In this document: piece by piece, positions 1 through 64,000 of the stretch | Layout: every line of letters starts with the position of its first letter | How positions within the stretch are numbered: position 1 is the first letter of the stretch | Assembly (NCBI GenBank): GCA_973895155.1 | Contig: OZ316892.1 | Coordinates: forward strand, 23,351,168 to 23,415,167 | DNA from: Marsupella aquatica | Lineage: Eukaryota; Plantae; Marchantiophyta | Reading direction: 5' to 3' | Length of the DNA stretch: 64,000 nt | Notes under the pieces: model-generated | The model's database searches: none | Seen by the model: only the letters and a program-made list of their open reading frames with translations | What the model was told of the DNA's origin: nothing | Translations under genes and position numbers: made by a program

Positions 1-314
1 TTTAGTTCTACCCTTTGCTTCTACCCCATTGCACTTCTACCCCGGCCTATGCACGTTTTCTTCCTTCTTTGTTACAATGATGGGAGCGGAATCATGGGAG
101 ACACCTCAAAAAATGAGAGTATCACACATGATGGGAAGGCCGTAGATCTGGAAAACACAACACAACACAATAAAATGGTCTCCATATTAGTAGTCAATAG
201 TCGATACTTCTAGATCTCCTTACCACAAGCAGGTACATGTCTTTTCTGCAATGAAACTTCTTCATCAAAGGCAGGTCCCAGAGGGGGCAAGCCTAGCTAT
301 TCTAGTCATTAATT

Positions 315-318
<4 letters not shown>

Positions 319-357
<39 letters not shown>
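319..357. repeat. (AG)19 microsatellite
   Basis: Perfect AG dinucleotide run read directly from the sequence. Confidence 0.97.
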
Positions 358-359
<2 letters not shown>

Positions 360-2385
360 ATTGATCCCACTTCACAAGATAAGCTAGGAATATTGATTCT
401 CTTAACTGAGAATTCCCAAAGACAGAAGTGGGGATGGAAGTAAAGAGAAAAAGTACGTTTAATTTCAAGACATACAGAGATTGAAATGAAATCAAAGAAA
501 CCAACAAGACCCTTGTGTACATGTGGTGTAAGAGCCGAGTGCTCAGGAAATAAAATTATGAGAGGCCAGGGCAAGGCTGTCTATAGCAGGACTTACTCTA
601 GAGGAGTTTTCGATTAAACATACTAAATAGAATTGAAATGTGATAAAGATTCTAAGGAGTAATAGCTTTCAAACTAGAGGCAACTTACTGACAAGCTTCA
701 TATATGAATAATTGCCATGGGCCACAAAAGGTGAAAATGGAGCGCTAGCTAGAAAGTGCGAAAACAAAGTAGAATGGCATGGAGGCAAGCGCTCGGATCC
801 GATCCTTATAATTAACCGTTGCAGCAGCTGAAGAACATGCATGGAACGTGAGAGATGATCGAATATATATATGGATGTGGCATTGACAACAGACTACAAG
901 ACTACTACTCTCCCTTAGAGAGTGACAGACTGTACGTTGACTTGATTGATGAAATTAATAGTATTGACCAAAGGTCGATACGTACACTGGCTCTGCATGC
1001 ACACACGATGCTTTGGCTGCAGCGGCAAAGTGCCCGTGTTGTTACAATCTCTTTCAGGAGGGCCTTCCCTAATCTGATGAAACTATACTAGCTTTAATTT
1101 GCTTTAATTCTTGGCTTCAATCTAATTTGTTCAATTGAATGTGATTAATTATACATACAGACTCCTCAATTATTCAACTGCTAGTTGTCTCTAAGAGAAT
1201 AATAAAGTTGCTATTGTGTATCCTAATATAACCTGCTAGTTTTCCATTATGCAACGCTTAGCTCAATCTCGTTGATCGGGCCTACTTAGGTCTTCTTGAT
1301 TGAACTAACTTCAAATAACCCAGCCAAATTAAAACATATTGAGATCACTCACTCGAGCAAATTTGATTAACAATTATGAGCCTAGAATTCACACTCACAA
1401 TGTCATTGAGTTTTCAGATCCATGGACCTACCAGGGCTGGCTTCCGAGGGACCTTGCATGTATATATCATGAAATAGATTAATCTTGGCACATATATTTA
1501 CATGGAAAACAGGTCTAGATAAGACCTTGGCCTACCTATGGCTACCTTGCTACGACCATCTAGAGTCATTCATACTATCTTATTTAGGGGATTTTTAGAA
1601 GAACGCTTTGGTAAGTTTCTCCCAGTTGATATAGAGCAGATATGGAATGAGCCCAAACAAATTCCAAGAAAGTGCGCTCTAAGACAATGAATGATCGAGC
1701 AATGAAATTTTGAAAACAACAATAAAATGGCAAAATTTTAGTTTTAACATTGTAAATTTATTTGTTCACTTGAAGGAAGGTTTACAACAATTATTAGGGG
1801 AAAACAAATAGATATACCAGCTATATATTTTCATATTAGCTGGGTGTATCTTCCTTGTTCTATATTCATTTCTCATACAGACACTGATAGTTTTCATAAA
1901 TCATGTATTTCCGGATTAATTCTGATAAATATTGTCGTCCCCATCACAGTTGTTTTTGGCAGTTTAATTTCATCTCAAAAACAATGTTATATCTACACAG
2001 TACTTATTAGAGTGTTGCCCGCTAGTACATTAACAGTACGGCCCCATTGTATATATTGTAATTGGTAGAGGCCCCGCGGAACACTTTCTGGAAGGCCACC
2101 TAATTAATTAATGTGGGAATACTAATTAAATCTGATAAAGCCTATGTACAGCCAAGCAGGGCACTCACAATTCCCTACATTACAAAAAGGGTCACATAAG
2201 GTTGACCTGGTAGAACGTTGTCATGTTAAAGATGGGAAAACCTTCCCCATAAAGGGTGGACTAGGCAAGGCGATGGTGGATCTAACGAGACTGGATTTGC
2301 TTTAGTGACACAACCTTGGAAGTCCAGGTGGACACTGTGGAATGATATCCTTTATTGTGAAAATATATTCATGTAGTCAAGGCTT

Positions 2386-4330
2386 CTATATAGCTTGATC
2401 ATTCAAGTAATCCTCATAGAGCAGGTACAGACGCATTGTAGCTATTGCATCATCAACCTGCGCGCATAGTGCATGAGCCCATAAAAATCAATCATCTTAA
2501 CTTAATTAAGCATGGGTTCCTAGTCACCCCTAGTATGATTCAGTACTTAGGGTTGTAGGTTTACTTAAAACTTAACCAAGTATCTTTAATGTAATTAACT
2601 TGCCAGGTTCAAATGATCAAAATCTTAACACTTACCGGACTGTGGCAAGCCTGTTGGATTTCTTGACCCAGATGTATAGATGTCATAAGCTTGAGGTTCG
2701 ACTTTTTCTCACCATGTGGCAAATTTTTCCTGAAATATTTAGTTGTACGTTGATTTGTTGAGTTAGAGTATATATCTGTCATACATTAATAGAAAACCAA
2801 CCTTGGCCACAACACCTATTTTGTCAATTGCTCATATATTAATAGAAAACTAACCGCCACGTGCAACACTTATTTTGTCAATTGCACACCTATGATATTA
2901 AAAGAGCAATACAACTTACTGCATGCAAAACTAGTTATGGAGTGGACAAGTACGTTACATGAAAAACTTTTGTGTATCTCTTAGATCAACCAATGGGTGA
3001 TTCATTTCAAGTGCCTGCAATTTGCAAACGGGAGATGCAAGTTTAGACAAATTAAATCCTTTAATTACATGACAAAAGATGGTGCGAAAAGCTGTCCATC
3101 ATTGCTTGAAGACTAGTACGTCAATTTCTAAAACTAGCTCTGAACCCTAAAACTGACACCGAACTATTCAATTCACTTACCTTGCTACCAATGATTCACA
3201 AGCTACGTACCTCCAACAATTAATTTGAGGTGTCCTAAGGAAACATCCGTCACTTTTCTATAAGACTTATACAAAAGATTTATGACAGCTGAGTAATAGA
3301 AGTTTCCACAAACCATAAGGTCTCTTTTGATGTCATGTCCCACCAAGATGTTACCCCTTAAGATGCGATAAAGTTCTTCCTGAACCCTCTCTAGTGAAGG
3401 GGCTGCAAAAACAAAATTTATGCAATAAGAACTATTAATTAATAGTTTTGCTGGGACAGTACGTTTTGCTGGTCCTAGCCTGCATGTTACAAGATCGTTC
3501 CAATTCCAAGTCTAATAATGATCTGAATTATCTAGCGCGTGGAATTTATTGATTACAGAAAATGGGATTAAAGGATACTTGATAACAGGCACTTATATCC
3601 TTTTCTGACTCTCAGACAATATATATCCTCGTGAACAATACACTATCATGCAGTACTAGTAGAGCCAAAAATTTCACATACTAAAGAGAAACCATAAAGC
3701 ATTTGATAAAGTCCTACCTCCCTCCAGACTCTGCCTTGTAATCCCACTCAACGATGTGAAGTAATTGGAGATTGGGTGCTGCTGAGAAATGTAAGTTTCA
3801 TACACTATATTCTTGTCTCTATCCACCTGAATATAAATAAGCACAAAAGCGGTCAAAGGACTATTGAAAGGGCTAGTTCAATAGCGACCACATTAACGTA
3901 CTTACTCCAACTTATGATAAGACTTTACACCACATACTCAATAAATCATGAGATTACAATTTTGCAAGAGTGGCCAAAAGTAAGATATTCAGACACAAAA
4001 TTTACTTGGCCGGGTCCTCGAAGATCGATTAAAGGAAGGTTTAGACAGTGAAGAAGTTACGTACCACACATACTCTGCCAGCTTTACGTATGGTTTTGGT
4101 GCATCCTGGCAGTGTCACGCCAACCATTTCGCAATCCAAGGCAAAAGCTTGTTTTTCACTATTCAAAAGTGATAATAATCCAGTGGTCAGACTCAGATTA
4201 GTCATCTACCTCAAGAAATCTATGGTGCCGAGTCTCTAACAAATCTACACTGTACTCAAATTAGTGGAACTAACCTTAGGGATGCCTTTGTTTTCACTGA
4301 AGCCTTCAAAGCATCCATTTGTGTCATCCC
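2386..4330 (-). CDS. Host DEDDh 3'-5' exonuclease, REX4/ISG20 (RNA exonuclease 4)-like; multi-exon; 5' exons probably extend to about 6270
   Basis: Manual splicing of GT-AG exons (about 4276-4330, 4065-4158, 3718-3826, about 3315-3402, about 2959-3014, about 2636-2729, 2386-2457) gives ...KQAFALDCEMVGVTLPGCTKTIRKAGRVCV/VDRDKNIVYETYISQQHPISNYFTSLSGITRQSLEG/APSLERVQEELYRILRGNILVGHDIKRDLM/ALEMNHPLVDLRDTQKFF/MKNL...QQACHSP/VDDAIATMRLYLLYEDYLNDQAI*. This contains ExoI (DCE), ExoII (GH...D) and ExoIII (H.PVDD) motifs. The N-terminal exons are not resolved. Confidence 0.85.
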
Positions 4331-6839
4331 TGCAGCACGAATGAAGGCGTATAATTAATAGCCAAAACTAGTAGGATGGGTGGGGCCAACCCTACCTGGA
4401 CAATTCCAGGGTCAGCAGTTGGCAGGAAACCGATCAATCTCTCTGTGAATTTAATCCGAAAATGCATGGCTTCTCCTCTCAACTGGGCTTTCAGAAAAAT
4501 GATATCTTGCCGTTCAATTCAAAATACTGAGCAGAAATTAAGTGATAAGTTTATTAATGAGCTAGTTCATTTCAGTTTGCAAATAAGGGAATGAAATAAA
4601 GAAATAACTAAAATAAGCTCTTCAATTCAGATGTTCATATATTTAACAAGGAGTTTCTTTGTACATACACTTCTCCCTGAGGCTTATAGGGCCCCCTGGC
4701 TGCTCAGGTGTCAACAGCTCCTGCACCTGTCTGTATTGCATGCCAAGGGCAGGCCAGGCCAAATACAGAACCGAAAATAAATTAACACACTGAATATATC
4801 TGATTCACATCTTATCTTACAAACAGGAATCACAAAGTAGAGCATCGACCTACACAAGCTCCTGCTGAAAATTTAATTGCATGGAATGCATGTGTGGTGT
4901 TTGAGTTCAAAATTTAGTTCCACGTATCAATTTAATAATGTATATCTAGAACAAGTGAGTCTTGCTTTCCAGCATGATTCTACTTTTAAAATAGCTAGGT
5001 TTATGCTGTAGATTAATTTGTAGGTAATCGAGTCCAAGAAATCAATAAGGGACTGCATAGCTCTTTCATTTATGATGTGCTCGTGTGGGACCAACTTACC
5101 TTGTAAATGTTTCTTTCTCCTCTGAAATCTCCGTTTGTGCCATCCCTATATATAGTCAAAGTTGAGGCATATCTTAGTATGAACGTCATACACTGACTTA
5201 GGTAATGGTTGAAACAGTAGGGTGGGTCTCCCTAATTAATTCGATTGAGTACGTACTAGCCCTGCATTAAACTTGAAAACATAACAAATCCGATGGTCTT
5301 GATGGTAAAGCAGAAATATACAAGTATTTTACGTCCCTTGTATGACAGAAAATTGTCTTGGTACATACACTGTTCCCTGATGTCCACGAGACTCTTATGT
5401 TTTCACCACTCAAGAGCTTCTGCCTCTGTCTGCAGTGCAAGGCTTCGATCAAGTGCTTCTCGGTCCACGGTATTTGAGATTCGCTTAGTGATCGATGTCA
5501 CTTGTAGTTTCCCTCTTTGAACACGATCTTGTCCGAATAATGCTTGATCAGACTGACGTACCAAGATCGATCACCATTGAAGAATACGTTCTTCTCGAGA
5601 CTCTCTAGTTTCCAGTTTGTAAGGCCCGCTCATAGGACTTCTTGAAGAGACAGCAATTCCTGCATTGTGCATCGTCCTCGATCGATGGATTATATATGCT
5701 AACTTAATTAGCTTTAGCTCATCATATTAGTTCAATTAATTTTCTATTGTAAGATCATTCAATTCTGAGTAACTACCTGCCCATCTATTTGGAACTTCTT
5801 AGCATATATATATCAAGCTCAGGTTTACTAGTAAACTGACTTCAGCTAGCTAGCTAGTGAAGAGATAACCCTACTAGTTGATTAGATCCAAATCTATCGA
5901 TATATCATTTGCATCCTTCTAGCTAGAGGGTAGACTTCTCTCGATCTTAACAAAGATTCATTAAAGTGAGATGAGACCATAGAAAACGATAGAAATACAT
6001 CTCCAAGGCCTGATAATATAGTACGTTGGAAGAGAGATTGACTCGTACCTGTTGAAGTTGACCCCGGCCCGTGCCGTGGGGAAATATTATAACCCAATCC
6101 ACTCCGCTAAGGAAATTACCATGTCAATCCAGAGAGAAACAAATCGTACTTGCATGTGATTGCCAATGGGATTGAGTCGTGTTATCTTGAAGCTGGCTAA
6201 ATTTCTAGTAGAAAACCAGTCACTTTGATTACTTGAATTAAGCCGCAGAGAACTAGAAGAGATACTGCATCTGAGAATAGCAAACACGGCGAAGCCTTTT
6301 ATAGCTAGCTAAGAAAACTGCAGCACCGTAAGTGTATGACCTAGACCGAACTTGTCAGCTGTCAGTAGCTAATCTGAGGACTTTACTGACTATGTACTAC
6401 CTACTTGTAAAGTTTGAGGTGCGACTAATCTACAGGGATAGTACCTACGTTTATGGTTTGGTTCAAAGTAGACTACGGAATATATGAAGTAAGTAACACA
6501 ACACCAATTAACTCGATCAGGCAAATTTGCATTCCCGTATTGACTCGGGAGGCTTGTTTGGCCAGGCCTGCCCAAAACAAGCATTTGATCGATCGATCTT
6601 GTTGCTTAATCCAAGAGCTAGACCTACTGCAATGCCGAGGTCCTAACCACTGCTTAGTAGCCTTTCATTTCATTTGACGCTAGATATGGGAGGCTCTGCG
6701 TGGGATGCACAATAAGACCGGGCCACATCCATTTCAATGGACTGTAAGTAACCCCACAGGCGGCGCTAGCTCAAATGTAATTCCAATCATCATACACTGT
6801 AAGTTGAATTAAAATTAAATTCATGATTGCAAGTGTTAT

Positions 6840-7110
6840 ATATATATTTATTTGCTTTCAAACCATTGCCAAGGCACCTGACCGAAGATAACAAAAACAT
6901 ATGATGATATTTTGCAATGAACTTGTTAGTATAGGGGTCTTTGAAACAATGCAAATGTGGTTTCTCATGAGTGGTCACACCCATGGGAACGTTGATGCAC
7001 TGTTTAATTTCTAAAGTATCAAACCAAGTGAAGTATAATCCAGGAAATTTCTATCCTCTCGAGGTTGATGGTTAAAGTTTGGAAGTGTGAAAGCATTTAT
7101 TCTATGCCAC
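6840..7110 (+). pseudogene. Degenerate DUF7869 (Sola-like) transposase fragment
   Basis: Frameshifted translation gives EDNKN.MMIFCNELVSIGVFETMQMWFLMSGHTHGNVDALF. This matches RENKN...VFRKIKLGFLLVGHTHDQIDQMF in the genes at 51-62 kb. Confidence 0.7.
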
Positions 7111-7613
7111 AATTGCCACCTAAGTGACACTCATAATTAAAATTGCATAGTTAAAAGCACTAACAAGCACTGGTTAGTGCTAACTGTCAGTGTGCGAGTA
7201 CTTAACTTTTTAGTTAGATTAACTGCCAAGAATCAACTTAACTATTTGGTAACTTGTTTCACCCTGCAAGCTAGTCCTGTAAATTTTTTGTTGTGGCGGA
7301 GAGCGGTGTCATGCGCAACCACCCTGCCAACACTACTGGGGACTGTTAGGGATTTTGTGCTGAGTGTTGTGCGGGGACTGAGTGTCGTGCTGAGTAGCTG
7401 CAGCATTTAATTTTTGTGAATTCAAAATGGACAGTGCTCCCGCTACCTCTATTTTCTCCATTCCTAACTCTCAACAATCAGTGAGACCTCTAGCGCTAAA
7501 TTCAGATCTTGAGTGCAGCTTTCAAATTCTTTGTAACAAATGTTGTGATGTTCTTCACAATGCTTTCCGTTGTGCGGGGTGCAACAACGCGGCAGAAGGT
7601 GTGCACTAAACTA

Positions 7614-8807
7614 CCCGGGTATGCAACTACCCTTTTTATAATTAAAGCAAGGTTTTAATTCCTTATAATGCCTTTATATATCCAATTGACCATTTAGAGA
7701 GCTCGTTTTAGTCTACTATAGTCTTGTACTTCTCAACTCAAGGAATCCAAAATTAGTTTGTGGACCCCTATTAACGGAAAGCTTCAGACGACATCAACTC
7801 CTTGAACTCCTGAAAGTCTACCTTCCCATTACCGTCCGCATCGACTCCCTTGATCATCTACTGACACTTCTTATAACTATGTCCTTTCATGCCCAGGCTC
7901 TTCAACACCATTTGCACGTAGACGAGGCCCTTATTGAACCTTGCTAAGTAAGCTTGCTTCTCTTTCGTTCACTCGTGCCTCACGCGTTGGACAATCTAAC
8001 AGTAGCGAGAGGCATCACCGAGTTAGGAACTGCAATGATGACGCCATGGAAAGGAGTGTTGAGTGATCAACATAGAATCATGTCCACCTCTTCCTTCGTG
8101 GCAACAGAAGGTTGAGAAAATTGTCATGATTACTTTGTCATCAGATCAACTTGCCGAGAGAGATTTAGTTATTATTCAATTGAAACACAATTCAGAATGT
8201 GGATGGGCAGCAGTTACTCAGGGTAAAAAAATGGAAGGTGGGCCTCCTACCAATTGAACAATCTATTACCTAGGGTAAATAAAATGGTTATTTTTCAAAC
8301 ATTTTTACATTAAGATTTACGGCATGGCATCCTCCACTTTACCAAAATCATGCCACAGACACGAATGTTGAAGCAATTTTATTTTGTGAACCAATCCATA
8401 CCTGTTTGCAGCGCGTCTCAATGACGCGGCGCATTGTGGAGTCTCGAATTTTGGAAGGGACCTCTAGTGGGGTCCGTAAATATCACTCAAAAGGAAAATT
8501 AATCGTATATGTTTTGATGTACACAATGTTGATCAAAACCAAATTATATGGGTTTTTTTTAATACAGGGGTCTACAGCCAAACTAACCAGCTTTTTTATT
8601 GAAATTTTAAAAATCTTTTAATAAAAATTACAACATGTGTTAGCTAGTAGGAATGTTTTTAATTTCATATGGAAAAAAGAAGAAAACCAAACCTTTGATA
8701 TGACCCCAGGTTTTCTCAAATTTAAATTATTTTATATACTTAGCCAACTTTTTAGTCCACATAAAAATGTAGACCCCTGTCTATAATACAAGAGTTGTGG
8801 CCCCGGG
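7614..8807. mobile_element. Non-autonomous TIR element (CCCGGG termini, 8-bp TSD) with an internal captured segment of about 750 bp
   Basis: Flanked by CTAAACTA (7606-7613) and CTAAACTC (8808-8815). Segments 7614-7752 and about 8505-8807 are an inverted, diverged copy of the element at 9482-9965. Confidence 0.8.
7771..7914 (-). pseudogene. Calmodulin-like (CML) C-terminal EF-hand gene fragment
   Basis: Translates QMVLKSLGMKGHSYKKCQ*MIKGVDADGNGKVDFQEFKELMSSEAFR*. It has a canonical EF-hand loop (DADGNGKVDFQE) and one in-frame TAG. Confidence 0.85.
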
Positions 8808-9113
8808 CTAAACTCACTAGTAGAAACCACCCCATTTTGTGACCAGACCAGTTATGACAGGCACCACCAAAGTATTAGGATTCAGCATCCAACGTTGCGA
8901 TGCTTGCCTTGTATGAGGCCACCACTAGCTAGCTGTAGACTTGTCGTTATTCACCATGTACATAGGAACGTTAGATTTAGGGCTAATGTAGTTTTACGGG
9001 TCAGATTAAGACCCACTCCCGTCTATTCCGCTGGGATGTAATCGGGCCTAGTTGATTAGTGGCCATTCTTCCACTTTCACTTATCATTCAATAAAAAGCA
9101 GAAAAGTTTTTCA

Positions 9114-9125
9114 TGGTATTAGAGC
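9114..9125 (+). promoter_or_regulatory. Primer-binding site (tRNA-iMet 3' end) of the outer Copia
   Basis: TGGTATTAGAGC differs by one base from the canonical TGGTATCAGAGC and directly follows TCA. Confidence 0.75.
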
Positions 9126-9481
9126 TAGATTGCGCACGGACTGATTGCTGCACACTGACTGATTGCACTGCATCTATTATGGTGCGAAGATGAGCAATGT
9201 GAGCAGCACCTCACAATATTCACAGAGCAGCAGCTCACAGGGTGGCAGCTCGCAGAGTAGCGGCGCACACAATGTCAACCTTGATCTTGATTCACTCAAG
9301 GGGCTGAATTATTCCGAGAAGGAGATTTAACTAGATGGATCAAAAAATTTCATCAGTTAAGTTGGTCCTTTAAGGTCGAACGTCAGTTTTGGAAAGATAA
9401 AAGTCTGGTGGGAACTCATCAGTCCAGACACTTCCAGACGAGTATAGCTGAGTCCTGAACAACGGGAGGAGAAGATTGAAA

Positions 9482-9965
9482 CCCAGGTACGCAACTCTCA
9501 TATAATAGACAGGGGTCTATATTTTTATATGGACTAAAAAGTTGGCTATACAAAATAATTAAAATTTGAAAAACCTTGGGTTTTCTACTTTTAAAAATTT
9601 TCAAGTCATATTATAAATGGTTTGGTTTTCTTCATTTTCCATATGAAATTAAAAAATATTCCTATACATGTTGTAATTTTTATTAAAAGATTTTTAAAAT
9701 TATAATAAAAATCCTAAAAAGCTGGCTAGTTTGGCTGTATACCCTTGTATTAAAAAAAACCCATATATACTTTGGTTTTGATCAACTTTTTGCACATCAA
9801 AACATGTTTGGTTTTTTCTTTAAGTTACATTTTTTGATTCCTTGAGTTCAGAGGTACAAGACTTTAGTAGACCAAAATGAAATCTAAGATGGTCAATTGG
9901 ATATAAGGCCATTATAAGGAATTAAAAACTTGCCTTATAAAAAGGGAAGTTGTAGCATACCCGGG
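9482..9965. mobile_element. 484-bp MITE inserted in Copia gag
   Basis: Termini CCCAGGTACGCAAC...GTAGCATACCCGGG with a perfect 8-bp TSD GATTGAAA (9474-9481 and 9966-9973). The gag reading frame resumes on either side. Confidence 0.9.
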
Positions 9966-12900
9966 GATTGAAAGGACCACCTACATCTTCTCGATGACGG
10001 TAAAAGACCACATCATCCCTATTAATTGTTAAGAAGCACATTGATGATCCTGCCAAGTTGTGGTTGCAACTCAAGAGTCATTTCGAATCTGCTGTCCTAG
10101 GCAAACAGCTCGTTTTGCGGGAGAAGCTATCTCTCGTGCATTTATCTGAAGGAGGCAGCCTGGAAGAATACATTCATGAACTAGACTACTTAGTCAATCA
10201 TGCAGCTTGTTGACATTGATTTCCAAATTGAAGATAAGGAGCTAATTTGCATTGCTCTTAAGGGTCTGCCAGCCAGTTGGAGACCATTCATATCTTCATT
10301 TAGCACCATCTTGCATCAGTTTCCCAAGCTCACTTTTTCTGACCTTATTGGCCATCTTGAAGCTGAAGAATTGCAGCGCACATTGGGAAAAATAGAAGAA
10401 GCTGCACTAGCTGTTACCATTATATTAACAGCTATCGTGGCAGCTCCTCCCGCGGACAAGGACGGGGAAGGAGCTACAGGGGAAGAGGACAAAGCGCTCC
10501 ATTGTCCAATGCCAAGAAGCCTGAATCCTGCAATTTCTGTGGCTTCCTTGGCCACTAGGAGAGTGACTGCCTCAAGAAGATCGAAAGCCAAATTAAGGGT
10601 CTACAAACAAAGCACGCTGACATCAAGGTCGAACTCAAGAAGGGGAAGCATCAGGCTCAAGAAGGGGTCCAAGCTGAAGACTACGGTTCTGAGACGGAAG
10701 ATACTCTAGAAAATCTAGAGGTGAACTTCACGGAACTCAACATGCACAAGTCCCGTAATAAGGACTGGCTCATAGACTCATGTGCTAGTGTGCATGTCAC
10801 AGGAAGTAGATCAACTCTTGATCGAATAGTTCCCTACACTTATGCATCCAATGTAACTACTGCTTCTGGGACCCGTGTCCCCATAGCTGGTAAAGGTAAC
10901 ACCAAATTTGGTGCAAATAAAGTGGTGAAAAAAGTTTTGTACGTGCCTGGTATGACAAAAAATCTCTTATCAGTTGGTCAGCTCGCTGATGCCAGTCACT
11001 CTGTCTTGTTCAACTCCAACAATTGCTATGTCTTGGATAAGGAAGTCAGATCCTAGCAAAATCTTCCTCCATGCTGTTTGAGACAAAAGCAATAGCTTGC
11101 ACAGACTCAATTCTTCTCTTCAGGGTAACGCCAAACTTTGTGCAGAGGCCAACCTTTTTGTGGTTCACTTCTCACCTGCTACATCTTCTGTAGCTCAATC
11201 CTCACCTGTTGCAGCACTTCTTCCTTCAGGACTTTCTCAGTCAGCTCCCTTGGCTAAATCCGTCTATCTCAATTGAACCTGTTCCTGACCCACAAGAACT
11301 CCAGCCTCTGGCAAGTCCTCCTTCTCCATCTTTCTCCACTCCAGTTGATCTCATTGATCCCTTTGACCTGGCCGATCAAGTTGCTAGTAGTGATCATGCA
11401 TAATCCCCCTCTCTCCAATCCTGTTGTCTCCACCCTTTTAAAGACCATCACAGACCAGAGAGCTTCCTGTTTGTTTGAGAGAGGATTATATCTTATCCTA
11501 TTGGCCTAGCAAACCTGACATTTGTCTTGTTCAAACTATTGACAATGTCGACAAGAATATCACTTTTGCACAGGCAATCAATGATCTTGGATGGAGTGCC
11601 GCTATGTGTGAAGAATTTGAGTCCCTGCTCAAAAATGAGACCTGGGATATGGTCCCACTTCCTAAAGGCCAAAAGGCTATTTTTGCTAAGTGGGTGTACA
11701 GGGCCAAGCCTCAATTCAATCCAACTCGTCAACGACTTAAAGCTCGACTTGTTGCTCATGGGTTTAAACAATGCTATGGCATCAATTTTGAGGATATGTT
11801 TTCTCTTGTCGTCAACTGGGCCTCACTTTGTCTAATTATTGCTCTTGCTGCAGCTCTAGGTTGGAAATTACATCACATGGATGTAATCACCGCATTCCTC
11901 AATGGCAAACTCAAGGAACTCATCTACATGCTACAGCCCCCAGGTTTTGCAAAACCCGGGTCAGAACACTTGGTTTGTAAACTGAATCGATCAATTTACG
12001 GTCTTTAACAATCACCTCGCGCGTGGTATGAAGAGATGGATGGCTTTCTTTGCAACAACGCTAGATCCGCAGTACGTACAGCGTGCTGACCATAATCTTT
12101 ACTTCATCCATGATAACGGCAGCATTGTCCTGCTACTTCTCTTTGTTGATGATCTGCTCCTCATAATTGGTAATGATCCTGCAAAAATCAGTGCAGTGAA
12201 GACACAGCTCAGCACCAAATACCACATGAAAGACCTTGGGTGTGTCCAACGATACCTTGGGATTGAGTTTGAAAACACTCCTGCTGGCGTCTTCATTCAT
12301 CAAAACAACTATTGCCACAAATTATTGGCTGATTTTGACATGCAGGATTGCAAGCCCGCTGCAGTACCCCTACCGGATGACACTATTCTTACTTCCAACA
12401 CCTCGATAGCTGACGTCGATGTTACTCATTACTGTCAAATTGTTGGTAAACTCATCTATCTTGCCAACACTCGACCTGACCTTGCGTACTCAGTCGGGAT
12501 CCTCAGTCGCTTCATGTCTCGACCTCAGTAGCGACACCTTGATGCTGCCCATCATGTTCTTCATTACATAAAGGCTACAACTGATTATGGACTATTCTTT
12601 CCGTGCTCTAAAACACTCACCCTTGCAGGCTACACTGATTCTGATCATGTAGCATCACTAGTACATTTTATCGCCCTTTTCCGACAGTGAAAGTATCGAA
12701 ACCCTTCGGCAACTTGCGACCAGATTTTTGGAACTTCCGATTACCACAATATCGGTACATGCCATTTTCTGCACATCGGATATAGACCATCGGACAACTA
12801 TCGGAAACACCGATATTATCTTCATCGGACCATCCGTAATCTAAAATATCGGATATTTTACTATCCGATGCCAGAAGTATCGGACCACCACTTTTTCGCC

Positions 12901-13709
12901 TGTTCTGTTTAGTTCTTGTCCGATTAGTGTCCGTTGGTTGAAACTTTGGAATATCCAATATTATTAGTATTGCAAGTTCCGATGCGGTAAGATTCGGAAG
13001 ATCCGAATGTTCTGGAATGGGAAAGTCCAATACAAAGTGCATCGGAAGGGCGTGGTTTTGGTTGGATGGAGTGGGATGATTTAAGTATCGGAATGGCATC
13101 GGAAAGAGTTCTTTGGGAAGGGGGGATACCACGCTTATTAGCATATTTAGGGGGTTAGAGTTAGGGTGAGGGTTAGGTGTAGGGGTGTTTTGGAGGCATT
13201 TTGGAGCTTATTGAAACAACCATGCAACATAGATCTAATTAGAACCCATGCATGGCCAAAAAGGGTACTCAAGCCCCTAAAATGAATATATACATATAGA
13301 CCCCAATATGTACAAGTGTGATCCACTCGGATCAAATATATAAGAAATAGCAGCCTGCCCCATATGGTCTACACTTTTTGCCCTAACACACTAGGCCTCT
13401 ACTCTGCACATGCTAGTCAACTATCTGACTTGCTACCAGCTCAAAATGGAGCATGTCGTCCCTTCCTCTTTTTGGAACGAGTCCGTGGAGGTCGGGGTGG
13501 AGAAGCCTCGGTGAATGTGGTCTGGTCCATATTGGCTTGGTCCAGGTCGTCTGTCCCAAGTGTAGAGGCAACATGAGGAAGTGGACCAACCCCACCACCA
13601 CCACCATGGGAAGCCCCTGAGCCATGAGTGGGCACACCCTCTTCACTACCTCGGCAAGTATGAAAGGAAGCTGTAGGACCCCCCCACTGGTCCCATCGGC
13701 AGTAGAACG

Positions 13710-14160
13710 TCGTGACTCACCACCACCACCACCACTCCCTCCTGACTGGCTAGGGGCACCATGACTAGCCGCTGGAGGACCTGAGTGGTGAGAGACCCCA
13801 CCACCACCGCCTCCACTCCCTCCAGATGTGCCAAAGGCATGTCCACCACCCCCAATGCTGCCTGCATGCTGAGAGACACCGCCACCACTGCCTGCACTCC
13901 CTCCAAACTGGCCAGGGGCATGTCGACCACCCCCAGTGCTGCCCGCATGTTGAGAGACACCACCACCACTACTTGCACTCCCTCCGGACTGGCCAGGGGC
14001 ATGTCGACCACCCCTAGTGCTGCCTCCATGGTGAGAGACTCCACCACCACCGCCTGCACTCCCTCCAGACTGGCCAAGGGCATGTCGACCACTCCCAGTG
14101 CTGCCTCCATGGTGAGAGACTCCACCACCACCGCCTGCACTGACTCCCTCCAGACTGGCC
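13710..14160. repeat. 81-bp coding tandem repeat (about 5.5 copies; 27-aa GGGGGVSHHGGSTGxGRHAxGQSGGSA unit on the minus strand)
   Basis: GTGAGAGAC recurs at 14031 and 14112, and the ORF 13413..14270 shows the repeated peptide. Confidence 0.9.
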
Positions 14161-16279
14161 GCCCCCAGTGCGGCCAGAGTGCCAAGACCCTCCACTGTCG
14201 GCTGCACTCCCTCCAACCTGGCCACCCCCAGTGCGGCCAGAGTGGCCAGAGCCTCCAAAGCCACTCCCAACTACGCCTAACTGTTGAGAGCCTCTAGAAC
14301 ACCCTTCCCCGTGGGGCTCTAATTGGCGAGACCCACCAATAGCATGTTGTGCAACAACATGTCGCGGGCCCTAAGTGTCAGCTCTACCAGCAACCCCTGA
14401 TTGACGTCGGCCACTAGAACCAACCCCTATGGCTCTTGACTGGTGTGCGCTAGGGGCCCAACTAGCACCACCTCTGCTGGCCCTACTTCATGACGCTGGA
14501 ACACCATGATCCTCACCCCATTGAGTCGAGTGGCGAGGACCACTAACACCGTCCCTAACTGCTCCAGACCGGCGAGATGTGGGTGCGGCCACAATTGCCT
14601 CCTCTGGGCCCAACGACTCTGCATCTGAATCGTCCGCCCTTGAGCCCTCCTCCGAGTCCTCACCCTCCGACCCCTCCTCCTCTGAGCCCTACATATATCC
14701 AACTAGCAATCCAGTTAGTGTATGCTCCATCTTACCACAAAATTTTCATCAACCAATTAAGACATTGCATTCAGAGGATTGTCCATACCGAACCCAACTC
14801 CTCCTCCATGTGAATCTTGAGAGCTCGCGGTCCGTGCTTCTTAGCCAACTCCCTCTCGTCTAGTAAGATCGGCCGCCCATGCTCACGCTCCTACACCCCA
14901 CACAAAATGGCCCCAACATCAAATTGTCCCCCATTAGTCCCTCCCTATCACACCCCAAGTAGTCCCACATCCTCACACCCCCGAATACATGTACAATGGC
15001 CTTTGGATCCTACTAACAAATCTACCAAGGATTACCGATAAAAATTCAAATTATTCGATTACCCAAGTATCGGACCCCTCGTGCTAAAATATCGGACACA
15101 TTGTCCGAATGTTGATCCGATACTGATACTATCGGATCATAATCAGACCCCAATTTCAAAAAAAGGTGTGATAACACTTCCGATTATGGGTCCGATACCG
15201 ATAGAATTGGACCGGTATCGGAAAGACGGCCCAGGAAAGAAAAAATACAGTGCCGAGAGTGGGCCTGACTTGCAGGTCTCACCTCGACAATAAGAAGGGA
15301 CTAGCTTTGGGTCGGGGCTCTTTAGGCATACACAAGCCTCAGGTGATCAGGCAAATTGAGGTGAGGAGCTTGGACAGAGGAGGGGGAGTACTTACAAACT
15401 CTGCCTTGAGACGCTGCGACCCACCTTGCCCCATCCGGTGAGTGATTACTGGCCTATTGTCAACTTGAAGCAATGCTTTCAGGATTTGTGAGGGAGGGTC
15501 TCCAAGCTGAACTGATCTTGCTTCCCAATGCTGTAGGTTGCTCTGAGCATGGCGGGTGTCAACAGTCTCCCCTGCTTGGGCCTTGGTGGCAAGCTCTTCT
15601 AATTCGGCCTGCTAGTACCGTCTTGCCTGCCAAGCTCGAACTTGTAGCTCGGTCTCGATCCAAGCTGCCCGGGAAGCTGCCCATACATCTGGTGGTAGAT
15701 CAACTGGGCACCCCCTCTGCCTGATCACCTCCTCATTTTCCTTGCATTCACCAAGGTATTTCTTGAGCTTCTCCCTGACATGGTTCCTTCTGTCTGCAAG
15801 TGAGAGGCTGATTTTTTGATTCAAGAACCTGTCATCAAGGAATGATCCATTGGAAAACCTCTCCTTTACCTGCTCACAAACTCTGAATTTCTCCTGTTCA
15901 TTTTGCTTCCCCCAGTAGTCTAACACCCCAAAATGGGATCTAAGTACCTGCCCAAGCTGACTCCTGAAGAGATTATAGCTCTTGGCCCTAGGAGCTCCTC
16001 CACTATTCAAAAACAGCTTTGGCCGCTTGCTTTGCTCCTCTGCTTGCTGTTTCTCCTCCTCTGCTCTCTTCCTCTCTGCAGCCCGTGCTTCTTTACACAG
16101 GGCTTTCTCTCTCTGTCTTGGTGAGAGGGCCTCCGCGGGGATGCTCCGCTTCTCATCCCTTCACTTCCTCTTCTTTTCTTTCTCCCTCTGCTGCCTTTCC
16201 TCGAATGCTTTCTCAGCTTCTGAAATAATTGTGCCCTTTGAAGAGTCAATCAATCCCTGTGTCAAAGCAGCAACATCAA

Positions 16280-16616
16280 TCTATTCATTAAAAGTGAATT
16301 ATTATTGAATTTATGAACATTTGGGCAATAGAAAGTGTACATTTGGCCTTCAAAAAATGTACAATTAGGCAAGAAACAAAGTTGATGGCCATCACATGTA
16401 ACACCATGTTCATCCTTTGTAAATGAACTAGGATGAAACTCCTTCTAGTCAAGATCATTTTTGTCACCTCAAGTTTACAATTGATCATTTAGGTGTGGAG
16501 TATTCTACCATAGTGTACCTTTTGGGTTTAAAAAGTGTATATTTAGAGACCAAATAGTGAACATTTAGAGGCCTAAAAGTGAACAAAATAAAATACACTT
16601 TTAATGAATAGGGTGA
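16280..16616. mobile_element. About 335-bp AT-rich MITE-like element, copy 1
   Basis: Inverted ends CTATTCATTAAAAGTG / CACTTTTAATGAATAG. It is a close copy of 46927-47263. Removing it together with one ATCAA restores the TnpA frame (QQVD/VAALTQ). Confidence 0.8.
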
Positions 16617-17749
16617 TCAACCTGTTGTGCAACTTCTATTGAGAGCCCTATTTGCGTTTGAAAAATGGCTGTCATAATGTCTCCAAAGTTTTGAGATGGC
16701 CCGGCTCCATCTCCTGCAGATCCTCCGGCTCCCCCGGCTGCTCCGGCTCCCCCGGCTCCACCTCCTGCCCCTCCTGCCCCTCCATTGTTCCCCTCCATAG
16801 CCACACTAGTAGAAATTGGGGCAATTTAGACCAAACCTTATAGGACTAAGGCCACTAAGTCCTTTTTGGCAACCTTAAATGACTCGAAACCATTGCCACA
16901 GTTCACATGAACACTACAAGAGACTGTGAGTGCTTTTTGGTTTTGGATAAGACTATGAAAAATTGTACCCTACTTTGAGAATGTATGAACACTCTAGCAC
17001 ATGATGGGTTGTAGGGTTTAGTTGTGGGCTTTAATTTGATAATGGGCATATGGGGGGGGGGGGGTGTTGCACAATTCATTTGACGACCTCTTTACCAACA
17101 TCCCGCTAACTTGAACACGTACAAACGGCGTAAATGTTCAAATTCCCTAATTTTGAATATACTCCATAGTGGGTTTGGGGGGGTTTAGGGCTCAAGGGTG
17201 GGCCGGTTACATGTGAAGGGTGTGGGGGGTCACCACTAAAGGGGTTTAGGGGGGTTTATATGCCAAGGGTGGGCCGGTTAGGTCTCAAGGGGGTGGGGGT
17301 CAGTAAAGGGGGTTGTCCAGCCAGAGAACACTCAATTGAAATAGTGACGCAGCGATGTAGGGTAAACGAATACGGACCGTGGACCCTAACTTGTTTGCTG
17401 CCTTGGGAGGATCTGGAGAGCTGGAGGCGACATGCTTCATTGATCCTGAGCTTGCAAGTGGCGCTCTAAACCGGCCCCTGGCATTGCAAAGACAGTCTGG
17501 CCACAGTCGAGTTGTCAAGACGTTTAGGCGGTTTATATGTCAAGGCGTGGGGGTGGCTGGGTTTTCACTAAAGGGGGTTTAGGGGGGGTTTACATGTCAA
17601 GGGTGGGGGGTTTAGGGTTAAACCACAACTCGGGGTATATAATGACCCCGAGCCCTGCCCGAGCGCGTGCCACTCTGCCCGCTGGGTCAGCGGCCAGTTC
17701 TCCCCCGGAGGACTAACCCAGCGTTAGTAGGGCCACCTCCCCACCAGCC

Positions 17750-18850
17750 CTAGAGCCCTCGGTTGCCCCTGTGAGCTGCTGCCTGCCTCGCCCTCCGCTG
17801 CCCCTACAAGCTTCTGCCTGCCTCACCCTCCGCTGCCCCTGCAAGCTGCTGCCTGCCTGCCTCGCCCTCGGCTGCCCCTGCGATCTATTGCCTGCCTGCC
17901 TTGCCCTCCCCTCCTCCTACGAGCTGCTGCATCCTCGGCCTCCTCTTGCGAGCTGCTACTCTGCTTCTCTGTTGCATGTCTCTCCCTCTACCTTTGAGCT
18001 TATGGCTGCCATAGCCAGCCACTGACTGCCGCTGCTTGCTGCGCCCTTGGCTTCCCCTGCTTGTTGTGCCATCGGCTGCCCTTGCTCGCTTTTGCTCACT
18101 CCTCAGCTGTTGCTGAATCGATTTGCTACCGGCTGTTGCTCGTTGCTTCCTCGGCTGATGCTGCTTCAACTCACTACACCTTCAACTCGCTGCTGAAGCT
18201 TGCTGCTGAAGCTCGCTGCTGCCTCGTTGCTGCCTCGGCTGTTGCTGCTGAAGCTGAAGTTTGCTGCTGCCTCGGCTGAAGGTCGCTACTGCCTTGCTGC
18301 TGCCTTGGCTGTTGCCTTGGCTGTTGCTGCTGAAGTTGAAGGTTGCTGCTTCAACTCACTGCACCTTCCCAGCTGAATGTGTGCGCTCCTCCCTTCGACC
18401 TTACGGCTGCCATAGCCAGCCACTGTCTGCCGCTGCTTGTTGCGCCCTCGGCTGCCCCTGCTTGTTGTGCCATCGGCTGCCCTTGCTTGCTTTTGCTCAC
18501 TCCTTGGCGTTGCTGAATCGATTTGCTACCGGTTGTTGCTTGTTGCTTCTTCGGCTGATGCTGCTTCAACTTGCTGCACCTTCTACTTGCTGATAAAGCT
18601 CGTTGCTGCCTCGTTGCTGCCTCAGCTATTGCTCCCTTGGCTGTTGCTCCCTCGGCTGAAGCTCGCTGCTGCCTCGGCTGTTGCTGCTGAAGCTGAAGCT
18701 CGCTGCTTCAACTCGCATCTTCCTCCCAGCTGAAAGTGTGCCCCAAATTGTTGTTGCCTCGGTCCAAGCTCGCTGATCTTGCTGAAGCTTGCTCACTGCT
18801 GCCTTGGTTTCCCTCACCAACCTAGATCGCTGCTAAAGCTTGCTCACTGC
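17750..18850. repeat. GCT/CTG-rich low-complexity region with an internal duplication (about 17995-18250 vs about 18400-18700)
   Basis: Repeated GCTGCTG and CCTCGGCTG blocks. The overlapping ORFs here share repeated peptides and look non-coding. Confidence 0.75.
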
Positions 18851-19377
18851 TGCAGGTCAAGGGTCGCTCGCTCCATTCCTCAAGCTCCTTGTTCATGTCA
18901 TTGTGCCCACATTCAATGTTGAGGATAGAGGTGTTTTTCCAGCTTCAGGTTCACCAGGGAAGCTCCAACTCACTGGTCTTTTCTCCTCCTTGTTTACATT
19001 GTATAACATTCGATTAGGAGTCTGTTGATCTCGGCCTCATTGTGCTGTTGCGAGTTGGTAGCCCTTTTGCCCGAGTTTGTGTTGGGTTTTTTTGCTGCTG
19101 CTGTGAGCTTAGGCATTTCTACTGGAGTTTCAACTACGATTTTGTTGTTGTTACTCTTAGTCTCACTGTACTCCCAGTCTCCACTGACAGTGATTTTCTG
19201 GGCTCTCGACATCCATTTTGGCTCACATCCACGTTTGAGCGAACTTCCTAATCAAATTTGCTAGCGAATTTCTTCTCTGCTGCCATATTGTGATTGCAAT
19301 GTCAAGTTTCGAGCAATATGAGAATGTTGGGCAGCAACAGCATATGTGATATGTGACTGTTGCATTTTATCAGGAAC

Positions 19378-19776
19378 ATGGCACCAATGAGAAAGCTGAG
19401 AGCCACATTGACTGAACGTGACAATGGGAGCTACATCTTGAGTTGGCAGGATCCTACTGATGTTGACAATGCTCCACCCGTTGTCCGGATTGTTACATTG
19501 GAACAAGTCCAAGCTACATTTCCAGAGTTCTGCACTACAATTTCAGAGTGTCATGTGGATCTCAATCCTGCAGTCCCGATTGAACAGTTTATCATGTGCG
19601 CAGCATACAGTTATGCTGAAACTATCATGAGAAGGAAAAGATATCAGGTCTACACTCACTTGGCTTATGTAGCTGGGTTTTCTGATACAACCAAGTTTCC
19701 TGAAGCTGTTGAAGCTTGTGTGAAGGCAACTTGGCATGATGAAGGGGAGGAATTTGTAGGATTTATCCCAAATTAG
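19378..19776 (+). CDS. KolX-like protein (132 aa) with a P2X7 C-terminal 'ballast'-like motif
   Basis: The C-terminus RRKRYQVYTHLAYVAGFSDTTKFPEAVEACVKATWHDEGEEFVGF fits the RY.AYR...G...R..LP.CV...IR..FP...G.Y.GF pattern of KolX/P2RX7_C. The gene is convergent with the transposase, and AATAAA lies at 19835. Confidence 0.7.
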   Translation: MAPMRKLRATLTERDNGSYILSWQDPTDVDNAPPVVRIVTLEQVQATFPEFCTTISECHVDLNPAVPIEQFIMCAAYSYAETIMRRKRYQVYTHLAYVAGFSDTTKFPEAVEACVKATWHDEGEEFVGFIPN

Positions 19777-19850
19777 GAGTAGATAGGCTTCTGCTATGTT
19801 TCACTGTTGTTTGAAATTTTTGTGAAGAGCTACTAATAAACTTTTTGCAG

Positions 19851-19966
19851 AGTATAACTCCTGCTGGTTGGCAGCGGAAGGGGTTCAATTCCCCTTGGGA
19901 GTACATGCAGTAGAACTCCTGCTGGTTGGCAGCAGAAGGGGTTCAATTCCCCTTGGGAGTACATGC
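19851..19966 (+). ncRNA. Two tandem 58-bp tRNA-like units lacking an anticodon arm (mascRNA-like fold)
   Basis: Each unit has an ACTCCT/GGGAGT acceptor stem, a GCTG-GTTGG-CAGC D-like arm and an AAGGGG-TTCAATT-CCCCTT T-arm. Confidence 0.5.
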
Positions 19967-20109
19967 GTTACAATACCATAAAAGTTCCCTTGGGATGTGT
20001 CCATATTCAATGAAATCAAAATGAACAAGGTTGCCAAAGGGACTCAAATGATTACTATCTCTCAAAGCTGTTTTTTGTTGTCATATGTCATTCAATAACC
20101 ACAAACTTT

Positions 20110-20540
20110 ACTCATTCCCTCACTTGGTTCAAGTCCTAAAGTTTTATCATTCCCTCACTTGGTGGTCAAGTTATAAGATTGTCTGGCCACGAATGAAAAA
20201 ACTTGACAATTTTTTTTTTATAAAAGTGTGAAAAGTTATGAACTTTTCACATTCACTCACTTGGTGCTAAGGTTATAAGATTTTTTGGGCCACGGCATGA
20301 AAAAACCAAACTACAAAGATAATCATTCCCTCACTTGGTGCTCAAGTTATAAGAGTTTTTGGGCCACAGCATGAAAAAACAAGACTACAAAGATAATTTA
20401 TAAAAGTGTGAAAATTTGGCATAGCACTCCAGGTGTTTGTAATAGTGTACCCCCCCAAGCAGGTTTGCTAACCCTACCCAAAAAGGTTGGAATACAAGTG
20501 GTTTGCTAACCCTATCCAAAAAGGGTGGAATACAAGTCAT
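20110..20540. repeat. Degenerate tandem repeats between the convergent Kolobok genes
   Basis: CATTCCCTCACTTGGT-like units occur four times, and GGTTTGCTAACCCTA.CCAAAAAGG.TGGAATACAAGT occurs twice. Confidence 0.75.
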
Positions 20541-20864
20541 GCCAGGTCTCAGCCCTCCTCAAGGAATCACCCCTGCAATAGTAAACAATAAATTAGAATT
20601 GAGGTACTTTCACACTACAATGAATTGTTTCCAAAAAGATTGAGTCACAACTTTTCACTTACCTGAGGTATGTTAGCTGAGGTCATATATGGAGGTGTGA
20701 CTCCATATGTACGCTGACCTTATATAGAGACACTACTTGGGTGGTAATGTTTGAGCAACCAGGATCATCCTGCCAAAAAAACTCATTGTAATTAGAATTA
20801 CCATGAGCATAGAGTTTTCTTACATTTTATGTTGGCAATCATATTTATAGAGCAGTGTGTTACC

Positions 20865-23800
20865 TCATGGACGAGTCACACCATAAATGCGTTCACTTGT
20901 TGCTTCCTTCCAACTCGTGGTCCGGTCCACCAATACTCGTGTTCGAGGAGGGCGCTCCCTCACAGTAGTGTTCACAGGTGTGCGATTGTATACCTTCCAG
21001 ACATGTCTTCTGATATTCTCGTTCCAATCCATGGCAGCACAACTCAAACGGGCCTCATGACTGGCTGAGAAATGAATGCGCTTGGTCGCATACTTGCCCA
21101 TCACGGAATGGTAGGTCTCTGACATGAAATTCTCTCGGGCCATGGTATAAAACCTCATCTTCGCGGGAGTAATATATTTTCTCATGAATTTTTGCATGGC
21201 CTTATGAGTCTCTCCACCTACATATACAAAAAGTCATAAAATATCAACAATGCTAACCTAAGTTATAACTCACATTAAAATTGCATAATTAGTAAAAGAT
21301 TTACCATTCTCATAGTAATGGTCAACTTGGATGGCTCCAGGCTCCCCAAGATGCTGACAAGGCCGGTCAGATAGTCCTGCACATAATCTGTGATCCCCGG
21401 CCCAATGATCACCACAGTTGCCCAATTCGAAAGCCAAGGATGCAGCATCTCCACCACTGCATAATGAACATTGAAAGTTGTTATTTTTGTCAAAACTAAA
21501 TCATCACATCTGCAACAATTACTACACTTGGATATGTAAAAGCCAAGAAGTCACACCATATTAGCACTATGCATACCTGTTCTTACACCGACGACAACAT
21601 ACGTAGAACCATGTCTTCAGCTTTGTGGCAATGTTGTGCTGAGACAACTCTGGGTACTTGAGGCCACGTGTCGGAATACGTACTAGTTCTCCAAGAGGCA
21701 GCCCACGCATGTCACCTACTTTATGGATGAGTGCTTCCTTCCTAAGAGTAGAGTACCCTCTCACTCCCCTACTCTTCAACCAATCCTGTAACTTCTTAGT
21801 TGTGACTGCTTGCAACTCAGAACGAGATGCAGCAGTGTCAATGTCAATGGTCACAGTGTAGGTTGCTCTCACCATCTTCTCCACAAACTTCTTGATGAGA
21901 TTTTTGGCCTTATGCCACAAGTCTTTCTGGTTCCTAATCCCCATGTCCTCCACAATATTATCAATAGTGGCTTTGTCATCATGGATAACCTCCGTGATAG
22001 AGATCCCTCCCTCTCTCAAATTTTCCAATGCTCTTTCAGTACCCTTGTCCTCCATGTGCCAAGCATTTCTCTCCTCCCTCCTAGTAATTGTCACCATTTC
22101 AATTACCCTATTATCGTCAACATTGAGGATAGAGGTGGTACCATGAAAACCGCTCCGAGAAGAATCCCATCGAGTATCTAAGTACACTAGTAACCCAGGG
22201 TCTGTCATAAACAAAGCACACACACATGCACTATATATGAGAAACAGGTCAACTAAAACTTTGGCTAGAAGAGCATGGTCCTTGAATACCCCAAAAAGCT
22301 GAAGGACCTAAAACAGATAATTACTTACCAAGCTCAGTTGCTCGCCGCTGCTGAATATCATCCTTCAATTCCTGCCACATGTGCCTTTTATTTTCTTCCC
22401 ATTGTGCCTTCACAGCTGCTATCCATCCACCACTAGGTCGGCCACGACCACTCTGAAAATCATGCCAATGAGCTGCAGTAGGAACATGTAAACCAAGATG
22501 TGCAGCAACAGTAGCCAAAGACGTATAGGTGTGGCCAGCGCAAAGGGTGGAATGATACAACTGGGGGGTAATCATAGGAGAACTCCTCCCAGGCTCATTG
22601 TCACCAGTAACAAAAGTCCAGCCATGGCCATCCTCTCCACAACCAATGTGAATCGACCACAACTGATGCAACTCCCTCACTCGTTGAACCCTTGGACTCC
22701 TAGAACATCCATGTATATGACACCAAGGGAGTAGCCTATCAACAAAAGTAGCCAACAAGTTGCGATCAAAAAATGCTACCCTAGCAGGTTGACGAGGCGT
22801 TGCTCTACGAGTCGGGACAAGGTCCGGAGGCTGTGATGGCTGAGAATCAGGGATATGATACTTGTGTGAGTCTGTTTGTGCTGGTGGCCGAGGCCCAATA
22901 TCTGATGATGGCTGAGGATCAGGTGCAATGAATGGCTCCTGGTAGAAGAAGCCCACATACATATATCAAAAATTGTTATTCAGAAATTTGGAATTTGTAC
23001 GGGGAAAGGCAAGGAGAGTGTCAAAGGGAGGGGGGTCAAACCTGAAAGGTATCCTCATTCCCAATGTTGTTAGCTCCTAAAGCTGTAAGAGACTCCGGAT
23101 CATCATCTTGGTAAATGGCATCATCTTCTGCGTCTGATCCGTATTGCTCGGCAATATGCTCCTCCAAAACTACATCCTGCTCAAGAGGTGAATCCCATCC
23201 ATCCTAGAAACAATGTGGGGTAGAATAATTAGTACCCTCAAATATGATTTTACCTAAACCATAAACTTCAAGGGAGTAAAAAAAATTGCTGTTGGTCCTT
23301 GGGTATTGAAGTTATTTTGTTGAAAGACCCAAAAACCTGAACCCAAAGGCATGACTCACATTATGGAATGCACCCTTGTTTGGTTACTACAATGCTGCAT
23401 AACATAACAAAATAAAGAAACTGTTAAGAGTTGGGATACCAATGCTTGGAATAATGTGTCCACTCTTCATTAAGGTGTGGCTTTATATAGCCATGAGGTT
23501 ACATGGTCTAAGGTTAAAGGTAACCTTAGCTTAGGGTTATATGTAAACTATGGTTTACAACACTCCCCCTTGGTTAGTTTATGGGGGTGTAAAGTAACCA
23601 TGTGTTTAACCCTAAGGAATTAAATTGGTATTCCCTTTGATGTAGCCTCATTAAAACCTTGCTGCTTTCTTCTCAAGGAAAGAGTACTACCATCATTACA
23701 TGTGGGGATCCAATCTGTATCCATTTATTTTATGTTTCCTATAGTTTATGGGGGGTAATTATTTGCCATTATATGTGTAAGATGCAATTACCTATCCATT

Positions 23801-26800
23801 ATATGGAATTACTCGTGTAAGATGAACCTGCCTCTATGTAAAATTGTAACCTAAACTAAAACTCGCTCACAAAGGGTTCGTTAGTTCGTAGTTTGTCGAC
23901 GATAATAGAGACGGTGTGTATCGATCGGATTTCCGTGTCGCTTTTTGTTGGTGTGTGCGATGTGTTGTTGTTGCAGCTCTGTGTGCTTGGAGTCTCTGGC
24001 GATGCTTCTCTAGTGTGCTGCGCCATGGCTTTTTGTTTCGCATCCTGGTTGGTGTTGTTGCGGAGCCGACTGAATTCATGGTGGTAGCGTTCAGAAGTGA
24101 GCTGCTGGAACTTGGGAAGCTGAGCTTTAGGTAAACGCGCTCGTTATTTGTGTGCGGGGGTTGCGACACTATGGGCGGCAACTCGTTCCAGGTTCTGTCA
24201 TTTGTTTCGTTTCTTGCGTTCGTCCTTGGTCGTCGTTGAGGTATTTCCTTGTCTTTCTTGGAGTAATGCTGAAAGCTTTATCATTCCTATACCTGCTACA
24301 TGTTCACGGTGGGTAGCGGGCGGTAAAGGTTTCGTAAATATATCTGCTCTGTTATCCTGTGAGCGAATCCATTCGACTTGTATGTTCTTGCCTTGTTGTT
24401 CTTGGGTAAAGAAGAACTTGGGGTCTATATGCTTCGTTCTTTCTGTTTTCATGATGCCGTTAACAATTTGATCGATGCAGGCTTTGTTATCCTCATAGAT
24501 GACAGTGGGCGTAGTGATCGGTGGTTGTCCAGTGCTGGTTCTGATGTGGTTAATCATGCTTCGGAGCCAGATTGCTTCTCTACATGCCTCGTATAATGCG
24601 ATGACTTCCGAGTGGTTGGATGAGGTTGTGGTCATAGATTGCTTAGTGCTACGCCAGGATATCGCAGTTGTGCCTTGCAGGAAGACGTAGCCAGTTTGAG
24701 ATTTTGAATCTTGTGGGTCTGATAGATATCCTGCATCAGTGTATCCGGTGAGGGTATCAGTGGTGTCTTTTGGGAAGAAAAGGCAGAGGTCAGTTGTACC
24801 TTGGAGATATCTGAATATCCGTTTGAGGCCGTTCCAATGGCGGATTGTTGGTTGAGCACTGTGTCTGGCGAGGAGGTTAACTGAAAATGAGATGTCTGGT
24901 CTGGTATGGTTCTCTAGGTACATCAGTGCCCCCACTGCAGATAGATAAGGCTTCTCTGAGCCTAATATGGGTTCGTTTTCCTGTCTGCGCCTGAACATAT
25001 CCTTTTCAGGGTCAAGAGACCTTAGCTCCATTGGTGTCGATACCGGGTAGGATAGTTGCATATTGAATTGTTTGATGATTTTCTCTGTATATGTTGATTG
25101 GCAGATGAAAGTGCCGTTGTGGAGGTGCTCGAATTGTAGGCCTAAGCAGTATGTGGGTTCACCGAGGTCTTTCATCTTGAATACTCCTTGTAGTGTTTTG
25201 ACAGTTTCTTTGGTTATAGTAGGTGTCCCGAATAGGTTCACATCATCTACATATAATGCTAGGATTATAAATTCCTGCTGTTCCCGTTTGATGAAGATAC
25301 AGGGAGCTATATCTGTATTGGTGAATCCGAGTTTAATCATCTCCGTTTGGAACGTTTTATACCATTTCCTTCTGCTCTGCTTTAATCCGTTTATAGAGCG
25401 TAACACTCTGACTGCTAGGGTTGGTTGGCCCTGTCCTGTATTTCCAGTTTGTTTCTTCTGCATATATGTTGTATTGCCACTTTGCATGAGAAGATTTTTA
25501 ACCTGTGTATCAGGTACTATCTGTCGTATGCCCGACATGATTTCTGGATTCAGGTTCTAGGACGTCTCCCCCTGAGTATGTTCTCTCACTCTCTAGATCA
25601 ATGCCTGAGGTGCTTTCATGTATATTTCAGTGTCTAAGGTGCCATACAGGTACGCAGTTACCACGTCCATTAGGATATTAAGAAGTTGATGTTGTATGGA
25701 AAATGATATGAGGTATCTATATGTTATGGCGTCCATCACGGGTGAGTATGTAAGATCATAGTCCCTGCCTGGGACTTGTGTATACCCTTTTGCCACTAAC
25801 CGTGCTCTGTATCGTATGACTTCTCCTTTAGCATTCCGTTTTCTGATGAATGTAAAGCGGGAGTCAGTGTAATTGTTACCTGGGGAAGCCTGTATGAGTG
25901 GTCGGAAGACTTGTCGCTTGATGAGGGCATCCATCTCAGTGTTGATGGCTTCTTGCCACTTTGGCCAATCTGCTCGCTTTTGGGCTTCCTTCAGGGTAAG
26001 TGGATCTGGTGTATCACTGGTTATTTCTTGTACTATGTGGTATACGAATTGTGTATTTATGTCTATGGAATGTCTATTGTATATTGTCCCGTATGGTTAT
26101 ATTGAATGGATATCTCTTCATTGTCCATAATATGGGTATGGGTAAGGTCTGGGTGTACCGTACTTAGTGTGGTGACAGGTTTCGTTGAGGTGGGTTTTCC
26201 CTGCCGTGGGTGTACGTCTTTTGCGCCTGGTGGTCTACCCCTTTTTGTTCTTGGGGCTGTCTCTGTGGCGAGATCCTTGGATATCTGCACGCGTGCAGGT
26301 ATGTTTGCTGCTTCAATATGTGACCTTGTCACGTTTGCGGCATCATTAAATGCGTCTGGGATTTTTGTTAACATCTCATTGAGGTGAAGGAGTCGCCTCA
26401 CTTCTTCATCTGCTCTCTTGCTTCTCGGGTCTTGGTTGATGAGGGTCTGGTTTTGCCAGTTTAAGTTCTGGCGGTTTTGGTTATATAGAGTTGATCCACT
26501 TGATAATGCAGGGAATTGGTCTTCATAGAAGTGACAGTGTTGATATCGAGCTTTGAATAGATCGGATGTCGTGGGTTCCTATGGATGTAGAATCGAATCC
26601 TACATATATGCCTGGATGTCTTTGGGGTCCTATTTTGGTCTTTTTAGGCCCTAAGGTCGGTACCATGACCTTGCACCCGAATATGCATAGGTGTGATAAT
26701 TCGGGGGGCGTTCCGAATGCTAGGTGATAAGGTGTCTTCGAATTATATGCTGAAGGTCTGTATTTCAGTAGTGTTGATGCATGGAGGATGGCGTGGCCCC

Positions 26801-29800
26801 ATGCTGATAATGGTAAATTTGAGTGCATTAATAGTGGTCTGGCAATCATTTGGAGTCTTTTAATAACGGATTCTGCTATTCCATTTTGAAAGTGTACGTG
26901 GGGTATAGAGTACTGAGTATCAATCCCTGCTGTCCAGCAGAAGTCGTCGAAGGCTTTGGATGTAAATTCTCCTGCTCCGTCAACTCGTAATATGCGTGTG
27001 GGGTGCTCAAGGAACGCTTTCAATTTTAAGATATGCGCAAGTATTCTTGCGAATACCATATTACGGGTGGAGAGTAAGGAAATTTGTAGCCATTTTGTTG
27101 AGGAGTCGATGAGTACCAGGAAATATTTGAATGGCCCGCTTGGAGGGTCGATGGGGCCGCATACATCTGCATTGAGCTGCTCCAAAAAGTTGGGGATCTT
27201 GTAGACTATTTTTGGTATCGATGGGCGTGTTATCATCTTGCCCTGTGAGCAGGCCATGCACTGTGGAGCCATGGCGTTTGGTTTGGCCGTCTGTGGGATT
27301 CCTTTGGAGTCCCTAATTATTCTGGTGTACATATTAATGCCTGGGTGGCCGAGTCTGCAATGCCAGGTATATGTGATATCCGATGTATCCTTTTCAATGT
27401 GGTATGATTGTATCTTAGCTGCATATAGTCCAGGTGGGATTAGTGGTAAGTTCTCCATAATATGTGGTAATCCTTCCTTGTTCTGTACTAGTTGTAGGAT
27501 TTCAGTTTCGCCTTGTTTTGCTGTTCTTAGTTCATAGTTATTCGCGCGGATATCCTGAAAGTTGATGAGGTTCCTGGTAGCTGTAGGGGCGTATATAGCT
27601 GCTGCTATCGTAATTTTGGTCCCGCCTGGGAATATAATATGCGCTTTTCCTTTGCCTTCTTCTATTTGGTTGGGGCCTGCGATAGTTGTCATCGGTCTAG
27701 ATGATGGGGTGATAAAGTCAAAATATTTGCTTTGTGTCAGTATTGTATGTGACGTTCCGCTATCAATAATGCATATATTAGGGTCAGTTAATGGTGATGT
27801 ATACAGGTGTGAGATAGCAGTATGTGTTTCAATTGGGGCGTCTGCAGGATCTTGGTATGTCGCTATATTTTCTTCGATTTCCATATAGTTGCCTTGTGGG
27901 TTTTGTCTCGTTAATATGCGTTCATTTGTATAGCGTTGTGCCACTTGGTCAGATGCTCTGCATATCTTCCTGATGTGGCCGATCTTACCACATCTGTAGC
28001 ATAGTTTCTGATTATCGTTTGTTGGGTGATTTTGTGGGTTTCGCCATGTGCCCCTGCTTCTGTTGGTGCCACGGTTCCAGGTAGTTCTTTGTGTGGGGAG
28101 CGGGTTTCTGCCCTGGTAGGGGTATCTCCCTTGTCCCCTGAATTTTCCTCTGCCTCCCCTGAATGGTTTTCTTCCTCTTGGGTTGTCTCGTCGCCCGTCT
28201 TGGTAATTTCCATAGTGTGATTCGGGTCGATTGGGTGGTGGTTCTGATCCTACTGGTATTTTTCTTGCGTTATGTAGGGCTACAATTTGTTGTTTCTCTT
28301 CGACTAATAAATGTGCAATGAGGTCGGAGTAGGTCGTAAAATTCATATTTCGGTATTGGGTTCCCAGGGCTATATTAGCTTCTGGGAATGTTGACAGTGT
28401 TTTATCAATGCGGTCGTTATCATTTACTGGGTGGCCGCACATTTCTAGTTGAGATGTGATTCGGAATAAGGTGCTGTTATAATTTGCAATTGTTGTGTGG
28501 TCCATGACTCGCAGGTTGTGCCAGTCCCTGCGTGCTTCTGGGAGCCATATTTCGCACATGTGGTCGAATCTGGATTTGAGTTGATCCCATAGCTTGCGGG
28601 GATTTACCTCATTCATATATTCGTTCTTCAATTGTGGTGATAGGTGTTGCCTCAATAGAAACGCGGCTTTAGCTTTTTGTTTGAGGGTTAGATTTGTATC
28701 TGTATATAGTGTATCTTCAATTTCTTGAAATGCAAAATATGTTTCGACATCTGTGATCCATGTAAGGTAGTTTGATCCGTCTACCTTTAATGCAGGGAAG
28801 TGTAATTTCTCTATGGTATTCATTCTTAATACAATTTGGGATTGTAATGTTTAGTTACAATTGAATATGGAGGTTGCAGGGATTTGGTATTGGTATACCA
28901 ATTATGGTTGTCGTGTGTCTATCCTTGGTCTTCGGTATGATGAATCTTCGATGGCGCGTCTCGTATTAAATTGCGCTCAATTGGATGTGTAGCGATTTCT
29001 AGTTGATGGGGAAAATTTTGGGCTAAACAAGCGATATGGAGTAATTCTAATTGGTGAGGTGTTCTACATGTTCTCAGTGCCTGTACATTGCCCAAAATAG
29101 CGATGTGCTAGCGCTGAGAGGGGAAAAGAAAGGTGGGGGTCGGTTTGGGCGGTTATTGGGAGGAGGGAGAAAAAAAAGTGCCTTTTAAGAGTATTTTACT
29201 CGTGAAAACATCAAGGTGATCGAATTACCAAAAGACTGATTTCAGAAAAAAAAATGACTAGAGCATACTCGTGCTGATAACGTGTTAAGAGTTGGGATAC
29301 CAATGCTTGGAATAATGTGTCCACTCTTCATTAAGGTGTGGCTTTATATAGCCATGAGGTTACATGGTCTAAGGTTAAAGGTAACCTTAGCTTAGGGTTA
29401 TATGTAAACTATGGTTTACAACAGAAACTATGATTCACACTATTTGTAAGGGGAGAGTACTATGTGCTTGTTGGTATGGTGGTTTATAATGTGTGGACAT
29501 TGGTAGTCACAGTTTATGCAAGTATTGGACAATGTGTTCTTGTTGCTATTTACCAGGGCCTTTGTTATTGCTTGACATATAGATTATAATGTGTGGACAG
29601 TACCCTGTGGTGCGTCCCATGGCTCCCTAAACCCAAGAAACCCCCCAGCTCAAGCCGATTCCCGCAGGTTTCGTGCTTGGCGAGGCCGTTTCCGCGGCTT
29701 AGCGGCATGGGACGCTGCTAACCTTCTACTACTACTATTAACATTTTACACACATATACTGGACAGATCCTTCATCGGGTCATGAGATACGTAGCCGGCC

Positions 29801-32800
29801 TAATATAGGCCTTCCCCTGTCTTCCCCTCCATCTTGTTAGGTATGTTTGGATTCCGCCGCCGGAATGATCCCCAATAGGCTTGGTTAAGCCGCTAAGACC
29901 TCTCTCAGCTCGACACATCCAACTCTCACTCCCCTGCTTACTTTCCTTCCTTCTGTTGATGTGGGCACTCTTCACACAAGTTAATGCGACACACAAATAG
30001 CAAAATGACTCATTCTGACTGAGTCATACCATGCACTTGCCATACAAACAGTACATCTCATACACAAGTTCTGCGAACTAAGCCGTGAGGCCAACTCTAT
30101 TCAGCTCTTAGGCATGAGGAAACATGAATATACACAAGGGTCACTGTATGACTAACCGAGAGCTTCTCGTACTACTTGATCCCAGCCCGGCTGGTGCAAA
30201 CTAAAAACTTGCTAAAGAAGAGGCCCTGAGCTCCCCGCTGCCCAGGTACTTATCCTGGTAGTGGATCCGCCCTTCTTTGCATCGTAAGCCTAATCTACTT
30301 AACAGTAATCTACTTGCCCGAATCTACCTATGTACAGCAAGGCAGGAGCACAAGTGTTGCTTCTACCAGTGGGACCGCAATCCCACTAAGCTAAGTGTCA
30401 GGGCCGCTCCTGGTTCTGATCCTAATCCTAAACGTGGAGATCCGTGCCCGCCCTGCCCACTCACGCCTCCTCCCTCCACGTCCGCCCTCCCTAAAAGGAA
30501 CGGCGCCCTTGCACCGTCACGACACCGGTGGTGGATCCTCAATGGACGCCCCCAACACATCCTCCTCAGCCACTGCCGTTGGCCCGCCTACTGACAGATT
30601 ACCTGCCATTGACCGAGTCAACTCTCCATCGGCCTGACTGGGTCCACCTTCGGCTTCAGCCTCGACACCGGCCTCGGCAATACCCACGGCTTCGGCTTCA
30701 GCCACTCCCACGGCTTCGGCTTTAGCCACTCCCACGGCTTCGGCTTCCCCTTCCCCTAGGGTAGTTGGATCCTTAGCCGTGACCCTGTCTGGGGTCGGTG
30801 CTGGGTCTACCTCCTTGATCACCACGGCCTGTGAAGTCGTATTACTCCTTGACCCTGAAGGTTTCCGCTTCTTCTTCGTTGGTGGCTCGGCAGCTGGTCC
30901 CTTCCCCTTCCCACTTACCTCCGGCACTGGTGCAGGTGGCGCGGCTTGTCCTTCGGCAATTACCACCCCTGGTAACTGGTTTGTCCCAACAGGAGATGGA
31001 CCTGCTGCAGCTAAGCATTTAAATACTGCGGCTTGTTTCTTCAACCGCTCTGTTTGGTTGTCGGCCCGCCGCTGTAGGTTCTCCATCTTCCTCGTGATTT
31101 CCTCCAACTCCTCTTGGGTTTCATCCAGGTCCTTACGTGCCCCCTCCAGCTCGTTTTTGGCCTCCTCCTGCTCCCTGTGGGCTTCCTCCAATTCCTTCTT
31201 CAAGGTAGCCCTCTCCTCCTGGGTTGCTCTTAGCTCCTTGTCGAGCTCTGCAATGATGACAGACTCCATCTGGTTCATCTTGGCGTAAGTCTGTTCGAGC
31301 ATCTCGTCCTTCTCCCTTAGGTCGGCCTTGAAGCTGGCCGTCAGGGACGCAAGCTCCTGCTGCAGCGCCATAATCCCTTGATAGGATTTCCCTAACTCGA
31401 CCTCCTTCTGCTCAAGGGCTCCGCGGATTTTCTCGAGCTCCCCTTTCAACGCCCATTCCTTTCTTTGGGTCTCTGCCATGGCCCGACTGTTGGCTGTTAT
31501 GTGGGCCTCCTCTGTATTCTTCAGCTCTTGCTTCCACTTTTCCCTTTCTTTGATCGTGTCGGCCAACTCTTCCTGCGTCTGAGTCAGTTTATCCTTGATA
31601 TTCTGATTATCAGCCTGCGCGGCGTCCAACTGCCCCTGCATGATGTTCAGCTCATGTTGTTTAATCCGCAGTTCATCTTGGGCTTTCTTGGCCGCCCTTA
31701 GATCTTCAATCTCGGCTTCCATCCTCCTAAGCCGCCGAATGACCTCATCCTTCTTGCTTCTCTCTAAAGCCACCGCTTCTTCTAATTGGTGCTTCTCCAA
31801 CTGCTCCCTATGGAAAAAGGGTCCTACCTCCAACTCCTCTCCAAAGATGTCGAGCGCAAGTTCCCCACACATCTCACCATACTCCATGGCTCTATTCTTA
31901 GCGTAGGTGGAGTAAGTAGAAGTGATCGGCATCGCCCATCGTGGCCTCTGCTCCCAAGCCGTCCTGCGGATCTCTTCAATCGTGGCTAGAGGTTTGCTTC
32001 CTTTTTCGGCTAGCCGCCTGATGTCCTCCGGCCAATCTCCTCCTGGTAAATCCTTTTCCTTAGCCAGGGCGGCCTCTTCCTCCTGCTTGATTCGCTCCTG
32101 AAATTCCTGCACCGTCTGTTTTATGCCGTCGAAGCTCGGGGGAGCAACATCTGGTGGGGGAGACTCAGGGCTACTCTGCTGGTTGGGGTCCCCTCGCACT
32201 ACCCTTGGAAGTGTGGGGACAAACCGGCCACAGGTCCTTACTCCTGGAACGTGATGGTCCGACCCATAGCCGGAATTATCATGGCTGCAGTCCTCCACTG
32301 CCTCCTCTACCTCTTGGACGTCCGGCTTCTCCCTCTCCTCTTCGTTGGTAGGAGCTTCAGGCAATTCTGCCTCAGATTTGGAGCTTGAGGTTCCCACGTA
32401 CATTCGAACACCTGGCTTGGATTCCGGCCTGATTCTCTCCTTGTCTCCAGCAAAGGGGTTTTCTCTTGTGAGCCGGTGTAGGCCTACCTCTGTAGTAGTG
32501 TCCTGCATTGTTGCCGTTGCCGTTGTTTTTGCCGATGCCGATCTCTTTTCTTTCTCCAGTAGTTTCAGCAGACTCTGCATGCCTGGTTGCTGCATCGGCA
32601 AGTCTTCCTTCCTGGGCCTAAACACCTGCTCGATCGTAGGACTAACAGGTGGTTGAGGCTTCTCAGCCAACGGCCTCGGCGTTGGAGCTTCCTCGGGTGC
32701 CCTTACCTGCAGGGGAAGTACCGGGGCAAAAGTCTGACCTCTGGCATACCGGCACAACAGCGGCATGTGATAGCCAAGCCGCGACACGCTCCCCATGCCG

Positions 32801-34837
32801 ATTACCTGCTGCTCCTCCTTTAAGATCTTCTTCAATTGGTTGAGGAGGTACCCGTTGTAGTCCCGGCTTGGGTCTGGCCTTTCTGCCAGATAGACCTGTG
32901 CTTTGCCGATCTCTGCCCTCGGCAAGTTACAATGCATGGTCACCCGCAAGAAGTCGATCATCTCTCCTATGTGCGGGTTGGTGCAGGTGTTCCGGAAGAA
33001 GCCATTCTTCGTTGATGGCCCGGGGAACGACCGGAACTCCTTGTCAGGCAAGGTCTTCCTGGTATCAACTTTGGTCTTATTGCCCATCGGCAAGCCAAAC
33101 ACTTCGGCAATCACCTTGGGAGTAAGATAGAAATCCTTCCCATATATCCTCGTGCAATTGGTCTCGGGTTCCCATGACCCCACGAATTCTAATAGGTCTG
33201 ACTCCGGTACCTCCGGCTTCAGCCATGGTAATCTTACAAAGGCCTCCAAGCCGGATCCGGCCATGAAGCCTTGGTACTTCTTGGTCTGCATGGCCGTAAA
33301 GCATGCATCCTCCTCCCGTGCAAAATGTAGTTGCACCTCCACCGGTAGGGTTGCCGCCCAGCCCTTCCAGGTGTCATCCCTGGTTGGAATGGCCTTGATG
33401 GGATCGACCTCCTCCTCTTCGGCTTCTCCCTGCCTCCTGCTCTGCTGCTCGGCTGGCTTCTTTGGTGCCGCCGACCTCGTTCTTTTTGCCGGGGTGGCTT
33501 CATCGTTGACGGCTCCCTTCCTCTTCATCTCTGCTGCCGTGGAGGTTTCTCCTAGCACCGTTGCCTGGGTCCACCTTTCCGTGCTACCCTTTAATTCCCA
33601 GTGTATGTCATTGCAGTTCTTGATGGCCTCTCGGATGCCGACGACGCTGTCTTTGCAAAACAGAAGATCGTCGAGTTGATTGGAAGTAGGCGTCCACAGG
33701 AACTCGTCCTTGATGAGTTCGCCTCCTAAGAAAGCCGTCTTCTGCAGCTCCCACAATCGAGCGAGCTCCTGCCGTTCTCGAGCTGCCCTTTCTGACTCCT
33801 CGTCCTCGTAAGTCTTGATGTACTCAGTTGCCCGTTCGAACAGGCATCCCCAGAAATGTGCCGCTTGATTGACGTTGCTCATACCCTCCTTAGGTTGATC
33901 GTCGGTATCTACTCTCTCCCCGAGTGCTTGCCTAAGCAGCTGACAGTAGTTGGCCTCCCGTAGTCGTCTGCCTAGTTCGTGCTCGCAAATGAGCCACCAT
34001 CTCCTGCAAGCGCTCCTTACCCCTCTCCTCTGCCGGTCCTTCTTCCCGTTGATCCTTCCTAGCCGCCGACGCTTAACGCACCCTAACCCTAATCGGGTTT
34101 TCACCCTCAGCCTTACCTCCGGCCTCTGCCCGGGTTCCATGGTTGCCCCTAATTGTTTATATTTTCCTTGTTTTGTCACTATACTAAGGTGTTCCTAGGG
34201 TGCCTTCCTGCTTTACCCACTTAACCGGCCGAGTGATTCCTGTCTAGGCATCACATACCCTAATTTTGTTTACTATTTCACTTGTGGTTTATTAGGACAA
34301 ATATTTGAGTACCCTGATATTTGTTATTATAAATAAGAACCTATATATATTTGTTTCTGCCCATTATGCATAGTTGACATAAGTACCATCAGCGTGAGTA
34401 AAAACAAATAATGATAAAATGGGCAAATGCTAAGTGAATGAAAGAAGGTATCCACATACCTGACGTGGTGGTCGTGAAGGCTGACCCATCTGCTGCTCAC
34501 TCGTGGGCGATGGTTGTGCCTCGGGCCCAATTGGAGCTGCCTCTGATGCTCGCCATACCCGAAGCTCCTGAATTGTCGGTCGCGCACAATCAAGTAACCA
34601 TGTGACAACAGTGGAGTGTGTGGTATCCTGTCCAAGTAGAGCTCTAAGGTCCTCCCACTCATCCCACCGATCTAGTGGGACCCGGATTTCGGGCTTGGCA
34701 TCCGGTCTCCTCCTTTTCTTGTAGTCTATGTCATCACTCGGATACCGCTGTCTTGGTGGACCACCTCCCCGGGGGGGGGGGGGGCGATTCCGCCTCCCAT
34801 CCGGAAGAGGGGGGGGGGGATGGCCTGCCGCACTCAT
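20865..34837 (-). CDS. Kolobok-like DDE transposase, 6 exons, 759 aa, apparently intact frame
   Basis: Exons 34837-34460, 23203-23042, 22938-22329, 22201-21577, 21456-21305 and 21217-20865 are all GT-AG, phase-compatible and total 2280 nt. Motifs include LDTRWDS (D1), VIHDD (D2), KDLWH (DxxH), HWAGDHRLC..C and SETYHSVMGKYATKRIHF...ARLSCAAMDWNEN (E). A SAP/HeH-like segment LQDWLKSRGVRGYSTLRKEALI is also present. Confidence 0.82.
23422..29423 (-). mobile_element. Ty1/Copia Bianca-lineage LTR retrotransposon
   Basis: Identical 141-bp LTRs (23422-23562, 29283-29423) with TG..CA ends and TSD GAAAC. PPT AGGGGGAG lies next to the 3' LTR. The PBS CGTTATCAGCACGA is complementary to the anticodon region of tRNA-Ile (half-tRNA priming). 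The gag starts FPALKVDGSNYLTW. Confidence 0.93.
24198..28823 (-). pseudogene. Bianca gag-pol polyprotein (gag, CCHC knuckle, protease, integrase, RT, RNase H) split by frameshifts
   Basis: ORFs 26523..28823, 26063..26401, 25593..25934 and 24198..25538 carry CYRCGKIGH, IIDSGTSHT, WHCRLGHPG, LRVDGAGEF, MDVVTAYLYG, LYVDD and ADIFTK. Confidence 0.9.
29606..34255 (-). mobile_element. 4650-bp solo-LTR-like insertion containing a long ORF
   Basis: Termini TGTGGTGC...GCATCACA with a perfect 5-bp TSD TACCC (29601-29605, 34256-34260). No terminal direct repeats and no gag/pol were found. Confidence 0.75.
30517..34179 (-). CDS. 1220-codon intronless ORF: plant-transposon (Athila ORF1/PMD-like) domain plus long coiled coil; the true start may be an internal ATG (e.g. 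33882)
   Basis: GLEAFVRLPW...DLLEFVGSWEPETNCTRIYGKDFYLTPKVIAEVFGLP resembles Ty3/Gypsy accessory-ORF domains. An E/K/Q/L-rich heptad region follows, and there is a TATAAA on the minus strand near 34155-34160. Confidence 0.7.
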   Translation of the reverse strand: MTKQGKYKQLGATMEPGQRPEVRLRVKTRLGLGCVKRRRLGRINGKKDRQRRGVRSACRRWWLICEHELGRRLREANYCQLLRQALGERVDTDDQPKEGMSNVNQAAHFWGCLFERATEYIKTYEDEESERAARERQELARLWELQKTAFLGGELIKDEFLWTPTSNQLDDLLFCKDSVVGIREAIKNCNDIHWELKGSTERWTQATVLGETSTAAEMKRKGAVNDEATPAKRTRSAAPKKPAEQQSRRQGEAEEEEVDPIKAIPTRDDTWKGWAATLPVEVQLHFAREEDACFTAMQTKKYQGFMAGSGLEAFVRLPWLKPEVPESDLLEFVGSWEPETNCTRIYGKDFYLTPKVIAEVFGLPMGNKTKVDTRKTLPDKEFRSFPGPSTKNGFFRNTCTNPHIGEMIDFLRVTMHCNLPRAEIGKAQVYLAERPDPSRDYNGYLLNQLKKILKEEQQVIGMGSVSRLGYHMPLLCRYARGQTFAPVLPLQVRAPEEAPTPRPLAEKPQPPVSPTIEQVFRPRKEDLPMQQPGMQSLLKLLEKEKRSASAKTTATATMQDTTTEVGLHRLTRENPFAGDKERIRPESKPGVRMYVGTSSSKSEAELPEAPTNEEEREKPDVQEVEEAVEDCSHDNSGYGSDHHVPGVRTCGRFVPTLPRVVRGDPNQQSSPESPPPDVAPPSFDGIKQTVQEFQERIKQEEEAALAKEKDLPGGDWPEDIRRLAEKGSKPLATIEEIRRTAWEQRPRWAMPITSTYSTYAKNRAMEYGEMCGELALDIFGEELEVGPFFHREQLEKHQLEEAVALERSKKDEVIRRLRRMEAEIEDLRAAKKAQDELRIKQHELNIMQGQLDAAQADNQNIKDKLTQTQEELADTIKEREKWKQELKNTEEAHITANSRAMAETQRKEWALKGELEKIRGALEQKEVELGKSYQGIMALQQELASLTASFKADLREKDEMLEQTYAKMNQMESVIIAELDKELRATQEERATLKKELEEAHREQEEAKNELEGARKDLDETQEELEEITRKMENLQRRADNQTERLKKQAAVFKCLAAAGPSPVGTNQLPGVVIAEGQAAPPAPVPEVSGKGKGPAAEPPTKKKRKPSGSRSNTTSQAVVIKEVDPAPTPDRVTAKDPTTLGEGEAEAVGVAKAEAVGVAEAEAVGIAEAGVEAEAEGGPSQADGELTRSMAGNLSVGGPTAVAEEDVLGASIEDPPPVS

Positions 34838-37800
34838 AGTAACCTACCCTAAAACCTATGTAAAAAAAACCCTATCTACACTCTAGAACGGAGACCGGAT
34901 GCCAAGCCCAACCCGGTGAATAATAACAAAGTTGTACAAAAAGAATGCAAAAACACAAGGAGAAAGAAGAAGTACTAACCCAACAATAGAGAAGTGAAGA
35001 GGAATGGCAAATGTGAACCACACATACCCTTTTGCCCCGTTACCACTCCTCCACCCCTCTTCCCCATTGGGTACATTTGTGACTGTTGGATCATGGAGGT
35101 TCGAAAGGGTCTTGTAACTAACCCTAATTGCCTCCCTAAGTGGCGGCTGCACTAACTCCCGTAGTTGCCATCCGCATGGGGTACAGGATACAGCAGAAAC
35201 TGCCAAAAATTGATACTTTACCTGTGTCTACGAGAGTGAAGCTTGAACCTGAGACCTGTGGGAAGAAAGGCAATGATTCCAACCGATGTGCTATGAGGAC
35301 TCTTCGAATACAGGGGAACCATAACTAATGATAAAGTAGTAACAGAATCCCAGCCCCCATGCCGGGCGGAGTGAGCCCTGTCCGTGGGTACCTCCGCAAC
35401 GTCTGAGGAACCCTTACAAAGGCCGGCGGCTCCCACCCGCCTATATCCCCTGCAAGGTGTATTTCAGAGGCCAGGTGTCCACTGCCCTGCCTGCCCGAAA
35501 ATTTGAAATTTGAAATTGTGTAGGCAACCAATCAAAAGAGTCTGTTTCTTTTTTGGTTGTTTCTCACTTACTTTGGGTCATTTTTTATTGCTGTTTTTTG
35601 CTAGGCGTAGATCTCAAAGAGATCTTCAATCTGAGCCATAGATCACCTCATACGGTGAACAAATGAGATGCCTGGGAGGTTCGATCGGAGGGCTGTGGTG
35701 AGGCACGAATCCGCAAACGCGACACTCGCGTTTCTGGAATGACTACTCCGGGTGACCCGGAGTACTTAAACCACGATTAGTGGTTTAAGGGGATGGGGGG
35801 TTTAGGGACCATTGGATGGAGTCCATAGATCCCCACCATCAAAAAGTCGCATATTGGAAGTTTACTCAGCTGGGCTATACTTTGAGAGGGCCGAGTAGTC
35901 ATGACTTAGCACTAGTTTTTTAGGGGCTAGACAAGGCTTGGAGTGTAATTAATTTAGACACTTGAAGTAGAGGGAATGGGGGCCTTGGGTTAACATGAAA
36001 CCTACATATTGATGGTCGCGATCACTCTGAAAGGCAATCTCTTTTCATCCGGATGGCTAAGATCACTCTAGGGGTTGCCATGTCATAGTAAGGTTTGCGC
36101 CAAACGGCTCTTTGCACCCTTTCACCCTTGCGCCTTTCAGTCGTGTTTTACTTTTCTCACAAAGTATTGAGGCTCAACGTTGAATGTTGCGGTTAGTGTC
36201 TGCCACTCAGCGTTTGGGGCGAGAGGGTCGAGGGGTTTAGCAAGGTTGCGCTGCTGTTTTGCCTCAAGAGTGTGCAATCAAGGCTGCAATCAGGGCTCCA
36301 GGAGCTACGGGAGCGTTGTGCAAAGTGCTGCGGGAGGCTATGCAATGTGTTGCGGGAGTGCTGTGCAAAGCGCTGTTGTAGGAGTGCTACTGCGGGAGTG
36401 TTGCGCAGGAGTCTGAGCTCAGTGGGAGGGTTTAGGTTTGGCTGATCGATGTGCATTTACATTTGTGGATAGTAGTTTGCATTGGAGTTGCAAAGGAGCT
36501 CGCCAGAGTTGTGAAGGAGCAGGTGTGGGAGTTGCGGGCTGCCATCAGCCCTCCTGTTTTTCTTTTACTCCCACAGTGAGCTCCCGTATGAGCTCTTGTG
36601 TGAGCTTTGTTCAGCTGCGGTGGGTGCTGAGCTGATTTCCGTGCTCAACTGTGCTGTGCTGATTTTCGTCTAACAAAGCTCGAGGGAGGGTTGTCGGTTG
36701 GACGTTGGAGCTGCACTTGTGATATTTTGGGGTTCGGGCAAAGCATTGTCGTTTTGCTAACGCTGCGTGGTGGAAATTGGACCTGCCAACTCCTTGTCTA
36801 TGGTGTTGTGGAGTTGGGCGAGCTGCGACAAGGGACCGAGCCGGGCGACCTGTGAATCAAAGCCCATCGACCGCTGTTGAAGGTTTGATGTCCAGATTTC
36901 TTGCCTGTGAGTCCCCATGGTTGTAGTGTCTATCCCGGTCTCTTGCGTAGTGCTCGGCGTAGTGCCCATGATTCGATAGGGAACTGATTCATGAACTGTG
37001 ACTGCTTTTCTGCTCTGCGGTGTGAATATGTTGGCACTTGCTGCACTATGTTGGCAACGGAAAGCGTAGACTCGGGTTCGGATTCAGAGTCAATGTTCAC
37101 AGAACTCCATTTTTCAACATTGCTTTTGCTTTGTTGCTGACTGTCCTTGCCCGTAAAAGGAGTTATATTCTCTGAGCTGCGGTTGGTTTGCAAGTCCCTG
37201 TAAGGTATCAATGTACCTTTCTTCTCATTTTTTCCGCCTCACTTCCCTCTAAACCTTTCACTTCGAGAAATTACCTGAAACAAATCACTGTCTTTCTTGT
37301 GTCTATGTATGTAGTGTCTGAATTTCATTGCAATCTATTGCATACCAATCACTGCAAGCCATTGCCATTGCTATCTCTATTATGTCTCTATTGCTATCTT
37401 CAAGCTGTCTGCGCAACTCTTAGGTGAGCTCGTTCATTGATGATTCATCGATTCTATGTTTTGAGCTGGACTTGCGCTTTGTATTGCATTGCAAAGCTTT
37501 GACTTTGAACTACCATTTCTCGTTCATAGCTACGATGACCACTACATTGCCTAACTCTGTTCATTTGCAGTAGCACAAATACTCGATTTCATTGACAGCT
37601 TTGTCTCTGCATCTATTTTCGCTCTCTTTTTCCCTCCCCTTGAATTGTGGGCCTTAAAATGTTAGTTGGCTTATGTAGTTTTTATGTCCCTCCGCTATGT
37701 CAATGCGTGTTTCATTGCATCAGGGCATCAGTCGTCGTTTGCCTATAACATTTCTGTTCATTCTCTGTCCACTCATTTGATGTAATTCTTCCCGTTGCTG

Positions 37801-38996
37801 CCCAATGCTGTGATTTTGTGCTTTGTCTGGAATGCTATGGCGCCCATGCTACAATTTGTGGTTTTTGTCTAAGCACAAATCCTCTCTGTGCCTGGTCTCT
37901 GTGTTTAGTCATTTGGATTGATTGTACAGACGTTTCCTCTTCTCCCAGTCCTTGTCATCCACCAGCCAAAGCACATTGGATTGTTTTCAAAGGAGACCTG
38001 TGTAGTTCAAAGGGTTTGATCTGTGCAGCAGATTTGAGCAGATTGGCGGTTGTTAGTTTTCTTCTTGTAAAACCTGTCTGTCTTTTCTGCTTTTGGCCAT
38101 GCTCCTTCACTTCTTGCTGCAAGCTCAATGTGCTTCAGCTATGGCAATATTCACTTACCTTGTCCCAACGCCACTGCCGTGAGCTGCGGGACAGCCAACG
38201 GAAGCTGTGTACAGATTGCATGTAAGTCAAGGTATTTTATGGATTGCGGAATAACTGTCCAAGTATGCTGCAGTGGTCGGTCTTGTGCAGCTCAATGAGC
38301 CAATTTCATTTTCCCTGTGCACTTCTATTTCTCAGAGAATTCCCTGGTCATGCTCATTTCCCCCGGAGTTAGAGAACAAAGAAGAAGAGCTGACTAATTG
38401 TAATTCCAATCCATATCCTGATCGGTCAAGGATTGTTCACTACATTGGCCTTGTCATTGGCCGAGGTCACCAAATTTTGCTTGGTTTCATTCCTGTGGAG
38501 CACTGCTGTGATGGATGAATAGTTTTGTCTTGCCTTGAAGTGGGACATTGGATATATGAATCCCTCAAGCCTTGTCTGTTTTCAAAAGCTCACATTGTTT
38601 ACCTTCAGCTATGGGCAGTTGACATCTTTTAGCATTCTTTGTGGTGGTGCCTTTGTTGCAGAGCTCCTGCTCCAACTGCCCCTTTTTCCTGGTAAGTTGT
38701 GCAACCTTGATTCCAGTATAGATTGAAGTATTCTTGTCTTAATTGTGTCTATGTACATAGTGTCCTTCATTGCAACTATCGCTTTGACCTGCTGAGTTTC
38801 AGCAAAGTGAATAAGGCATTTTGCCATAAGGCATCCTGCCATCATTCCAATCAACTTAAACTAAATTCTTAAGAAGGCTGTTCATAATGGTAAGGAGATA
38901 GTGACAACTTTGTGGTTGGTGACATGTACATGTAGCACATGTGATGAGTGATTCACTTATGTTGGACAATGGCACTAAATTGTAGTTGATGCAGAG

Positions 38997-39553
38997 TTGT
39001 CAGACTCTCAACCAAGTGGGAGCAGGGTGAAGCGACGTCAAAACTTGGGAGCAACATTGGATGCAAGTAAGATTGTAGATGCCCTAATTGAAGCAAGTAC
39101 AATATTGGCAGATACTGAGATGATGTCGCAGGGATATCCTGCTACACAATCAGAAGTGTCAAATATGGATGCAGATTCTTTGAAGAAGAGTGTAGCCAAT
39201 TCTCGATCACCAGCACAAAACACTCGTGCCAAAGTCATGACTCGCAACCAAGGTATGAATAATGTCATGTATAAGCCACCCAGGAAAGCCAAGAAAAACA
39301 GCTAGGGTAAGGTGGAGGTGATATCATGGGAGGATGACTTGCAGATATTGTGGGTACAGGCATTTTGCGACCGGATCATGCTAAATTCCATGGCAAAGTG
39401 GTCCCGGATGACCATGTAGTAGTGTTGTTGACTACAGTGATTGTATCTAATTTGCCATTTCCAAATAGAGATGATGATCCACCTCAGGAAATAATTGCAG
39501 ATGCAGTAGGATCTTTTGTGCTCTGGCCATCAAAGTGTGTTAGTCTGCAGTGA
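38997..39553 (+). pseudogene. CACTA-2 TnpA-like C-terminal exon (Tnp1/En-Spm-like domain), one internal stop
   Basis: VGTGILRPDHAKFHGKVVPDDHVVVLLTTVIVSNLPFP...IADAVGSFVLWP matches the HG..IP...V.V..V...LP.P...DA.G..I.WP signature of CACTA second-gene C-termini. Confidence 0.65.
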
Positions 39554-40007
39554 CTGAATGCAAGTGTAGATAGAACCATGTGAATTGTGTTACATTTTGA
39601 CATTGCCTTGGAAAGATCCAAGAAATATCTGTACCAATTTTTCCATTTGGTAAAGAGGATGAAGGATTCGTTATCATTATGTGTGACATGTATATTTTTG
39701 AATTTTGTGTGTATGTATGAAACAAGTGATTGATGTCAAACTATGGCTGTAAGGTGATTGTCTATGATACTTGAATCTTTTTTGTATCATTTCAATATTA
39801 GTGTGTATGGTAGTTTCATGCTTTGTGACCTTATAGAGTGAGTTCATTTACAGTACACAAAAAAACATGAATGGAATGTCTTATTTGTGCACAAGAGTGA
39901 GTTCATTCCAAGTAGTATAGTGGGGTCTTCATCACTCATTTCGAGTTGACATGAAAGACTTATACATACCCCACGAAGTGTCTCCTTTAGTTGTTTTGTA
40001 AACCCAC

Positions 40008-40304
40008 CTCGGGGGTCTCACTATATGGGGACCTCCCCATCGCCTGCGACGTTTTGAGGCCTGGGACCCCCTAAAATGTAAGAAAAAAATATTATTTTTT
40101 AACCCCTATAAAGTTGGAATATTCTTGGAATATTCTAAAAATTGGATTAAAAAGACCCTAATGTTCTTATAAGTCTCAAAATTGAATTTAAAAGACCCTA
40201 TTGTTCTTCTACAAAAATTCTTAAGTCTTCCCTTAGAACCAATAAAATGACCCTATCCTTCGTCGCACGTGATATGCCATTTTTGTGGAAGTGAAACCCC
40301 CGAG
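40008..40304. mobile_element. 297-bp MITE, copy 1
   Basis: TIR CTCGGGGGTCTCAC / GTGAAACCCCCGAG with 8-bp TSD AAACCCAC. Confidence 0.92.
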
Positions 40305-41889
40305 AAACCCACAAAGTATACTTAAAGACTACCCTCCATAACCTGTTTAGTCCTTCCCAATGACTCACCATCGCACCCCTTAAAAGACTGAAAATGACTC
40401 ACCAAAGCTACCCAAACAAAGACTCGTGAACAAGTTCTATAAAGGACTCAGTTGATTATAGTAACAAAACATATGACTCATAGTCCTATAAAGGACTGGA
40501 GTCGTTTCCGAGTCCTATACGGTACTACATAGTCGTTTAATGGGGTCTAAATACCCCCCGGTTTCTACTAGTGCCATAAGCTCCTCCCGGCCTTCAATTC
40601 CAGTTCGCGACCACGCACCTCCCCGGCTTTTGCCAAAGAAAACATCTCCCGACGCTCTTTCGATGCAAAGCCCGACTAAGGAGTGGCACTTTGGTCGGGA
40701 AACCTAAAACTTGTCCAACTATGGATCCGATTCTTACAGCATCGGAACAAGCGATGCTATAATTATCGGAAACATAGTGGATCATGTCCAATTCTTACAA
40801 CATCGGACCCCTCTTGTTAATTCCTTGTATTACTCATGTCCGAAGTCTTTTCCGATAGAATAACTATGGCAATTAATTTGGTTGTATGTTTGATGACCCT
40901 ATGTTGGTTCTATGTGTTTAAGCAGGGTTTTAGGGATAAGGTGGACCGTTGGAGCCACGGTCCCTTCTCATTGTGTGGTTTGGAGATGGTTGGTATGTAT
41001 AGATGTTGCGAGTTATATTTGAGAGTTGTGTGGTATTTACATTGTGACATTTTGGGGGCAAAATATGGATTCACCTAGCTAGCTAACCTTATGCATACAG
41101 TGACATGCCAAATTTTGCAGTTCTTTTTTGCAGAGGGTTAAGTCACTCAGTTTTTGCAGAGGGTTAGGTTGCTGAGCTTTTTTGGGGGTCCATTTTTGTA
41201 ATGCATCATGCACAGCGAGAGCCTGCACGTCTGAAAGGTATGGTTGGACCACTCTAAAAGGTTCTGGAGGTGAATGTTGGGAGGTGCCCGACATAGGTCG
41301 GCCCCCTAGCCAACTATAATTATGGTCATACAGAGGTTAATTATTGATCTTGTTCCACACTAATTAAGTTGAAGTGTTCTTGTGCAGTAATTTCAGACTT
41401 GTCTTAGCATATAGTCTAAGGTCAAGATCCTAGTTGGCACTGCAGAGCGCGGGTCTCATTAAGGTATTATTGATTTAAACATTTTTTTGTTTTGCCTTAA
41501 GACATATATATGTAAATCACAATGGTGCGGATTCTAAAATATAATGACATTGTGTATGGATGATGGGCAGATGTCCAGTTCTGGGAGTTCTGAGTCGGAC
41601 TCAGACTCAACCTCGTCATCCCCCTCCTCCTCCCCCTCCTCGGACTCAATGTCCTCCTCCTATAGGACCTATTCCATGTTGGTGTGTTAGATGTAAAGGC
41701 ATGGTGGTTCGTCAAGCCTGGGAAGCCATTGAGCACATTGAGAACTATGGCTGACATGAGGGTGATTTACCTGGATATTCTGCTCGCCAGGTATGCATCA
41801 TTTATTGCGCTTGGAGACATTGATATGCACAAGTTGTAACATTGCACCCATACATTTATTAATTGTTGGTATTTTTTGTGATTGAATAG

Positions 41890-42900
41890 CCTGTGCCTCG
41901 TAGGACCTCTCCTCCATTGGTCTCTAATGACTTATGGGTAAACACACTTTTGGCTGGTGCAAGAGAGTTGTTAGCAGCATCATCAGATCCCCCTCAATGT
42001 AGCCTCCCTTGTGTTGATCTGGAGACTATACCAGTTCCATCTAGGGTTGGTCGCACCCGAGCACGTTCCCAAAGACAACAGTGTCGTTATGAACCCTTGG
42101 GTGTGCATGAGACCGAGGACCAAGTTCTGCACCATACTCATAGAGTACCGCCAGGAGAGGACTATGTGGAAGTGGAAGGGAGGTTGGGGCTTTCATATGT
42201 CACTGGGAAGGCATTGACAGTCTTGAAGGATTTCTCATCTGAGAGATTCAAAATACCCCCTGGCCTAACCACTGACACTCCTATCCACATATGGGGTCAC
42301 CAATGGATAGTGAAGACATCCTCCCTAGGTCCTGACATAGGATTTGGCGTATTTTCCTTGGAGGACATTTTGGTCCCTGCAAAGCCATGGCCCCGAGGTT
42401 ATGATGGGGAGCACCTATTTCCATATATTGGTCCCGTATACACTTCAAAAATTTGGAACATTCTATTGCGCCAACACCCATCTTGGGGTGTCTATGCATT
42501 GCAAATGGATTCTGATCCAGATGAGGTCATGCGGAGGCCTTGGCATTCTCGGATGATTGATGGGGACCCTGTTTGCTCCGACAACATAGCCGGGTACATT
42601 AATAGTACTCATGGGAGAGGGAGAGGACTTAGGCCTAATGTTGAGTGGATACAAATATTTGGTCCACCTAGAGAGCCTTATTATGTAAAACACATGGATG
42701 ACCATGTCATGACTGTAGCCATTACAACCATTAGGGCTGGCGAGGAGTTGTTTTGCGACTATGAGTGGGATGCTCCCAAGAAAGCATTCCTTTCTCACCC
42801 TGTGAAGGGCAGACATGGATATACCACCTCTTTTGTTGAACATAAAATACATGACAATGGTTTCCAAACAAATTTGGTTCTTTGTATAAATAAATCCTAA
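41890..42900 (+). CDS. SET-domain protein exon inside intron 1 of CACTA TnpD
   Basis: VKTSSLGPDIGFGVFS (GxG), IDGDP...NIAGYINST (motif III-like) and IRAGEELFCDYEW (ELxxDY). The acceptor AG at 41888-41889 is in frame with the TnpD exon-1 donor at 41790. Confidence 0.82.
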   Translation, partial: PVPRRTSPPLVSNDLWVNTLLAGARELLAASSDPPQCSLPCVDLETIPVPSRVGRTRARSQRQQCRYEPLGVHETEDQVLHHTHRVPPGEDYVEVEGRLGLSYVTGKALTVLKDFSSERFKIPPGLTTDTPIHIWGHQWIVKTSSLGPDIGFGVFSLEDILVPAKPWPRGYDGEHLFPYIGPVYTSKIWNILLRQHPSWGVYALQMDSDPDEVMRRPWHSRMIDGDPVCSDNIAGYINSTHGRGRGLRPNVEWIQIFGPPREPYYVKHMDDHVMTVAITTIRAGEELFCDYEWDAPKKAFLSHPVKGRHGYTTSFVEHKIHDNGFQTNLVLCINKS

Positions 42901-43627
42901 ACCCTAAACCCTAAAACACTTGTCTCATTGTGGGTCTCTTCTAATATTTATGTATGTTTGTGAACTGCTAGAATGCGTATGTTCAACCAGATGTGGGGGT
43001 ATTATCACGAGCAATGCGACAACACCTTGTCGAGGCCATGAAAGATTGGCGTAGGGCTCAAGCTTCAGCGAATGAAGATATCCCTCCTGAGCAAGTATCT
43101 AATGCCACCAATGACATACTTGAGGATGAGAGGGCCATGGATGATCTCATGCACCAGTTCTATGACGTAGAGGATGGTGACCATGGTATGGGTGATGCAT
43201 TTGACACCACAACACATGCTCATCATGACATTCCTTCACGTTGAGGTTCCCCTCTAGACAATGGGAGGAAGCTCGTGACCATGCACAAACAAGGATTTTT
43301 GAGGGGTCACAGCTGTCTCGACTATCAGGAATAATGTTATTGTTGAACTTGCAACAAAGACATGGTGCAATCAATCTCCTTCTTGATGATCTTTTCAGGA
43401 CTTTGCATAGTCGGATTTTTCCAGAAGGGAACTGCTTGCCTAGTTCCTGGAAAGCAACAAAAAAGGTGTTGAAATCCATAGGTCTCAAATATGAAGTTAA
43501 ACATGCTTATTTTCCTCTTATCCCTAGATTACGGCACCAGTACCGATGTGCGGAGTTGGCTGAGTATATGGTGTGGCATTCCAAGAACCGGTCAGATATG
43601 ACTTCAGATCCGCCCACCATGCGTATG

Positions 43628-43924
43628 CTCGGGGGTCTCACTATATGGGGACCTCCCCATCGCCTGCGACGTTTTTAGGCCTCGGACCCCCTAAAATGTA
43701 AGAAAAAAATTTTATTTTTTAACCCCTATAAAGTTGGAATATTCTTGGAATATTCTAAAATTTGGATTAAGAAGACCCTTATATTCTTATAAGTCTCAAA
43801 ATTGAATTTAAAAGACCCTATTGTTCTTCTACAAAAATTCTTAAGTCTTCCCTTAGAACCAATAAAATGACCCTATCCTTCGTCGCACGTGATATGCCAT
43901 TTTTGTGGAAGTGAGACCCCCGAG
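43628..43924. mobile_element. 297-bp MITE, copy 2, inserted in the TnpD coding sequence
   Basis: Perfect 14-bp TIR CTCGGGGGTCTCAC with 8-bp TSD TGCGTATG. Near-identical to 40008-40304. Confidence 0.93.
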
Positions 43925-46900
43925 TGCGTATGATGGTGGACTCACCTGCCAATAGGTTTGTGGAGGACCGATGGGGTGAGTTCAAGACAAATCCACGTCA
44001 TGTACGTCTAGGTTTGGCATCAGATGGGATCAGCCCCTTTGCATTGGCAGGGAAGGCCCAACCATACTCAGTTTGGCCAGTAGTCCTTACAAATTACAAC
44101 ATCCCTCCATGGATGGCCATGAAGAAGGGTCATTTGCTGCTCTCAATGATTATCCCAGGCCCCAAACAAGTAAAAAAGATTGATGCTTACTTGCAACCAT
44201 TGTTGGAGGAGCTTCAACAACTATGGAGAGGAGTGGATTTCTATGATGGTCGAGTGCTTACGGGTGGTTTACCTCGTGAATTTAAATTGAAAGCCATCTG
44301 TATGTGGGCCATACATGATCTTCCGGGTATGTGGAAATATACCTCATCCCATATAAATTATGCATGGTTTGTCATTTCTGGATAATATACCTCACCCCAT
44401 ATTAATTATGCCTTGGTTTATCATATATTGGAGCCCTGGCCATTGTTTAATGTATGCAGTGGGTGTGAACATTGTAGGGTTTGGATATATCTCTGGGTTG
44501 CAGGTCTCGGGATACCGAGCTTGCCCAACTTGTGGGCACGATTTGGAGGGAGTGGCGCGCCCAAAGTCTACCACCCTACGGAAGATAGTTTACATTGGTC
44601 ACACAAAGTATCTCCCCCCAGAGCATGAATGGAGGCGTGACCCATTCTTATACAACACAGATGATGGCCAACCAGACACACGCCCTCAACCAGTGCCAAG
44701 GGATCCACATTATTGGAAAGATGTATGGGATAGAGTGACAGACCCGGATGATCCATTACAATTGGCCCGATGTGGCATGACTCGATTGTCTGCATTAATG
44801 TCAAAGCTGCCATATTGGGCTGAGATGCCAATTAACCATTTGTTTGACCCTATGCACATTGAGGGGAATGTTGGGAGGTCATTGATTCGCCATCTATATG
44901 GAGAGAAAGACAACAACTGGAGAGAGAGTTGTGAGGAGATGGGGAGATGGCGATGCATGGCCCTCATGGGTTTTGGCCATCTATGGATCCTCCTAATGCC
45001 CCCCTGACTATTCACCCTCCTTGGGTATTGACCAGAGGTGAGCGGACTGAGTTTCGCAAACGTATAGGGTCAATGAGGTTTCCCACAGGTTATGGCGCCA
45101 ATCTTCGTAAGGCATTTGGGGGTGATGATTCTCCAAAATGGCCATCTTACCTGAAAATACATGATTTTCATCGGTTACTCGAACATGTCATTCCAGTTGC
45201 AATTATTGGATTGGGTAGTGAGGATCTTCGAGATGCCCTATGGTCATTAGGTAAGCTCTTGAGGTGGGTGTGTCAGAAAGAGGCGAATGAGGATGAGATT
45301 GCAGCAATGGACCTTTTTGGAGTGGAGGTATTCTTTGATGGTCAAGTTCACTTCCTCCTCCACCTAGTGCGTGAGGTTGCGATTGCAGGGCCGGTACATT
45401 GTTGTTGGATGTACTGGGTATATAGAGCAGTATATGGGAGTGATGAAGTCATATGTGTCAAATCATGCAAGAGTGGAAGGTAGCATTGTTGAGCGTCATC
45501 TTGGAGCAGAGAGCATGTTTTATTGTACAAACATTGTAGCTACACTTGATCCCAGAGCTCCAAGGGGCTGGATAGACGAGGCATCAAGGGAAGCAGACTT
45601 TGAGGATGACCGTCTCACAGGGGCAAAGGGAGAACGACTTATGGACTCAACTGAGCGTCTTCAACTTACTACATTTATGTTGTATAACTCGCCTGAGATT
45701 GTGGGAGATTGGACAACTTTTTATGAGGAGGAAAAGGCAAATAGTCGTCGGCCACGCAACTTCCCCAAGTTTGTCCCATACATGAGGGCAAAGTTGACAG
45801 AGATTGATGCCTTGTTGGAGCAAGGGGAGAGTGTGTCAGACTTCCCTTTGGTTACAGACAGTTTTCGCACCTTGGTTCATGGACCATTACTTACGGTGAC
45901 AACTCGGACAGCCATGTGGTCAAAGGGAAGACATTTTTGTGTGCAATGACTTGATGACAAGAGGGCAGCTACACAAGATTGTGGGCTCATGGGTTGGTTC
46001 ATCCAAGATTCACAAAGTAGCATATCTGATAGGAATCCAATACGCTCTATGGTGGCCCACTATGGAAAGATTGAAGAGATATTGAGTGTGAAGTACCATG
46101 CGCACACCACTTTGGAGGAGGTGGTGTTGAAGTGCAAATGGTTTTGGATGAACCTTGTTGGCCAAAACCAAACTTGCAAAGAAGATGCTTGTGGGTTCAC
46201 ACGGTTGAAGACAGGTGCAAATAGTGTCATTAGCTCAACTTGGAGAACCTCTGATCCATTTGCATTCCCCCATCATCTTGAGCAGGCCTTCTATCTTCCC
46301 TATCCCGATGATCCTGAGTGGTCCATTGTCATGAGTTATATTCCACGATCACGATCCATAGTCCAGGAGCGACCCAATGTAGTTGTAGTAGAAGATTTGG
46401 ACCCTGAGCCTTGAGGTCCTTGCTAGTGTACCTTGGGACCAATCAAATAGGACCACCTCTGAATGTTTACTTTTACCGGCATTATTTTTATGATTGTTTT
46501 ATTTCATGTACCCTCTCCTATGAGAGTGACCACATTTCTTAATAAACTTATGAATGTTGGTTTTCCCACACTCTGTCCGATGTAGTGACCAATGGAAAGT
46601 ACTCGGAAACATAGTGCCTTACAATTGTGGCAATATCCGATTCAATCTGCATCGGACCCCTCATGAAAGTTATCGGAGATATTTCCGATCCTCTCCGCAT
46701 CGGAACACTTCCGATGCCAAAAATAACGGAAATAGGGACCGATGGCTTTTGTATCGGAAAAATAATATGCGATGTAAAAATAATGGCAAATTGCGTAAGG
46801 TAAAATATCGGAACTGTGCGACGGTATTAGTATCGGAAGAGTGACGAGGCACAATATCGGAGCATTGGAAAAACACTGAAAATGTACTAGTGCATGTAAG

Positions 46901-46926
46901 GAAACCCGTAGATCCATTGGAGCTGA

Positions 46927-47263
46927 TCTATTCATTAAAAGTGAATTATTATTCAATTTATGAACATTTGGGCAATAGAAAGTGTACATTTGGGTTTCTA
47001 AAAGTGTACATTTGAGCAAGAAATAAAGGTGATGGCCATCAGACATACCACCATGTTCATCTTTTATAAATGAACTAGGATGAGACTCCTTCTAGTAAAG
47101 ATAATTTTTTCTCCCTCAAGTTTACAATTGACTGTTTAGGTGTAGAGTATTGTACTATAGTATACCTTTTGGGGTTAAAAAGTGTACATTTAGAGACCAA
47201 AAAGTGTACATTTTGAGGCCTAAAAGTGAACAAAATAAAATACATTTTTAATGAATAGGGTGA
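46927..47263. mobile_element. About 335-bp MITE-like element, copy 2, in Copia RNase H
   Basis: Same TIR and internal sequence as 16280-16616. Confidence 0.8.
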
Positions 47264-47286
47264 TCTCAATAGGGTGGGACTATCAC

Positions 47287-47358
47287 CTGGTCCAGCAAGC
47301 ACCAGGCAACTGGTCCAGCAAGCACCAGGCAACTGGTCCAACAAGCGCCAGGCAACTG
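47287..47358 (+). repeat. 23-bp tandem triplication inside Copia RNase H
   Basis: CTGGTCCAGCAAGCACCAGGCAA x3 (third copy with two differences), duplicating the WSSKxQ codons. Confidence 0.9.
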
Positions 47359-50138
47359 TCTCCCGGAGCACCACCAAGGCTGAATACAGGGCACTATCTC
47401 AAGGGGCTCGAGAAGGGGTTTTTCTTCGTCGACTTATTGCTGAGCTTCAGTTCATTCTTGCACTTTGGGTGGCACTTCATTGTCCCCAGCAGCCCGATGT
47501 CCTTTCTGGTTTGTCCATGGCACAAACACCCACCACTCAAGATTTGCATCTAACTCTGCATTGTACGTGACAATCAGGGTTCCATCAACCTTGCCAAAAA
47601 TCCAATTTTTCATGCTCGAACCAAGCATATTGAGCTGCAGTATCACTATATTCGTGAACGTCTGCTCGAGGGGGAGGTATCTGTCAAATATATTTCTGCG
47701 ACAGATAATCCAGCAGACATTCTCACAAAAGCACTTTCAAAGTGGAAATTTGAGCAGCACCAGAGTTTTATTGGAATGAGATCTTTACAAGATGTCTTGG
47801 CCAGCTCGCCATCTACCTTTGCTCAGAGTGAGTGATATCTCTGTAAATCTCTAAGCAATACTCACATCGGTATATCTCCTTTCCAATGTGATCTTGTAGC
47901 AAGGTGATAAAGAGATAAATGATTGTTTACTCCTTAACAAGTTGATTTTGTTCCCGTTAGGAGTGGATAAGATGGAAAAGACTAAATTAACACAATTTGA
48001 GAAGTTTACACCAACATTCTTAGGTTTGAGAGATTTCTAATGATCTCCTTAACATAAGTGTTTAACCACAAACTCAAGTGAGTAATCCTCAGGATTCATA
48101 GTGCAAAAATAAATACTAGAATTAGCAAAGATTCAAACTAGAGAGAGTAGGTATGAGGTTTCAAAGTGCAAGGACGTTGAATTTTGACCATCACCACTCC
48201 TTCAATAAGGATTATGGCCTAATTTAAGATTCGGAAATCAATATTGTGTATGCTTTTTGATTTCTCATAGCAACTCTTCTTCATCTCTTGAATTCAGAAT
48301 ACAACAATGTAAATCAACCCTGGACACTTTTCTGGTCTTGCATAAGACGGTACTAGAATACTCAAATTGGTTTACTTCTCTTACTATCCTTAAGATTGCT
48401 TGTTTGATCGAGTTTCATGCAATTTCAATTTCCTCTTTGATGAATCTTCTATATGTATTGGTCACAAACCCTGCTAATCTTCCAATATCGTCATAGGCAC
48501 ACGCTAGTATCCATTGAATCATTGCACAACAACTCAAGGGTTGCTAATCTTGAACTTCTCTTTACTTAACCATGGTAAAAAGAAGGGAATCTGAAAAGAC
48601 ATAGATTCATCCAAAATCAAAATGGGGAAATCAAATGCATCTCTCTCTTGGTTGACTTTGGGCTCTGAGCCTCCTTTTGTACTAAAAGTGGAGATTATGA
48701 AAAAACATGCCTTTTCAAAACCCAAGTCTAAAGGAATATGTAAATAAAAGTAAACTATCATAGTCAAAAATATATGGAGTAGAGTCTCCAATAGATATAT
48801 CAACAAAATATTGGAGTCTACTTACTCATATACTAGTCTAGTACATAGCCATTTCTAGGTCTAAACTAATGTGGCTCTAACTCTCTAAATATAACTCTAT
48901 TCTGGTCCTAACTTTTGAGAAGGAACCTCCTTAGGGCTAGCTACAACAAGGGGCTCTGGTCGGACGAAAACTCCCTACTGTCCAGTGGTAAAAGGAAGGG
49001 ACGGGTCAATGTCCAGGTTCTCCTAATGAGCGCTTGGATCATGGGAATAAGTGTAAGAATGAGAGTGGAGGTGTGTATTGGTGGTGTAAATGTATCATCT
49101 ACCTTGGCACTCACATCTACCACTGACATGATTTCGGACCAATTGAGAAGTATTTCCGCACATAGAGAAGGGTGTTTTTCATTCTCGCCAATTTTGTTGA
49201 AATGACACAAATAGCGATCCAAAATTCCGCAATATCCCAATAGTTCCATTTTTGTATCGTAGATGGGATTTCATTGAAGGGGTGAGCAATGCCCACAGAC
49301 TACCTCATTATATATATTTAAACTTCCGAAATGTACTGTTTGTTGTTGACAACGTTCAACTTTGTTTCCAACATGGAAAATCCTTATTTTCCGTCAACTT
49401 GTACACATGGAAAATAGTTTTGCTTCCAAACCCAAACACATAAAGGAAAGCAACTAGCGATACTCGTATCGCAAACCACATTCATCATTTGAGAATATAC
49501 TCCAAAAGTAGCTCAACCTCTCCTTTCAAAAACTTTACTATCAACAATTTGAAAAGTTACATCATAGTTGCCCAAAATTTACTACACAATTCAACGCAGT
49601 TGATCTACTTTTAACCAAAAAGTAAAGTGACAAAATCATGGTAACCATTCCGCCTAACCATCGTGAAAAGTGATTGTGAATCAGCAAAACTATGGTACAT
49701 AACTCCAAAGCACAATATGTGCACCTTTTACAGGACCAATTTGAAAAAATCACCCCAAAATGCAAAAAGCGATACTTGTATCGCATCTAGAACCAAATTG
49801 TCTCAATGGCTGATTAAAGCAACCCACAGTACAATATCCCAAATAGAATAAAAACTGCATCCACCCCGGAGGAAACACTTAACATGTACATTAATTTTGT
49901 CGTTAAAACACTAATTTGAACCTTTTTTAATCACCCAAGCTATTTTGTCGTGTAGCGGCTGACCAGTCAGAAGTAGCCACATGGCTCAGGGTCACCAAAA
50001 ACTATAAATACATCAACGCCGACTAAGTTTTTTGCACCATTTTGTTTCACAAAGTTATGCGTCTATTTGAGTTTTTTGAGCATAAGAGCATTTTGTGACA
50101 GGAATGCCCAACAGTATAGAGTTAGTTATATGTTAGCC

Positions 50139-50612
50139 ATGTCTCAAGAGTGGTCGCCCTCCAGTTCAGTTGAGTCCTCCCCCAATGGTGGTCCTCATGG
50201 TCGTCGATGTTTGCCAAATCATATTCGGAAATTACTCCCAGTTTCTCAACAGAGTGTACCCGAAATATCGGACTCTGATTCTGATGGAAGTTCTGAACCA
50301 GAACCTGGGGCTTACTATGTGTCACCTAGTAAACCTGATAAACGTCGGCTCCTAAACATTGCCTCCCCTCGGATGCAAAAGCTTTCTATCCAAGGTTTAG
50401 GTTCTAGACATCAATTTAGACCGTCTATCCCTAGGTATGGTGAAGGAATCAAGAAGACAATACGCGTATCGGCAACGAGATTGGGATCTCCAATTGACGC
50501 TTCAAGTTTCCAACAGGTGCCAGAGGAGAGAAGAGAAGGTCGAATGCAAACAGCGATACGTGTATCGCCATTTGCATTGCCTTTGAGGGAATCAGTTTTG
50601 CCACAGGTGTAG
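50139..50612 (+). CDS. Short Ser/Pro-rich ORF of unknown function, possibly a truncated paralog of the transposase N-terminus
   Basis: TATAAATA at about 50003. The acidic SDSDSDGS segment resembles the low-complexity N-termini of the DUF7869 genes. No domain was recognised. Confidence 0.3.
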   Translation: MSQEWSPSSSVESSPNGGPHGRRCLPNHIRKLLPVSQQSVPEISDSDSDGSSEPEPGAYYVSPSKPDKRRLLNIASPRMQKLSIQGLGSRHQFRPSIPRYGEGIKKTIRVSATRLGSPIDASSFQQVPEERREGRMQTAIRVSPFALPLRESVLPQV

Positions 50613-51302
50613 CGAAGGATATTTCTTGGGACAGACGTGAGAGCGCAAGGTACAATACACACAACGATACGTGGATCGCCATTTGCATTGCGTCGAAGAG
50701 AACTGGTTCTCAGCAACAGCAAAGACAACGGACTACAAAGTCAACAAGAAGCCTTAAATGATGAGTAACAAGCCCATACTTTAGGAACTCTAGCCAAAAA
50801 ATCAGAAAAACAACGAAAAAGTCAAAAAAAGTGCAAAAATTAGCACCTATTTTAGAGCAAAAATATGGAGCGAACAAAATATGACATAAACTAGCTATGT
50901 TTTGACACCTAAAAATGACCAAATTCATCTGAAGTTACATTCCACCAATAAATGATCTCAAATACAACACTATTATCTACAATGGTCTCACAATTACACG
51001 AGGTGTCTTTTGAAACAACAACTAAATCACCTCCAAAAGCCATTGTCATTTAAAAACCAGAAAATAAATTACTACAACTTAACCTGATACACATTATTGT
51101 GAAAAGAAGACAAGGAGAATAGAAATGACACCATCTAATTGAATTGAAACACAACCCACTAAGATAATATTAAACTACAAATTTCTCAAGAAACTTTAAC
51201 CATGAATTCATGAATAAGTGGTAAAGGCATTTTGAAAATTTGTAAATTTTCAAGTTATCCATGTTTTTCAATGGTAATGTCACAAACAATAACTACTTTT
51301 CA

Positions 51303-54300
51303 TTACTCAGATCCAGAAGTTCTCAATTCTTGAAACGAAATATCCCTAGATTTATCTCCTAGCGGGGTTCTAGTTGATCCATTCTCTTGTTCTTGCTCTT
51401 TCTCTTCTGCCAAAAATTCAGTCAATCGGATTTTGATTCGATCTACTGTCTTTTTGTACAATGTATCAGATTTTGTCAACATGAAGTTGTAAGCAAAAAC
51501 AGTCGTTGAAGATAAATCAAGCTCTTGGTGAAACCATATTGGTTTCAAAGTTCCTTTCCCACGACCACGTTTCTTCTTTTCGTAGTTTAAGACTTCTGGT
51601 AAGTACTTGGCTTTCCAAGGATCTGACCCGGTTTTTGGAGCATGCCATAAAACATAAATCATTTTTGGAATGTTGAACTCGTCGCGCTGGTCAATTCTTT
51701 CCACCTTGGCCACCCAAAATGTTTCCGATTCTTCTCCAGCAACAGAAATATAAGTGTTGACTTCAAGATCCGAAAAGTCTCCTTCCATATTCTCCTTCTC
51801 TGCATCTATCTTTCCTTGATTCCGATAAGGACCCACGTATATATCTCTGGTAGGTCCGTATACTCTCTCTTCAATTTCCTCTTCATTGACAAGGACTCTG
51901 GGAACTTCAGCAGCAACAGCAATCTCCCTTTGGGAGCGTGGCCATTGAAAAGGGAAAATCAATGGTCTTTGATCAAGGAGCAAAGATTTATTCAATTCCC
52001 GTTGCTCTTCAAAAAACATTCTCCACCAGTTCACTTCCTCTTCTGAGAATAAAGTTTCAACTGCAAGTATTCCCTTTTGAATCTCATTTAACGAATCATC
52101 CATCTCCTTCAAAGTCATTCTTGAAGAACTAGACATATTTGGTTGAGTCCTTGTAACGTTCTTATCCCCCTTTTTGAAAAGGGGTAATCCGGGAGCACAA
52201 CCCATCACCTTTTCTGGCTCCTCTTCCCTCAAAAATTTCACGCCTCCGTCAGGTTTCCAAGTTGAGTCCGTGGAAAACTTCTTCCCCCATTGGGTTGGAA
52301 CTTGATTTTCCAACTTGTCAAATGCAAATTTGTACTGGTGGTGGAAGGTAACATTTCGAATCCTTTCAATGACTAAAGGTGGATCTGAGAAGGCATATTG
52401 ACGGAAATCATATGTTTCCTTTAAAAGAGCGATATTTGGTTGGGGTTGATATGATTCACAAATAATATCACATAGGCTTTCGTATGTGAATGCCTTAAAC
52501 CTTGCTAGTCGTTTAGAAAATCGACTGAACATTTGATCTATTTGGTCGTGTGTGTGTCCAACCAACAAGAATCCTAGTTTGATTTTCCGAAAAACCTTTC
52601 TTCGAATCAACATATGAAGATAGGCAAAGAGTAAATTATTTTTATTTTCTCTACTGGTATTATCAAGTTGAAGATAGAGAACAGGCGGCAAGCCACCAGG
52701 CTTTTCTTCCCATTCGTGAAACACCCTTTGCAGGATTGTGACTGTCAAGTTTCCATCATTATGCAATACAGGATAATTAAGAAACACTCTTGAAAATAGT
52801 GCACCATTGAAAACCAGGCATCCGACAACGTGCATTTGGATCAAACATGTTTCGTCCACCGATTTTGGGGGCCGCGGCCAATGAGGCAACCTTGTCTTCT
52901 TCTGATCCATCCCATCAATGACAACTCCCAAATATTTATCAGAATTTGAAAAACATTTCTTACGATGCTTCGCGAGTTTCTCACGTTCTTTGGATTGTTG
53001 GTCTCTATGTTTTTGTAACATAATTTCCCCTCGCCCTGGAAAAACAACTTGTTAGTTTCTTAAAAAAAAAAATTAGAAATCATGTGTTAAGCCATATTCT
53101 TGAAACAAAAACTTGTCAAACTTGTAAGCAACTTACTCTTTTCGGTCTCCGAGACAGCTTTGTCCCGAATTGATTTGAACTCCTCGCAATCCGCGCAAGC
53201 ACTGAATCGATTGACTGGAGGAATCTTCACATGACCAAATTCTTGAACCCAAACTTTCAAGAATTGTCGATAGGATATTTTTGAAGATTCATCAATCTTG
53301 GCATAGTTGGAGTCGTAGATCTTCCATACCTCCAGCTTTGAATAATTATCCGGTAAATGTGAAACTTCTTTATTTGGCAATGTTTCCACGCGTGTCTCAA
53401 AAAACGACCTAAGCCAACTGACCAAGACTAATCTTTTAACAGATGGAGGGCGTCCAACTGGTTTAGAATATCCTAAGTCTTGGTTGTCTAATTTCAAAAT
53501 TCTATTTAATCTATGATTGCCAACGCAAAATATAAGCTTGAAAGCTTTCCGACAAATACTCTTTTGACCAAACGTGTAAGATATAGTCTGCCTCCCTCCT
53601 TCATTTCCGTCTCGCTTTATAAGCCACTGCAAAGATAAAGATCGATCCTGAGATTTCTGCCTCAAAAATTTAGAACGGGCCTCACGAATTTCTTTTGGAG
53701 ATAGACTTAGGAGACAATGACTCTGACAACAGTACTTACTATTTGTTTTCTTGATATCCTCCTCTTTCAACTTTGTTTCACACAAAGTGGCGTTGCTCGT
53801 ACGTTTGTAACGACTAGATGCCACCGGAACATCATCATCCTCCCCACTCTCCGAAGACTCGCTTTCATTCGATGATGAAATGGTCACCAACATTTGCTTC
53901 TGAACATGCCTAGATTCCAGACCTGCAGCCTTCGGAGATGGAGGCTCTTCCTTCACTCTATGCACCCTTGGAATACCTGGGCGTATTTCAGAAATCCCTC
54001 CATTACCGTGTAGGGACCCTTTCAATATTTTCCTAGGGTCCCTCTCCACCAGGTTGGTTTCCCTGTTTGAGTTTCCGTGACTTGATCCGCTCCCTGCCCC
54101 AACACCATGACTCCTAGGTAAAACTGAGGAACGCACATTAGAATTCTTTTCTGGAATACTTTTCAATAACACTGGTCGTCTAGTTTCTTCCCTCATCCCC
54201 CTGTGAAATGTTTCCGACGTTGGCTTACCAAAGGTTTTACTTTTTGGCATTTGCTTCAGCCGCTGAACACTTTGCAGACTGCAAAAATCTCTGTCATTTT

Positions 54301-54703
54301 CCCCACTTAGTGCCTTCTTCGTCTTTCCAAATCCAGTCTTCATGAATTCATGAGACCGTTTCCCAGACATCCAAATAGGCATTGAACCTTCCAGATTACT
54401 CCCCAATTTGTCCTTTGTTGGTGACAAAGGAGATACAACTTGACGTCCAGGGGGACCAATACTCTCCAAGGAGTCAGAGGAGCTCCCTGACCTCTCTTTA
54501 CCACCGACCAATGATTTCTTCCCACTAATTGCAAGTCATAAAGGACTACGTTTTAACTTGCTCATAGGGGTGGGGGGTGGCATATCTAAAACAGTAGTTA
54601 TTCCAGGGATATCTGGGCCAACCACTGTGCAGGGGCCATCCGGCAATGAAACATCATCAGAAACTCCATCTGAATAATCATCTGATTCGTAACACGCCGC
54701 CAT
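51303..54703 (-). CDS. DUF7869 / Sola-like DDD transposase 1 (exons 54703-53137 and 53035-51303; one premature TGA at 54536-54538)
   Basis: Motifs: CCQSHC, ICRKAFKLIFCVG, FSACADC, IDGMDQ, LYLQLDNTSRENKN, FLLVGHTHDQIDQMFS, plus a C-terminal FWVAKV...YVLW beta module. It has a phase-1 GT-AG intron and TATAAATA on the minus strand near 54802-54809. Confidence 0.85.
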
Positions 54704-55246
54704 TGGAAAAACTAGTGCAAATTGACAAGAAACTCAGAAAATCAGTAAAATCTAACAAATGTTCTCAAAATAATGACCAAGAGTCATGAATAAACGAGCC
54801 TATTTATAGTTTTTCACGGATTGTTGGGACTTTTTAACTTCAAAAATATCAAATATTCATGAAATTTGCAAGCTTTTACCCGTTAATACCCCGAAATATT
54901 CATGAATAATTGGCCCAAAAACATTGATTTATCATGATTCTGGGTTAATTTTACTAAGTCGCGCCTGATCCGTGATTAGTATGTATAACCAAGGAACACG
55001 GGGCAGCCCATTCATTTTCACTCAATGTCATTTGGATTTCCTTTGTAAAAGAGTGAAAAACAATCTCGCTATCCAATTTCGTGCCATTTTCAGCACTCAT
55101 CGGCGACGTGTCGCGAGTTGTCGCGGTCGCACTTCATTTCAACCCTGTTTTAGGTAGTAATTTAGGCCCTGGGTGATGTCTTCACGTCACCCCCTCCGAA
55201 CCCTATTTTAAATACCCTTCTGCATCACCGAGGTGTACAAGCAAAG

Positions 55247-55396
55247 AGAGAGGAGACTCCCTTCATGAATTCATGAAGGTCGGAGCGAGAGGGAGACTCC
55301 CTTCATGAATTCATGAAGGTCGGAGCGAGAGGGAGACTCCCTTCATGAATTCATGAAGGTCGGAGCGAGAGGGAGACTCCCTTCATGAATTCATGA
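55247..55396. repeat. 40-bp tandem repeat x3.7 containing the perfect 20-bp palindrome CCTTCATGAATTCATGAAGG
   Basis: Palindromes at 55260, 55300 and 55340, plus a partial one at 55380. The array lies between a TATA-like box (about 55204-55214) and the methyltransferase ATG. Confidence 0.95.
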
Positions 55397-55561
55397 TAGG
55401 AGTCCTGGGGTGGCCGAGAGCGTTGTTAGATCCGTAAGGACACGGTTTTAGTAGCCATTTGTTGGCACATTCCTTGGTTCTGTGGCACTTTGTCTCGCAG
55501 GTTGGGGTTGAAGTGGACTGATTTTGTGGTATGTTCTCAGGTTTGAAGATCAGGCAAAAAC

Positions 55562-58500
55562 ATGACAATGTCGCAGGAAGAGCTGGTGGATGACATCTTT
55601 TCGCGCCATCCTTTGACGGACTTCCACAACTCATCCTGGACGATTTCCTTAGGGACGGAAACATGGAAGAAGCCCTTCCTAATGCTGTGTGTATTTGAGG
55701 GGCTTCCATCGGGGGCATTAGGGTGGGTAAATTACGGCCGCATCGATGTATTTCGACGGGGCGACGAAGTTGTGAACATGTTGATCACAACGAAGGAAAC
55801 ATCAACTTTGATTGTCGTGGATGTGGAGAGGTTTTCTGGAACGGCTGCCACCTGCTATCTCGATGAGGACATCGATAGCATCATTGAGACTGTCAAGTCT
55901 CTTTCGAGTGAGGAACGTTACCACGACGTCGCGGGAAAGATTTCCGGTTTTGTGTTTGAATTTCACGCTAGCACTTTAAAGAGTGCAATCCGAAAATCAA
56001 GAGAGATTCTCCGGAAAAGGTCGGCAGAGAAGGGAGTAAGTCGTCCACCCAAATCTGGGGCTTCCGGTGTTCCTTCTGGATCGAGGCCTAGCATTTTACC
56101 CGATGATATTTTGACCGTGGTAGCGCCTACAACCTCCCGGGAAGCAGCAGCATCTGGAGGGGGATCTCAAGTTGGCAGATCATCCCAGGGAACGACTTTG
56201 ACTGGTGGGTCGGCACAAGGTACGACTGGAACTCGCATTTCTTCAAAGAAGCGACCTGCTATGACTCCTAAGCCTACCGAGCCCAGTGCTACAAAGTCAA
56301 AAAAGAAGACTTTGGAGAAAATTCCAACGCATTTGGAGCAAAAGGCTCAATCAATGTCAATGGATGCACGGGTATTGTACCAGGAGGAGATTCTGGGAAG
56401 ATGTGGTGTTCAAGAGGAGACCGTGACCGTTGACATTGGTCAACTTTACCCTCCAGTGAGAGAGAAGGCTGTGGGCTTGCCCATTTACCAGGTCCGACAC
56501 ATCCAACCATATTTCTTGACCCAATTGACCTTGCGGATGAAGACTGTGGGTGCCAGTCCACTTGCAGCTCCGTTTGTCCTCTTGGTGGATCCGAAGGAGT
56601 GTGCTACTAGGCAAGACTTTGATTTTTCAAGGAAAGCTGATTACCATTATTATGTGATTGGGGGCAACCATTCAGCCTGTGCCAAAGCAGACCTTGCTCT
56701 TCAGTTCCCTAACAACAAGGCATTTCGGAGAGTGCAATCTTGGATATTTGCGGGATTGAGTGTGCAAGAGGCAAGAAACCTTGCGTGGAGTCACAATATT
56801 GATTCTGAATTTCGACAACAGATGACGACAATCCAGAGAGTAAATTATATTCACATGAGATTTGTTGAGAATGGATTGTCGTCCAACCAGGATTTCAAGA
56901 AAGAGTGTGCTACTGAAATCAATCTCAAGGATTGGGGTGTACGAAAGGATGCTGAGGTTCTTAATGCCAATGATAACCTATTTCAGTTGGCATTCCGACA
57001 AGATCCTGTGTGGTCATTTGTGAGGCAGATTTGTGACAAGTGGGAGATGTGTGAGATCAAAGGTCAAAAAGGAGACAAAGGCAAGAAGAAAGTCTCTAAG
57101 TCTGGAGATGCCAAATTGCCTTATGAAGACATGAAATTAACAGAGTGGAGACACATGCAGGCCTTGAAAGATCCTGATATGATTTGCCCAGTGTTACAGA
57201 GAGTTCTTACTAAAGAACTCTCTTTACAGGAAATGGGTCACGAATTTACTCGACACAAATTTCAGATGCAGGTGCAGAAGGCCTTCCTCACGTGTCTACA
57301 CGAGGAGAGTTGGTCAGGTTGTAAAACCAAGTACCCTGAGCATTGCACAGACAATGTGCTTAAGAATTTTGTACCGGTTTTCCAGACATGGGTAAGATTC
57401 TGTCACCTTTCTTCGAATGATTGTTTGAATTCATTTAATATTTGGAATCCTTGTTTCTAATTCTACAGTTCCTTTTTGTAGAAAGATACCACCTCCCGGA
57501 AAAAGAAGGGAGATGAGGAAGGCAAAGATCTCAAGTCATTCCCGGACAAATTCAATGCGCATATTGTGCAAGCCCAAAATTGGCTATCCATGAAGACTTC
57601 TAGTCGGCAAACCCAAGAGGGGGAACTTCATCCAAATTCGTTTGAGCATCCAGAGTTTGGTGATGTGCACTATGATATTTTTACTCATGATGCTCAGCGA
57701 TTACATGAGGTGGTTCCGGGTCGGGCTTACACATTAGCTTTAGTGGATATTCCCTACGGGTTTGCATTGCCTGGATGTCTTCATGAAGACACTATTGGAT
57801 GGGGAACTGAGGAGATCACAAAAATGGTCCAATCGTTCAAGGTGGCTACTACTGCAAAGTTGTGGCGTATTATCATTCACCACAGCCTTGACCAATATGA
57901 GGCCATCAAGACCGTTTTGAAAGCGGAGTGTAATGGAGGGTTCCAGAATTGTGTGTGGTAAGAAATATTTGTTTTTGAAAAAAACAACTATTAGTTATTC
58001 ATGATTTCATGAACCATGTTTCTCAGTTTAAATAACTCCTTGACTTTTTGTGACTTTTCAGGGTTAAGGATAATGTGAAGAATGCTGGTGGACCAAGATT
58101 GAACAACAACTTTGAGTGCTTTACAATTGGCTTTCACAGCCAGGATGGTAAACGGTCATTGGAGCACTTCAATTTTGACACAAATGAATCAAGGAACAAT
58201 GTGGTTGTATGCGCAGCTGTGACTAAGAAGCTGAAACACAACGGGGATAACAAGGCAGTGAATGTTTATCAGAAACCACGTGCATTGTTAGATTGGGAAG
58301 TGAGTCATTTTAGTCAGGTTGGAGACTGGGTTTTGGATATTTGTTCAGGATCAGGGACTGGGACAACCTCCTCCTTGGCCATGGGGAGACATTGCGTTGC
58401 CATTGAGATTGACGAGCGACAGAGCAGTGTGTTGAAAGGGAGGATTCTTAACCTTGCAGATAACATTGAAGAGGAAGACGGACAGGGGGAGATGGATGAG

Positions 58501-58623
58501 GAGAGTGAGGAAGACATTCCTCAGGCCGGAGAGGATAGCGTGGTTGACGATGCCACAATTGTTCCAGAATTGACGACAGGGACTTCCGGAACCGAGGAAG
58601 GGGAAGCGGTCCCTTTGGATTAG
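55562..58623 (+). CDS. ParB-like + beta-class N6-adenine/N4-cytosine DNA methyltransferase 1 (3 exons, 955 aa, intact)
   Basis: Exons 55562-57391, 57482-57957 and 58062-58623 are GT-AG, in frame and total 2868 nt. A ParB/Srx-like YYVIGGNHS motif comes first. Catalytic motif IV LVDIPYG precedes YQKP...VLDICSGSGT...GRHCVAIEID (motif I), which is the permuted order of the N6_N4_Mtase family. Confidence 0.88.
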
Positions 58624-59025
58624 ACTAGATAAATAGAGGGACTCGTAGCATTTGAAACCACTTGGGCTTAAGTTGGGTTATATTTTGTAAAACTTTGAGT
58701 TTGACTTAAACTCTGATCGATGAGTTTGATTTTGATTACTTTTATAAAGTGCATATTTCAAGGTTTATACAATTGTGAGAATATCATATAAGATATGCTT
58801 AGATTTTGGTGGTAAAATTCTCTTGAGTCTAGTTTGGAAAATACATACCATTTTTTGGTGGTTTTTTGGTATACACTTTTTAATATCATGAAGATTTTGA
58901 AAAGAGAAATAAGGCTTTGGACTCATCCCTTAAGGCTTCTTGTTAGTCCAGAATCTGCGCAATCTCAAATTGTAGTGGGGAGATGTGTACAATGATTATT
59001 CGATGCTTCTCCAATCAATGGACCA

Positions 59026-61884
59026 ATGGCAGCCGCTCGTGTACACAATACAAGTTTGGGGAACAATCAAGACACACCATTGATGACCGCCAGACCCACT
59101 TCTGCAACTAGGAGTGTTTCTAGACAGCCAATTAGACGTCTTCAAGTTGCTAGACGAGGCCTCACTAGTTTTAGCGGAGTTCAAATTATGTACAGAGAAC
59201 CAAGAAGTCCAATAGTGTTTTCTGATGAGTCAAGTGAGGAGGAAGATGTTGAGGAAAATAGACAGTCGCAAGCCATTGCACAAGTTGTATCAGAATGTTT
59301 GGAAACAAATGAGGGCGAGAGTAGCTATAGTCATCTCTTTAGTGATCCGAGAAATCCCACTCTACCTTCAGATGATAGTAGCTCAAAAGATACTAATGGT
59401 TCTATTCCGGAAGTTGCAGAGAGACAAGAGAGTGAAAATTCACTCCATGGATTTCACAGTATGGAGAAACAAAAGGAGCTTAGCAAGAAAGTGAGAGACA
59501 AGCTTGTGAGGAAAGATAATGTTACAAATCAAAATTTAAAGACAAAAAAAATGAAAGAAGTTTTTAAGTACCATGTTGTGATAATTTGTGTTTGAGAAAT
59601 TTTGGTCTAGATTTAGTGACAAAACACCGAACCTTCTATTATGGCTTATCATCGACCAAGAAGAACATACTTCTAAGGGGCTGTTTGAAAAGTGGGCACG
59701 GTGGTCCAACCGGTTACATTGTTGACGGGAGATCTTTTTGTCGAGAAGGTTTCAAGAAATTATTTTCCGTTGGAAATAATCGGCTGCACAGAATCTCAAG
59801 GAATACGTTTTCTCGTATTCAAAATGACACATTTTGCAAGGAAAAATCGGTTACTCATCTTTCACTAGTTCAATGGTTGAATGAGTTTTTCATGTCAAAT
59901 GTTGAAAGTCTTCCAAACAAGGACATCTTCCACTTACTAGACAATTGGATGAAAGCTAAAGTATTTGATGCTTTCAAGACTGATACTATGGTGCGGAAGG
60001 AAACCGAGATCACATATTCTTGGTTTGTTTGCATCTGGAACAAAGAGTTCCCCAGGGTGCATATTCCAAAAAATAGTCGCTTCTCCACATGCGGTCCTTG
60101 CATAGAGTTCAAAGCACTTCGCGACAAAGCAGTACTTGAAGTAGAAAAACGTAAGTTGTGTCTACCTTTAAATAAGTAAAGGATTGATGTTAAGTACTAC
60201 ATTATTTACTTGTTTGGTTTGGTGATGCGGTTATTATTGACAAAACATTGACGTTCATTTGACAGGAAAATATTCAACACTTTTGAACCAACATCGGAAA
60301 GCACAAGGAGTTGAGAGGGAGAAATTAGCAAAGCACCGAAGCAAGTGCTATAAGAGTCCAGAAAATTATTTGGGGATCTGCATTGATGGTATGGATCAAA
60401 AAAAGACTGAGTTGCCACATTTCACTAGGTGCCCCAAAAACATGGACGAGAAGTACTTTATTCCGGTACATGTGGTGGGTTGTTTGGTGTTCAATGGACA
60501 TTTGACATCAAAAGTGTTTTTGAATTATCCAAACATTCACAATGACACCAACTTGACAGTGCATGTGATGCAACATATTTTAAATAGTTGGGAAGGTCCA
60601 CTCCCTCCAGTGTTGTATCTACAACTTGATAATACCCCTCGAGAAAATAAAAATAAATTTCTCATGGCATATTTGAATATGCTTGTTGAGATGAGGGTTT
60701 TCCAAAAGATCAAAGTTGGTTTTCTTTTGGTTGGACATACCCATGATCAGATTGACCAAATGTTCAGCAAGTTCTCCTCAAAATTAAATAAGCAAAAAGC
60801 TTTTCGGGTGGATAGTCTTGCAGACATTCTCAAGGATTCGTACAATCCAAAGGCTGAGATAATTTTTGTTGAAGAGGTTGCTGATTTCAAGAAGTTTGTG
60901 TCGGATAAAGACCAACCCAATGACATGGGAGGTATTGGGCATGTTTTGTGTCCTCTACATGGTATTAGTGGTCAAAAGCAATTTAGGATGAAGAGGGTTG
61001 TAGGAGAGAATGGAGGAACTTCAACTTTGTTTCACGCAAAGCATCTTTCTAGCACTCAAAGTTGGGGAGAAGCAGTGGAGTTCCTTAGATACATCCCCAC
61101 ATCTACCATGTGGGTTGCTGCACAAATGGCATTGAAATCTACAACCAGAGCAACAGTGGAGAATGATGAACATGATGACGGAGGCAATGGAGACGAGCGT
61201 CTTCTCTACAACCATGTTGCAGTCCTGGAGAAATATCGCAAATCAATTGAAGATGGATTCAATTACTTTGATGATGAGGATAAACTTTGGTGGCTCCATT
61301 TCTTTGACAACCAGAAAGAAGTGATTAAACACCACTTGAAGGCAGGACAATGGGTTTTTGATTGGACGTGGCCAAAATCAAATATTGGAGTAGAGACTCC
61401 AAGAAATGCACTTCCCCCACAAATAGAGCTAGCCTTGCTAGATAAAATTGCAGGCGCAACAACAGTCATGTACTCTGGAACAAGGAAGAAGAAAGCAGTC
61501 GAGGGAGACTTCAAAGATCTTGAAGTGAACACTAAATATGCAATGATTTGCGTGGCTGCATATAGGGATCCAAACAGCAGACCATTTTGGATGACAAAAG
61601 TCATAGATATTCTATCCAAAGTACAAGATGTTCCAGAGAACATCAAAATTGTATGGTATACAATGGATTCGCGAGAAGGGTCTGCTATGGAAGGTCAATA
61701 TTACCCTGAAAAAGCTGCATCCTCTAACAAGTTACTTGAGGACACATTGTGCCTCTCAGAAACCGCAGTTTATGCATATAATTTTGCACTGCTCTCAAAC
61801 AACACGCTTCCAGTACAAACAAAGCGAATCATCCAAGCAGCAATGCTCGACACGGAAATCATTGATGCAGATGACTGTGACTAG
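59026..61884 (+). CDS. DUF7869 / Sola-like DDD transposase 2 (frameshift near 59545-59570; intron 60151-60265)
   Basis: Same motifs as transposase 1 (CCDNLC, FCREGFKKLFSVG, FSTCGPC, IDGMDQ, LQLDNTPRENKN, VGHTHDQIDQMFS, FWMTKV...IVWY). The phase-1 intron is at the identical position after DKAVxExEK. Confidence 0.85.
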
Positions 61885-62049
61885 TTAGAGTAGGAAAAGT
61901 GCAGATAGGTAGGAATGTTGTTGGGAATGCTACATCCGATACATGTATCGCCAATTGCATTTCAAACCTCAAATAGAGATATGTTTATCAAGGTTCTCAA
62001 TCATTAATAGAAAGCCTTGATAAATCCTTAATAGTGTTATTGCACACAT

Positions 62050-64000
62050 CTAATCTAACAACATATCATTGAGTTCCCCATCGTCCGGTGTTCTAGGTAG
62101 CTCTTCTTCAATGTTTGGCTCATTTTCTTTAGGCTCCTCCTGGTCATCAGTATCCACATAAATGCTAGTACCAATGACTCCCAACTGCCCACCAACCGGA
62201 GGCTGAACTTCTTGTCCCTGGCCACCTTCACCGGACACTTGTGCTTCATCGTATAGAGTCCAGACAGATTCCAATGTCATAATCCGACTCCTCAAAAATT
62301 CTACCTGAGTCTCACCTTTGTCAACAGCACACCCATTCCGAGAGTTGAGAAGTGCAGCCACCAATGTTGACCCAGTTCCACAACAAAGGTCTGCCACCCA
62401 GTCCCCTTTCTCACTGAAATGATTAACAAACCAATCACCCAATGCAATTGGTTTTTGGTAAGGGTTTACAATAAACCCTAATGGACTCACAGACTTTGTA
62501 GTAACACAGGGAACTTTCACAATGTTCACCCTGCTTTCATCAGGAGCAAAATTGTACATCTCCTTCTTTCGGACTCCATCCTCACTGTAATAACCAATTG
62601 ACCAGTTCTCAAAGGCCCAAGCTAGCCTTGGCCCAGAAGGGTGCTCATGGATGTTTGTCTTCTCCCATATACCGGCCTCAACTCCGCAATTGCAAACCTT
62701 CTCAAGTGCGCTCATAACGCTATTTGTCTGCTGCAAGGAATGGATCACAACAAACCTCCACATTGGAGAGGTGGTGATTTTAGCAAAATTAGTAACCATC
62801 TCATTTACATCCTGTTCAGTGAAAGGTTCCTCGTCAAACTGAGAACCAGGGGCATTGAAACCGTATAGGATGTCTGCAATTGCCAAAGTGAAATGTTTTG
62901 GCTCTAGAAAGGTTTCTAGTTTCCGAATATCTCCAACATGAAGAGAATATGAGAATGCGTCTCCATTTGCATTCTTCCATTGATGTTGAGATGAAGCTGT
63001 AGCAATTGATGAGATATTTAGTCTCCGATTGTGTTTTTCAATTGCTTCAAGAACATAGTTCTTGAAGACGTAGGGGATGTCGCATGAAGGAATCTCAACC
63101 TCCACGCCCTCGTCAAATTCATTTCCAAAAATGACTTTTTTCTTCCTCTTTGAACTGATTTTGAACTGCACATTAAACAAAACTCTTTGTAAGATTTCCA
63201 AACACAAATTTTGAATGCCACCAGTGATACAAGTAACACTACCTGCATTCAATATCTCAAATATTTGCTTTGAATATATATAACTGAAAACAAAGGGACA
63301 TAAGGACATTGTGCTTACTGCTTCTGTGAGCTTTTCGCACCAAGTTGAAAGGACTTTCACATCGGTTTCCTGGGGAAACATTTCCCGGCATGTTGCCCAA
63401 TCTTTTTGACCAGAAATCTGCAGGAACAATTTCTTTACCTTTGCCAACTTCTTAAGTGTCTCACCTTCTTTGAACATTTGTTCTAGAGTGATTTTCTTTC
63501 CAATTACTCTGTTTAGGAGTCGCTTCACATGCTCCTGATTGGAAAGCCCCTGGAGAGCTCTGAAGACCCTCAAATTGAAATGCCCAGAGAGCTTGTTCAT
63601 TTTGATTTCACTTACACTCAGCGGTTTAGGTTTAGCTTTTGATTTACCTTTTGATGTTGCTGATAGCTGCTTGGCCATGATTGGCTTTGTTTGACCAAGG
63701 ATCTCAAACTTTTGCCACATAGAGAAAATTTTATCTTGGAGCTCCCAAATCTCCCCAGATTGAAAGGCAATCTGAAATGTAGGGTCATGTTTGGCCATTG
63801 AGTCACGAACACCTGGAGTGTAATCAAGCATACATTCCTTACAACAAGCTTCTTGCAACTCTTTAGTTGACCCCACATTCATTTCCATGAAAATATTGTG
63901 ACAGGCACGAACTTTGTCAATCGATGTCATGGTTTTCCGGTACTCCTGGTCGTAGTTATGCTGGAAAGCCAGCATCCTGATCTCATGTCTCGTTAGACCA
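62050..64000 (-). CDS. Methyltransferase paralog 2 (5' part runs off the window; probable 153-bp intron 63166-63318)
   Basis: LAFQHNYDQEYRKTMTSIDKV is homologous to LAWSHNIDSEFRQQMTTIQRV of copy 1. Motifs include IADILYG and NPYQKP...VADLCCGTGS...RNGCAVDK. The intron is at the position equivalent to copy 1 intron 1. Confidence 0.85.
   Translation of the reverse strand, partial: GLTRHEIRMLAFQHNYDQEYRKTMTSIDKVRACHNIFMEMNVGSTKELQEACCKECMLDYTPGVRDSMAKHDPTFQIAFQSGEIWELQDKIFSMWQKFEILGQTKPIMAKQLSATSKGKSKAKPKPLSVSEIKMNKLSGHFNLRVFRALQGLSNQEHVKRLLNRVIGKKITLEQMFKEGETLKKLAKVKKLFLQISGQKDWATCREMFPQETDVKVLSTWCEKLTEAVSTMSLCPFVFSYIYSKQIFEILNAGSVTCITGGIQNLCLEILQRVLFNVQFKISSKRKKKVIFGNEFDEGVEVEIPSCDIPYVFKNYVLEAIEKHNRRLNISSIATASSQHQWKNANGDAFSYSLHVGDIRKLETFLEPKHFTLAIADILYGFNAPGSQFDEEPFTEQDVNEMVTNFAKITTSPMWRFVVIHSLQQTNSVMSALEKVCNCGVEAGIWEKTNIHEHPSGPRLAWAFENWSIGYYSEDGVRKKEMYNFAPDESRVNIVKVPCVTTKSVSPLGFIVNPYQKPIALGDWFVNHFSEKGDWVADLCCGTGSTLVAALLNSRNGCAVDKGETQVEFLRSRIMTLESVWTLYDEAQVSGEGGQGQEVQPPVGGQLGVIGTSIYVDTDDQEEPKENEPNIEEELPRTPDDGELNDMLLD

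Follow-up and report, generated by a model that had tools for sequence, protein, structure and literature searches.

Within the 64-kb window, the whole stretch of DNA that was analysed, a DNA transposon lies between a left TTAA at 17618-17621 and a right TTAA at 35785-35788 and carries two convergent genes, a six-exon transposase gene on the minus strand and a 132-aa open reading frame (ORF) on the plus strand. Both ends of the element start with ACCAC, and the left terminus (17622..17639, plus strand) matches the right one at 14 of 18 positions in an ungapped comparison. The terminal repeat by itself is modest: a match of at least 14/18 occurs in 7 of the 29,588 TTAA-TTAA pairs of the window, of which five lie inside a foldback at 7.6-9.9 kb, one is the Kolobok-like element and one is another pair. 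The boundaries are settled by the empty site, as contigs from two of four public runs (X3 and X4) join position 17617 directly to 35785, with four letters common to both sides. The element is real and both of its ends are intact. The TTAA duplication, the imperfect 18-bp terminal repeats and the atypical ACCAC termini of the original prediction were all recovered.

Read in the TTAA register, the termini are AC..GT at both ends and depart from the published RR..YY rule of Kolobok, which makes the element a variant rather than a canonical member of the family. For the single insertion seen, TTAA/ACCAC, TA/AACCAC and a blunt reading all yield the same empty site, which does not fix the cut register. 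Ends of further copies were found in none of the four runs, and no related loci with flanks were recovered from metagenome contigs searched with A3 and P0041 or from viral contigs searched with A4 and A5. A cut one base further out, giving a TA duplication and AACCAC ends, would keep the purine rule and turn the target rule into the exception; the duplications of KolobokP, which range from 3-4 to 4-5 bp (PMC9587614), leave room for such a shift. Against it, the animal Kol0 locus L005, in the usual TTAA register, carries purines directly inside its TTAA at each end, so its second base differs from that of the element in any register. A terminal hairpin at 35766..35788, which no shuffled sequence matched in folding (0/200), also contains an inner TTAA-ACCAC copy, at 35766, that mirrors the actual terminus together with its TTAA. 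We consider the TA register fairly unlikely and describe the element in the TTAA register.

The original prediction called the element complete, which holds for its ends and reading frames but not for intron 1, which is interrupted by two later insertions. These account for 10.7 kb of the 18.2 kb spanned and leave a core of 7,501 bp. The first is a 6.0-kb copia LTR retrotransposon (23422..29423, minus strand) with identical 141-bp LTRs, a GAAAC duplication and gag-pol in four frames, and a joint without copia was present in the runs. The second is a very high-copy insert of 4.65 kb (29601..34255, minus strand) with depth far above the rest; the joint from 29600 to 34256 was found in 4/4 runs. 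Its 1225-aa ORF belongs to no clear family. Degenerate C/T-rich tandem repeats (17744..18775, plus strand) lie upstream of the small gene. Among the differences from run contigs listed (40 of 1,176 rows), 13 are coding and 10 of these change a residue. The copy itself is probably no longer active but drifting.

The transposase gene encodes 759 aa in six GT-AG exons without a stop codon, all on the minus strand, and is colinear with Riccia P0001 (39% over 733 columns), which bears out the predicted six-exon structure. Exon 1 (34460..34837) is supported by 22 alignments to collected proteins that start within its first 60 residues. Exon 2 (23042..23203), predicted, acidic and poorly conserved, is the least certain, with the frame kept by its GT-AG borders; a cryptic exon at 23360-23394 was dropped since it broke the frame. 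Exon 3 (22329..22938) is followed by exon 4 (21577..22201), which holds D392, D458, the expected DxxH motif (477-480) and a SAP-like insert at about 21687-21821. Exon 5 (21305..21456) carries a zinc finger and exon 6 (20865..21217) the putative catalytic E676. A search for the H..H..C pattern as originally written came back empty; the real motif, H609-x4-H614-x2-C617-x7-C625, lies between DxxH and the last E and is conserved in relatives. The SAP-like insertion draws its support from relatives, where Pfam SAP matches 15/21; the sequence of the window yields weak SAP hits only. Plant and animal rows line up at the catalytic, DxxH and zinc residues: D392, D458, D477-H480 and E676 fall in line with animal Kol0 rows, so that the C/DxxH signature is present. 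Best fold matches were DxxH-type transposases, with Hermes (Z 10.6, rmsd 9.0, 287 aligned) and ISCth4 (Z 10.2, rmsd 6.2, 237 aligned) tied.

The Kolobok family is known chiefly from animals. A profile of Riccia relatives (A4) aligned with an animal profile (A5) at probability 99.0 and E 6.7e-18 over 300 columns, with a gap of ~57 residues where the SAP insert sits. P0186, a member of A5, matches Kolobok_2_DR of Data S5 (PMC9587614), as compared by eye, and three of seven loci fetched with A5 carry pieces matching Pfam P2RX7_C on the strand opposite to the transposase. The nearest relatives of the transposase are liverwort proteins, followed by Chara and Closterium. All 28 matches of the Riccia profile were Riccia; of 30 proteins looked up from a 173-hit search, the named ones include six from Riccia, two from Calypogeia, six from Chara, three from Closterium and two from animals. 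Identity to P0117 reached 62% over 125 columns. A MuDR/Mutator element in which TTAA and ACCAC are coincidental would explain the DxxH motif, which is common to MuDR, and the match of Pfam PF20700 ('Mutator-like transposase') to 8/21 Riccia relatives (best E 0.00035). The same family also scores above its cut-off on the animal Kol0-type proteins P0170, P0186 and P0169, and no MULE, SWIM or MuDR family matched the window exons or the Riccia relatives. Target duplications of MuDR/Mutator elements measure 8-11 bp. The empty site permits at most four duplicated bases, which largely refutes such an assignment, and a zinc finger lies between DxxH and E here, a feature not found in MuDR, P and hAT (PMC9587614). 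We regard a MuDR element as barely credible. PiggyBac shares the TTAA target and was set aside, as the core is of the DxxH type matching Kolobok and no piggyBac family hit was obtained. The supported reading is a Kolobok-type transposase in an element with exact ends and a TTAA target, from a plant lineage for which the searches turned up no description. Judging by the liverwort relatives, the host is likely a liverwort-type land plant.

Trees were built from Kolobok-like rows only. In the first, 11 of the 14 rows in the window's well-supported set (98/96) were liverwort, and the wider green group reached only 89/79. When SAP columns and four gappy or long rows were removed, the green group was not one clade, the window stood in no starred set, and a grouping of the window with animal Kol0 was not rejected (p-AU 0.066). 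As to the idea that this is a little-described plant lineage, searches of the literature on Kolobok in Marchantia, land plants, Chara braunii, Klebsormidium and green algae returned no description of such an element. Kolobok goes unmentioned in the genome paper of R. sorocarpa. Single Kolobok labels do occur in seed-plant genome papers, spinach included. Kolobok in plants has been listed only for a chlorophyte and rhodophytes (PMC9587614), and a screen of 1,007 plant genomes that included Kolobok reported active clusters for just seven superfamilies, Kolobok not among them (PMC12973397). In the accessible part of Data S5 (PMC9587614), no liverwort, moss or Chara names were recognisable.

The second gene (19378..19776, plus strand) encodes 132 aa, has two homologues (64% and 71%) and is convergent with the transposase gene, as predicted; its proposed KolX identity is weakly supported. 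A link between KolX and the P2X7 ballast has already been published for Kolobok (PMC9587614). The ballast, or ZCD, domain is defined by three zinc-cysteine clusters (PMC7016195). All three are absent from the small protein, whose four cysteines are scattered at positions 52, 58, 74 and 114. The element could still be a canonical Kol0 transposon with a true KolX (ballast) gene that has merely diverged, as originally proposed. Its convergent two-gene layout is that of loci L003, L006 and L007, and the published ballast consensus scored best at the C-terminus of the ORF among 21,448 window positions, a score reached by 2 of 2,000 shuffles. In profile comparison the small ORF matched one KolX piece at E 4.8e-4, ahead of all 150 control ORFs. 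Against this, the second KolX piece gave no match (E 0.64), HMMER gave E 4.7, ballast motif 3 alone was reached by 148/2,000 shuffles, and the element has neither THAP nor RR ends. The small ORF ranked 8th of 136 against the KolX profile. Pfam, PDB and fold searches did not connect the ORF with P2X7, the suggested match to P2RX7_C included, the Atlas search gave no match, and no fused copy turned up among 196 collected proteins. PDB sequence matches were to formate dehydrogenases only (27-29 columns) and were taken as chance. The model, built from three sequences, had pLDDT 50, and fold searches with it gave nothing above Z 5.7, with P2X7 not among the matches listed. A canonical Kol0 element is distinctly unlikely on this balance; the original assignment of the small protein to the ballast domain is left with a weak link by C-terminal motif spacing and gene position. 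We consider it moderately probable that the convergent gene is a KolX-derived helper whose zinc sites have been lost.

At the start of the transposase, where an N-terminal THAP domain is usual in the Kol0 lineage (PMC6004289), stands a different domain of ~60 aa (residues 27-92; 34562..34759, minus strand). No THAP match or C2CH pattern was detected in exon 1 or in Riccia relatives; THAP was found in the animal P0186. The best solved-structure match is plant TCP15, the top match among 177,635 PDB sequences, aligned end to end over 55 columns. Three domain profiles gave E-values for TCP15 of 0.0026, 0.017 and 0.17; in the search at 0.017, short ankyrin matches stood above TCP and were set aside as 17-20 columns of repeats. 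Of these profiles, A9 was assembled after TCP had been noticed: it adds 13 rows, near-full-length domain matches unused in A7, and leaves out P0006 (a near-copy of P0003), truncated rows and non-liverwort-type rows. Pfam TCP was hit below its cut-off in 1/10, 1/21 and 1/14 members (E 0.012-0.083), and a viral fold library search yielded nothing at E 0.001. Atlas leads for the domain are ribbon-helix-helix families. The domain was predicted to form a homodimer (0.68 vs 0.02 for the best control), with runs agreeing in at least 96% of contacts and pLDDT of at least 72; the dimer mark is reached by 17/29 eukaryotic pairs and 0/30 single chains and may reflect memory of solved folds. In the model, the interface takes in strand 21-29 and helix 2 from each of the two copies.

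Each end of the element also carries a subterminal palindrome, the left (17629..17652) with 8-bp arms and an 8-bp spacer and the right (35744..35764) with 9-bp arms and a 3-bp spacer. The arm motif, common to both ends, occurs three times in 64 kb, always at the element ends, and three occurrences were reached by 2 of 100 shuffles. The original prediction had overlooked both the N-terminal domain and the paired palindromes. TCP proteins recognise GGNCCC. No GGNCCC motif lies within 200 bp of either element end, which leaves a TCP-like target sequence unsupported. What is new here is the apparent replacement of THAP by a TCP-like domain, modelled as a ribbon-helix-helix-type dimer, together with a matching palindrome at each end.

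The ancestry of TCP factors is, to our knowledge, described as unknown, and no proposal of a transposon origin was found in the literature on the TCP domain, ribbon-helix-helix proteins and transposons. Tentatively, and with less than even confidence, we suggest that the plant-specific TCP factors (TB1, CYCLOIDEA, PCF) may have been domesticated from the ribbon-helix-helix N-terminal domain of a streptophyte Kolobok lineage that survives as AC-ended, SAP-bearing liverwort elements and whose transposase has relatives in Chara and Closterium. Convergence of unrelated ribbon-helix-helix domains, or capture of a host TCP domain by the transposon, has close to an even chance. The E-values are borderline, PCF6 reached only E 0.1-0.46, and the likeness is strongest to the class I protein TCP15, as a late capture would also predict. 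Neither alignment A7 nor A9 contains DRHxK or RxRRxR, the basic motifs of class I (PMC9682074). On the other side, TCP and no other PDB ribbon-helix-helix protein appeared among the matches listed for the three profiles. The A7 profile also drew on diverged N-termini of Chara and of unnamed eukaryotes, and the Atlas clusters closest to the domain, as leads only, are unnamed 80-aa eukaryotic proteins, most commonly mollusc (0.87, 0.83); both hint at a domain older than TCP. Should the N-terminal domain prove homologous to TCP, domestication would give a major family of plant developmental regulators a testable origin.

Overall, the locus probably holds a 7.5-kb DNA transposon that inserted at TTAA and later received two insertions in intron 1. 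It likely moves by cut-and-paste, as Kolobok does, and likely represents a green-plant branch in which a TCP/ribbon-helix-helix-like domain replaces THAP. In the proposed mechanism, dimers of the N-terminal domain would bind the subterminal palindromes, and cleavage at the ACCAC tips and their joining to a TTAA target would fall to the RNase H-fold core (D392, D458 and E676, together with DxxH and the zinc finger). A non-specific grip on DNA or chromatin would come from the SAP insert. With its verified ends and many liverwort relatives, the element would take Kolobok into land plants, and it indicates that whole lineages can escape the RR end rule used in annotation. A small gene that is indeed a zinc-less KolX would mark the part of the ballast that matters to the transposon.

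Among known systems, the Kol0/Kolobok0 lineage (Kolobok-1_XT, Kolobok-2_DR; Kojima and Bao 2022, PMC9587614) shares with the element a DDE core with DxxH, a zinc finger before the last E, the lack of a second CCHC finger, the TTAA site, short terminal repeats and a small second gene. The element differs in its AC..GT rather than RR..YY ends, the SAP insert (~57 residues) after DxxH, the plant host, the TCP/ribbon-helix-helix-like domain in place of THAP, and a second gene without zinc cysteines. The red and green algal families Kolobok_1_MicRcc299, Kolobok_1_CCri and Kolobok_1_KlNi (Data S5, PMC9587614) are likewise Kolobok transposases. By eye, an additional CCHC finger follows the first D in MicRcc299 and KlNi, and the SAP insert is missing from all three. 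Judged from the abbreviation, KlNi may be Klebsormidium. The KolX-like proteins of piggyBac-2_GrCh and piggyBac-14_PI (Data S6) are carried by piggyBac transposases, unlike the small ORF. The N-terminal domain resembles the TCP domain (TCP15, PDB 7vp6/7vp3; PCF6, 5zkt) in its strand-helix-helix pattern over 45-55 columns and in its predicted intertwined homodimer, but lacks DRHxK and RxRRxR and forms the beginning of a transposase. The same transposase family as that of the element includes Calypogeia fissa CAM6094701/CAM6099334 and hypothetical Riccia proteins described as 'SAP domain-containing' (e.g. R1sor_008396), under labels that read hypothetical or SAP protein and, in a few cases, 'Transposase'.

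The Kolobok-type element at 17622..35784 is flanked by TTAA on the left (17618-17621) and on the right (35785-35788), and both of its ends start with ACCAC. Its boundaries are settled by public contigs: in two of the four sequencing runs compared (X3 and X4), we found an empty-site joint at the exact ends (17617>35785, with 4 letters compatible with either side), in keeping with the TTAA duplication claimed in the original prediction. As the depth of this joint (207 and 350) exceeds that of the interior contigs among those listed (about 52-70 and 78-122), the element probably entered repeated DNA, and sister copies may account for the empty form; in either case the joint shows the pre-insertion sequence. 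For a single insertion, a cut between TTAA and ACCAC, one between TA and AACCAC, and a blunt cut all yield an identical empty site. The target sequence (17170-17617 and 35789-35810), probably a multi-copy repeat, has abundant TTTAGGG telomere-like units. Joints that skip the two inner insertions (29600>34256 and, at low depth, 23392>29425) were present in all four runs, and the core of the element measures 7,501 bp.

The ends were predicted to carry imperfect 18-bp TIRs. An ungapped match of 14/18 is indeed present at the termini, but by itself it is modest and hides a two-part layout. Across the window the same match was attained by 7 of 29,588 TTAA pairs, five of these seven within an unrelated foldback. 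Inside each ACCAC tip lies a palindrome with a common arm (17629-17652 and 35744-35764); this arm has three copies in the 64-kb window, every one at the element ends, a number attained in 2 of 100 shuffles. Folding of the right terminal 60 bases surpasses that of all 200 shuffles (z -6.65), and at the left 60 bases it is weaker (6 of 200 shuffles). At the right end an inner TTAA-ACCAC mirrors the true terminus and, since the empty-site joint skips it, this copy is part of the element.

Several other features were observed in the window. The insert at 29601-34255 (4.65 kb) has a depth hundreds of times that of its surroundings, a single 1225-aa ORF with a coiled-coil C-terminal half and 4-6 letters in common at its joint; no LTR or terminal repeat was found for it. 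A long nested inverted repeat (foldback) at 7597-9982 has several arms anchored at TTAA, and a Transposase_21 CACTA-type element adjoins a SET-domain ORF at 41890-46414. The region 51303-61884 resembles a large, composite mobile element: two divergently oriented DUF7869 genes, which share 39% identity across 557 columns and whose DNA is similar in inverted orientation, each have a related ORF upstream and enclose an ORF for an N6/N4 DNA methylase and a 637-aa ORF that matches no Pfam family.

The predicted 6-exon transposase was borne out: on the minus strand, six exons with GT-AG borders encode 759 aa without a stop. It is 39% identical to the Riccia protein P0001 across 733 columns, exon 1 included despite the 11 kb intron. 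DxxH was located at 477-480, but the H..H..C motif is absent as originally written, the actual motif being H609-x4-H614-x2-C617-x7-C625; all these residues, together with D392, D458 and E676, align with the animal rows. The SAP-like insertion is supported by relatives: Pfam SAP matches 15 of the 21 Riccia rows and SAP structures head the list of the full-length profile against PDB. The exon 4 query retrieved six Riccia proteins, and the Riccia profile gave 28 matches, Riccia without exception. A search of cluster representatives gave 173 matches, 30 of which were checked for source label: Riccia (6), Chara braunii (6), Closterium (3), Calypogeia fissa (2), animals (2), Anaplasma (1), a mixed-marine cluster (1) and nameless or 'hypothetical' entries (9). 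From these labels a liverwort or another bryophyte is the likely host. In the P0055 cluster, nearly identical plant-type Kolobok transposases carry Pyramimonas as well as Prorocentrum labels.

The Riccia and animal profiles aligned with a probability of 99.0 (E 6.7e-18), interrupted by a single long gap where the SAP insert lies. We tied the animal set to Kol0, the Kolobok lineage with KolX and usually THAP, in two ways: the protein P0186 corresponds by eye to Kolobok_2_DR of Data S5, and among the seven loci fetched with this set three have Pfam P2RX7_C pieces opposite the transposase strand and one (L005) has purines directly after TTAA at both ends. These loci (L001-L007), with Kol0 transposases of animal type and several with KolX pieces, lie in bacterial bins (Dehalococcoidia, Sedimenticola, Poribacteria) and are likely mis-binned host DNA. 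The predicted fold of the transposase comes nearest to Hermes and ISCth4, equally, and the 'Mutator' family PF20700 does not discriminate because it also matches Kol0 proteins. In the first tree the window falls inside a 14-row set (98/96; 11 rows liverwort), within a wider green group supported at 89/79. After removal of the SAP columns and four rows, the second tree recovered neither group, and grouping with animal Kol0 was not rejected (p-AU 0.066). Both trees comprised Kolobok-like rows only and are weaker than the profile evidence. A single green Kolobok lineage is likely.

No THAP was found in the transposase. Its N-terminus has a conserved strand-helix-helix block (residues 27-92), and three profiles matched TCP15 structures, with E 0.017 (ranking under short ankyrin matches), 0.17 (55 columns, end to end) and 0.0026 (first of 177,635). 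Pfam TCP matched weakly one member per profile set, and the window exon 1 frame at E 0.15. As leads only, the nearest named Atlas clusters are ribbon-helix-helix families (0.78), and nameless 80-aa eukaryotic clusters lie at 0.87 and 0.83. The domain is predicted to form a homodimer (0.68 vs. 0.02 for the best control; contacts agreeing at least 96%, pLDDT at least 72), with an interface built from the strand and helix 2 of each copy. Among eukaryotic test cases 17 of 29 solved pairs and none of 30 single chains reached this dimer mark, and memory of solved folds may account for a pass. Against homology to TCP count the missing class I basic motifs in this domain and the failure to find GGNCCC, the TCP site, near the element ends. 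Passages of PMC9682074 and bioRxiv 2022.11.22.517060 describe the TCP fold as ribbon-helix-helix with unknown ancestry. We regard homology of the N-terminal domain to TCP as rather probable; domestication of TCP from this transposon is a tentative and somewhat doubtful extension.

The distance from the end of the convergent 132-aa ORF (19378-19776) to the stop codon of the transposase is 1,088 bp. The ORF has two homologues (64% and 71%) and is therefore a real gene. Its C-terminus shares the spacing of ballast motif 3 as given in PMC7016195. When this motif was scored with upstream residues, the ORF was first of 21,448 window positions and equalled by 2 of 2,000 shuffles; for the motif alone 148 of 2,000 shuffles reached it. 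One KolX piece was matched (E 4.8e-4, ahead of 150/150 controls), a second was not, and with a pooled KolX profile the ORF ranked 8 of 136, its homologues 1 and 3. The predicted KolX-like/P2X7 link is weakly supported by motif spacing and one KolX piece; P2X7 was not found in Pfam, PDB or fold searches and the zinc cysteines are missing, as they likewise are, according to passages of PMC9587614, from piggyBac-borne KolX-like proteins. On balance we lean towards a KolX origin. That the P2X7 ballast derives from KolX has already been published.

The insertion at TTAA, the intact frame and the catalytic residues are observed. By analogy with DxxH-type transposases and from the element's anatomy, dimers of the N-terminal domain would recognise the subterminal palindromes, and the DDE core would cut at the tips and join them to TTAA; the SAP insert might provide additional non-specific contact with DNA, and the small protein may act as a helper. 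This copy is probably not the active master, since intron 1 has gained 10.7 kb and, of the 13 coding differences from run contigs among the rows listed (40 of 1,176), 10 alter a residue.

In the open-access literature we found no description of an AC-ended, SAP-bearing plant Kolobok lineage, nor any account that derives TCP from a transposon. The relevant passages of PMC9587614 define Kolobok by TTAA and RR..YY, with a chlorophyte and rhodophytes as the only plant hosts, and those of PMC6004289 describe a frog Kolobok with AG ends and THAP. The parts consulted of PMC12973397 describe a screen of 1,007 plant genomes for 17 superfamilies, Kolobok among them, that reported active clusters in seven others; those of PMC11735767 do not mention Kolobok for Riccia, and those of a spinach paper give the label without detail. 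The weight of our finding lies in the likely land-plant host, in ends that are unusual but verified and in the possible connection to TCP. The ends break the terminal RR..YY rule and three modules differ from those of known Kolobok elements, but the transposase is homologous to Kolobok transposases and the element probably works in the same way.

Follow-up and report, generated by a model that had tools for sequence, protein, structure and literature searches.

A mascRNA-like tRNA mimic behind a liverwort transposon gene as a candidate mRNA 3'-end signal

A convergent Kolobok element and its neighbours

The 64,000-nucleotide stretch of liverwort DNA that we analysed, called the window throughout, holds a Kolobok-type transposase gene that converges with a small open reading frame (ORF), and behind the small ORF stand two near-identical tRNA-like units, the first 80 nt from its stop codon and the transposase gene about 900 nt further on (Table 1). 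Four GT-AG introns join five transposase exons into one open frame of 632 aa; no 5' start was found for this frame. The motifs YLDTRWDS, HME, HDDK, DLWH, DHRLC, RPC and SETYH give the spliced frame a DDE signature with DxxH and a downstream zinc finger, as compared by eye with the available portion of the Kolobok alignment in PMC9587614 Data S5. When longer proteins were searched for the transposase core, no match came up, and the single-sequence structure model of the transposase was poor (pLDDT 40). The DDE with DxxH, the downstream H/C zinc finger and the small second gene are shared with the two-gene Kol0/Kolobok0 elements as described in part of PMC9587614. The plant hosts of Kolobok listed in that portion are chlorophytes and rhodophytes only, whereas the element at 19378-23200 resides in a liverwort, a land plant. 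No convincing pair of TTAA-flanked RR...YY termini or TIRs was found in the window, and the accessible part of PMC6004289 says nothing on gene orientation.

Table 1. Coordinates of the element, its tRNA-like units and the adjoining LTR element (window numbering)
Feature	Position	Strand	Basis or remark
Accessory ORF, 132 aa	19378..19776	+	KolX-like by position and by-eye C-terminal motif; liverwort relatives
CTAATAAA motif, then weak 5-bp hairpin	19833..19853	+	sequence; loose ends of relatives, by eye
Tandem duplication enclosing both tRNA-like units	19851..19966	+	only some element copies have it
tRNA-like unit 1	19857..19903	+	fold, Rfam alignment, T-arm scan
Unit 1 acceptor stem	19857-19863/19896-19902	+	
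Unit 1 D arm	19864-19874	+	loop GUUGG, GG at 19870-19871
Unit 1 linker		+	4 nt, between D arm and T arm
Unit 1 T arm	19879-19895	+	loop UUCAAUU
Unit 1 discriminator A	19903	+	
tRNA-like unit 2	19915..19961	+	differs from unit 1 by one change, in the linker
Kolobok-type DDE transposase	20865..23200	-	convergent with the small ORF; predicted spliced frame
Transposase exons	23200-23042, 22938-22329, 22201-21577, 21456-21305, 21217-20865	-	
Copia-type LTR element	23422..29423	-	identical 141-bp LTRs; upstream of the first transposase exon found

With E values of 0.001 or lower, the small ORF has 39 relatives. Among the ten that were looked up, one comes from Calypogeia fissa and four from Riccia sorocarpa. 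The first-pass annotation had named this ORF KolX, a label that its position supports, as does its Y..G...P...W.D..G.F.GF ending, which by eye resembles that of piggyBac-2_GrCh_2p, a cysteine-poor KolX-like protein (PMC9587614 Data S6, in part). However, KolX, the second protein of Kol0, has seven conserved cysteines (the ballast fold), and an alignment of 30 small-ORF sequences contained no conserved cysteine set. The ORF had no Pfam match, and PDB sequence and fold searches were without a clear match. Its predicted fold is confident (pLDDT 87.5) but had no clear counterpart by Foldseek or VIA-align (highest Z 5.8, with rmsd 4.9 and 81 aligned), and an Atlas search gave no usable one. Since the cysteines are lacking and the Pfam, PDB and fold searches were without a clear match, we treat "KolX-like" as a lead.

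Several further features surround the two genes. In the region between them (20103-20397), a CATTCCCTCACTTGGT-type motif occurs four times, in part within 74-nt repeats, and its copy number differs among relatives, whose joints skip 74 and 260 nt. At 20210-20251, a T10 run lies beside an 11-pair hairpin, so that the transposase strand reads hairpin and then A10 tract; this is a possible 3'-end feature of the transposase mRNA, for which 19776-20870 contains no AATAAA. A 38-nt tandem duplication, 95% identical, occupies 20462-20537. The Copia element is flanked by a GAAAC target duplication and is a recent insertion. Inverted ends starting with CACTA (16804-16832 and 40544-40573) match at 83% over 30 nt, and a CACTA element may enclose both the Kolobok and the Copia element. 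Telomere-like GGGTTTAGGG motifs followed by CTG-rich low-complexity repeats fill 17171-18815. Two related long ORFs, at 51303-53051 (- strand) and 60241-61884 (+ strand), have a GMDQKKT motif in common and 67% DNA identity over 464 nt, and are probably transposon-borne.

Fold and conservation of the tRNA-like units

The units lie in a direct duplication of 58 nt (19851-19908 and 19909-19966; family D19 of the repeat search) whose copies are 97% identical and whose first copy begins 10 nt after an AATAAA hexamer at 19835-19840, which agrees with the earlier description of two near-identical 58-bp units about 10 bp after AATAAA. The copies differ at two positions, both outside stems; this sparing of the stems is not significant, since about half of the positions are unpaired. 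Folding prediction gives the 47-mer at 19857-19903 an acceptor stem, a GUUGG-loop arm and a UUCAAUU T arm, with no anticodon arm (MFE -20.8 kcal/mol, z -2.35, with 6 of 200 shuffles equally good). The acceptor, GTTGG-loop arm and TTCAATT T-loop proposed in the first-pass annotation are thus predicted for both 47-mers, with the qualification that unit 2 folded alone has an MFE structure that differs from the tRNA-like fold. In a context of 241 nt, the acceptor pair probability is about 0.3 for copy 1 and 0.04 for copy 2, while copy 1 keeps its D arm and its T arm at a probability of 0.9. Two registers are possible: the 7+5 bp of the Rfam alignment (-15.2), with a 7-bp acceptor, a 3-bp D stem directly on the acceptor, a 4-nt linker and a 5-bp T stem, and the more stable 6+6 bp (-20.8). 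A 12-bp acceptor/T stack is common to both.

The folding energy of the 47-mer alone is modest, and its rarity lies in the tRNA-specific layout. A scan for a perfect T arm with a 7-bp acceptor matched only units 1 and 2 on both strands of the 64 kb. By this rule, which was drawn up after the unit had been seen, 100 simulated windows of equal dinucleotide make-up held 0.09 sites per window, and in none of the 100 did a site carry a D hairpin with a GG loop set immediately on its acceptor. The unit does not have the features of a tRNA gene or pseudogene (ARAGORN found 0 tRNA genes; cloverleaf anticodon arm and A box are absent), nor those of a tRNA-derived SINE, for which no A box, tail or flanking duplication was found at the locus.

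All or part of the stretch is present in six public contig runs, none of them an RNA run, which come from organisms A, B and C in four studies; the best of them may include the source of the window, and five of the six were used for comparison. We compared window positions 19300-20500 with the contigs of four runs at 80% likeness and found that 8 of 14 joint rows (10 contigs) link the end of the ORF (19754-19776) to the unit region over 67-161 unalignable window bases. These ORF-unit joints fall on four contigs of run X1, three of X2, three of X5 and none of X6, the short side has fewer than 30 letters in 3 of the 10, and among the contigs listed none links ORF and unit in organism C. The listed ORF pieces of the joint contigs are about 84-88% alike to the window. 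In a 946-nt contig, equated between two comparisons by length and depth, the ORF end, spacer and unit together (257 bases) show 36 other letters and 12 gaps, and the 52 bases of the unit only 4 differences.

When unit 2 was used as a 60-nt query against the contigs of four runs (organisms A, B and C), 54 contigs fitted at 80% or more, with 39 of them less than 95% alike and 24 less than 90%; these last may include broken stems. Among the 30 of these 54 records that were listed, the alignment begins within 19912-19916 in 21 cases and stops within 19957-19965 in 26, with unlike flanks. The limits of similarity lie near the ends of the acceptor stem and around the predicted cut sites 19915 (RNase P) and 19961 (RNase Z), and some alignment ends coincide with contig ends, including those of a 49-nt contig spanning 19913-19961. 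The unit-2 alignment suppresses differences near its ends and tabulates no within-unit substitutions, and none stands among the 40 of 234 rows listed for the 19300-20500 comparison; because no within-unit changes are listed, the stem pairing is not backed by covariation. No retention fraction is obtainable from these counts, because contigs with less than 80% likeness to the unit, and hence copies that lost it, are invisible to the comparison.

A homolog whose ORF is 54% identical (P0002) has a frameshifted tail in which 12 of 17 residues agree with the translated unit; the changes imply one or more mismatches in each of the T and D stems, and this frameshifted copy is probably decayed. Metagenome, viral and prokaryote collections, scanned by pattern for further DNA copies, gave 0, protein-led scans yielded no confirmed locus, and a protein search with the unit's translation had no match at E up to 10. 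The contig alignments indicate that the unit is conserved across diverged copies while the adjacent spacer drifts beyond alignment. The first-pass annotation had counted absence of the unit from other copies against its reading; we find it kept behind the ORF in diverged relatives. The tandem joint occurs in 2 of the 54 contigs fitting unit 2, and a near-identical contig in run X5 skips 58 nt and carries a single unit; the doubling is therefore local or copy-specific. Judged from these contigs, the tandem state is incidental and the second copy is a local duplication.

Upstream of the predicted RNase P site, the 5-bp hairpin ends at a distance of 3 nt and the AATAAA hexamer at 16 nt; in the window fold, this hairpin has a probability of 0 and a longer one, 19821-19849, prevails. 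The loose ends of relatives, read by eye, have CTAAT upstream in several types; two types retain AATAAA and two others have it altered, so the hexamer is not invariant. In the types that keep it, the distance from the end of the hexamer to the unit is 17-18 nt (16 in the window copy), and a 5-bp hairpin with differing arms, TCTCC/GGAGA and CCTCT/AGAGG, follows. Positions 19833-19850 are also legible as a branch point with TTTTTGCAG, resembling a 3' splice site, which is kept in some relatives only.

Proposed function and its alternatives

We lean towards the view, which we hold as somewhat probable, that the unit is a PRORP/RNase Z cutting signal ending the small-ORF mRNA before the transposase gene. 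Pol II would read through the unit on the + strand, the D-loop GG would dock onto the T loop as in mascRNA, nuclear PRORP would cut 5' of 19857 (and 19915), and RNase Z would cut 3' of 19903 (and 19961). The 47-nt RNA so released may receive CCA, and the upstream piece would become the mRNA 3' end, 16-18 nt past the AAUAAA-like hexamer and small hairpin; since a triple helix is absent, this new end would probably be polyadenylated. Cutting would limit read-through into the convergent transposase gene, and hence double-stranded RNA and silencing. Plant PRORP is reported to act on substrates that have no anticodon arm but to depend on G18, C56 and a purine at position 57, and nuclear PRORP2/3 are reported to cut a snoRNA precursor (PMC5039416, in part); all three residues are present in the unit. 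Since related copies keep the unit while neighbouring DNA drifts, it likely marks a cut by the tRNA-trimming machinery of the host, as at the end of human MALAT1. The 3'-processing signal put forward in the first-pass annotation is favoured by fold and conservation; the cleavage itself is a prediction, the AATAAA that went with the proposal varies among relatives, and the tandem state is incidental.

Because a canonical AATAAA stands upstream here, ordinary cleavage and polyadenylation could yield an equal end without RNase P. The same hexamer, 16 nt upstream, could drive ordinary cleavage and leave the 47-nt RNA as the product, or the fold could serve 3' UTR stability, translation or cell-to-cell movement; a role in RNA other than end cutting fits the conservation of the unit in diverged contigs equally well, and plant tRNA-like structures have been tied to mRNA transport, stabilisation and translation (PMC12371167, in part). 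We nevertheless consider such a role unlikely. A full 12-bp stack that carries all the PRORP determinants named above should be a target for cleavage in the nucleus, so the unit would hardly persist in an mRNA, and the upstream hexamer would place it outside the mature message. Conservation also bears on whether the unit acts as DNA, either as a lone TFIIIC-binding B box at a gene boundary or by driving Pol III transcription of a small RNA. The B-box insulator suggested in the first-pass annotation retains its box, since GGTTCAATTCC at 19882 and 19940 matches the B-box/T-arm consensus, with a third match at 20126. However, the similarity among relatives covers the whole 47 nt to both acceptor strands, beyond the 11-nt box, no A box matches in 19600-20000, and the distance from D-loop GG to T54 is 14 nt in the unit vs 36 in tRNA numbering. 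With the first downstream TTTT at 20071, 110 nt past unit 2, there is also no nearby Pol III terminator, and we regard a DNA role as quite unlikely.

The unit could finally be a neutral tRNA or SINE relic, captured once, whose apparent conservation reflects detection bias. In favour of such a relic, searches at 80% likeness see conserved copies only, the Rfam score is below the cut-off, and the stem pairing is not backed by covariation. Yet the spacer has drifted past alignment in the very contigs that keep the unit, a mascRNA-like linker-less junction is unexpected from simple deletion of an anticodon arm, and the locus offered no tRNA to ARAGORN and no A box, tail or flanking duplication. 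A neutral relic is, in our judgement, very unlikely.

Significance and comparison with known systems

Extending the cutting-signal reading to liverwort Kolobok transposons at large, we find it possible, at somewhat under an even chance, that they end a nuclear protein-coding mRNA by a minimal mascRNA-type mimic cut by PRORP and RNase Z. If true, vertebrate MALAT1/NEAT1 would be joined by a further class of nuclear Pol II transcripts that mature through the tRNA machinery, and a signal of mascRNA shape behind a protein-coding gene of a plant nuclear transposon would bring mRNAs, and plants, into that pathway. Nuclear PRORP would gain a natural non-tRNA substrate of 47 nt, and the unit could serve as a very short processing cassette. 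Cutting at the unit would also represent a transposon strategy for avoiding sense-antisense overlap, and would illustrate a way in which convergent two-gene transposons may keep double-stranded RNA low. No tRNA-like element in Kolobok or any eukaryotic DNA transposon was found in literature titles and abstract starts, and the word "tRNA" is absent from the main text of PMC9587614. A search of its four supplements with six T-arm 11-mers gave one isolated match, and line breaks may hide others.

ENE triple-helix elements stabilise plant transposon mRNAs, with U-rich loops that hold the poly(A) tail (PMC7583470, in part). Like an ENE, the unit would be a structured RNA towards the 3' end of an mRNA from a plant transposon, but an ENE is a U-rich loop gripping the poly(A) tail and the unit is a tRNA mimic. 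The available text of the same paper separates MALAT1/MEN-beta as the RNase P-processed elements, and MALAT1 and NEAT1 are called the sole lncRNAs matured via the tRNA machinery (PMC12941219, in part).

The likeness to mascRNA and menRNA noted in the first-pass annotation is supported by the Rfam search and by the linker-less D arm. The top match of the units is mascRNA-menRNA (RF01684; 32.0 and 32.1 bits, E 0.013 for the whole window), with both units below the gathering threshold of 42.5 bits. Every pair of the model is formed in the alignment except the anticodon-like hairpin, whose equivalent is absent, a 4-nt linker standing against 15 model positions. mascRNA has a 7-bp acceptor and a D arm at 8-18, with the tRNA linker residues missing, and builds its elbow from two D-loop G residues and the T loop (PMC11693755, in part). 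The unit shares with mascRNA/menRNA of MALAT1 and NEAT1 (PMC11693755 and PMC12941219, both in part) a predicted 7-bp acceptor with the D arm directly on it, a GG-bearing D loop, a 5-bp T stem, a canonical T loop, and a position in the 3' part of a transcript that for the unit is presumed to be Pol II-made. It is shorter (47 nt vs 57-58) and, unlike them, sits behind a protein-coding ORF of a plant DNA transposon with an AAUAAA-like hexamer upstream. The MALAT1/NEAT1 3' module comprises a U-rich element and an encoded A-rich tract that runs up to the RNase P site (PMC7583470, in part), forming a triple helix upstream, whereas the 80 nt from stop codon to unit hold two T5 runs and zero runs of at least four A, and cleavage of the unit is predicted only. 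The linker-less junction and GUUGG loop in both would be convergence on a minimal RNase P substrate; that mascRNA itself derives from a mobile element is highly improbable.

Plant mitochondrial t-elements, tRNA-like and carrying GGTTCRANYCC beside an mRNA end (PMC1920247, in part), resemble the unit in this T-arm motif within a tRNA-like fold, in the presumed adjoining mRNA end and, as far as the partial sources go, in being the type of substrate for plant RNase P and RNase Z. They are organellar, whereas the unit is nuclear, since the neighbouring gene has four GT-AG introns and LTR and DNA transposons lie around it; it is carried on a multi-copy transposon, is much smaller and has a mascRNA-like junction. 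By analogy, the unit would work like mascRNA/menRNA and the t-elements, yet it is a member of neither class.

Follow-up and report, generated by a model that had tools for sequence, protein, structure and literature searches.

Can a solo LTR carry a gene of its own? The question is raised by a 4,650-bp unit (29606..34255) of Marsupella aquatica contig OZ316892.1, which ends like an LTR and is largely filled by a single open reading frame. All coordinates are positions in the window, the 64,000-nt stretch of this contig that was analysed. We conclude that the unit is very probably a solo LTR with the ORF inside the repeat. More fully, and as the reading that we regard as likely, an abundant plant retrotransposon, presumably of the Ty3/gypsy type, left it behind when its two 4.65-kb LTRs recombined, and it holds an intact sense gene for a predicted nuclear, DNA-binding coiled-coil accessory protein, possibly of an anti-silencing type.

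The unit is bounded by TGTGGTGC (29606-29613) and GCATCACA (34248-34255), which form TG..CA termini with an inverted match at 7 of 8 positions, and TACCC flanks it on both sides (29601-29605 and 34256-34260) as a 5-bp TSD. Critically, contigs of two public runs (X1 and X2) contain the empty site: 29600 is joined directly to 34256 and 4,655 bases are skipped, exactly the unit plus one TSD. The same empty site was found in one X3 contig, bringing the total to three of the six runs compared, so that the boundaries of the unit are independently fixed. Within the 64-kb window the unit has no second match, and a comparison of its initial 1,200 bp with its final 1,200 bp gives no direct repeat of more than 34 bp (the best match, 80% over 35 columns with E 0.014, is at chance level). 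Its protein has no Pfam match above cut-off and none to a gag/pol family, and 49 other ORFs of the window that were scanned gave no gypsy gag/pol match either. A preliminary description of the locus had listed TG..CA ends with an imperfect 8-bp inversion, a 5-bp TSD and the lack of direct repeats and of gag/pol, and each of these traits held. The boundary features are as follows.

29601..29605, no strand: left TSD copy, TACCC, from the sequence and the empty site skipping the unit plus 5 bp
34256..34260, no strand: right TSD copy, TACCC, from the sequence and the empty site
29606..34255, minus strand: solo LTR of 4,650 bp; the retroelement sense is minus, with the PPT side at 34255 and the PBS side at 29606
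34248..34255, minus strand: 5' LTR end (TGTGATGC), preceded in other copies by a polypurine tract plus 2 nt (X1 and X2 loose ends)
29606..29613, minus strand: 3' LTR end (..CACA), followed in other copies by a common PBS-side motif (X2, X3 and X4 loose ends)

The surroundings hold several other features. A complete young copia element (23422-29423; identical 141-bp LTRs, GAAAC duplication, frameshifted pol) sits 180 bp left of the unit, within one multi-copy host repeat that contains both, and is a separate insertion; it was considered as the parent of the unit and rejected, being complete with LTRs and a duplication of its own. A second copia remnant (10559-12528; Pol_BBD, RVT_2) is degenerate. 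Nested long inverted repeats (I2-I7, I9) at 7643-9937 are MITE- or foldback-like, and a SET-domain ORF (41890-42900) lies beside broken CACTA transposase pieces (Transposase_21, DUF4218, DUF4216; whole span 41890-46411). Further right, two N6/N4 DNA methylase ORFs (PF01555; 58054-58620, plus strand, E 1.4e-8, and 62053-63999, minus strand, E 3.4e-7) flank a DUF7869 transposase-like ORF (60241-61881); they have the appearance of bacterial-type methylases carried by transposons in a plant. DUF7869 occurs in another ORF as well (51303-53051), and 55547-57460 is an unassigned ORF of 637 aa.

Other copies of the unit gave its nature and orientation. Part of it is present in 14 of 16 public runs listed, and more than half of its words in six, which represent four organism codes and four studies (one is possibly the source organism). 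The comparison with the unit covered X1, X2, X3, X4, X6 and X7, six of the 16 runs. In X1 and X2, summed contig depth, a rough guide and not a copy number, rises from 33-2,426 in flanking bins to 140,000-1,250,000 inside the unit, and this jump of several hundredfold at both ends marks the unit as a member of a very abundant family with exactly these ends. At the right end, a polypurine tract adjoins 34255 in six X1 contigs (agreement 0.68) and three X2 contigs (agreement 1.0), hence in two of the four runs covering that end, among the best 24 of 1,420 loose-end rows. Read on the minus strand it is AAGTGGGGAG, followed by TA and then by the TG of the 5' end. At the left end, X2, X3 and X4 agree in 12 of the 30 columns of their loose-end consensus ahead of 29606, eight of them consecutive (ATCTAGCG), where by our count about two would be expected by chance. 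This motif keeps the same offset throughout, in contigs from three organism codes (33 and 38 in X2, 19 in X3, 4 in X4); its agreement is low (0.37-0.58) and it has no TGG start. The two X6 contigs do not show it; X7 gave no left-end contigs, which does not prove absence, and X1 has no left-end row among the rows listed. Because the two end-neighbours do not form a TSD pair, we read them as the PPT side and the PBS side, which makes the minus strand the sense strand; and since the present copy has a TSD on both sides in place of these neighbours, it is a solo LTR.

We take the PBS-side motif to resemble the 3' end of plant tRNA-Asn, with two mismatches, for which a search of literature and of a small body of supplements gave no confirmation. 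The 64-kb window has no tRNA gene, metagenome scans returned neither a tRNA matching the motif nor the PPT junction (0 in both cases), and a complement of the motif that could act as self-primer does not occur within the LTR beyond chance.

In the sense orientation, one frame is open for 1,225 codons from stop to stop, whereas none of 500 base shuffles exceeded 354. Translation from its first ATG (34140) gives 1,207 aa and takes up 78% of the unit, and from the next methionine (aa 87, ATG 33882) 1,121 aa. The sole perfect TATAAA of the unit stands at its position 95 (34161-34156), only 21 nt before the first ATG, and a relative of the protein, P0008, starts within one residue of Met87; Met87 is thus the likelier start, which would give a leader of ~250 nt and a product of 1,121 aa. 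One ORF over about 80% of the unit and a protein of more than 1,100 aa, as described earlier, therefore agree with the measurements, and the TATA box is indeed about 95 bp from the right end, with the correction that the first ATG follows too closely and gives way to Met87. Near the other end are another TATA-like box and a hairpin, and here the last 185 nt of the LTR fold at -70.9 kcal/mol (z -3.09; 0 of 200 shuffles were as stable). The putative ORF leader also contains TTAGGG twice on the minus strand (34081-34092), two telomere-like units that are presumably telobox-like. The coding and promoter features are as follows.

34156..34161, minus strand: TATAAA box 1, putative promoter of the accessory gene
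30517..34140, minus strand: sense ORF, 1,207 aa from the first ATG or 1,121 aa from Met87 (33882), the likelier start
29802..29807, minus strand: TATATT, the second TATA-like box, at +4449 and so 200 bp short of the 3' end, candidate promoter of the genomic RNA (U3/R border)
29612..29715, minus strand: long hairpin in the R/U5 position, where the LTR reaches its 3' end

Three observations taken together bear on whether the ORF truly belongs to the LTR: the ends share no repeat, the terminal bins are not deeper than the rest and no joint commonly bypasses the ORF. Depth is approximately flat from the termini through the ORF, with terminal bins not above ORF bins in four runs, and no dominant joint bypassing the ORF appears among the best 15 of 109 joints, the strongest of which has a depth of 448 against 140,000 to 1,250,000 inside the unit. 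Moreover, X6 contigs tile the ORF, one of them running from its interior to the exact 5' end. These data speak against a deletion or recombination derivative of an ordinary element whose LTRs are short and whose extra ORF is internal; the preliminary description had named the deletion form of this case as its own refutation. Such an origin would accord with the extra ORFs of plants, all internal in the excerpts of the papers cited here (PMC7264820, PMC11963269, PMC6317226), and internally deleted versions do occur, as in an X6 contig that joins 29659 to ~32824 (a rare internal deletion in which the 3' end and the initial portion of the ORF are retained); we nevertheless judge it very unlikely. 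Several joints place a unit end beside an internal position of the unit, which would fit self-nested copies. The evidence for an ORF inside the LTR is strong and not final, as fragmented contig graphs could conceal a joint. An element that is not an LTR at all, a stand-alone unit with short inverted ends moved in trans by an integrase or transposase, had been offered as an alternative when the locus was described. The TG..CA termini with their imperfect inversion over 8 bp, and likewise the 5-bp TSD, fit the chemistry of integrases in general and would suit it as well, but a polypurine tract and a second neighbour that recur at the ends and are mutually unrelated as TSD would be unexpected, making this the least credible explanation and a highly improbable one.

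Two further readings keep the solo LTR and change what surrounds it. In one, a single promoter at +95 would serve everything, and the ORF would lie in a giant R, upstream of gag on the genomic RNA, like an Ogre ORF1 shifted into the repeat. The unit's only perfect TATAAA at that very position is in line with this, as are the sense 5' PMD-coiled-coil eORFs of Ogre-type elements in the cited part of PMC4408406. However, this would demand, as we infer, a minus strong-stop DNA of ~4.5 kb, and gag would have to be translated downstream of an ORF of 1,100 codons; moreover, the second TATA-like box and the hairpin stand where a short R-U5 would be expected. We consider this arrangement unlikely, and think it fairly probable that U3, and not a giant R, holds the ORF. 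In the other, the LTRs would come from a LARD- or TRIM-like family that is non-autonomous, has a PBS and a PPT and lacks gag-pol, is mobilised in trans and has the ORF as its only gene. The polypurine tract and the PBS-side motif are equally compatible with such a family, and gag-pol linked to the unit was not seen anywhere in the analysis, neither metagenome scans nor the viral-contig search recovering the internal region; this reading, to which we give a low probability, would alter the internal region while leaving the solo LTR intact. For the solo LTR with its gene in U3, an autonomous gag-pol partner is presumed.

We then turn to the encoded protein. A HMMER scan of 1.84 billion proteins returned 23 matches, 22 of which are plausible relatives (P0017, a bacterial Ig/cadherin repeat protein, was dropped as spurious); they were found by this full scan only, word-index protein searches yielding no relatives and viral contigs none either. 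The relatives align over aa 88-246 and aa 248-500, the best of them, P0002, at 41% over 224 aa. Among ten that were looked up, three carry a species name, in every case the liverwort Calypogeia fissa (25-29%), which suggests that the protein family may come from a seed-free land-plant lineage. Within the unit's own family, six of the seven best-supported indels (from the best 12 of 39 rows) are 1-2 bp long and all of these fall in the 911-bp non-coding tail, whereas the single one in the ORF measures 3 bp. Among ORF substitutions (from the best 40 of 654 rows), 14 of 29 are synonymous versus 9.0 expected (P 0.038) and none creates a stop. This is modest evidence that the ORF, a conserved frame, may be under selection among family variants. 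The protein features are as follows.

33403..33879, minus strand: N-terminal helical region, aa 88-246, common to P0006, P0008 and P0010
32728..33399, minus strand: conserved orphan domain, aa 248-471 (P0002 41%), with weak leads to Transposase_32/ATHILA/VANC-type folds
31021..31788, minus strand: long charged coiled-coil-like region, ~aa 785-1040, from a heptad scan and a sub-cut-off ATG16 coiled-coil match
30862..30876, minus strand: KKKRK basic cluster, NLS-like by sequence, with a presumed function

The protein has no transmembrane stretch (maximum 19-residue hydropathy 1.09), and an env-like ORF was rejected for lack of such a helix. Neither it nor its relatives match the PMD, Transposase_28, Transposase_32 or Athila ORF-1 Pfam families at curated cut-off. 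A PDB sequence search gave one chance match only, Foldseek found nothing at E <= 0.001 in PDB or BFVD, and a single-sequence fold prediction (pLDDT 37.5) was too low for use. The atlas neighbours are clusters of Transposase_32 (0.87), ATHILA (0.86) and Transposase_28 (0.78), and VANC21 came second among 48,161 chains, its alignment of 161 residues being the longest of those listed. These weak leads hint at kinship with the Transposase_32/Athila-ORF1/Tr28/VANC accessory proteins of plant transposons. A PMD/VANC-like role in chromatin or DNA binding, of the anti-silencing type, is a possible but tentative assignment.

Known plant elements share parts of this arrangement. Their extra ORFs, as far as the excerpts cited here describe them, include Ogre ORF1 (PMD), the antisense ORFs of Retand/Grande/RIRE2 (Transposase_28) and Athila ORF-1 (PMC6317226, PMC4408406, PMC7264820, PMC11963269), with a Tat eORF layout of PMD or Tr28 plus coiled coil (PMC4408406). 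Like those of plant Ty3/gypsy elements in these excerpts, the unit combines a globular domain, a coiled coil, an NLS-like cluster and a 5-bp TSD; as with Grande gene23, its gene would have its own promoter; and LTRs of up to ~5 kb are described for the plant non-chromovirus Ty3/gypsy group. Unlike them, its ORF is in sense and wholly within the LTR, theirs being placed in the internal region (PMC7264820, PMC11963269), and its protein matches none of the plant extra-ORF Pfam families at E <= 1. Ogre LTRs span 1.9-6.5 kb, a range that includes 4.65 kb, and the cited part of PMC6431247 treats them as non-coding, with the extra ORFs internal, whereas the unit's repeat codes for a protein. VANC proteins, which counter silencing for VANDAL Mutator transposons, bind family DNA or chromatin in the account consulted (PMC5735166); they are likewise transposon-encoded and act in trans, as predicted for the unit's protein. 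In comparison with VANC and with the PMD proteins MAIN/MAIL1 (PMC5735166, PMC13547354), the unit's protein has a coiled-coil extension in common and, as a weak and tentative lead, a possible fold kinship. VANC, by those same excerpts, differs in belonging to dicot DNA transposons and in having targets that form tandem repeats, which were not seen in the unit.

A protein gene that lies in an LTR and persists in solo LTRs is also described for MMTV sag, in the portion of the source used here; sag is a vertebrate retrovirus superantigen and the unit's product a soluble 1,100-aa protein of a plant retrotransposon, and no homology is claimed. The sag gene is much shorter than the unit's ORF. In that portion it is placed in U3 with an internal U3 promoter, and most contigs (490/527) are solo LTRs (PMC4667437). 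Plant extra ORFs, LTRs of 5-6.5 kb and the MMTV ORF in U3 are thus already known, and the literature searched showed no case that unites them at this size; exact-phrase searches of open-access literature listed no plant element whose LTR wholly contains a long ORF.

The preliminary description had assigned the unit to a Ty3/Gypsy family with its gene in the LTR. The solo LTR and the ORF inside it stand, given the polypurine tract, the PBS-side motif and the flat depth; the family label is presumptive, with no RT or integrase seen, and draws on the 5-bp TSD, the LTR size and the protein type. The very long LTR, the 5-bp TSD and the extra ORF of the unit are all features of the OTA superclade (Athila/Tat/Ogre/Retand), for which LTR size and TSD are weak classifiers (PMC6317226, in the section cited).

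We propose the following course for the solo LTR with its gene in U3. The gene, presumably expressed, would use its own TATA box at +95, with translation from Met87, while genomic RNA would begin at the second TATA-like box (+4449), leaving a short R and a U5 with the hairpin; both transcripts would terminate at one common poly(A) region. Reverse transcription would copy U3 to both ends, giving two gene copies per full element, and LTR-LTR recombination would leave one complete, self-contained cassette able to act in trans. The protein would enter the nucleus and oligomerise via its coiled coil, and, in the manner of VANC in VANDAL, its target would be DNA or chromatin of the family.

LTRs are normally regarded as non-coding, and solo-LTR formation as the route by which plants delete retrotransposon genes. 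Here, the product of the deletion is an intact gene of more than 1,100 codons, and the family to which it belongs is abundant in no fewer than four organism codes. Annotation pipelines will label such solo LTRs as host genes, and the unit is a compact test object for the role of plant Ty3/gypsy extra ORFs. In a bolder reading, which we put forward as speculative and rather doubtful, the lineage moved its anti-silencing (PMD/VANC-like) gene into U3. Each solo LTR, which is what purging by host recombination usually leaves, would then still be a complete gene, acting in trans and sustaining the activity of the family. If this were true, removal by host recombination would feed amplification, which could explain the abundance of the family across several species.

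Follow-up and report, generated by a model that had tools for sequence, protein, structure and literature searches.

A SET-domain exon in the TnpD gene of a dead liverwort CACTA element, with a first exon likely common to both products

Background

Whether a plant transposon can draw both its transposase and a putative chromatin-modifying enzyme from one first exon is the question raised by a stretch of 64,000 nucleotides from the liverwort Marsupella aquatica (contig OZ316892.1, positions 23,351,168 to 23,415,167; hereafter the window, whose own numbering is used throughout). In maize En/Spm and in Arabidopsis EN/SPM3 and 7, TnpA and TnpD are alternatively spliced from one gene, according to passages of PMC13547354. 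A preliminary description of the window proposed a similar arrangement in which the alternative to TnpD is a SET-domain protein. Our preferred reading, held with slightly better than even confidence, is that the window carries a dead copy of a bryophyte CACTA element with a long-held SET exon, that exon 1 would be spliced either to SET or to TnpD, and that the SET product is a predicted lysine methyltransferase acting on the element's own chromatin.

The host element and its insertions

The SET exon sits in a CACTA (En/Spm) element, present here as a dead copy. This identity, already proposed, is borne out by 14-bp perfect CACTA-type terminal inverted repeats (TIRs) at the element ends, 12656 and 46892 (left TIR 12656..12669 on the plus strand, right TIR 46879-46892), by a duplicated 3-bp target site (TSD), CAT, adjoining both ends, directly before the left TIR and after the right one, and by TnpD-type transposase pieces. 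TIRs of the CACTA superfamily begin with CACTA and end with TAGTG, as stated in a passage of PMC4158355; the 14-mer found here occurs once per strand within the window. A 6-bp motif, TCCGAT/ATCGGA, is clustered near the left end (12736..13103, 13 copies), with 7 further copies at 15069-15222 and an internal cluster of 5 copies in a likely bidirectional promoter region (40726..40856); a right subterminal motif cluster lies, together with the right TIR, at 46576..46892. The motif was chosen by eye out of the same clusters whose enrichment was then computed (36 occurrences across the element's 10.5 kb and 13 across the other 53.5 kb, P ~1e-18).

The element holds two divergent genes, between which a second, nested CACTA element is inserted (16804..40573). 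It is foreign to the host element and has its own 12-bp TIRs (CACTAGTAGAAA) and the TSD CCA on either side; the CACTA end at 40573 belongs to it and was rejected as the end of the host element. On the left arm lies ORF2, a possibly TnpA-like accessory gene on the minus strand (resolved part 15351..16798, likely ATG at 16798), broken by a stop and by a MITE at 16279-16618. It is 32-34% identical to the left-arm gene found in most loci of the distant family described below. No Pfam match was obtained for ORF2, nor any informative Foldseek or VIA match with its low-confidence model (pLDDT 64); a weak lead points to Transposase_24 (Atlas 0.87 to a cluster that is 11% Transposase_24). The idea that SET substitutes for ORF2 was rejected, as a separate, conserved, divergent left-arm gene exists in the element.

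The TnpD body (42972..46414, plus strand) retains pieces of Transposase_21 (Pfam E=8e-38), DUF4218 and DUF4216, with a likely intron from 44327. Its decay, noted in the preliminary description, is confirmed by multiple lesions: a frame break near 43240, frame changes near 44960 and 45418, a TGA at 45947, a deletion of ~43 codons near 43510 and a 297-bp MITE (43628..43924) with an 8-bp target duplication. This MITE, presumably hAT-like going by the length of its TSD, has a second copy at 40008-40304, the pair being 97% identical.

Exon 1 and its two acceptors

Coding exon 1 (41571..41790, plus strand) starts Ser-rich, continues with C-x-C-x2-C-x13-H and ends at a donor, CAG|GTATGC at 41790/41791, which is in phase 0 to both acceptors in the Cys frame of the exon. 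This donor and the two T-rich acceptors, 41889|41890 for SET and 42971|42972 for TnpD, are as the preliminary description placed them. Its exon 1 start, at 41560, is probably wrong: the homologous exon 1 opens Ser-rich, and here that stretch is in the frame of ATG 41571, the likelier start. The distance from this ATG to the donor is 220 nt, hence out of phase. In one sister contig, a span that includes exon 1 is longer by 11 bases, with which the exon would measure 231 nt, its length in the distant family. The TGA at 41752, described as the one lesion of this exon, is indeed there, and a frameshift besides it is likely from these comparisons.

That distant family comprises 27 loci of roughly 90-96% identity, which, being one family, count as a single comparison; its elements begin CACTACAAC in 4 loci. 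It repeats the layout, with a phase-0 donor, two phase-0 acceptors, a SET exon closed by a stop and, on the left arm, a divergent gene. Read by majority, it has open frames of 77, 266 and 315+ codons, each in phase 0. The GT after exon 1 is present in 15/15 covering loci, the SET acceptor in 19/20, a stop triplet straight after the SET core in 17/17 and the AG|AAT acceptor of TnpD in 14/15. Intron 1 of the window (41791..41889, plus strand, 99 nt, 32% GC) has a 116-nt counterpart at the same place. When donors were scored with approximate plant splice frequencies, none within the SET exon approached the score of the exon-1 donor or was common to both families.

Is exon 1 needed by the transposase as well? 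In two families the best Pfam match of the homologous exon 1 is Transpos_assoc (PF13963; L006 E=0.011, P0068 E=0.031), at scores (14.9 and 16.3 bits) far under the curated cut-off of 27.7; the exon 1 of the window and two of the three full exons 1 of the distant family have no such match. That exon 1 picks this domain in two families indicates that TnpD likely needs it. Judging from the DNA and from gene models, exon 1 is thus likely common to SET and TnpD.

The gene models show exon 1 joined to SET only, which suits an arrangement of two tandem genes in which exon 1 would be solely SET's and the TnpD promoter would lie in or after the SET exon. Early Met codons in the TnpD exon of both families would permit a separate start, and En/Spm families alternate between spliced and split designs, according to passages of PMC13547354. 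However, both families retain the phase-0 AG|AAT acceptor, exon 1 resembles a transposase-associated domain, the spacer that would have to separate the genes is merely 146-164 nt, and the early Met positions do not match, Riccia P0056 having none in the corresponding stretch (by eye). We regard the tandem arrangement as improbable and retain the shared exon.

The SET exon and its product

The SET exon (41890..42900, plus strand; SET core at ~42130-42783) was described as open for more than 330 codons. Its frame is indeed stop-free from 41890 to 42900, but this length is not a trait of the family, as the stop in sister contigs gives ~305 codons: position 42805 begins a TAG in sister contigs of 4/4 runs (one covering contig per run) and an AAG in the window. 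By this comparison, the family stop (42805-42807) is read through here and the last 31 codons of the frame are read-through. Three nucleotides at 41890 are missing from sister contigs, giving a Q|VP junction as in the Calypogeia gene model. Beyond the family stop, an AT-rich spacer (42808..42971, plus strand) leads to the second acceptor; it measures 164 nt in the window and 146 nt in the distant family. It holds AATAAA at 42889, which may be the SET transcript's polyadenylation signal; no AATAAA is visible in the distant family's spacer among the aligned rows. No second SET homolog was found within the window.

Pfam SET matches the exon at 28.4 bits (cut-off 22.4). A PDB search with the single sequence gave no SET match and one with a profile only weak matches (best E=1e-4); the AlphaFold2 model (pLDDT 91.9) has 250 PDB matches at E<=0.001. 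The SET-fold matches have rmsd 2.4-3.4 over 124-140 residues at 17-27% identity, and, with Set1, PRC2, SET8, SET7/9 and LegAS4 level at Z 11-12, no substrate class comes out ahead. Lysine methyltransferase activity is predicted for the product, which shares its fold (Z 11-12) with minimal SET enzymes (SET8, SET7/9, MLL/Set1 cores, LegAS4, giant-virus SETs) but has an extra N-terminal hairpin and helices, and no closest subfamily.

SET motif definitions include the SAM-binding GxG, YxG and Asn, the terminal catalytic Tyr and the His of an NH[S] signature. The window has GxG, YxG, Asn and the terminal Tyr, and so do ~90% or more of the 54 aligned members, picked for similarity to the query (GxG in 49/54 and 52/54, motif-III Asn in 48/54, terminal Tyr in 48/54 with 4 gaps). 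The NH[S] His is replaced by Ser in 53/54; a Cys-type post-SET region is absent. This replacement, the few residues left between the terminal Tyr and the chain end, and the large insertions would fit a catalytically weak or dead domain that serves as a decoy or adaptor by binding partner proteins or histone tails. We think this quite improbable: even among members chosen for similarity, keeping the SAM-site glycines, the Asn and the catalytic Tyr in ~90% speaks against it, and LegAS4, an active enzyme, likewise lacks the NH[S] His in a printed alignment. The Ser counts against a canonical SET domain, not against a SET-like working of the predicted methyltransferase.

No special link of the domain to viral vSET, a comparison suggested at the outset, was found: viral models, with matches at 14-21% identity, fit it no better than cellular ones do, Atlas neighbours include giant-virus and eukaryote clusters in equal measure, and 0/31 pattern matches in viral contigs proved to be relatives. 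Only 1/32 prokaryotic-genome candidates stood out, an archaeal stretch with 27% identity, and it was rejected (family profile E=0.48). In a search for longer proteins 0/2344 candidates scored, though representatives with lengths of 625 and 773 aa are known. In a tree of 71 sequences (41 short ones left out), the window groups with Calypogeia P0001, P0004 and P0010 (0.99), and Ceratopteris matches, at 28-29% identity, fall in a distant clade; the tree is midpoint-rooted with no outgroup and does not give the origin. The element lineage is likely one of bryophytes.

Conservation and selection

The preliminary description named a neutral capture restricted to this copy as a case that would overturn its proposal. 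That case is excluded, as the layout recurs in the distant family and in two liverwort genera with the SET core conserved. Between the window and the distant family, the amino-acid identity of SET is 42-44%, its 4-fold sites standing at 14-17% (synonymous sites saturated), and that of TnpD is 51-57%, with 4-fold sites at 23-41%. Gene models of Calypogeia fissa (P0001) and Riccia sorocarpa join exon 1 to SET, the P0001 model matching the junction in the window; they are among the 10/142 homologous proteins with the exon-1 motif ahead of SET, 6 of which lie outside the profile. Riccia P0048 and P0089 additionally carry Transposase_21. One locus (L017) has SET and no TnpD match in ~10 kb downstream, and looks truncated because its similarity to the distant family stops inside SET.

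The contrast between an open SET frame and a decayed TnpD had been offered as a sign that SET is preserved. This argument fails: 5-7 lesions in ~995 TnpD codons against 0 in 305 SET codons is not a significant difference (P ~0.16, range 0.12-0.22), and selective preservation of SET in the window's copy was rejected on the same figures. Lesions occur at similar rates in SET and TnpD, at 0.60 and 0.73 for every 100 codons (P = 0.50). A check for purifying selection on SET had also been suggested. Among the matches listed (40 of 397 rows), 10 of 16 sister variants in SET codons 44-268 are synonymous, against 23-28% expected (P = 0.001-0.004), but copy-level SET variation in the distant family looks neutral (omega 0.9-1.2), and no recent selection on SET was seen within that family. 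TnpD variants common to two copies are constrained there (omega 0.33, P = 0.0008).

This within-family neutrality would suit a neutral captured gene fragment, and predicted SET-TnpD joins in P0041, P0048, P0056, P0080 and P0089 would suit a single exon 1-SET-TnpD fusion protein. Both are very improbable in our estimation, and neutrality is largely refuted, given conservation over saturated synonymous sites and two liverwort genera and a stop that ends the SET exon in both families. As to the fusion, the join site differs in each of the four predicted fusions read, and 3/4 lose the catalytic Tyr. We therefore keep to a SET exon held over a long time as an alternative to TnpD.

Relation to known systems

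The element shares with En/Spm its CACTA TIRs, a 3-bp TSD, TnpD domains and clusters of motifs near the ends, as well as, likely, two products from each transcription unit. It differs in that the second spliced product would, by its sequence, be a SET protein encoded in intron 1 with exon 1 in common, and in having its accessory gene apart from this unit, in divergent orientation on the left arm; TnpA-like proteins are reported to be restricted to flowering plants (10.64898/2026.08.24.746577). Long-term carriage of a SET domain is described, in passages of 10.1101/2025.02.11.637652, for red-algal Plavaka of the EnSpm superfamily, but there PAG2 is a separate accessory gene with SET fused to an N6-adenine methylase, whereas in the present element SET forms one exon of a TnpD gene of canonical plant type (the systems are compared by layout). 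Transposon-borne SET domains with a proposed role in chromatin control, or against it, also appear, in passages of PMC12730594 and PMC4067079, in Phytophthora HarbingerS and MuDR and in SET-carrying Helentrons; these belong to other superfamilies and hosts, and those passages describe incorporated genes, a separate ORF or captured fragments, with no alternative transposase exon. In the full-text literature searched, we found no published SET-carrying transposon with this layout, or in land plants; such families may be recorded outside this scope, to which Repbase Reports, most journals under subscription and the supplements of bioRxiv preprints (e.g. Supplemental Table 6 of the Bostrychia preprint) do not belong.

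VANC of VANDAL elements and TnpA-Spm1 offer another likeness, an element-encoded factor along with clusters of short motifs at the ends and inside; they are, however, DNA-binding proteins, TnpA-Spm1 needing host demethylases (10.64898/2026.08.24.746577), and the candidate here is a predicted enzyme. By analogy with them, the SET product may be an anti-silencing factor.

Proposed mechanism and significance

In the scheme that we favour, a region of ~1 kb would drive transcription to the right through exon 1 and to the left through ORF2. Splicing to the near acceptor, with polyadenylation in the spacer, would give exon 1-SET, and skipping to the far acceptor (a 1181-nt intron) exon 1-TnpD, so that the choice would also ration transposase. 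The common Cys/His domain would bind zinc and may, by way of TnpD or ORF2, tether SET at the motif clusters of the element. The likeliest substrate would be a histone lysine on the element, marked so as to keep it expressible.

With the same splicing, SET might instead restrain the element, by a repressive mark of H3K27 or H3K9 type on its own copies, or have a non-histone target, adjusting transposition by methylating TnpD or ORF2. PRC2 and SUVH6 structures match the model as well as activating enzymes do, transcripts spliced into SET are already withdrawn from transposase, and H3K27me3 represses bryophyte transposons, according to passages of 10.1101/2022.10.24.513474. Such self-restraint seems to us rather unlikely, the known transposon regulators TnpA and VANC being activators of their own copies (10.64898/2026.08.24.746577). 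A bolder form of the favoured scheme, which we put forward tentatively as an unlikely though serious possibility, is that CACTA elements of bryophytes have encoded a histone-writing enzyme of their own from early in the evolution of land plants, with a splice toggle between transposase and a SET enzyme that has the transposase's zinc domain, and a motif-led activating mark that would defeat Polycomb or H3K9 silencing.

Transposons with SET domains are known from oomycetes, from animals and from red algae, the passages concerned reporting no functional test. The lineage described here places a transposon SET in land plants with tractable models, liverworts and mosses, and combines a small enzyme of confident structure with a layout that ties SET synthesis to transposase synthesis; together, these features make it directly testable whether transposons write chromatin marks of their own. 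If targeted, the SET system would be a compact natural epigenome-editing module, and if SET is activating and motif-led, land-plant transposons would have a catalytic anti-silencing system.

Architecture of the host element

The element carrying the SET exon is bounded by a 14-bp TIR found a single time per strand, at 12656 and 46892, with CAT flanking both, and its TIRs, TSD and transposase agree with the CACTA definitions in the accessible part of PMC4158355. A second CACTA (16804-40573, TSD CCA) is nested within it; once this is removed, the host element measures about 10.5 kb and reads, in order, left TIR, minus-strand gene, an intergenic stretch of about 1 kb, exon 1, SET exon, TnpD body and right TIR. 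The left-arm gene (ORF2), whose ATG is likely at 16798, could encode a putative DNA-binding partner. A 6-bp motif, chosen by eye, forms clusters at the two element ends and at two positions in between, with 36 copies in the 10.5 kb element vs 13 in the remaining window.

The 23.8-kb nested CACTA, whose insertion lies 5 bp upstream of the probable start of ORF2, contains a Copia element (identical repeats of 141 bp at 23422 and 29283), a 1225-aa ORF (30517-34194, minus strand) with small CpG loss and a DUF4417-like ORF (21567-22307). An 81-bp tandem repeat in the host's left arm (13413-14297) has an open minus-strand Gly/His/Ser-rich frame, which may be a further ORF2 exon. Two copies of a 340-bp MITE, 89% alike, lie in ORF2 (16279-16618) and just beyond the right TIR (46926-47265). 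A long inverted-repeat (foldback-like) element occupies 8478-9965, with another CACTAGTAGAAA end at 8815.

Predicted splice sites and state of the window copy

The frame 41890-42900 matches Pfam SET above cut-off, and pieces downstream of it match Transposase_21, DUF4218 and DUF4216. The splice sites put forward in the preliminary description are borne out at the sequence level: the donor (41790/41791) is present and strong, and each T-rich acceptor, that of the SET exon (41889/41890) and that of TnpD (42971/42972), continues the Cys-bearing frame of exon 1 in phase 0. The simplest reading is a choice of acceptor, in which the near one with early polyadenylation would give exon1-SET and the far one exon1-TnpD; tandem genes are a rival arrangement. 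A SET-TnpD fusion protein is unlikely, since the SET exon closes with a stop and a scan of it for internal donors found no good one and none shared; fusions are predicted among database proteins, but those examined differ in their join sites and mostly leave out the catalytic Tyr. The best Pfam match of exon 1 in two families, a weak one, is Transpos_assoc, which suggests that exon 1 is the transposase's own first exon.

Homologous exons 1 open with a Ser-rich stretch, which in the window corresponds to the frame of the ATG at 41571 and not to the start first proposed. This ATG directly follows an AG, and its distance of 220 nt to the donor puts it out of phase with the Cys frame; as one contig of a sister copy has 11 extra bases within the span covering exon 1, and exon 1 of a distant SET-carrying CACTA family is 231 nt long, a frameshift in the window copy is likely. 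Together with the TGA at 41752, already noted from the sequence, this makes two lesions in exon 1, so that the window copy, a dead element copy, can make neither product. The SET frame is open in the window from 41890 to 42900, as described, but its claimed length of over 330 codons does not hold for the sister copies: at 42805 the window has AAG vs TAG in the sister contigs (4/4 runs, one covering contig per run), so its last 31 codons are read-through. Nor is an open SET frame beside a decayed TnpD a sign of preservation, none vs about 6 lesions in 305 and about 995 codons, respectively, being unremarkable (P 0.12-0.22).

Relatives and selection

A search of 1.84 billion representatives returned 83 clusters. 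Of 29 proteins looked up, nine bear an organism name, seven being from Riccia sorocarpa and two from Calypogeia fissa, a liverwort, the latter species providing the nearest named homolog (69% in the core; same clade at 0.99), which makes a bryophyte host likely. The Calypogeia gene model P0001 opens with the window's exon-1 residues and enters the SET exon at the identical junction. The exon-1 motif precedes SET in 10/142 collected proteins, and the Riccia proteins P0048 and P0089 additionally carry Transposase_21. P0021, a 423-aa Logan protein from a 2.1-kb contig with exon-1 Cys motif and SET uninterrupted, may represent a spliced transcript or a variant that lacks introns.

The SET exon is not confined to the window copy, as its layout recurs in the distant family, to which all 27 metagenome loci belong. 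TnpD lies downstream of SET in 12 of the 27 by tblastn, and by DNA alignment 15 extend to the first TnpD exon; most others stop short of TnpD, and one (L017) appears truncated. With the window this family shares the donor and both phase-0 acceptors; its SET core runs straight into a stop, its left end is of CACTA type, and it carries the window's divergent left-arm gene at 32-34% identity. A profile search added three distant proteins from Ceratopteris; the C. richardii proteins (28-29% identity) belong to a distant branch of the SET family (P0109-P0115, P0067, P0073, P0076, P0081) that may reside in ferns or in transposons of other types.

Purifying selection on SET in other copies, a check proposed in the preliminary description, is seen at some levels only. 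Between the window and the distant family 42-44% of SET-core residues are kept with 4-fold sites saturated, likewise in TnpD, and among sister-copy variants in SET 10/16 are synonymous (P 0.001-0.004; best-supported 40 of 397 rows). Within the 27 decayed copies of the distant family, however, SET variation is neutral and recent selection on SET is not visible; lesions per 100 codons (SET 0.60, TnpD 0.73) are taken as equal, and variants common to two copies indicate constraint in TnpD only. This difference between and within families points to a SET domain retained over a long time by active lineages that nothing preserves after insertion.

Predicted activity and comparison with known systems

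The AlphaFold2 model of the SET core, built from 54 sequences (pLDDT 91.9), matches Set1, PRC2, SET8, SET7/9 and LegAS4 at Z 11-12, SET enzymes of every class about equally and viral SETs no better than the others. About 90% of the 54 members retain the SAM-site glycines, Asn and terminal Tyr; Ser takes the place of the NH[S] His. What we take to be the F/Y switch position has mostly small residues, which would allow multiple methylation. That the protein is an active lysine methyltransferase working on the element's own chromatin is, as a whole chain, a prediction we hold slightly better than even, its rivals being a SET that is a dead binder, and self-restraint of the element or a non-histone target.

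In the accessible parts of the sources, En/Spm is described as using alternative splicing and as switching between spliced and split designs (PMC13547354), and TnpA as a binder of clustered motifs and activator of its own copies, TnpA-like proteins being reportedly limited to flowering plants (10.64898/2026.08.24.746577, in whose main text, as accessible, neither SET domain nor bryophyte occurs as a term). H3K27me3 appears as background only in what was available of PMC11982613 and 10.1101/2022.10.24.513474. Transposon-borne SET domains are known already, from reports on Phytophthora HarbingerS and MuDR (PMC12730594), Helentrons (PMC4067079) and red-algal Plavaka (10.1101/2025.02.11.637652), the last, like the window element, a SET-bearing transposon of the EnSpm superfamily. 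The gene set at 51303-61884 recalls the Plavaka accessory cassette as far as that source describes it, and holds no homolog of the window's SET family; it comprises two DUF7869 ORFs (51303-53051, minus; 60241-61884, plus), an N6/N4 DNA methylase ORF (58054-58623) and a 637-aa ORF (55547-57460) that is ParB-like by eye only.

Outside Repbase Reports and bioRxiv supplements, none of the texts accessible to our search of the literature places a SET exon within the TnpD gene of a plant. The transposase gene with an internal SET exon is a real, old and conserved variant, and the CACTA lineage carrying it is likely a bryophyte one.

Follow-up and report, generated by a model that had tools for sequence, protein, structure and literature searches.

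Why does a 16-bp palindrome, GCGATAC-NN-GTATCGC, recur around a transposase gene and a methyltransferase gene, and which protein would read it? In the window (the whole 64-kb stretch of DNA that was analysed), this palindrome had 7 matches at up to three mismatches against 0.64 expected, a number that none of 100 shuffles attained. An earlier note had listed six of these sites, three with perfect arms (cores at 49457, 49769 and 50553) and three variants (50457, 50664 and 61936), and all six were recovered at those coordinates. The string CA(T/A)TTGCAT that it had seen trailing three sites was likewise present (at 50553, 50664 and 61936), and the motif was absent from the first 49 kb as it had said, with no match at up to three mismatches upstream of 49457; the seventh site, at 63224, was not on its list. 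The results showed that the 16-bp palindrome is the core of a longer, two-part palindrome, and that the full unit spans about 38 bp (GAATGC-N5-GCGATAC-NN-GTATCGC-N5-GCATTC). When a weight matrix for this outer-type motif was trained exclusively on 27 sites from four related loci (L001, L002, L004 and L005, see below), the seven window sites were the top seven positions in the window, and five of them outscored the maximum of 20 simulated windows. The remaining two were 50664 and 50457, the latter of which has one mismatch fewer in other sequencing runs.

Two nested elements at 49-64 kb

The region from 49 to 64 kb had been read as a single large element with its left end near 49 kb. The left end was placed at 49125/49126 by contig starts, in agreement with that reading: contigs of runs X1, X2 and X5 start at 49126, that of X2 with a different flank, and the host repeat extends past 49124 in X1, X2 and X4. 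Other copies of this outer element appear to start with AACA, resembling the inner terminal inverted repeat (TIR); its right end lies outside the window. The single-element reading itself had to be given up, because the region holds two nested transposons, an 8.2-kb inner one with its own TIRs, AGTC duplication and palindrome being inserted inside exon 1 of the outer transposase gene, and because the GCGATAC sites skip it (Table 1). Excision of 50743-58944 in silico restored tnp2 exon 1 in frame. In addition, the empty site exists, since contigs from X1, X2 and X3, which belong to two studies, pass from 50738 directly to 58945 across four ambiguous bases; the joint was present in three of the four runs examined, X5 being the one without it, and the window itself may come from one of the X runs. 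A TTAA target for the inner element would also keep the frame but was rejected, as the empty-site joint keeps exactly one AGTC. Each element carries a DUF7869 gene paired with an N6_N4 methyltransferase gene, divergent in the inner element (tnp1 and MTase1) and convergent in the outer one (tnp2 and MTase2). The window copies of both elements are decayed; the stops near 54536 in tnp1 and at 50610 in tnp2 are read through in other runs, and the MTase2 motif is DILY in the window copy and DIPY in other runs. The window is eukaryotic in content, with copia and CACTA-type transposon genes and introns.

The inner element has a palindrome of its own, TTCATG-N4-CATGAA, in 7 copies; the pattern TTCATGAATTCATGAA gave 7 matches in the inner element against 0.08 expected and none elsewhere in the window, and no GCGATAC-type site was found within the inner element. 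All seven GCGATAC sites lay in the outer element, which bears out the tie between this motif and a DUF7869/MTase element that had been suggested earlier, and all seven TTCATG sites lay in the inner one. Counted as clusters within 49-64 kb, this partition has p ~0.02 for the five outer clusters and 0.09 for the four inner clusters; it is modest alone, and the weight therefore rests on the relatives described below. Reading frames hold three of the seven outer-type window sites and one of the seven inner-type sites. The label 'subterminal', once offered for the GCGATAC sites, proved too narrow, because they also occur in introns, in intergenic DNA and within exon 1. In the three termini that could be read, no full site was present in the first 60 bp; the best approach to GCGATAC at the outer end had 2 mismatches, and one TTCATG half-site lay 53 bp from the inner right end. 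CpG depletion in the right part of the outer element was 0.43, no weaker than in the neighbouring retroelements (0.43-0.69), and the window copy thus gives no indication of having been shielded against CpG loss; CpG/CHG depletion was set aside as a gauge of protection.

Table 1. Features of the nested elements, in window coordinates.
Feature	Position	Strand	Remarks
Outer element, left part	49125..50742	+	terminus 49125/49126
Outer-type 38-bp palindrome	49446..49483, core 49457-49472	.	perfect arms
Outer-type palindrome	49758..49795, core 49769-49784	.	perfect arms
tnp2 exon 1, first part	50130..50742	+	stop at 50610 in window copy
Decayed outer-type site	50446..50483, core 50457	.	3 mismatches; within tnp2 exon-1 frame
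Outer-type palindrome	50542..50579, core 50553	.	perfect, both outer arms; within tnp2 exon-1 frame
Outer-type palindrome	50653..50690, core 50664	.	2 mismatches; within tnp2 exon-1 frame
Left target-site duplication AGTC	50739..50742	+	joint carries 4 ambiguous bases
Inner element	50743..58944	.	8202 bp, inserted in tnp2 exon 1
Inner left TIR	50743..50774	+	32 bp, 27/32 bases match right TIR
Inner-type palindrome	51199..51214	.	2 mismatches
tnp1, DUF7869 transposase of inner element	51303..54703	-	one intron; premature stop near 54536
Inner-type palindrome	54339..54354	.	inside tnp1 frame
40-bp tandem repeat, 3.8 copies	55246..55397	.	four inner-type palindromes, upstream of MTase1
MTase1	55562..58623	+	two introns; N6_N4 methyltransferase with DIPY
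Inner-type palindrome	57998..58013	.	MTase1 intron 2
Inner right TIR	58913..58944	-	
Right target-site duplication AGTC	58945..58948	+	
tnp2 remainder, DUF7869 DDD transposase	58949..61884	+	stop 58993, frame break near 59570, one intron
Outer-type palindrome	61925..61962, core 61936	.	1 mismatch; between convergent tnp2 and MTase2
MTase2 3' part	62050..64000	-	ParB-associated helical region and methyltransferase; gene and element exceed window
Outer-type palindrome	63213..63250, core 63224	.	3 mismatches; in 153-nt MTase2 intron (63166-63318)

Related elements and their site variants

A metagenome scan gave 23 loci, among them five outer-type and one inner-type (L001-L006), all from one assembly. 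Four of the five outer-type loci share the 38-bp design with a GCGA(G/T)AC core (19, 6, 8 and 4 sites), and the fifth, L003, has 21 sites with the variant core CCGATC-NAAAC-ATCGG and only one outer arm. Across these five loci none of 58 sites fell in homolog-aligned coding DNA, against 29.9 expected for sites that are clustered and therefore not independent. The sites are concentrated at the MTase promoter, in introns and at the 3' end, and also lie between genes; one site of L005 is in the transposase intron. In the inner-type locus L006, CCTTCATG-CTAG-CATGAAGG occurs both upstream of the gene and within intron 2, which is the placement of the window's inner sites. The outer-motif matrix gave no site above 8 in L003 or in L006-L026. 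Two of the four distant ParB-MTase loci (L009 and L010; 25-31% identity) carry upstream arrays of a different two-part palindrome of ~40 bp, and no array was found in the 1.2 kb of L007 or in L008, which is without the upstream part of L009. The detector used for recurrent palindromes missed L002 and L005 (1 each; asymmetric arms), and it scored the window copia element at 3 against a null of 1-2.

A further palindrome, CGATTAC-NN-GTAATCG, was present in 7-9 copies on each of three distant contigs with DUF7869 only (L027-L029), where it lies around and inside the transposase gene; these contigs are without a ParB gene, bear introns and are probably contaminants of bacterial bins. In the two genomes with L027-L029 this palindrome had 13 and 9 sites, all but one each on those contigs, and the sole other carriers were L040 and L041, with 1 site apiece. 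L040 and L041 have homologous exons (40% identity, E 4e-23) with a GNHR motif, and both match the ParB core weakly, L040 at E 0.0038 among 1878 ORFs and L041 at E 2.9 by hmmsearch and E 0.0014 by hhalign; two wider searches of the two genomes, with full-length profiles, returned no match. Together, the arrays on L027-L029 and the motif on the ParB-like contigs L040 and L041 indicate that the palindromes travel with both genes. Named relatives of the proteins came from Calypogeia, Riccia, Ceratopteris, Adiantum, Chara and Ginkgo, which makes a non-seed land plant the likely host. Among 57 and 4 candidate stretches, no bacterial or viral relative of the ParB region could be confirmed, and no DUF7869 was found among 79 viral contigs.

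The ParB-like methyltransferase and the transposase

MTase1 is laid out as a PH-like N-domain, followed by a ParB-like domain with a predicted helical DNA-binding domain and then by the methyltransferase. An AlphaFold model of this inner protein was obtained from 16 sequences (pLDDT 73, pTM 0.48), in which residues 20-141 look weakly PH-like. The ten best Foldseek matches of the model were ParB/Noc (E 1.9e-5 to 2.1e-4), and KorB was also among the matches to the predicted fold. Residues 286-566 aligned with the ParB N-domain plus DNA-binding domain at Z 9.4 over 183 aligned positions, with an rmsd of 14 that reflects domain orientation; the N-domain alone matched PadC at Z 9.3 and rmsd 2.8, and residues 418-570 matched the Spo0J DNA-binding domain at Z 4.7 and rmsd 4.4. 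The predicted fold of the accessory protein thus resembles that of ParB/Noc/KorB, DNA-binding domain included, and these matches of the model lend weight to the earlier suggestion that a ParB-like protein is a plausible binder. The outer protein, MTase2, is a homolog of MTase1 (26-31% identical) whose N-part lies beyond the window. In four cases (n=4), the predicted recognition helix and the half-site vary together: H-D-P accompanies CGAT in the window and L003, and H-D-H accompanies CGAG in L001 and L004. ParB and Noc recognise 16-bp inverted repeats, and the CTP-binding arginine patch of ParB is GxxR. Here the arginine patch is replaced by GGNH in all 16 of 16 rows, and CTP-driven clamping is therefore uncertain. 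No member of the ParA family was found among the 10 element ORFs scanned, the outer right end being beyond the window.

PF01555 scored above the cut-off in both MTase1 and MTase2. Of 176 proteins scanned, 72 had the methyltransferase motif D-x-P-Y and 1 had SPPY; the window methyltransferases have D-I-(P/L)-Y, and the SPPY of the Marchantia/bdelloid N4-cytosine MTases is absent from them. Taken with a published rule tying the catalytic motif to the methylated base (PMC8885841, as far as its available text goes), the prevalence of D-x-P-Y favours 6mA. None of the solved structures matched the MTase profile, and PDB sequence searches gave no significant match. The transposase has a conserved triad of D43 (at the end of a strand), D124 and D166 on a predicted RNase H-like fold; its Foldseek matches were weak (RNase HI, IstA and an integrase, E 4e-4 to 1e-2), and its Pfam assignment is DUF7869 and not a MULE family.

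Proposed reading and marking of the palindromes

We propose, with a probability of about 0.6, that the GCGATAC palindrome is the operator of the outer element's own predicted ParB-type/methyltransferase protein; this protein would dock on it in dimeric form and would probably methylate adenines of the element. The ParB/Noc/KorB-like predicted fold and the readable termini without sites point to this ParB-methylase as the probable binder, at the same level of confidence, and the inner TTCATG palindrome is likely the docking site of the inner element's own ParB-type/methylase protein. The ParB-type domain would dimerise on the 16-bp core, and the outer GAATGC arms would add contacts one turn away. 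The ParB-methylase would load at the promoter and intron arrays and spread like ParB, Noc or KorB, and the loaded ParB domain would bring the methyltransferase to the element, where 6mA would be deposited. This 6mA may mark the element as self and keep its own genes expressible against host 5mC silencing, and the sites may in addition allow self-regulation of the MTase promoter. The proposal draws on the partition of the two palindromes, on the family-specific variants of the relatives and their place outside aligned coding DNA, on the predicted fold, on the termini without a full site, on the arrays of L009 and L010, on the ParB-like exons of L040 and L041, on red-algal arrays beside a ParB gene (10.1101/2025.02.11.637652) and, for 6mA, on D-x-P-Y. 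Against the ParB reading stand the outer GAATGC arms, which are foreign to parS, GGNH in place of the arginine patch, the window sites within reading frames, the weak ParB match of L041, the TTCATG half-site near the inner right end, the single assembly behind L001-L006, the CpG loss of the window copy, and the fact that the model is of the inner protein, with which the outer one shares 26-31% identity.

The main alternative, a serious one though we consider it rather unlikely, is that the DUF7869 transposase binds the sites through its N-terminal Cys/helical region and uses them either to enhance transpososome assembly or, as Spm TnpA and the AtMu1 transposase do, for regulation. Two-part half-sites suit transposase DNA-binding domains. 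Five of the window sites are at the tnp2 5' end, the L005 site is in a transposase intron, and the palindromes of L027-L029 are at a transposase gene on contigs that lack a ParB gene. Since these DUF7869-only contigs also carry dispersed palindromes, the data never separate the two genes. Transposases have moreover been described as regulating their own copies sequence-specifically (10.64898/2026.08.24.746577, in the text available). However, the termini, which are obligatory transposase targets, lack a full site, the arrays reach their greatest density around the ParB-MTase gene, ParB-like exons are found on the same-motif contigs L040 and L041, and the arrays of Bostrychia, in the available account, accompany a ParB gene under an unrelated transposase (10.1101/2025.02.11.637652).

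It is improbable that the ParB-like protein acts only as an operator-binding repressor or autoregulator like KorB, with methylation absent or incidental. KorB is among the fold matches, arrays lie directly upstream of the MTase start (site 373 of L003 and 55262-55397 in the window), the catalytic motif departs from DPPY (DIPY and variants), and the MTase profile matched no solved structure; yet D-x-P-Y and the SAM-binding motifs are conserved family-wide, and sites are also found in introns and at 3' ends, both remote from promoters. That the palindromes are by-products without an element-encoded binder (small-repeat remnants, hairpins in RNA or sites for host transcription factors) is very improbable, for although many copies are in tandem arrays able to spread by slippage and several window copies are decayed, the arms stay constant across variable spacer and N5 positions, neither a target duplication nor a shared flank is present, the cores are family-specific and strictly partitioned between the inner and the outer element, and elements with proteins only 25-45% identical show the design again.

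The operator reading has precedents in Ectocarpus, in Bostrychia and in VANDAL/VANC, so that the design has already been put forward as a hypothesis; for algae, both the gene pair and the notion of self-binding are in the literature. In Sola1-1_Ec32 of Ectocarpus the second gene, opposite the transposase, encodes a ParB-like plus N4/N6 methyltransferase protein for which self-binding/modification was proposed (PMC12477816). As far as the available text describes it, that element is likewise a DNA transposon with a ParB-like/methyltransferase gene on the strand opposite the transposase, but it is brown-algal, 21.5 kb long and without a defined binding site (its main text contains neither 'palindrom' nor 'subterminal'), whereas the present host is probably a land plant, with defined candidate sites and two nested families with different sites. 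In the Plavaka (EnSpm) elements of the red alga Bostrychia (PAG3), a ParB-like accessory gene stands beside tandem inverted-repeat arrays, and self-binding was proposed (10.1101/2025.02.11.637652); the best match of their ParB, 7BNR, is also the top VIA match here. According to the same available text, the Bostrychia elements differ in belonging to another transposase superfamily and in having a fusion of ParB and a 2OG oxygenase, the methylase being encoded by a gene of its own, and their arrays adjoin the gene and are not described in introns or between genes.

In the VANDAL/VANC system of Arabidopsis, family-specific non-coding motifs spread by tandem repeats and diverge with the element, and VANC binding was shown (PMC5735166). 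The parts of that paper available to us place the family-specific motifs in non-coding DNA (introns, intergenic stretches and termini), as here, where the window has in-frame exceptions; VANDAL elements differ in being Mutator-like, with non-palindromic motifs of 8-9 nt, and VANC causes 5mC loss, is not described there as a ParB or a methyltransferase, and has its binding shown, whereas we infer ours. The Spm TnpA and AtMu1 transposase regulators bind clustered family-specific motifs that co-diversify with the lineage (10.64898/2026.08.24.746577), and in the accessible text they differ in that the binder is transposase-derived and the motifs are mainly terminal. As in bacterial ParB/parS, Noc/NBS and KorB/OB, there is here a predicted ParB N-domain plus DNA-binding domain and a multicopy 16-bp inverted-repeat core; unlike in bacterial ParB/parS, there is no ParA, GGNH is present, and there are extra outer arms, a fused methyltransferase and PH-like domain, and introns. 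A partition role like that of bacterial ParB/parS is not expected here.

The Sola superfamily, reportedly as set out by Bao in 2009, has a 4-bp target duplication, and DUF7869 elements are presumably those labelled 'Sola-like'. The 4-bp AGTC duplication of the inner element fits Sola, whereas AGTC, a single case (n=1), misses the AWWT target preference given for Sola1 in the available text of PMC3845634, and membership in Sola is unproven. The accessible text of PMC12973397, PMC5751038 and PMC4455052 gives no Sola sequence motif, and no paper naming DUF7869 or PF25273 was found in the literature searched. The ParB-HTH fusions of PMC4738411 belong, by its available text, to a different, chlorophyte Dam-type clade, and a study on retrotransposons (10.64898/2026.05.21.726589) has neither 'ParB' nor 'Sola' in the text available.

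In the literature outside subscription journals and bioRxiv supplements, we found no land-plant ParB-MTase transposon and no defined, co-diverging site. The present work adds a lineage that is likely one of land plants, family-specific sites that are defined and lie in introns and flanks, and a pair of orthogonal systems nested in each other. The algal papers propose that ParB-bearing proteins bind and modify their own transposons, with no test and no site given in the text available (PMC12477816; 10.1101/2025.02.11.637652). The present locus offers exact candidate sites for two families side by side, and each nested family is the other's negative control, so that the self-binding idea becomes directly testable. 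More tentatively, and as something possible rather than probable, the DUF7869 transposons of plants and other eukaryotes may share a self-recognition code derived from parS/ParB, with a palindrome of its own for each family, in which a ParB-methylase loads, slides and writes 6mA in plant chromatin, the codes of two nested elements are orthogonal enough to avoid cross-reaction, and the base read is perhaps set by a few recognition-helix residues. If the operator reading is true, the element would recognise and chemically mark its own DNA. It would then provide a second plant transposon self-marking route beside VANDAL, made of bacterial parts, and would supply land plants with a sequence-specific source of adenine methylation, along with a naturally occurring set of paired readers and sites.

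The outer element and its transposase

In run X5, a sequencing run compared with the window, a 151-base contig links the left end of the outer DUF7869 transposon (window 49219) to the reverse strand near 50677; it may come from a different organism that has a shortened derivative. A beta-rich C-terminal domain is predicted for tnp2, the DUF7869 DDD transposase of the element, at residues ~425-510; it is conserved in the plant relatives and mostly absent from the animal relatives, and it may resemble a Tudor/BAH domain.

Relatives on other contigs and in other genomes

Two convergent methyltransferase paralogs of the ParB-MTase family, 76% complementary, lie at 1915-3569 of contig L008, and no transposase was found beside them on that contig. 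P0028, a predicted protein of Chara braunii (1825 aa), appears to hold two ParB-MTase units in a single chain. The transposon contigs with dispersed palindromes (L027-L029) or with the same palindrome and ParB-like exons (L040, L041) bear introns and look eukaryote-like; they were placed in two bacterial genome bins, probably by binning contamination.

Other mobile elements in the window

Judged by its sequence, the Copia retrotransposon is a very recent insertion, since both of its LTRs are identical and a GAAAC target duplication is present. Each MITE copy has an 8-bp target duplication of its own, and the termini of both copies are CTCGGGGG. The two minus-strand ORFs at 21567-22962, which had only sub-threshold Pfam matches, may be fragments of a Mutator-like transposase; a Pfam scan of the 1220-aa ORF gave no family above the cut-off.

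Coordinates of further features in the window
Feature	Position	Strand	Remarks
Foldback structure	7597-9982		~2.4 kb; nested long inverted repeats
Two ORFs	21567-22962	-	
Copia retrotransposon	23422-29423		141-bp LTRs
1220-aa ORF	30517-34179	-	coiled-coil region
MITE, two copies	40008-40304, 43628-43924		297 bp; 97% identity
SET-domain ORF	41893-42900		~1.5 kb upstream of CACTA-type ORFs
CACTA-type transposase ORFs	44360-45949		fragmented

The SET-domain and CACTA-type ORFs may possibly, by analogy, form one CACTA element bearing a SET gene. Plavaka elements of red algae are described as bearing a SET gene (10.1101/2025.02.11.637652).

Follow-up and report, generated by a model that had tools for sequence, protein, structure and literature searches.

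Nested Sola1-type transposons with ParB-like/amino-methyltransferase genes and element-specific palindromes in the liverwort Marsupella aquatica

Two nested transposons, each with a transposase and a methyltransferase gene

The window analyzed here (the whole 64,000-nucleotide stretch of contig OZ316892.1 of Marsupella aquatica) contains two nested Sola1-type elements rather than one four-gene set, and each of them carries a DUF7869 transposase gene and a gene for a ParB-like/beta-class amino-methyltransferase (MTase). In our preferred reading of this pair, with a probability of about 0.55, the MTase protein likely binds the palindrome of its own element and likely methylates nearby DNA, probably on adenine. 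The features are as follows.

50743..58944, no strand: element 1, a complete Sola1-type DNA transposon of 8,202 bp (inverted ends, 4-bp duplication, empty-site joint)
50739..50742, plus strand: left target-site duplication AGTC of element 1 (the 4 letters common to the empty-site joint)
58945..58948, plus strand: right target-site duplication AGTC of element 1 (4-bp duplication)
50743..50774, plus strand: left terminal inverted repeat of element 1, 32 nt, starting with AACA, first 15 nt perfect
58913..58944, minus strand: right terminal inverted repeat of element 1, 32 nt, ending with TGTT
51303..54703, minus strand: tnp1, DUF7869 transposase, about 1,099 codons, predicted intron 53136-53036 (profile match, frames)
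55562..58623, plus strand: MTase1, 955 aa, predicted introns 57392-57481 and 57958-58061 (profile match, frames, folds)
49125..64000, no strand: element 2, interrupted by element 1; left end inferred (+/-1), right end past the window (loose ends and depth step)
50140..61884, plus strand: tnp2, DUF7869 transposase, split by element 1, predicted intron 60151-60265 (profile match, frames)
62050..64000, minus strand: MTase2, 3' part, cut by the window end, predicted intron 63318-63166 (profile match, frames)

Element 1 is a complete cut-and-paste transposon of the Sola1 type, and its cargo consists of the transposase gene and the divergent MTase gene. Its empty site was found as the joint 50738>58945 in three of four public runs (X1, X2, and X3). 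Element 1 sits within the 5' coding part of tnp2, the transposase gene of element 2, which is diverged from element 1 and carries the same two gene types. The left end of element 2 was placed provisionally by loose ends at 49124 (X1) and 49126 (X2) plus a depth step. The read-contig depth of element 1 was several times that of element 2, a depth that does not equal copy number.

The first-pass annotation had described four genes in the order tnp1(-), MTase1(+), tnp2(+), MTase2(-), and this order and these strands were confirmed. It had also taken the four genes for one old unit, which did not hold: the two families are old, but the adjacency of the genes arises from nested insertion. A single four-gene element is ruled out, as the ends and the empty site of element 1 bracket two genes inside tnp2.

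The Sola superfamily definition includes a 4-bp target-site duplication (PMC10741241). Element 1 has AGTC on both sides and AAC...GTT inverted ends as in Sola1-1_Ec32 of the brown alga Ectocarpus. From these ends, the target duplication, and the Ectocarpus parallel, we infer that DUF7869 corresponds to Sola1.

Transposase genes

Profile searches confirmed the DUF7869 domain in both transposases (E 4e-51 and 2e-50). Four Asp columns were conserved in 22-23 of 23 transposase sequences, including tnp1 and tnp2, and are candidate DDD-type acidic residues. The two genes had been called diverged paralogs with an identical intron; their divergence (42% identity) and the shared intron position and phase stand, but the introns themselves differ, being 101 and 115 nt long with the first 8 nt in common and 58 of 115 columns alike. 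The stop at codon 56 of tnp1 (54536-54538) is private to the window copy, and other copies have G at 54538 (X1, X2, and X5). The tnp2 gene is damaged by stops and a frame change, and its start lies near 50140, beyond the interval 51303..64000 that had been annotated at first.

Methyltransferase genes

The results of profile searches showed that both MTases contain the N6_N4_Mtase domain (E 1e-8 and 3e-7), as had been proposed. MTase1 and MTase2 are 33% identical, and their introns match in position and phase, which bears out the shared intron noted earlier. The MTase1 frame, described at first as uninterrupted, is open over 955 aa with no stop after removal of two predicted GT-AG introns, and it contains GGNH, DIPY, and then DICSGSG downstream (motif I). 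These introns have indirect support: relatives cease matching at 57962/58055, and a joint spans 57396-57480. Motif IV of MTase2 reads DILY in the window copy and DIPY in other copies, with G at 62867 in X1, X2, and X3.

MTase1 has a ParB/Srx-like plus helical domain at about residues 270-570 and a beta-class amino-MTase domain at about 670-905. The MTase domain is predicted to adopt a Rossmann fold (pLDDT 83) in which motif IV precedes motif I; its top structural match is CcrM (E 3e-14). The N-terminal part of the predicted structure matches Noc/ParB (Foldseek E 1e-5), with Z scores of 9.3 for PadC, 8.5 for pNOB8 ParB, and 7.4 for KorB, the last including the DNA-binding region. The Pfam ParB domain was found in none of 28 family sequences, and the ParB assignment rests on predicted structure. 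The model thus points to a ParB fold and, after it, a helical domain for DNA binding, within the ParB/Srx superfamily. ParB CTPases carry the CTP-binding motif GxxR, where the 34 mapped family sequences have a GG[NGC]H-type motif instead, so that CTP-dependent loading as a sliding clamp is at most a possibility.

The catalytic motif of beta-class amino-MTases is (D/N/S)PP(Y/F/W). The motif IV Asp is present in 75 of 79 family sequences, and of 105 sequences most carry the SAM-binding motif DxxxG[ST]G, but textbook DPPY occurs in only 7 of 79 and most have D[IVAF]PY, so that catalysis is not assured. The coding sequences point to strong purifying selection on the MTase gene: of 27 comparisons, the 16 that were unsaturated all gave dN/dS values of 0.015-0.135, and there were no stops.

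In a tree of 39 rows with a midpoint root, MTase1 and MTase2 fell into separate supported subclades, both inside an unstarred group (90/90) that also holds Ginkgo, Adiantum, and Riccia; the tree points to neither a donor nor the host lineage. No longer fused forms of the MTase turned up when we searched for them, which is weak evidence. Viral scans gave generic MTase motif matches only and no transposase. A phage search gave 24-29% identity over the MTase domain alone, the ParB part being covered by none of the best 15 of 574 records, and PHROGs matches were likewise confined to the MTase domain; hence no prokaryotic donor was identified.

Recurrence of the pairing

The pairing recurs outside the window. 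On the unrelated contig L070, an intronless DUF7869 frame lies divergent from an MTase gene between inverted ends (26 nt perfect), and its MTase shares about 35% identity with MTase1. At the edge of contig L060, a weak transposase match lies in the same orientation. In Riccia, DUF7869 and MTase-family proteins occupy neighbouring locus tags (R1sor_010795/010796 and 020633/020635), and two of the four MTase-family tags lack such a DUF7869 neighbour within the listed set of 18 Riccia matches. Three more families terminate sharply at a TGTT that follows the MTase, and their flanking sequences are unrelated. Among the three loci whose 5' side is longer than 4.5 kb, one (L076) has no transposase because it is a truncated copy. 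The plant relatives in which the MTase gene shows signs of selection are, by database names, Riccia, Adiantum, Ginkgo, and Chara.

Ends, duplication, empty site, recurrence, and folds together support the initial proposal of a cut-and-paste element with a ParB-fused beta-class amino-MTase. Unlinked single-copy host genes, a lack of shared termini, and failure to model as a Rossmann amino-MTase, which the first-pass annotation had named as fatal to this proposal, were not what we found.

Element-specific palindromes

Each element carries its own repeated palindrome.

55252..55404, no strand: 40-bp tandem array between tnp1 and MTase1, with four copies of the palindrome TCATGAATTCATGA
51200, 54340, and 57999, no strand: further element 1 copies of TCATGAATTCATGA
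49458, 49770, 50554, and 61937, with one variant at 50665, no strand: the element 2 palindrome CGATAC-NN-GTATCG, with none within element 1

Both palindromes are 14-15 bp long and of the form 6+2/3+6, with a different sequence in each element. There are seven copies in element 1 and four in element 2 (expected 0.02 and 0.00), each confined to its own element. Four of the seven element 1 copies fall within a single tandem array, which makes them non-independent.

Among 14 relatives, five have 4-7 copies of one palindrome, compared with at most two in 39 controls, and eight, on contigs short on the 5' side, have no repeated palindrome. The palindromes of L081 and L060 were rejected as support; in L081, the array is some 2 kb away on the 3' side of the gene and may lie beyond the element. 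Each element's palindrome probably serves as a ParB-type binding site.

Proposed mechanism and alternatives

In the proposed mechanism, the ParB-like part would recognise the 6+2/3+6 palindrome, probably in dimeric form, as ParB does parS, and this recognition would anchor the MTase at members of its own transposon family. The mark may keep the element promoters usable or shield them from host 5mC silencing, and the gene would therefore be kept as fixed cargo. Of the possible modified bases, 6mA is favoured.

It is rather unlikely that the protein binds the palindrome in the same way while its MTase domain binds DNA and SAM with little or no catalytic activity, so that a VANC- or TnpA-like binder blocks silencing or aids transposition with no mark. 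The first Pro of motif IV is indeed replaced in 72 of 79 sequences; however, [IL]-for-P variants of motif IV exist in active KsgA/Erm enzymes, the Asp, second Pro, Tyr, and SAM motif are retained across plants, Chara, and others, and constraint on the catalytic exons is no weaker than on the ParB exon. What speaks for such a binder is that the accessory proteins VANC and TnpA are reported to regulate their cognate elements by sequence-specific binding (for VANC, PMC5735166). An active enzyme that produces N4-methylcytosine, for instance at the CG within CGATAC sites, thereby pre-empting or mimicking 5mC, seems unlikely. Most family palindromes contain CG, and bdelloid N4CMT (E 4e-11) and PvuII MTase (E 3e-10) are also close structural matches, but the closest are 6mA enzymes, the element 1 palindrome has no CG, and Ser occupies motif IV in 0 of 79 sequences, whereas Marchantia DN4MT1 has TSPPY.

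The palindromes might instead be transposase-binding or hairpin-derived repeats, with the MTase acting without them, broadly on host DNA or RNA. Some copies are subterminal (51200; 49458 and 49770), and transposases themselves are reported to bind and activate cognate elements; yet the main arrays in element 1 and L070 lie between genes, kilobases from the ends, and ParB genes are reported to adjoin inverted-repeat arrays on another superfamily, Plavaka, so we consider this very unlikely. Chance proximity of transposases to a cluster of host MTase genes is a most improbable explanation. MTase fragments do lie beside host-like genes in L076 and L063, but L076 retains the right end of the element, and for element 1 the empty site, inverted ends, and target duplication, which bracket both genes, refute it.

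Comparison with known systems

The pairing had been thought undescribed, which is not the case. The paper on Sola1-1_Ec32 (PMC12477816, 2025) describes an accessory gene for a ParB-like plus N4C/N6A MTase protein, and its authors propose self-modification. This element resembles element 1 in its 4-bp duplication, AAC...GTT ends, and accessory gene on the opposite strand; unlike element 1, with 8.2 kb and 32-nt repeats, it comes from a brown alga and has 21.5 kb and a 282-bp terminal inverted repeat (PMC12477816). The likeness is drawn from the published description of the element, and the text available to us reports no palindromic target (PMC12477816). For green algal cases, it cites Bao 2009 and Iyer 2011. 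Our literature searches, with Repbase entries and these two works outside their scope, found no land-plant description of the DUF7869-MTase pairing.

The accessory genes PAG2/PAG3 of Plavaka (EnSpm) in Bostrychia offer a parallel (bioRxiv 10.1101/2025.02.11.637652). There too a DNA transposon carries genes for an N6_N4 MTase and for ParB, the latter next to arrays of inverted repeats, with a proposal that it binds its own DNA; it differs in superfamily and in having separate genes, one joining ParB to a 2OG oxygenase and the other joining the MTase to SET.

The beta-class enzymes CcrM, M.BceJIV, and M.RsrI share with MTase1 the fold and the order of motif IV before motif I, but MTase1 is only 16-21% identical to them, has D[IVAF]PY and a ParB-like fusion, and is spliced. 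DN4MT1 and bdelloid N4CMT are likewise beta-class folds in a eukaryote, but they are host genes. The link to DN4MT1 suggested initially is not supported, and orthology with DN4MT1/N4CMT is rejected on the motif, SPPY being absent from the 79 family sequences. In VANDAL/VANC anti-silencing, family-specific repeated motifs occur in non-coding parts, and VANC is not known to be a methyltransferase. VANC is also the accessory protein of a transposon, but VANDAL belongs to the Mutator superfamily (PMC5735166).

Significance

Since this design was published for Ectocarpus in 2025, what is new here is a complete land-plant element with an MTase frame that is open and a candidate target specific to its family; these make the self-marking idea testable. 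In the literature found, transposons that write their own 6mA/4mC mark are so far only a proposal, made for algal elements. The two sister families lie next to each other and differ in their candidate palindromes, so that each can serve as a control for the other. Only tentatively, we suggest a widespread land-plant Sola1 lineage with parABS-like self-recognition, in which ParB would read the family palindrome and the enzyme would write 6mA only on its own family, a sequence-addressed mark that would co-evolve with its target and might explain genuine 6mA in the genomes of non-flowering plants. If active, the enzyme would give land plants a second amino-methylation route next to DN4MT1, represent a novel type of anti-silencing cargo, and possibly serve as a targetable methylation tool.

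Two nested transposons at the locus

The four genes described in the first-pass annotation were recovered within the window, with profile matches to DUF7869 in tnp1 and tnp2 and to N6_N4_Mtase in MTase1 and MTase2. We compared four public runs with window positions 48000-64000 and found, in three of them, a joint of 50738 to 58945, that is, an empty site. An inverted repeat of 32 nt (AACA...) opens the segment skipped by this joint, and AGTC stands on both sides of it; together these three features show that 50743-58944 is a complete transposon. The frame of the 5′ part of tnp2 runs on when read across the empty site, showing that the transposase gene of element 2 was the insertion site of element 1. 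The four genes had been taken for one unit, which the joint and this frame resolve into two nested elements; the idea of a cut-and-paste transposon carrying an MTase was upheld, as the inverted ends, duplication and empty site bracket tnp1 and MTase1.

Elements at the locus
50743-58944: element 1, tnp1 and MTase1 head to head; joint, inverted ends, AGTC duplication
about 49125 to past the window: element 2, with tail-to-tail tnp2 and MTase2; left end placed from loose ends (public runs)

Sola elements are defined by a 4-bp duplication and a DDD transposase, according to the accessible part of PMC10741241. Of 23 transposases in the alignment, 22-23 keep each of four Asp columns, and the ends of element 1 and of the Ectocarpus Sola1 entry, as far as the accessible part of PMC12477816 gives it, are both AAC...GTT.

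Identity between the paralogues is 42% for the transposases and 33% for the MTases. Their predicted intron positions are common, as claimed, but the transposase introns are not identical, their sequences differing. MTase1 is indeed uninterrupted, with 955 aa and no stop once two predicted GT-AG introns are taken out. The stop at codon 56 of tnp1 and the DILY at motif IV of MTase2 are lesions of the window copy, because other copies in the public runs carry intact codons there (54538 and 62867).

Other features of the window

21567-22965 (-): two frames with a weak Rho_N match, which look like a Mutator-type transposase remnant
23422-29423: Copia-type retrotransposon, frame in pieces; recent, given its two identical 141-bp LTRs and 5-bp duplication GAAAC
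30517-34194 (-): 1,225-aa open frame rich in coiled coil, with no Pfam family above cut-off
40008-40304 and 43628-43924: two MITE-like insertions (297 bp, 97% identical), with inverted ends and an 8-bp duplication each
41890-42900 (+): frame of 336 aa containing a SET domain (E 2e-6), directly upstream of the decayed CACTA genes; it may be transposon cargo
43915-46414 (+): CACTA transposase genes with frameshifts (Transposase_21, DUF4218, DUF4216)
48000-49124: deeply covered repeat (public runs), in which element 2 appears inserted

Predicted folds of the MTase protein

The C-terminal domain (predicted fold, pLDDT 83) matched CcrM best (E 3e-14), followed by M.BceJIV, bdelloid N4CMT and M.RsrI. 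Residues ~270-570 of the predicted MTase1 structure matched Noc, ParB, PadC and KorB, including the DNA-binding region of KorB; Pfam detected no ParB domain in the 28 sequences searched. The family has the ParB motif GG[NGC]H, unlike the GxxR of CTPase ParB proteins.

Recurrence of the transposase and MTase pairing

A search among cluster representatives returned 523 MTase relatives at E<=0.001, and named organisms among the 30 looked up were Chara, Ginkgo, Riccia, Adiantum and a sea cucumber. In metagenome contigs, a pattern scan gave at least 113 loci; among the 113 listed, 47 were MTase family members, most of them too short for a linkage check. Linkage was checked at the three loci with >4.5 kb on the 5′ side of the gene. 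At L070, a full DUF7869 frame and the MTase stand head to head, with inverted ends on either side; L060 has weak transposase matches (42 and 38 bits) at the contig edge; and L076, a truncated copy, lacks a transposase. In three families the element stops abruptly at TGTT past the MTase, and the flanks beyond are unrelated. In Riccia, two of four MTase-family locus tags lie at most two tags from a DUF7869 protein among the 18 such matches listed. The MTase gene is under constraint: dN/dS was 0.015-0.135 in 16 of 27 comparisons, those in which dS was not saturated, and stops were absent. Records from sea cucumber, sea urchin and oyster also include MTase family members and close DUF7869 relatives (P0168 from Holothuria leucospilota, P0246, P0251), and a LINE-like insertion (~7.5 kb) splits an MTase-gene relative on a metagenome contig (L019:1407-8987).

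Family-specific palindromes and the proposed role of the accessory protein

Element 1 contains seven copies of TCATGAATTCATGA (<=1 mismatch) against 0.02 expected, and none was found in the rest of the window. Element 2 contains CGATAC-NN-GTATCG four times, a palindrome found neither in element 1 nor elsewhere in the window. When the commonest spaced palindrome was counted without bias in 14 relatives, five metagenome loci had 4-7 copies: L070, L048 and L058 (CGATAC-N3-GTATCG type), L051 (CGAGAC-N2-GTCTCG) and L081, counted through an array of doubtful membership. L060 has three copies and eight other relatives one; controls (7 window tiles, 32 unrelated loci, 30 resamples each) gave at most two.

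We consider it somewhat probable (roughly 55%) that the accessory ParB-like and MTase protein docks on the palindrome of its own family and methylates element DNA, with adenine the probable target, which would help the element stay expressed or escape 5mC silencing. The 6+2/3+6 geometry of these candidate sites suits a dimeric ParB-type binder. A protein that binds without catalysis is conceivable but unlikely. A 4mC writer seems a little less likely again. Of the 79 sequences mapped, some of them redundant, 75 have Asp as the first residue of motif IV, 7 read DPPY and none begins with Ser, from which the predicted base leans to 6mA; the same residues set the family apart from DN4MT1, to which a link had been suggested and whose motif is TSPPY in the accessible part of the Walker preprint. 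Four of the seven TCATGAATTCATGA copies form a 40-bp array upstream of MTase1, and it is improbable that the palindromes serve the transposase. That the two genes adjoin by chance is very improbable.

The element is real, and its kind was recently described, so the claim of a new system falls: in the accessible part of PMC12477816, the Ectocarpus element Sola1-1_Ec32 encodes, on the other strand from its transposase, a 1,104-aa protein that joins a ParB-like part to an N4C/N6A MTase; the authors propose self-modification and refer to cases in green and red algae. The accessible part of the Bostrychia preprint describes Plavaka elements with a ParB gene adjoining inverted-repeat arrays. The MTase clade is not listed in the accessible sections of Iyer 2016 (PMC4738411), and searches of the openly accessible literature, excluding Repbase and two cited papers, listed no description of the pairing in a land plant. 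What makes the locus valuable is that a plant here holds a complete element and, side by side, two sister families, each with its own candidate target.

Follow-up and report, generated by a model that had tools for sequence, protein, structure and literature searches.

The window, i.e. the whole 64,000-nucleotide stretch of Marsupella aquatica DNA analysed here, consists of eukaryotic, repeat-rich DNA (Copia, CACTA) and contains at positions 50743–58944 a cut-and-paste transposon of 8,202 bp, which we refer to as element 1. Element 1 is bounded by terminal inverted repeats at 50743–50774 (plus strand; the first 15 bp perfect, 32 bp at 84%) and 58913–58944 (minus strand; from inverted repeat detection), has the termini AACAA...TTGTT, and is flanked by a 4-bp target-site duplication at 50739–50742 and 58945–58948. 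Contigs of three of four public runs (X1, X2 and X4; two studies) contain the empty site, i.e. they join 50738 directly to 58945; the window itself may derive from one of them. Four letters at the joint fit both sides, and the shorter side comprises 255 letters in X1 and X2 and 28 letters in X4; the joint was not found in the contigs of the remaining run, X6. Based on this joint and, for the left copy, also on the sequence, we conclude that element 1 extends from 50743 to 58944 and is flanked by the duplication AGTC.

Element 1 encodes a DUF7869 transposase on the minus strand and a methylase, here methylase 1, the gene of which is divergent from the transposase gene. DUF7869 we take to be Sola1. 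Element 1 sits within a related element, element 2 (49125–64000, plus strand; the left end is approximate and the right end lies beyond the window), whose DUF7869 transposase gene it interrupts in the 5' part; element 2 also contains methylase gene 2, which is convergent (minus strand, from 62050 to beyond 64000). What the initial annotation treated as a module is a single transposon with defined ends that lies inside another transposon, and its methylase has a predicted ParB-like domain; both points go beyond that annotation.

The transposase gene spans 51303–54703 on the minus strand with one inferred intron near 53.0–53.1 kb. In its 3' open reading frame, D36, D120 and D162 are conserved (98%, 99% and 99%, respectively), and the predicted mariner-like DDD core, of RNase H fold, aligned with Mos1 (Z 8.7, rmsd 3.5, 161 residues aligned). 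An in-frame stop at 54536–54538, for which contigs of runs X1, X2 and X5 have a different last letter (54538), makes this copy look non-autonomous, whereas methylase gene 1 is intact. The model of the transposase also contains a predicted BAH-like C-terminal domain (model residues ~410–526, window 51303–53021; DNMT1 BAH1 Z 6.4, EBS Z 5.8), which is possibly a chromatin reader.

Methylase gene 1 (55562–58623, plus strand) has predicted GT-AG introns at 57392–57481 and 57958–58061 and encodes a protein of 955 aa without an internal stop. The catalytic part is a beta-class N6/N4 methylase (PF01555, E 1.5e-8, above the curated cut-off) in which motif IV (DIPY, residue 699) precedes motif I (residue 861). 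Motif IV starts with D in all 17 aligned sequences covering it, 16 of which have D-[IVL]-P-Y while methylase 2 has DILY in this copy; by comparison, 13 of 13 homologs have D-x-P-Y. In this family DPPY is of the adenine type and SPPY of the cytosine type, and targets were switched repeatedly (PMC8885841). From the DIPY sequence, adenine is more likely than cytosine as the predicted methylated base.

The N-terminal 632 aa of methylase 1 were not placed by sequence searches of PDB, Pfam, NCBIfam and PHROGs. An AlphaFold model of this part, based on 130 sequences (pLDDT 81, pTM 0.57), predicts a PH-like domain (residues ~18–140), a ParB/Srx fold (279–420) and a KorB/ParB-like helical region (408–568). 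The best Foldseek matches of the model were Noc bound to DNA (7ol9, E 4.5e-5), ParB (6sdk) and KorB. With VIA, residues 279–420 aligned with PadC (Z 10.2, rmsd 3.1, 100 aligned), and residues 408–568 aligned with the DNA-binding domain of operator-bound KorB (Z 5.0, rmsd 3.9, 109 aligned); for the latter region the scores against the DNA-binding domains of KorB, SopB and ParB (Z 4.0–5.0) are weak and in a range that the tool deems common for helical regions. Phage ParB and methylase proteins were at the top of the viral library, and a homolog (P0133) matched a ParB PHROG (E 3e-4). Atlas assigned residues 245–610 to DUF3723, a Starship auxiliary family (0.96), and made no assignment for residues 1–160. 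The PH-like domain that opens the protein (window 55562–55980) was confidently modelled, with a best Z of 4.6. The closest named homologs are from liverworts, i.e. Calypogeia (47%) and Riccia. In Riccia sorocarpa a DUF7869 protein and a methylase fusion have the consecutive tags R1sor_010795 and R1sor_010796 (proteins P0185 and P0032); further homologs are labelled Chara, Ginkgo, Calypogeia and the hemichordate Ptychodera. Iyer et al. 2011 reportedly covers green-algal relatives.

Box II of methylase 1 reads GGNHS and lacks the GxxR arginine; across 80 aligned sequences this column contains S in 64% and T in 10%. The arginine is required in ParB, where its loss abolishes nucleotide binding (PMC12704722), and we therefore regard a CTP clamp as doubtful and do not class methylase 1 as such. 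A phage ParB has been described that activates a DNA-modifying enzyme without needing the Box II residues (PMC13229309).

Between the divergent genes, 5' of methylase gene 1, lies a tandem array at 55246–55396 (plus strand; period 40, 3.8 copies, 99% matches). Consistent with the initial annotation, which had described a 40-bp unit with a perfect 20-bp palindrome, the array contains four TCATG-AATT-CATGA palindromes (starts at 55263, 55303, 55343 and 55383); the first three lie in perfect 20-bp palindromes (starts at 55260, 55300 and 55340), while the fourth is perfect across 14 bp only (55383–55396). Together they contain eight TCATGA sites. Two further full palindromes are present in element 1, one at 54340–54353 in the low-complexity 5' coding region of the transposase gene and one at 57999–58012, with the centre ATTT, in the last intron of methylase gene 1. 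A site at 51201–51212, 3' of the transposase gene and 458 bp from the left end, lacks the outer T on one side. Thus, the doubled TCATGA noted earlier at three places stands for 54340 and 57999, while at 51201 there is a CATG-N4-CATG with a single TCATGA. In addition, four single TCATGA, possibly half-sites, lie in the transposase promoter (54784–54937); the positions given for them previously were right to within one base (54784 instead of 54783, 54857, 54900 and 54932). One of these sites is 11 bp from a TATA-like box (54801–54810, minus strand; the box was read by eye), and the cluster of four has a Poisson P of ~1.5e-4 for a 500-bp stretch picked after the cluster was seen. Another single TCATGA is at 58886, 53 bp from the right end.

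The initial annotation had also proposed that TCATGA is enriched across the module and may be the enzyme's own target, CATG and TCATGA being known specificities of m6A methylases. In the whole window TCATGA occurs 39 times, compared with 27.5 ± 5.0 expected, a count reached in 1 of 100 shuffles. When the array is collapsed so that two palindromes remain, element 1 contains 16 TCATGA vs 4.2 expected (0 of 300 shuffles), whereas bases 1–50730 contain 19 vs 20.1 expected, i.e. there is an excess and it is confined to element 1. By contrast, CATG alone is not enriched (36 vs 36.5 expected). The gapped palindrome TCATG-N4-CATGA occurs four times in the collapsed element 1 (0.01 expected) and is absent from bases 1–50730. 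CATG-N4-CATG occurs seven times in the window (1.7 expected; 0 of 100 shuffles); all seven sites are inside element 1, with none in the remaining 55.8 kb. As the spectrum of spacings showed, what is conserved is the 4-bp spacing between the CATG halves. We conclude that what is conserved as a unit is TCATG-N4-CATGA, a gapped palindrome of 14 bp, and neither the TCATGA hexamer nor the 40-bp unit.

To compare these positions with those in related elements, we used three loci with DNA (L001, L002 and L003; 46–62% protein identity) out of 28 candidate stretches from one metagenome scan; L002 and L003 are from a single assembly. TCATG-N4-CATGA is present in all three. A pair of palindromes is located 5' of the methylase gene in all three elements covering this region, with the two copies 40 bp apart in L001 and 42 bp apart in L002; L003 ends before this region. 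The last intron of the methylase gene contains the palindrome in all four elements, and the palindrome in the 5' coding region of the transposase gene is present in both elements compared (window and L001, positions 346–359), where it aligns as an island; L001 carries a second, degenerate coding site. The palindrome is thus kept at matching positions in diverged relatives, yet the surroundings, including the introns, are unalignable. In an unbiased scan for gapped palindromes, TCATG-N4-CATGA ranked first in element 1, L001 and L002, while in L003, with one site, nothing ranked above chance. The outer T and A, which were outside the search pattern, are each kept in 13 of 14 sites, a set that omits the two inner copies of the array and one coding match in L001 (CATG-GGGG-CATG).

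The centre of the palindrome differs among elements and tends to agree within one element: the window has AATT and ATTT centres, L001 has ATAT and ATTT, and all three L002 sites, which extend over 2.9 kb, have CTAG. Such agreement is expected if an element-encoded binder drifts together with its sites. Because all L002 centres are CTAG, L002 contains no TCATGA despite three full palindromes. In total, these observations argue against the methylase having TCATGA or CATG as its catalytic target, with sites clustered to allow methylation-based autoregulation: CATG is enriched in none of the four elements, L002 is devoid of TCATGA, and it is the fixed 4-bp spacing that is conserved. The clusters of single TCATGA in the transposase promoter (four in the window, three in a like place in L001), an adenine in each arm of the palindrome and a motif IV nearer to DPPY than to SPPY fit such a target, which we nevertheless consider highly improbable; methylation may occur inside the bound palindrome.

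Element 2 served as a comparison. In the same type of scan (half 5, gap 0–10), a different palindrome, GATAC-N2-GTATC, ranked first in element 2, with four occurrences vs 0.002 expected (49459, 49771, 50555 and 61938; degenerate copies at 50460 and 50666); this motif is known from one copy of the element. TCATG-N4-CATGA and GATAC-N2-GTATC are each missing from the other element and from bases 1–49124. Along both elements, neighbouring palindrome sites are separated by at most ~3.1 kb. A helix of the methylase that may read DNA has almost the same sequence in the window, L001 and L002, whereas methylase 2 differs there; the transposases differ in step too.

These data bear on whether the palindrome is bound by a transcription factor of the host, or arose through template switching and slippage and has no function. 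Tandem arrays and perfected palindromes can form spontaneously, and the 40-bp expansion as such may be neutral; however, the absence of the site from the other 55.8 kb of the window, the different motif of the sister element and the retention of the site in unalignable introns make both extremely improbable in our view.

Altogether, we favour, with a probability of about 60%, that the palindromes are parS-like docking sites for the ParB-type part of the element's own methylase and that the array arose from an ancestral pair by slippage. The suggestion of the initial annotation that the sites are operator-like is supported by their conserved positions, their confinement to element 1, and the adjacent gene with its predicted ParB and DNA-binding fold. 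In the model of methylase 1, the predicted ParB fold together with the KorB/ParB-like region points to the palindromes as its likely docking sites. A methylase dimer would bind each 14-bp palindrome, and the leader pair, with its two sites 40–42 bp or about four helical turns apart and beside the divergent promoters, would be the main control point, where binding could damp transcription of the methylase gene itself; the single TCATGA near the TATA-like box of the transposase gene could be weak half-sites. The dispersed sites would address the methylase to its own element in cis. Once docked, the enzyme would methylate nearby bases, more likely adenine, in a sequence that need not be the palindrome, and this self-methylation may help to keep the promoters open.

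The ratio of observed to expected CpG is high near the leader pair (0.90, 1.18 and 1.24 in three elements) and low near the intron site (0.45, 0.40 and 0.60), so the site alone is not linked to CpG retention. The retention near the leader pair fits an open promoter, without showing a protective mark.

The palindromes could also be internal binding sites of the transposase, or of its N-terminal cysteine-rich part, through which it would control the divergent promoters or organise the transposition complex. Element-specific motifs are equally expected for a transposase, which co-varies with the element just as well as the methylase; the left end has a site at a distance of 458 bp and the right end a half-site at 53 bp; and Spm TnpA and the AtMu1 transposase act as sequence-specific activators. 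However, CATG is absent from the terminal inverted repeats of element 1, most palindromes are internal and centred on the methylase gene, and it is the adjacent gene that encodes a predicted ParB-fold protein with an operator-binding-like region. We therefore regard binding by the transposase as unlikely.

As an alternative to operator-like sites, the initial annotation had considered 5'-UTR hairpins that limit translation. In the form considered here, the leader copies would act in RNA, with hairpins and tiny upstream frames restraining the translation of a risky methylase. The leader copies fit this: each site reads Met-x-x-stop, in the window the stops of the upstream frames overlap the next start, and the array folds at −69 kcal/mol (z −4.9). 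With the palindrome cores fixed, pairing of the flanks is strong in L002 (z −4.0; 0 of 300 shuffles) and slight in the window (z −1.6 and −2.1), but the L001 flanks add no pairing (z −0.5), i.e. pairing is strong in one of three leaders. Moreover, the same motif is present in an intron, where the sites fold like shuffles (z ~0), in the coding region of the opposite gene, and past the stop of that gene, and it is the arms that are fixed while the loop varies. Chained upstream frames are missing in L002, and we dropped the stop-start chain as the main function for this reason. A generic hairpin or microRNA was likewise dropped, based on the z-scores of folding and on Rfam matches that were microRNA-like and sub-threshold only. 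Overall, a primary function in RNA appears very unlikely, and an RNA effect may accompany DNA binding as a secondary consequence. In L002 (307–380), each of the two leader palindromes is part of a perfect palindrome of 32 bp, their flanks differ, and the spacer between them is itself self-complementary; the 40-bp unit of the window contains a similar small spacer hairpin.

The leaders of the relatives contain two palindromes, compared with four in the window. In run X1, a contig that begins at 55333 covers the last two palindromes and continues into unique DNA; its depth of 530.6 is similar to that of its neighbour (533.3), while ~785 would be expected if the array were in every copy. Read depth is not copy number, and the array is bridged by no contig, and these depths are therefore a hint that two palindromes are usual and that four represent a local expansion. 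In run X2, a diverged contig with 20 differences covers 55332–55576, and those among them that were listed lie in the spacer. We conclude that an ancestral pair was probably expanded locally to give the array of four palindromes.

Among known systems, element 1 resembles most closely in description Sola1-1_Ec32 of the brown alga Ectocarpus (PMC12477816), the protein of which has been proposed to bind and modify its own element; the best protein match of Sola1-1_Ec32 is a Physcomitrella Sola1. Both elements are cut-and-paste transposons with a 4-bp duplication (ends AACCG-CGGTT there and AACAA...TTGTT here), and in both a second gene on the opposite strand encodes a ParB-like protein fused to an N4/N6 methyltransferase (1104 aa there, 955 aa here); the two proteins are likened here by description. 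Sola1-1_Ec32 differs in its size of 21.5 kb, compared with 8.2 kb, in its repeats of 282 bp, compared with 32 bp, and in its host, a brown alga as opposed to a bryophyte. In the main text of that article 'palindrom' occurs 0 times and no binding site is named. The target site of insect-type Sola1 is AWWT (PMC3845634), and the one duplication seen for element 1, AGTC, does not match it; since, in addition, the likeness to Sola1 is by description, we call element 1 Sola1-like only.

The red-algal Plavaka cassette PAG3/PAG2 (10.1101/2025.02.11.637652) similarly has an accessory ParB-like protein, for which tandem arrays of inverted repeats next to its gene have been proposed as sites. There, however, ParB has a 2OG oxygenase as its fusion partner, the N6 methylase is found apart from it in a SET fusion, and an EnSpm/Plavaka element serves as the carrier, whereas element 1 combines ParB and methylase in one protein and has sites also in an intron and in coding DNA. 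Supplemental Fig. 13A of that work, on Bostrychia, may show repeat sequences, which would bear on novelty. VANDAL elements and their VANC proteins (PMC5735166) share with element 1 an element-encoded protein and a family-specific short motif multiplied by non-coding tandem repeats; the VANC motifs are non-palindromic and VANC removes 5mC, and the analogy is one of function only. No match to the VANC family was found in a Pfam scan of the window.

With ParB–parS, Noc–NBS and KorB–operator, methylase 1 and its sites share the predicted order of folds, i.e. ParB followed by a helical DNA-binding region, and a palindrome of similar size (PMC12704722), a source that also describes fusions of ParB to N6/N4 methylases as common in phages. 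Unlike these bacterial systems, the system in element 1 lacks the Box II arginine, has an extra PH-like N-terminal domain and introns, and resides in a eukaryotic transposon. Beta-class amino-methyltransferases of bacterial origin are also represented by DN4MT1 of the liverwort Marchantia (10.1101/2021.02.12.428880) and N4CMT of bdelloids (PMC8885841), which work in eukaryotic nuclei; they are host genes, have SPPY and make 4mC, whereas methylase 1 has DIPY, is fused to ParB and is borne by a transposon. Iyer et al. 2016 describe ParB-linked methylases of chlorophytes and haptophytes and, in the portion available, name no such element in bryophytes (PMC4738411). We found no bryophyte ParB-methylase transposon in the literature searched; the same search missed the Ectocarpus paper, so absence from print is not established.

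In total, we conclude that the finding is real and functional-looking and that the kind of system is known: element 1 joins the kind described for Sola1-1_Ec32 and Plavaka PAG3, and what is new is the land-plant family and a defined candidate site. The algal papers propose self-binding or self-modification by ParB fusions and, in their available portions, name no binding sequence and report no test. A candidate site of 14 bp that is kept at matching positions of four elements, together with the intact gene for the enzyme and a sister element as control, makes the idea directly testable. A broader scheme for addressing transposons in land plants, in which the ParB-methylase of a family loads at its own palindrome, with sites at most ~3 kb apart, spreads along the element and writes an adenine mark that distinguishes self from the host and from sister families, so that two nested elements would run orthogonal codes in one nucleus, is improbable. 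If true, plant transposons would have a second, enzyme-based escape from silencing besides VANC and TnpA, land-plant nuclei would have a source of adenine or N4-cytosine marks, and the system might provide a site-addressed methylation tool.

Relatives of the module were not found by tblastn in viral contigs or prokaryote genomes, and no ParA gene was seen in element 1. When viral contigs were scanned for exact occurrences of the paired motif, eight loci were obtained, none of which matches the proteins of the module. In several of them (L005, 5001–5053; L008, 5001–5056; also L006, L007 and L011), a pair of TCATG-N4-CATGA flanks a TTGACA box, and these phage pairs lie near genes for small HTH regulators in unrelated gut-type phages. 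Since the proteins of the module are unmatched, we rejected these loci as relatives; they are likely ordinary phage operators of the same shape.

In the remainder of the window, decayed pieces of a CACTA/EnSpm transposase (Transposase_21, DUF4218 and DUF4216) are located at 43241–46414, near a 297-bp direct repeat (40008–40304/43628–43924; 97%). An apparently young Copia-like retroelement with two identical 141-bp direct repeats is present at 23422–29423. Finally, CCGAT-N9-ATCGG occurs eight times in bases 1–49124, outside both elements and near CACTA-like ends, and probably represents subterminal repeats of another family.
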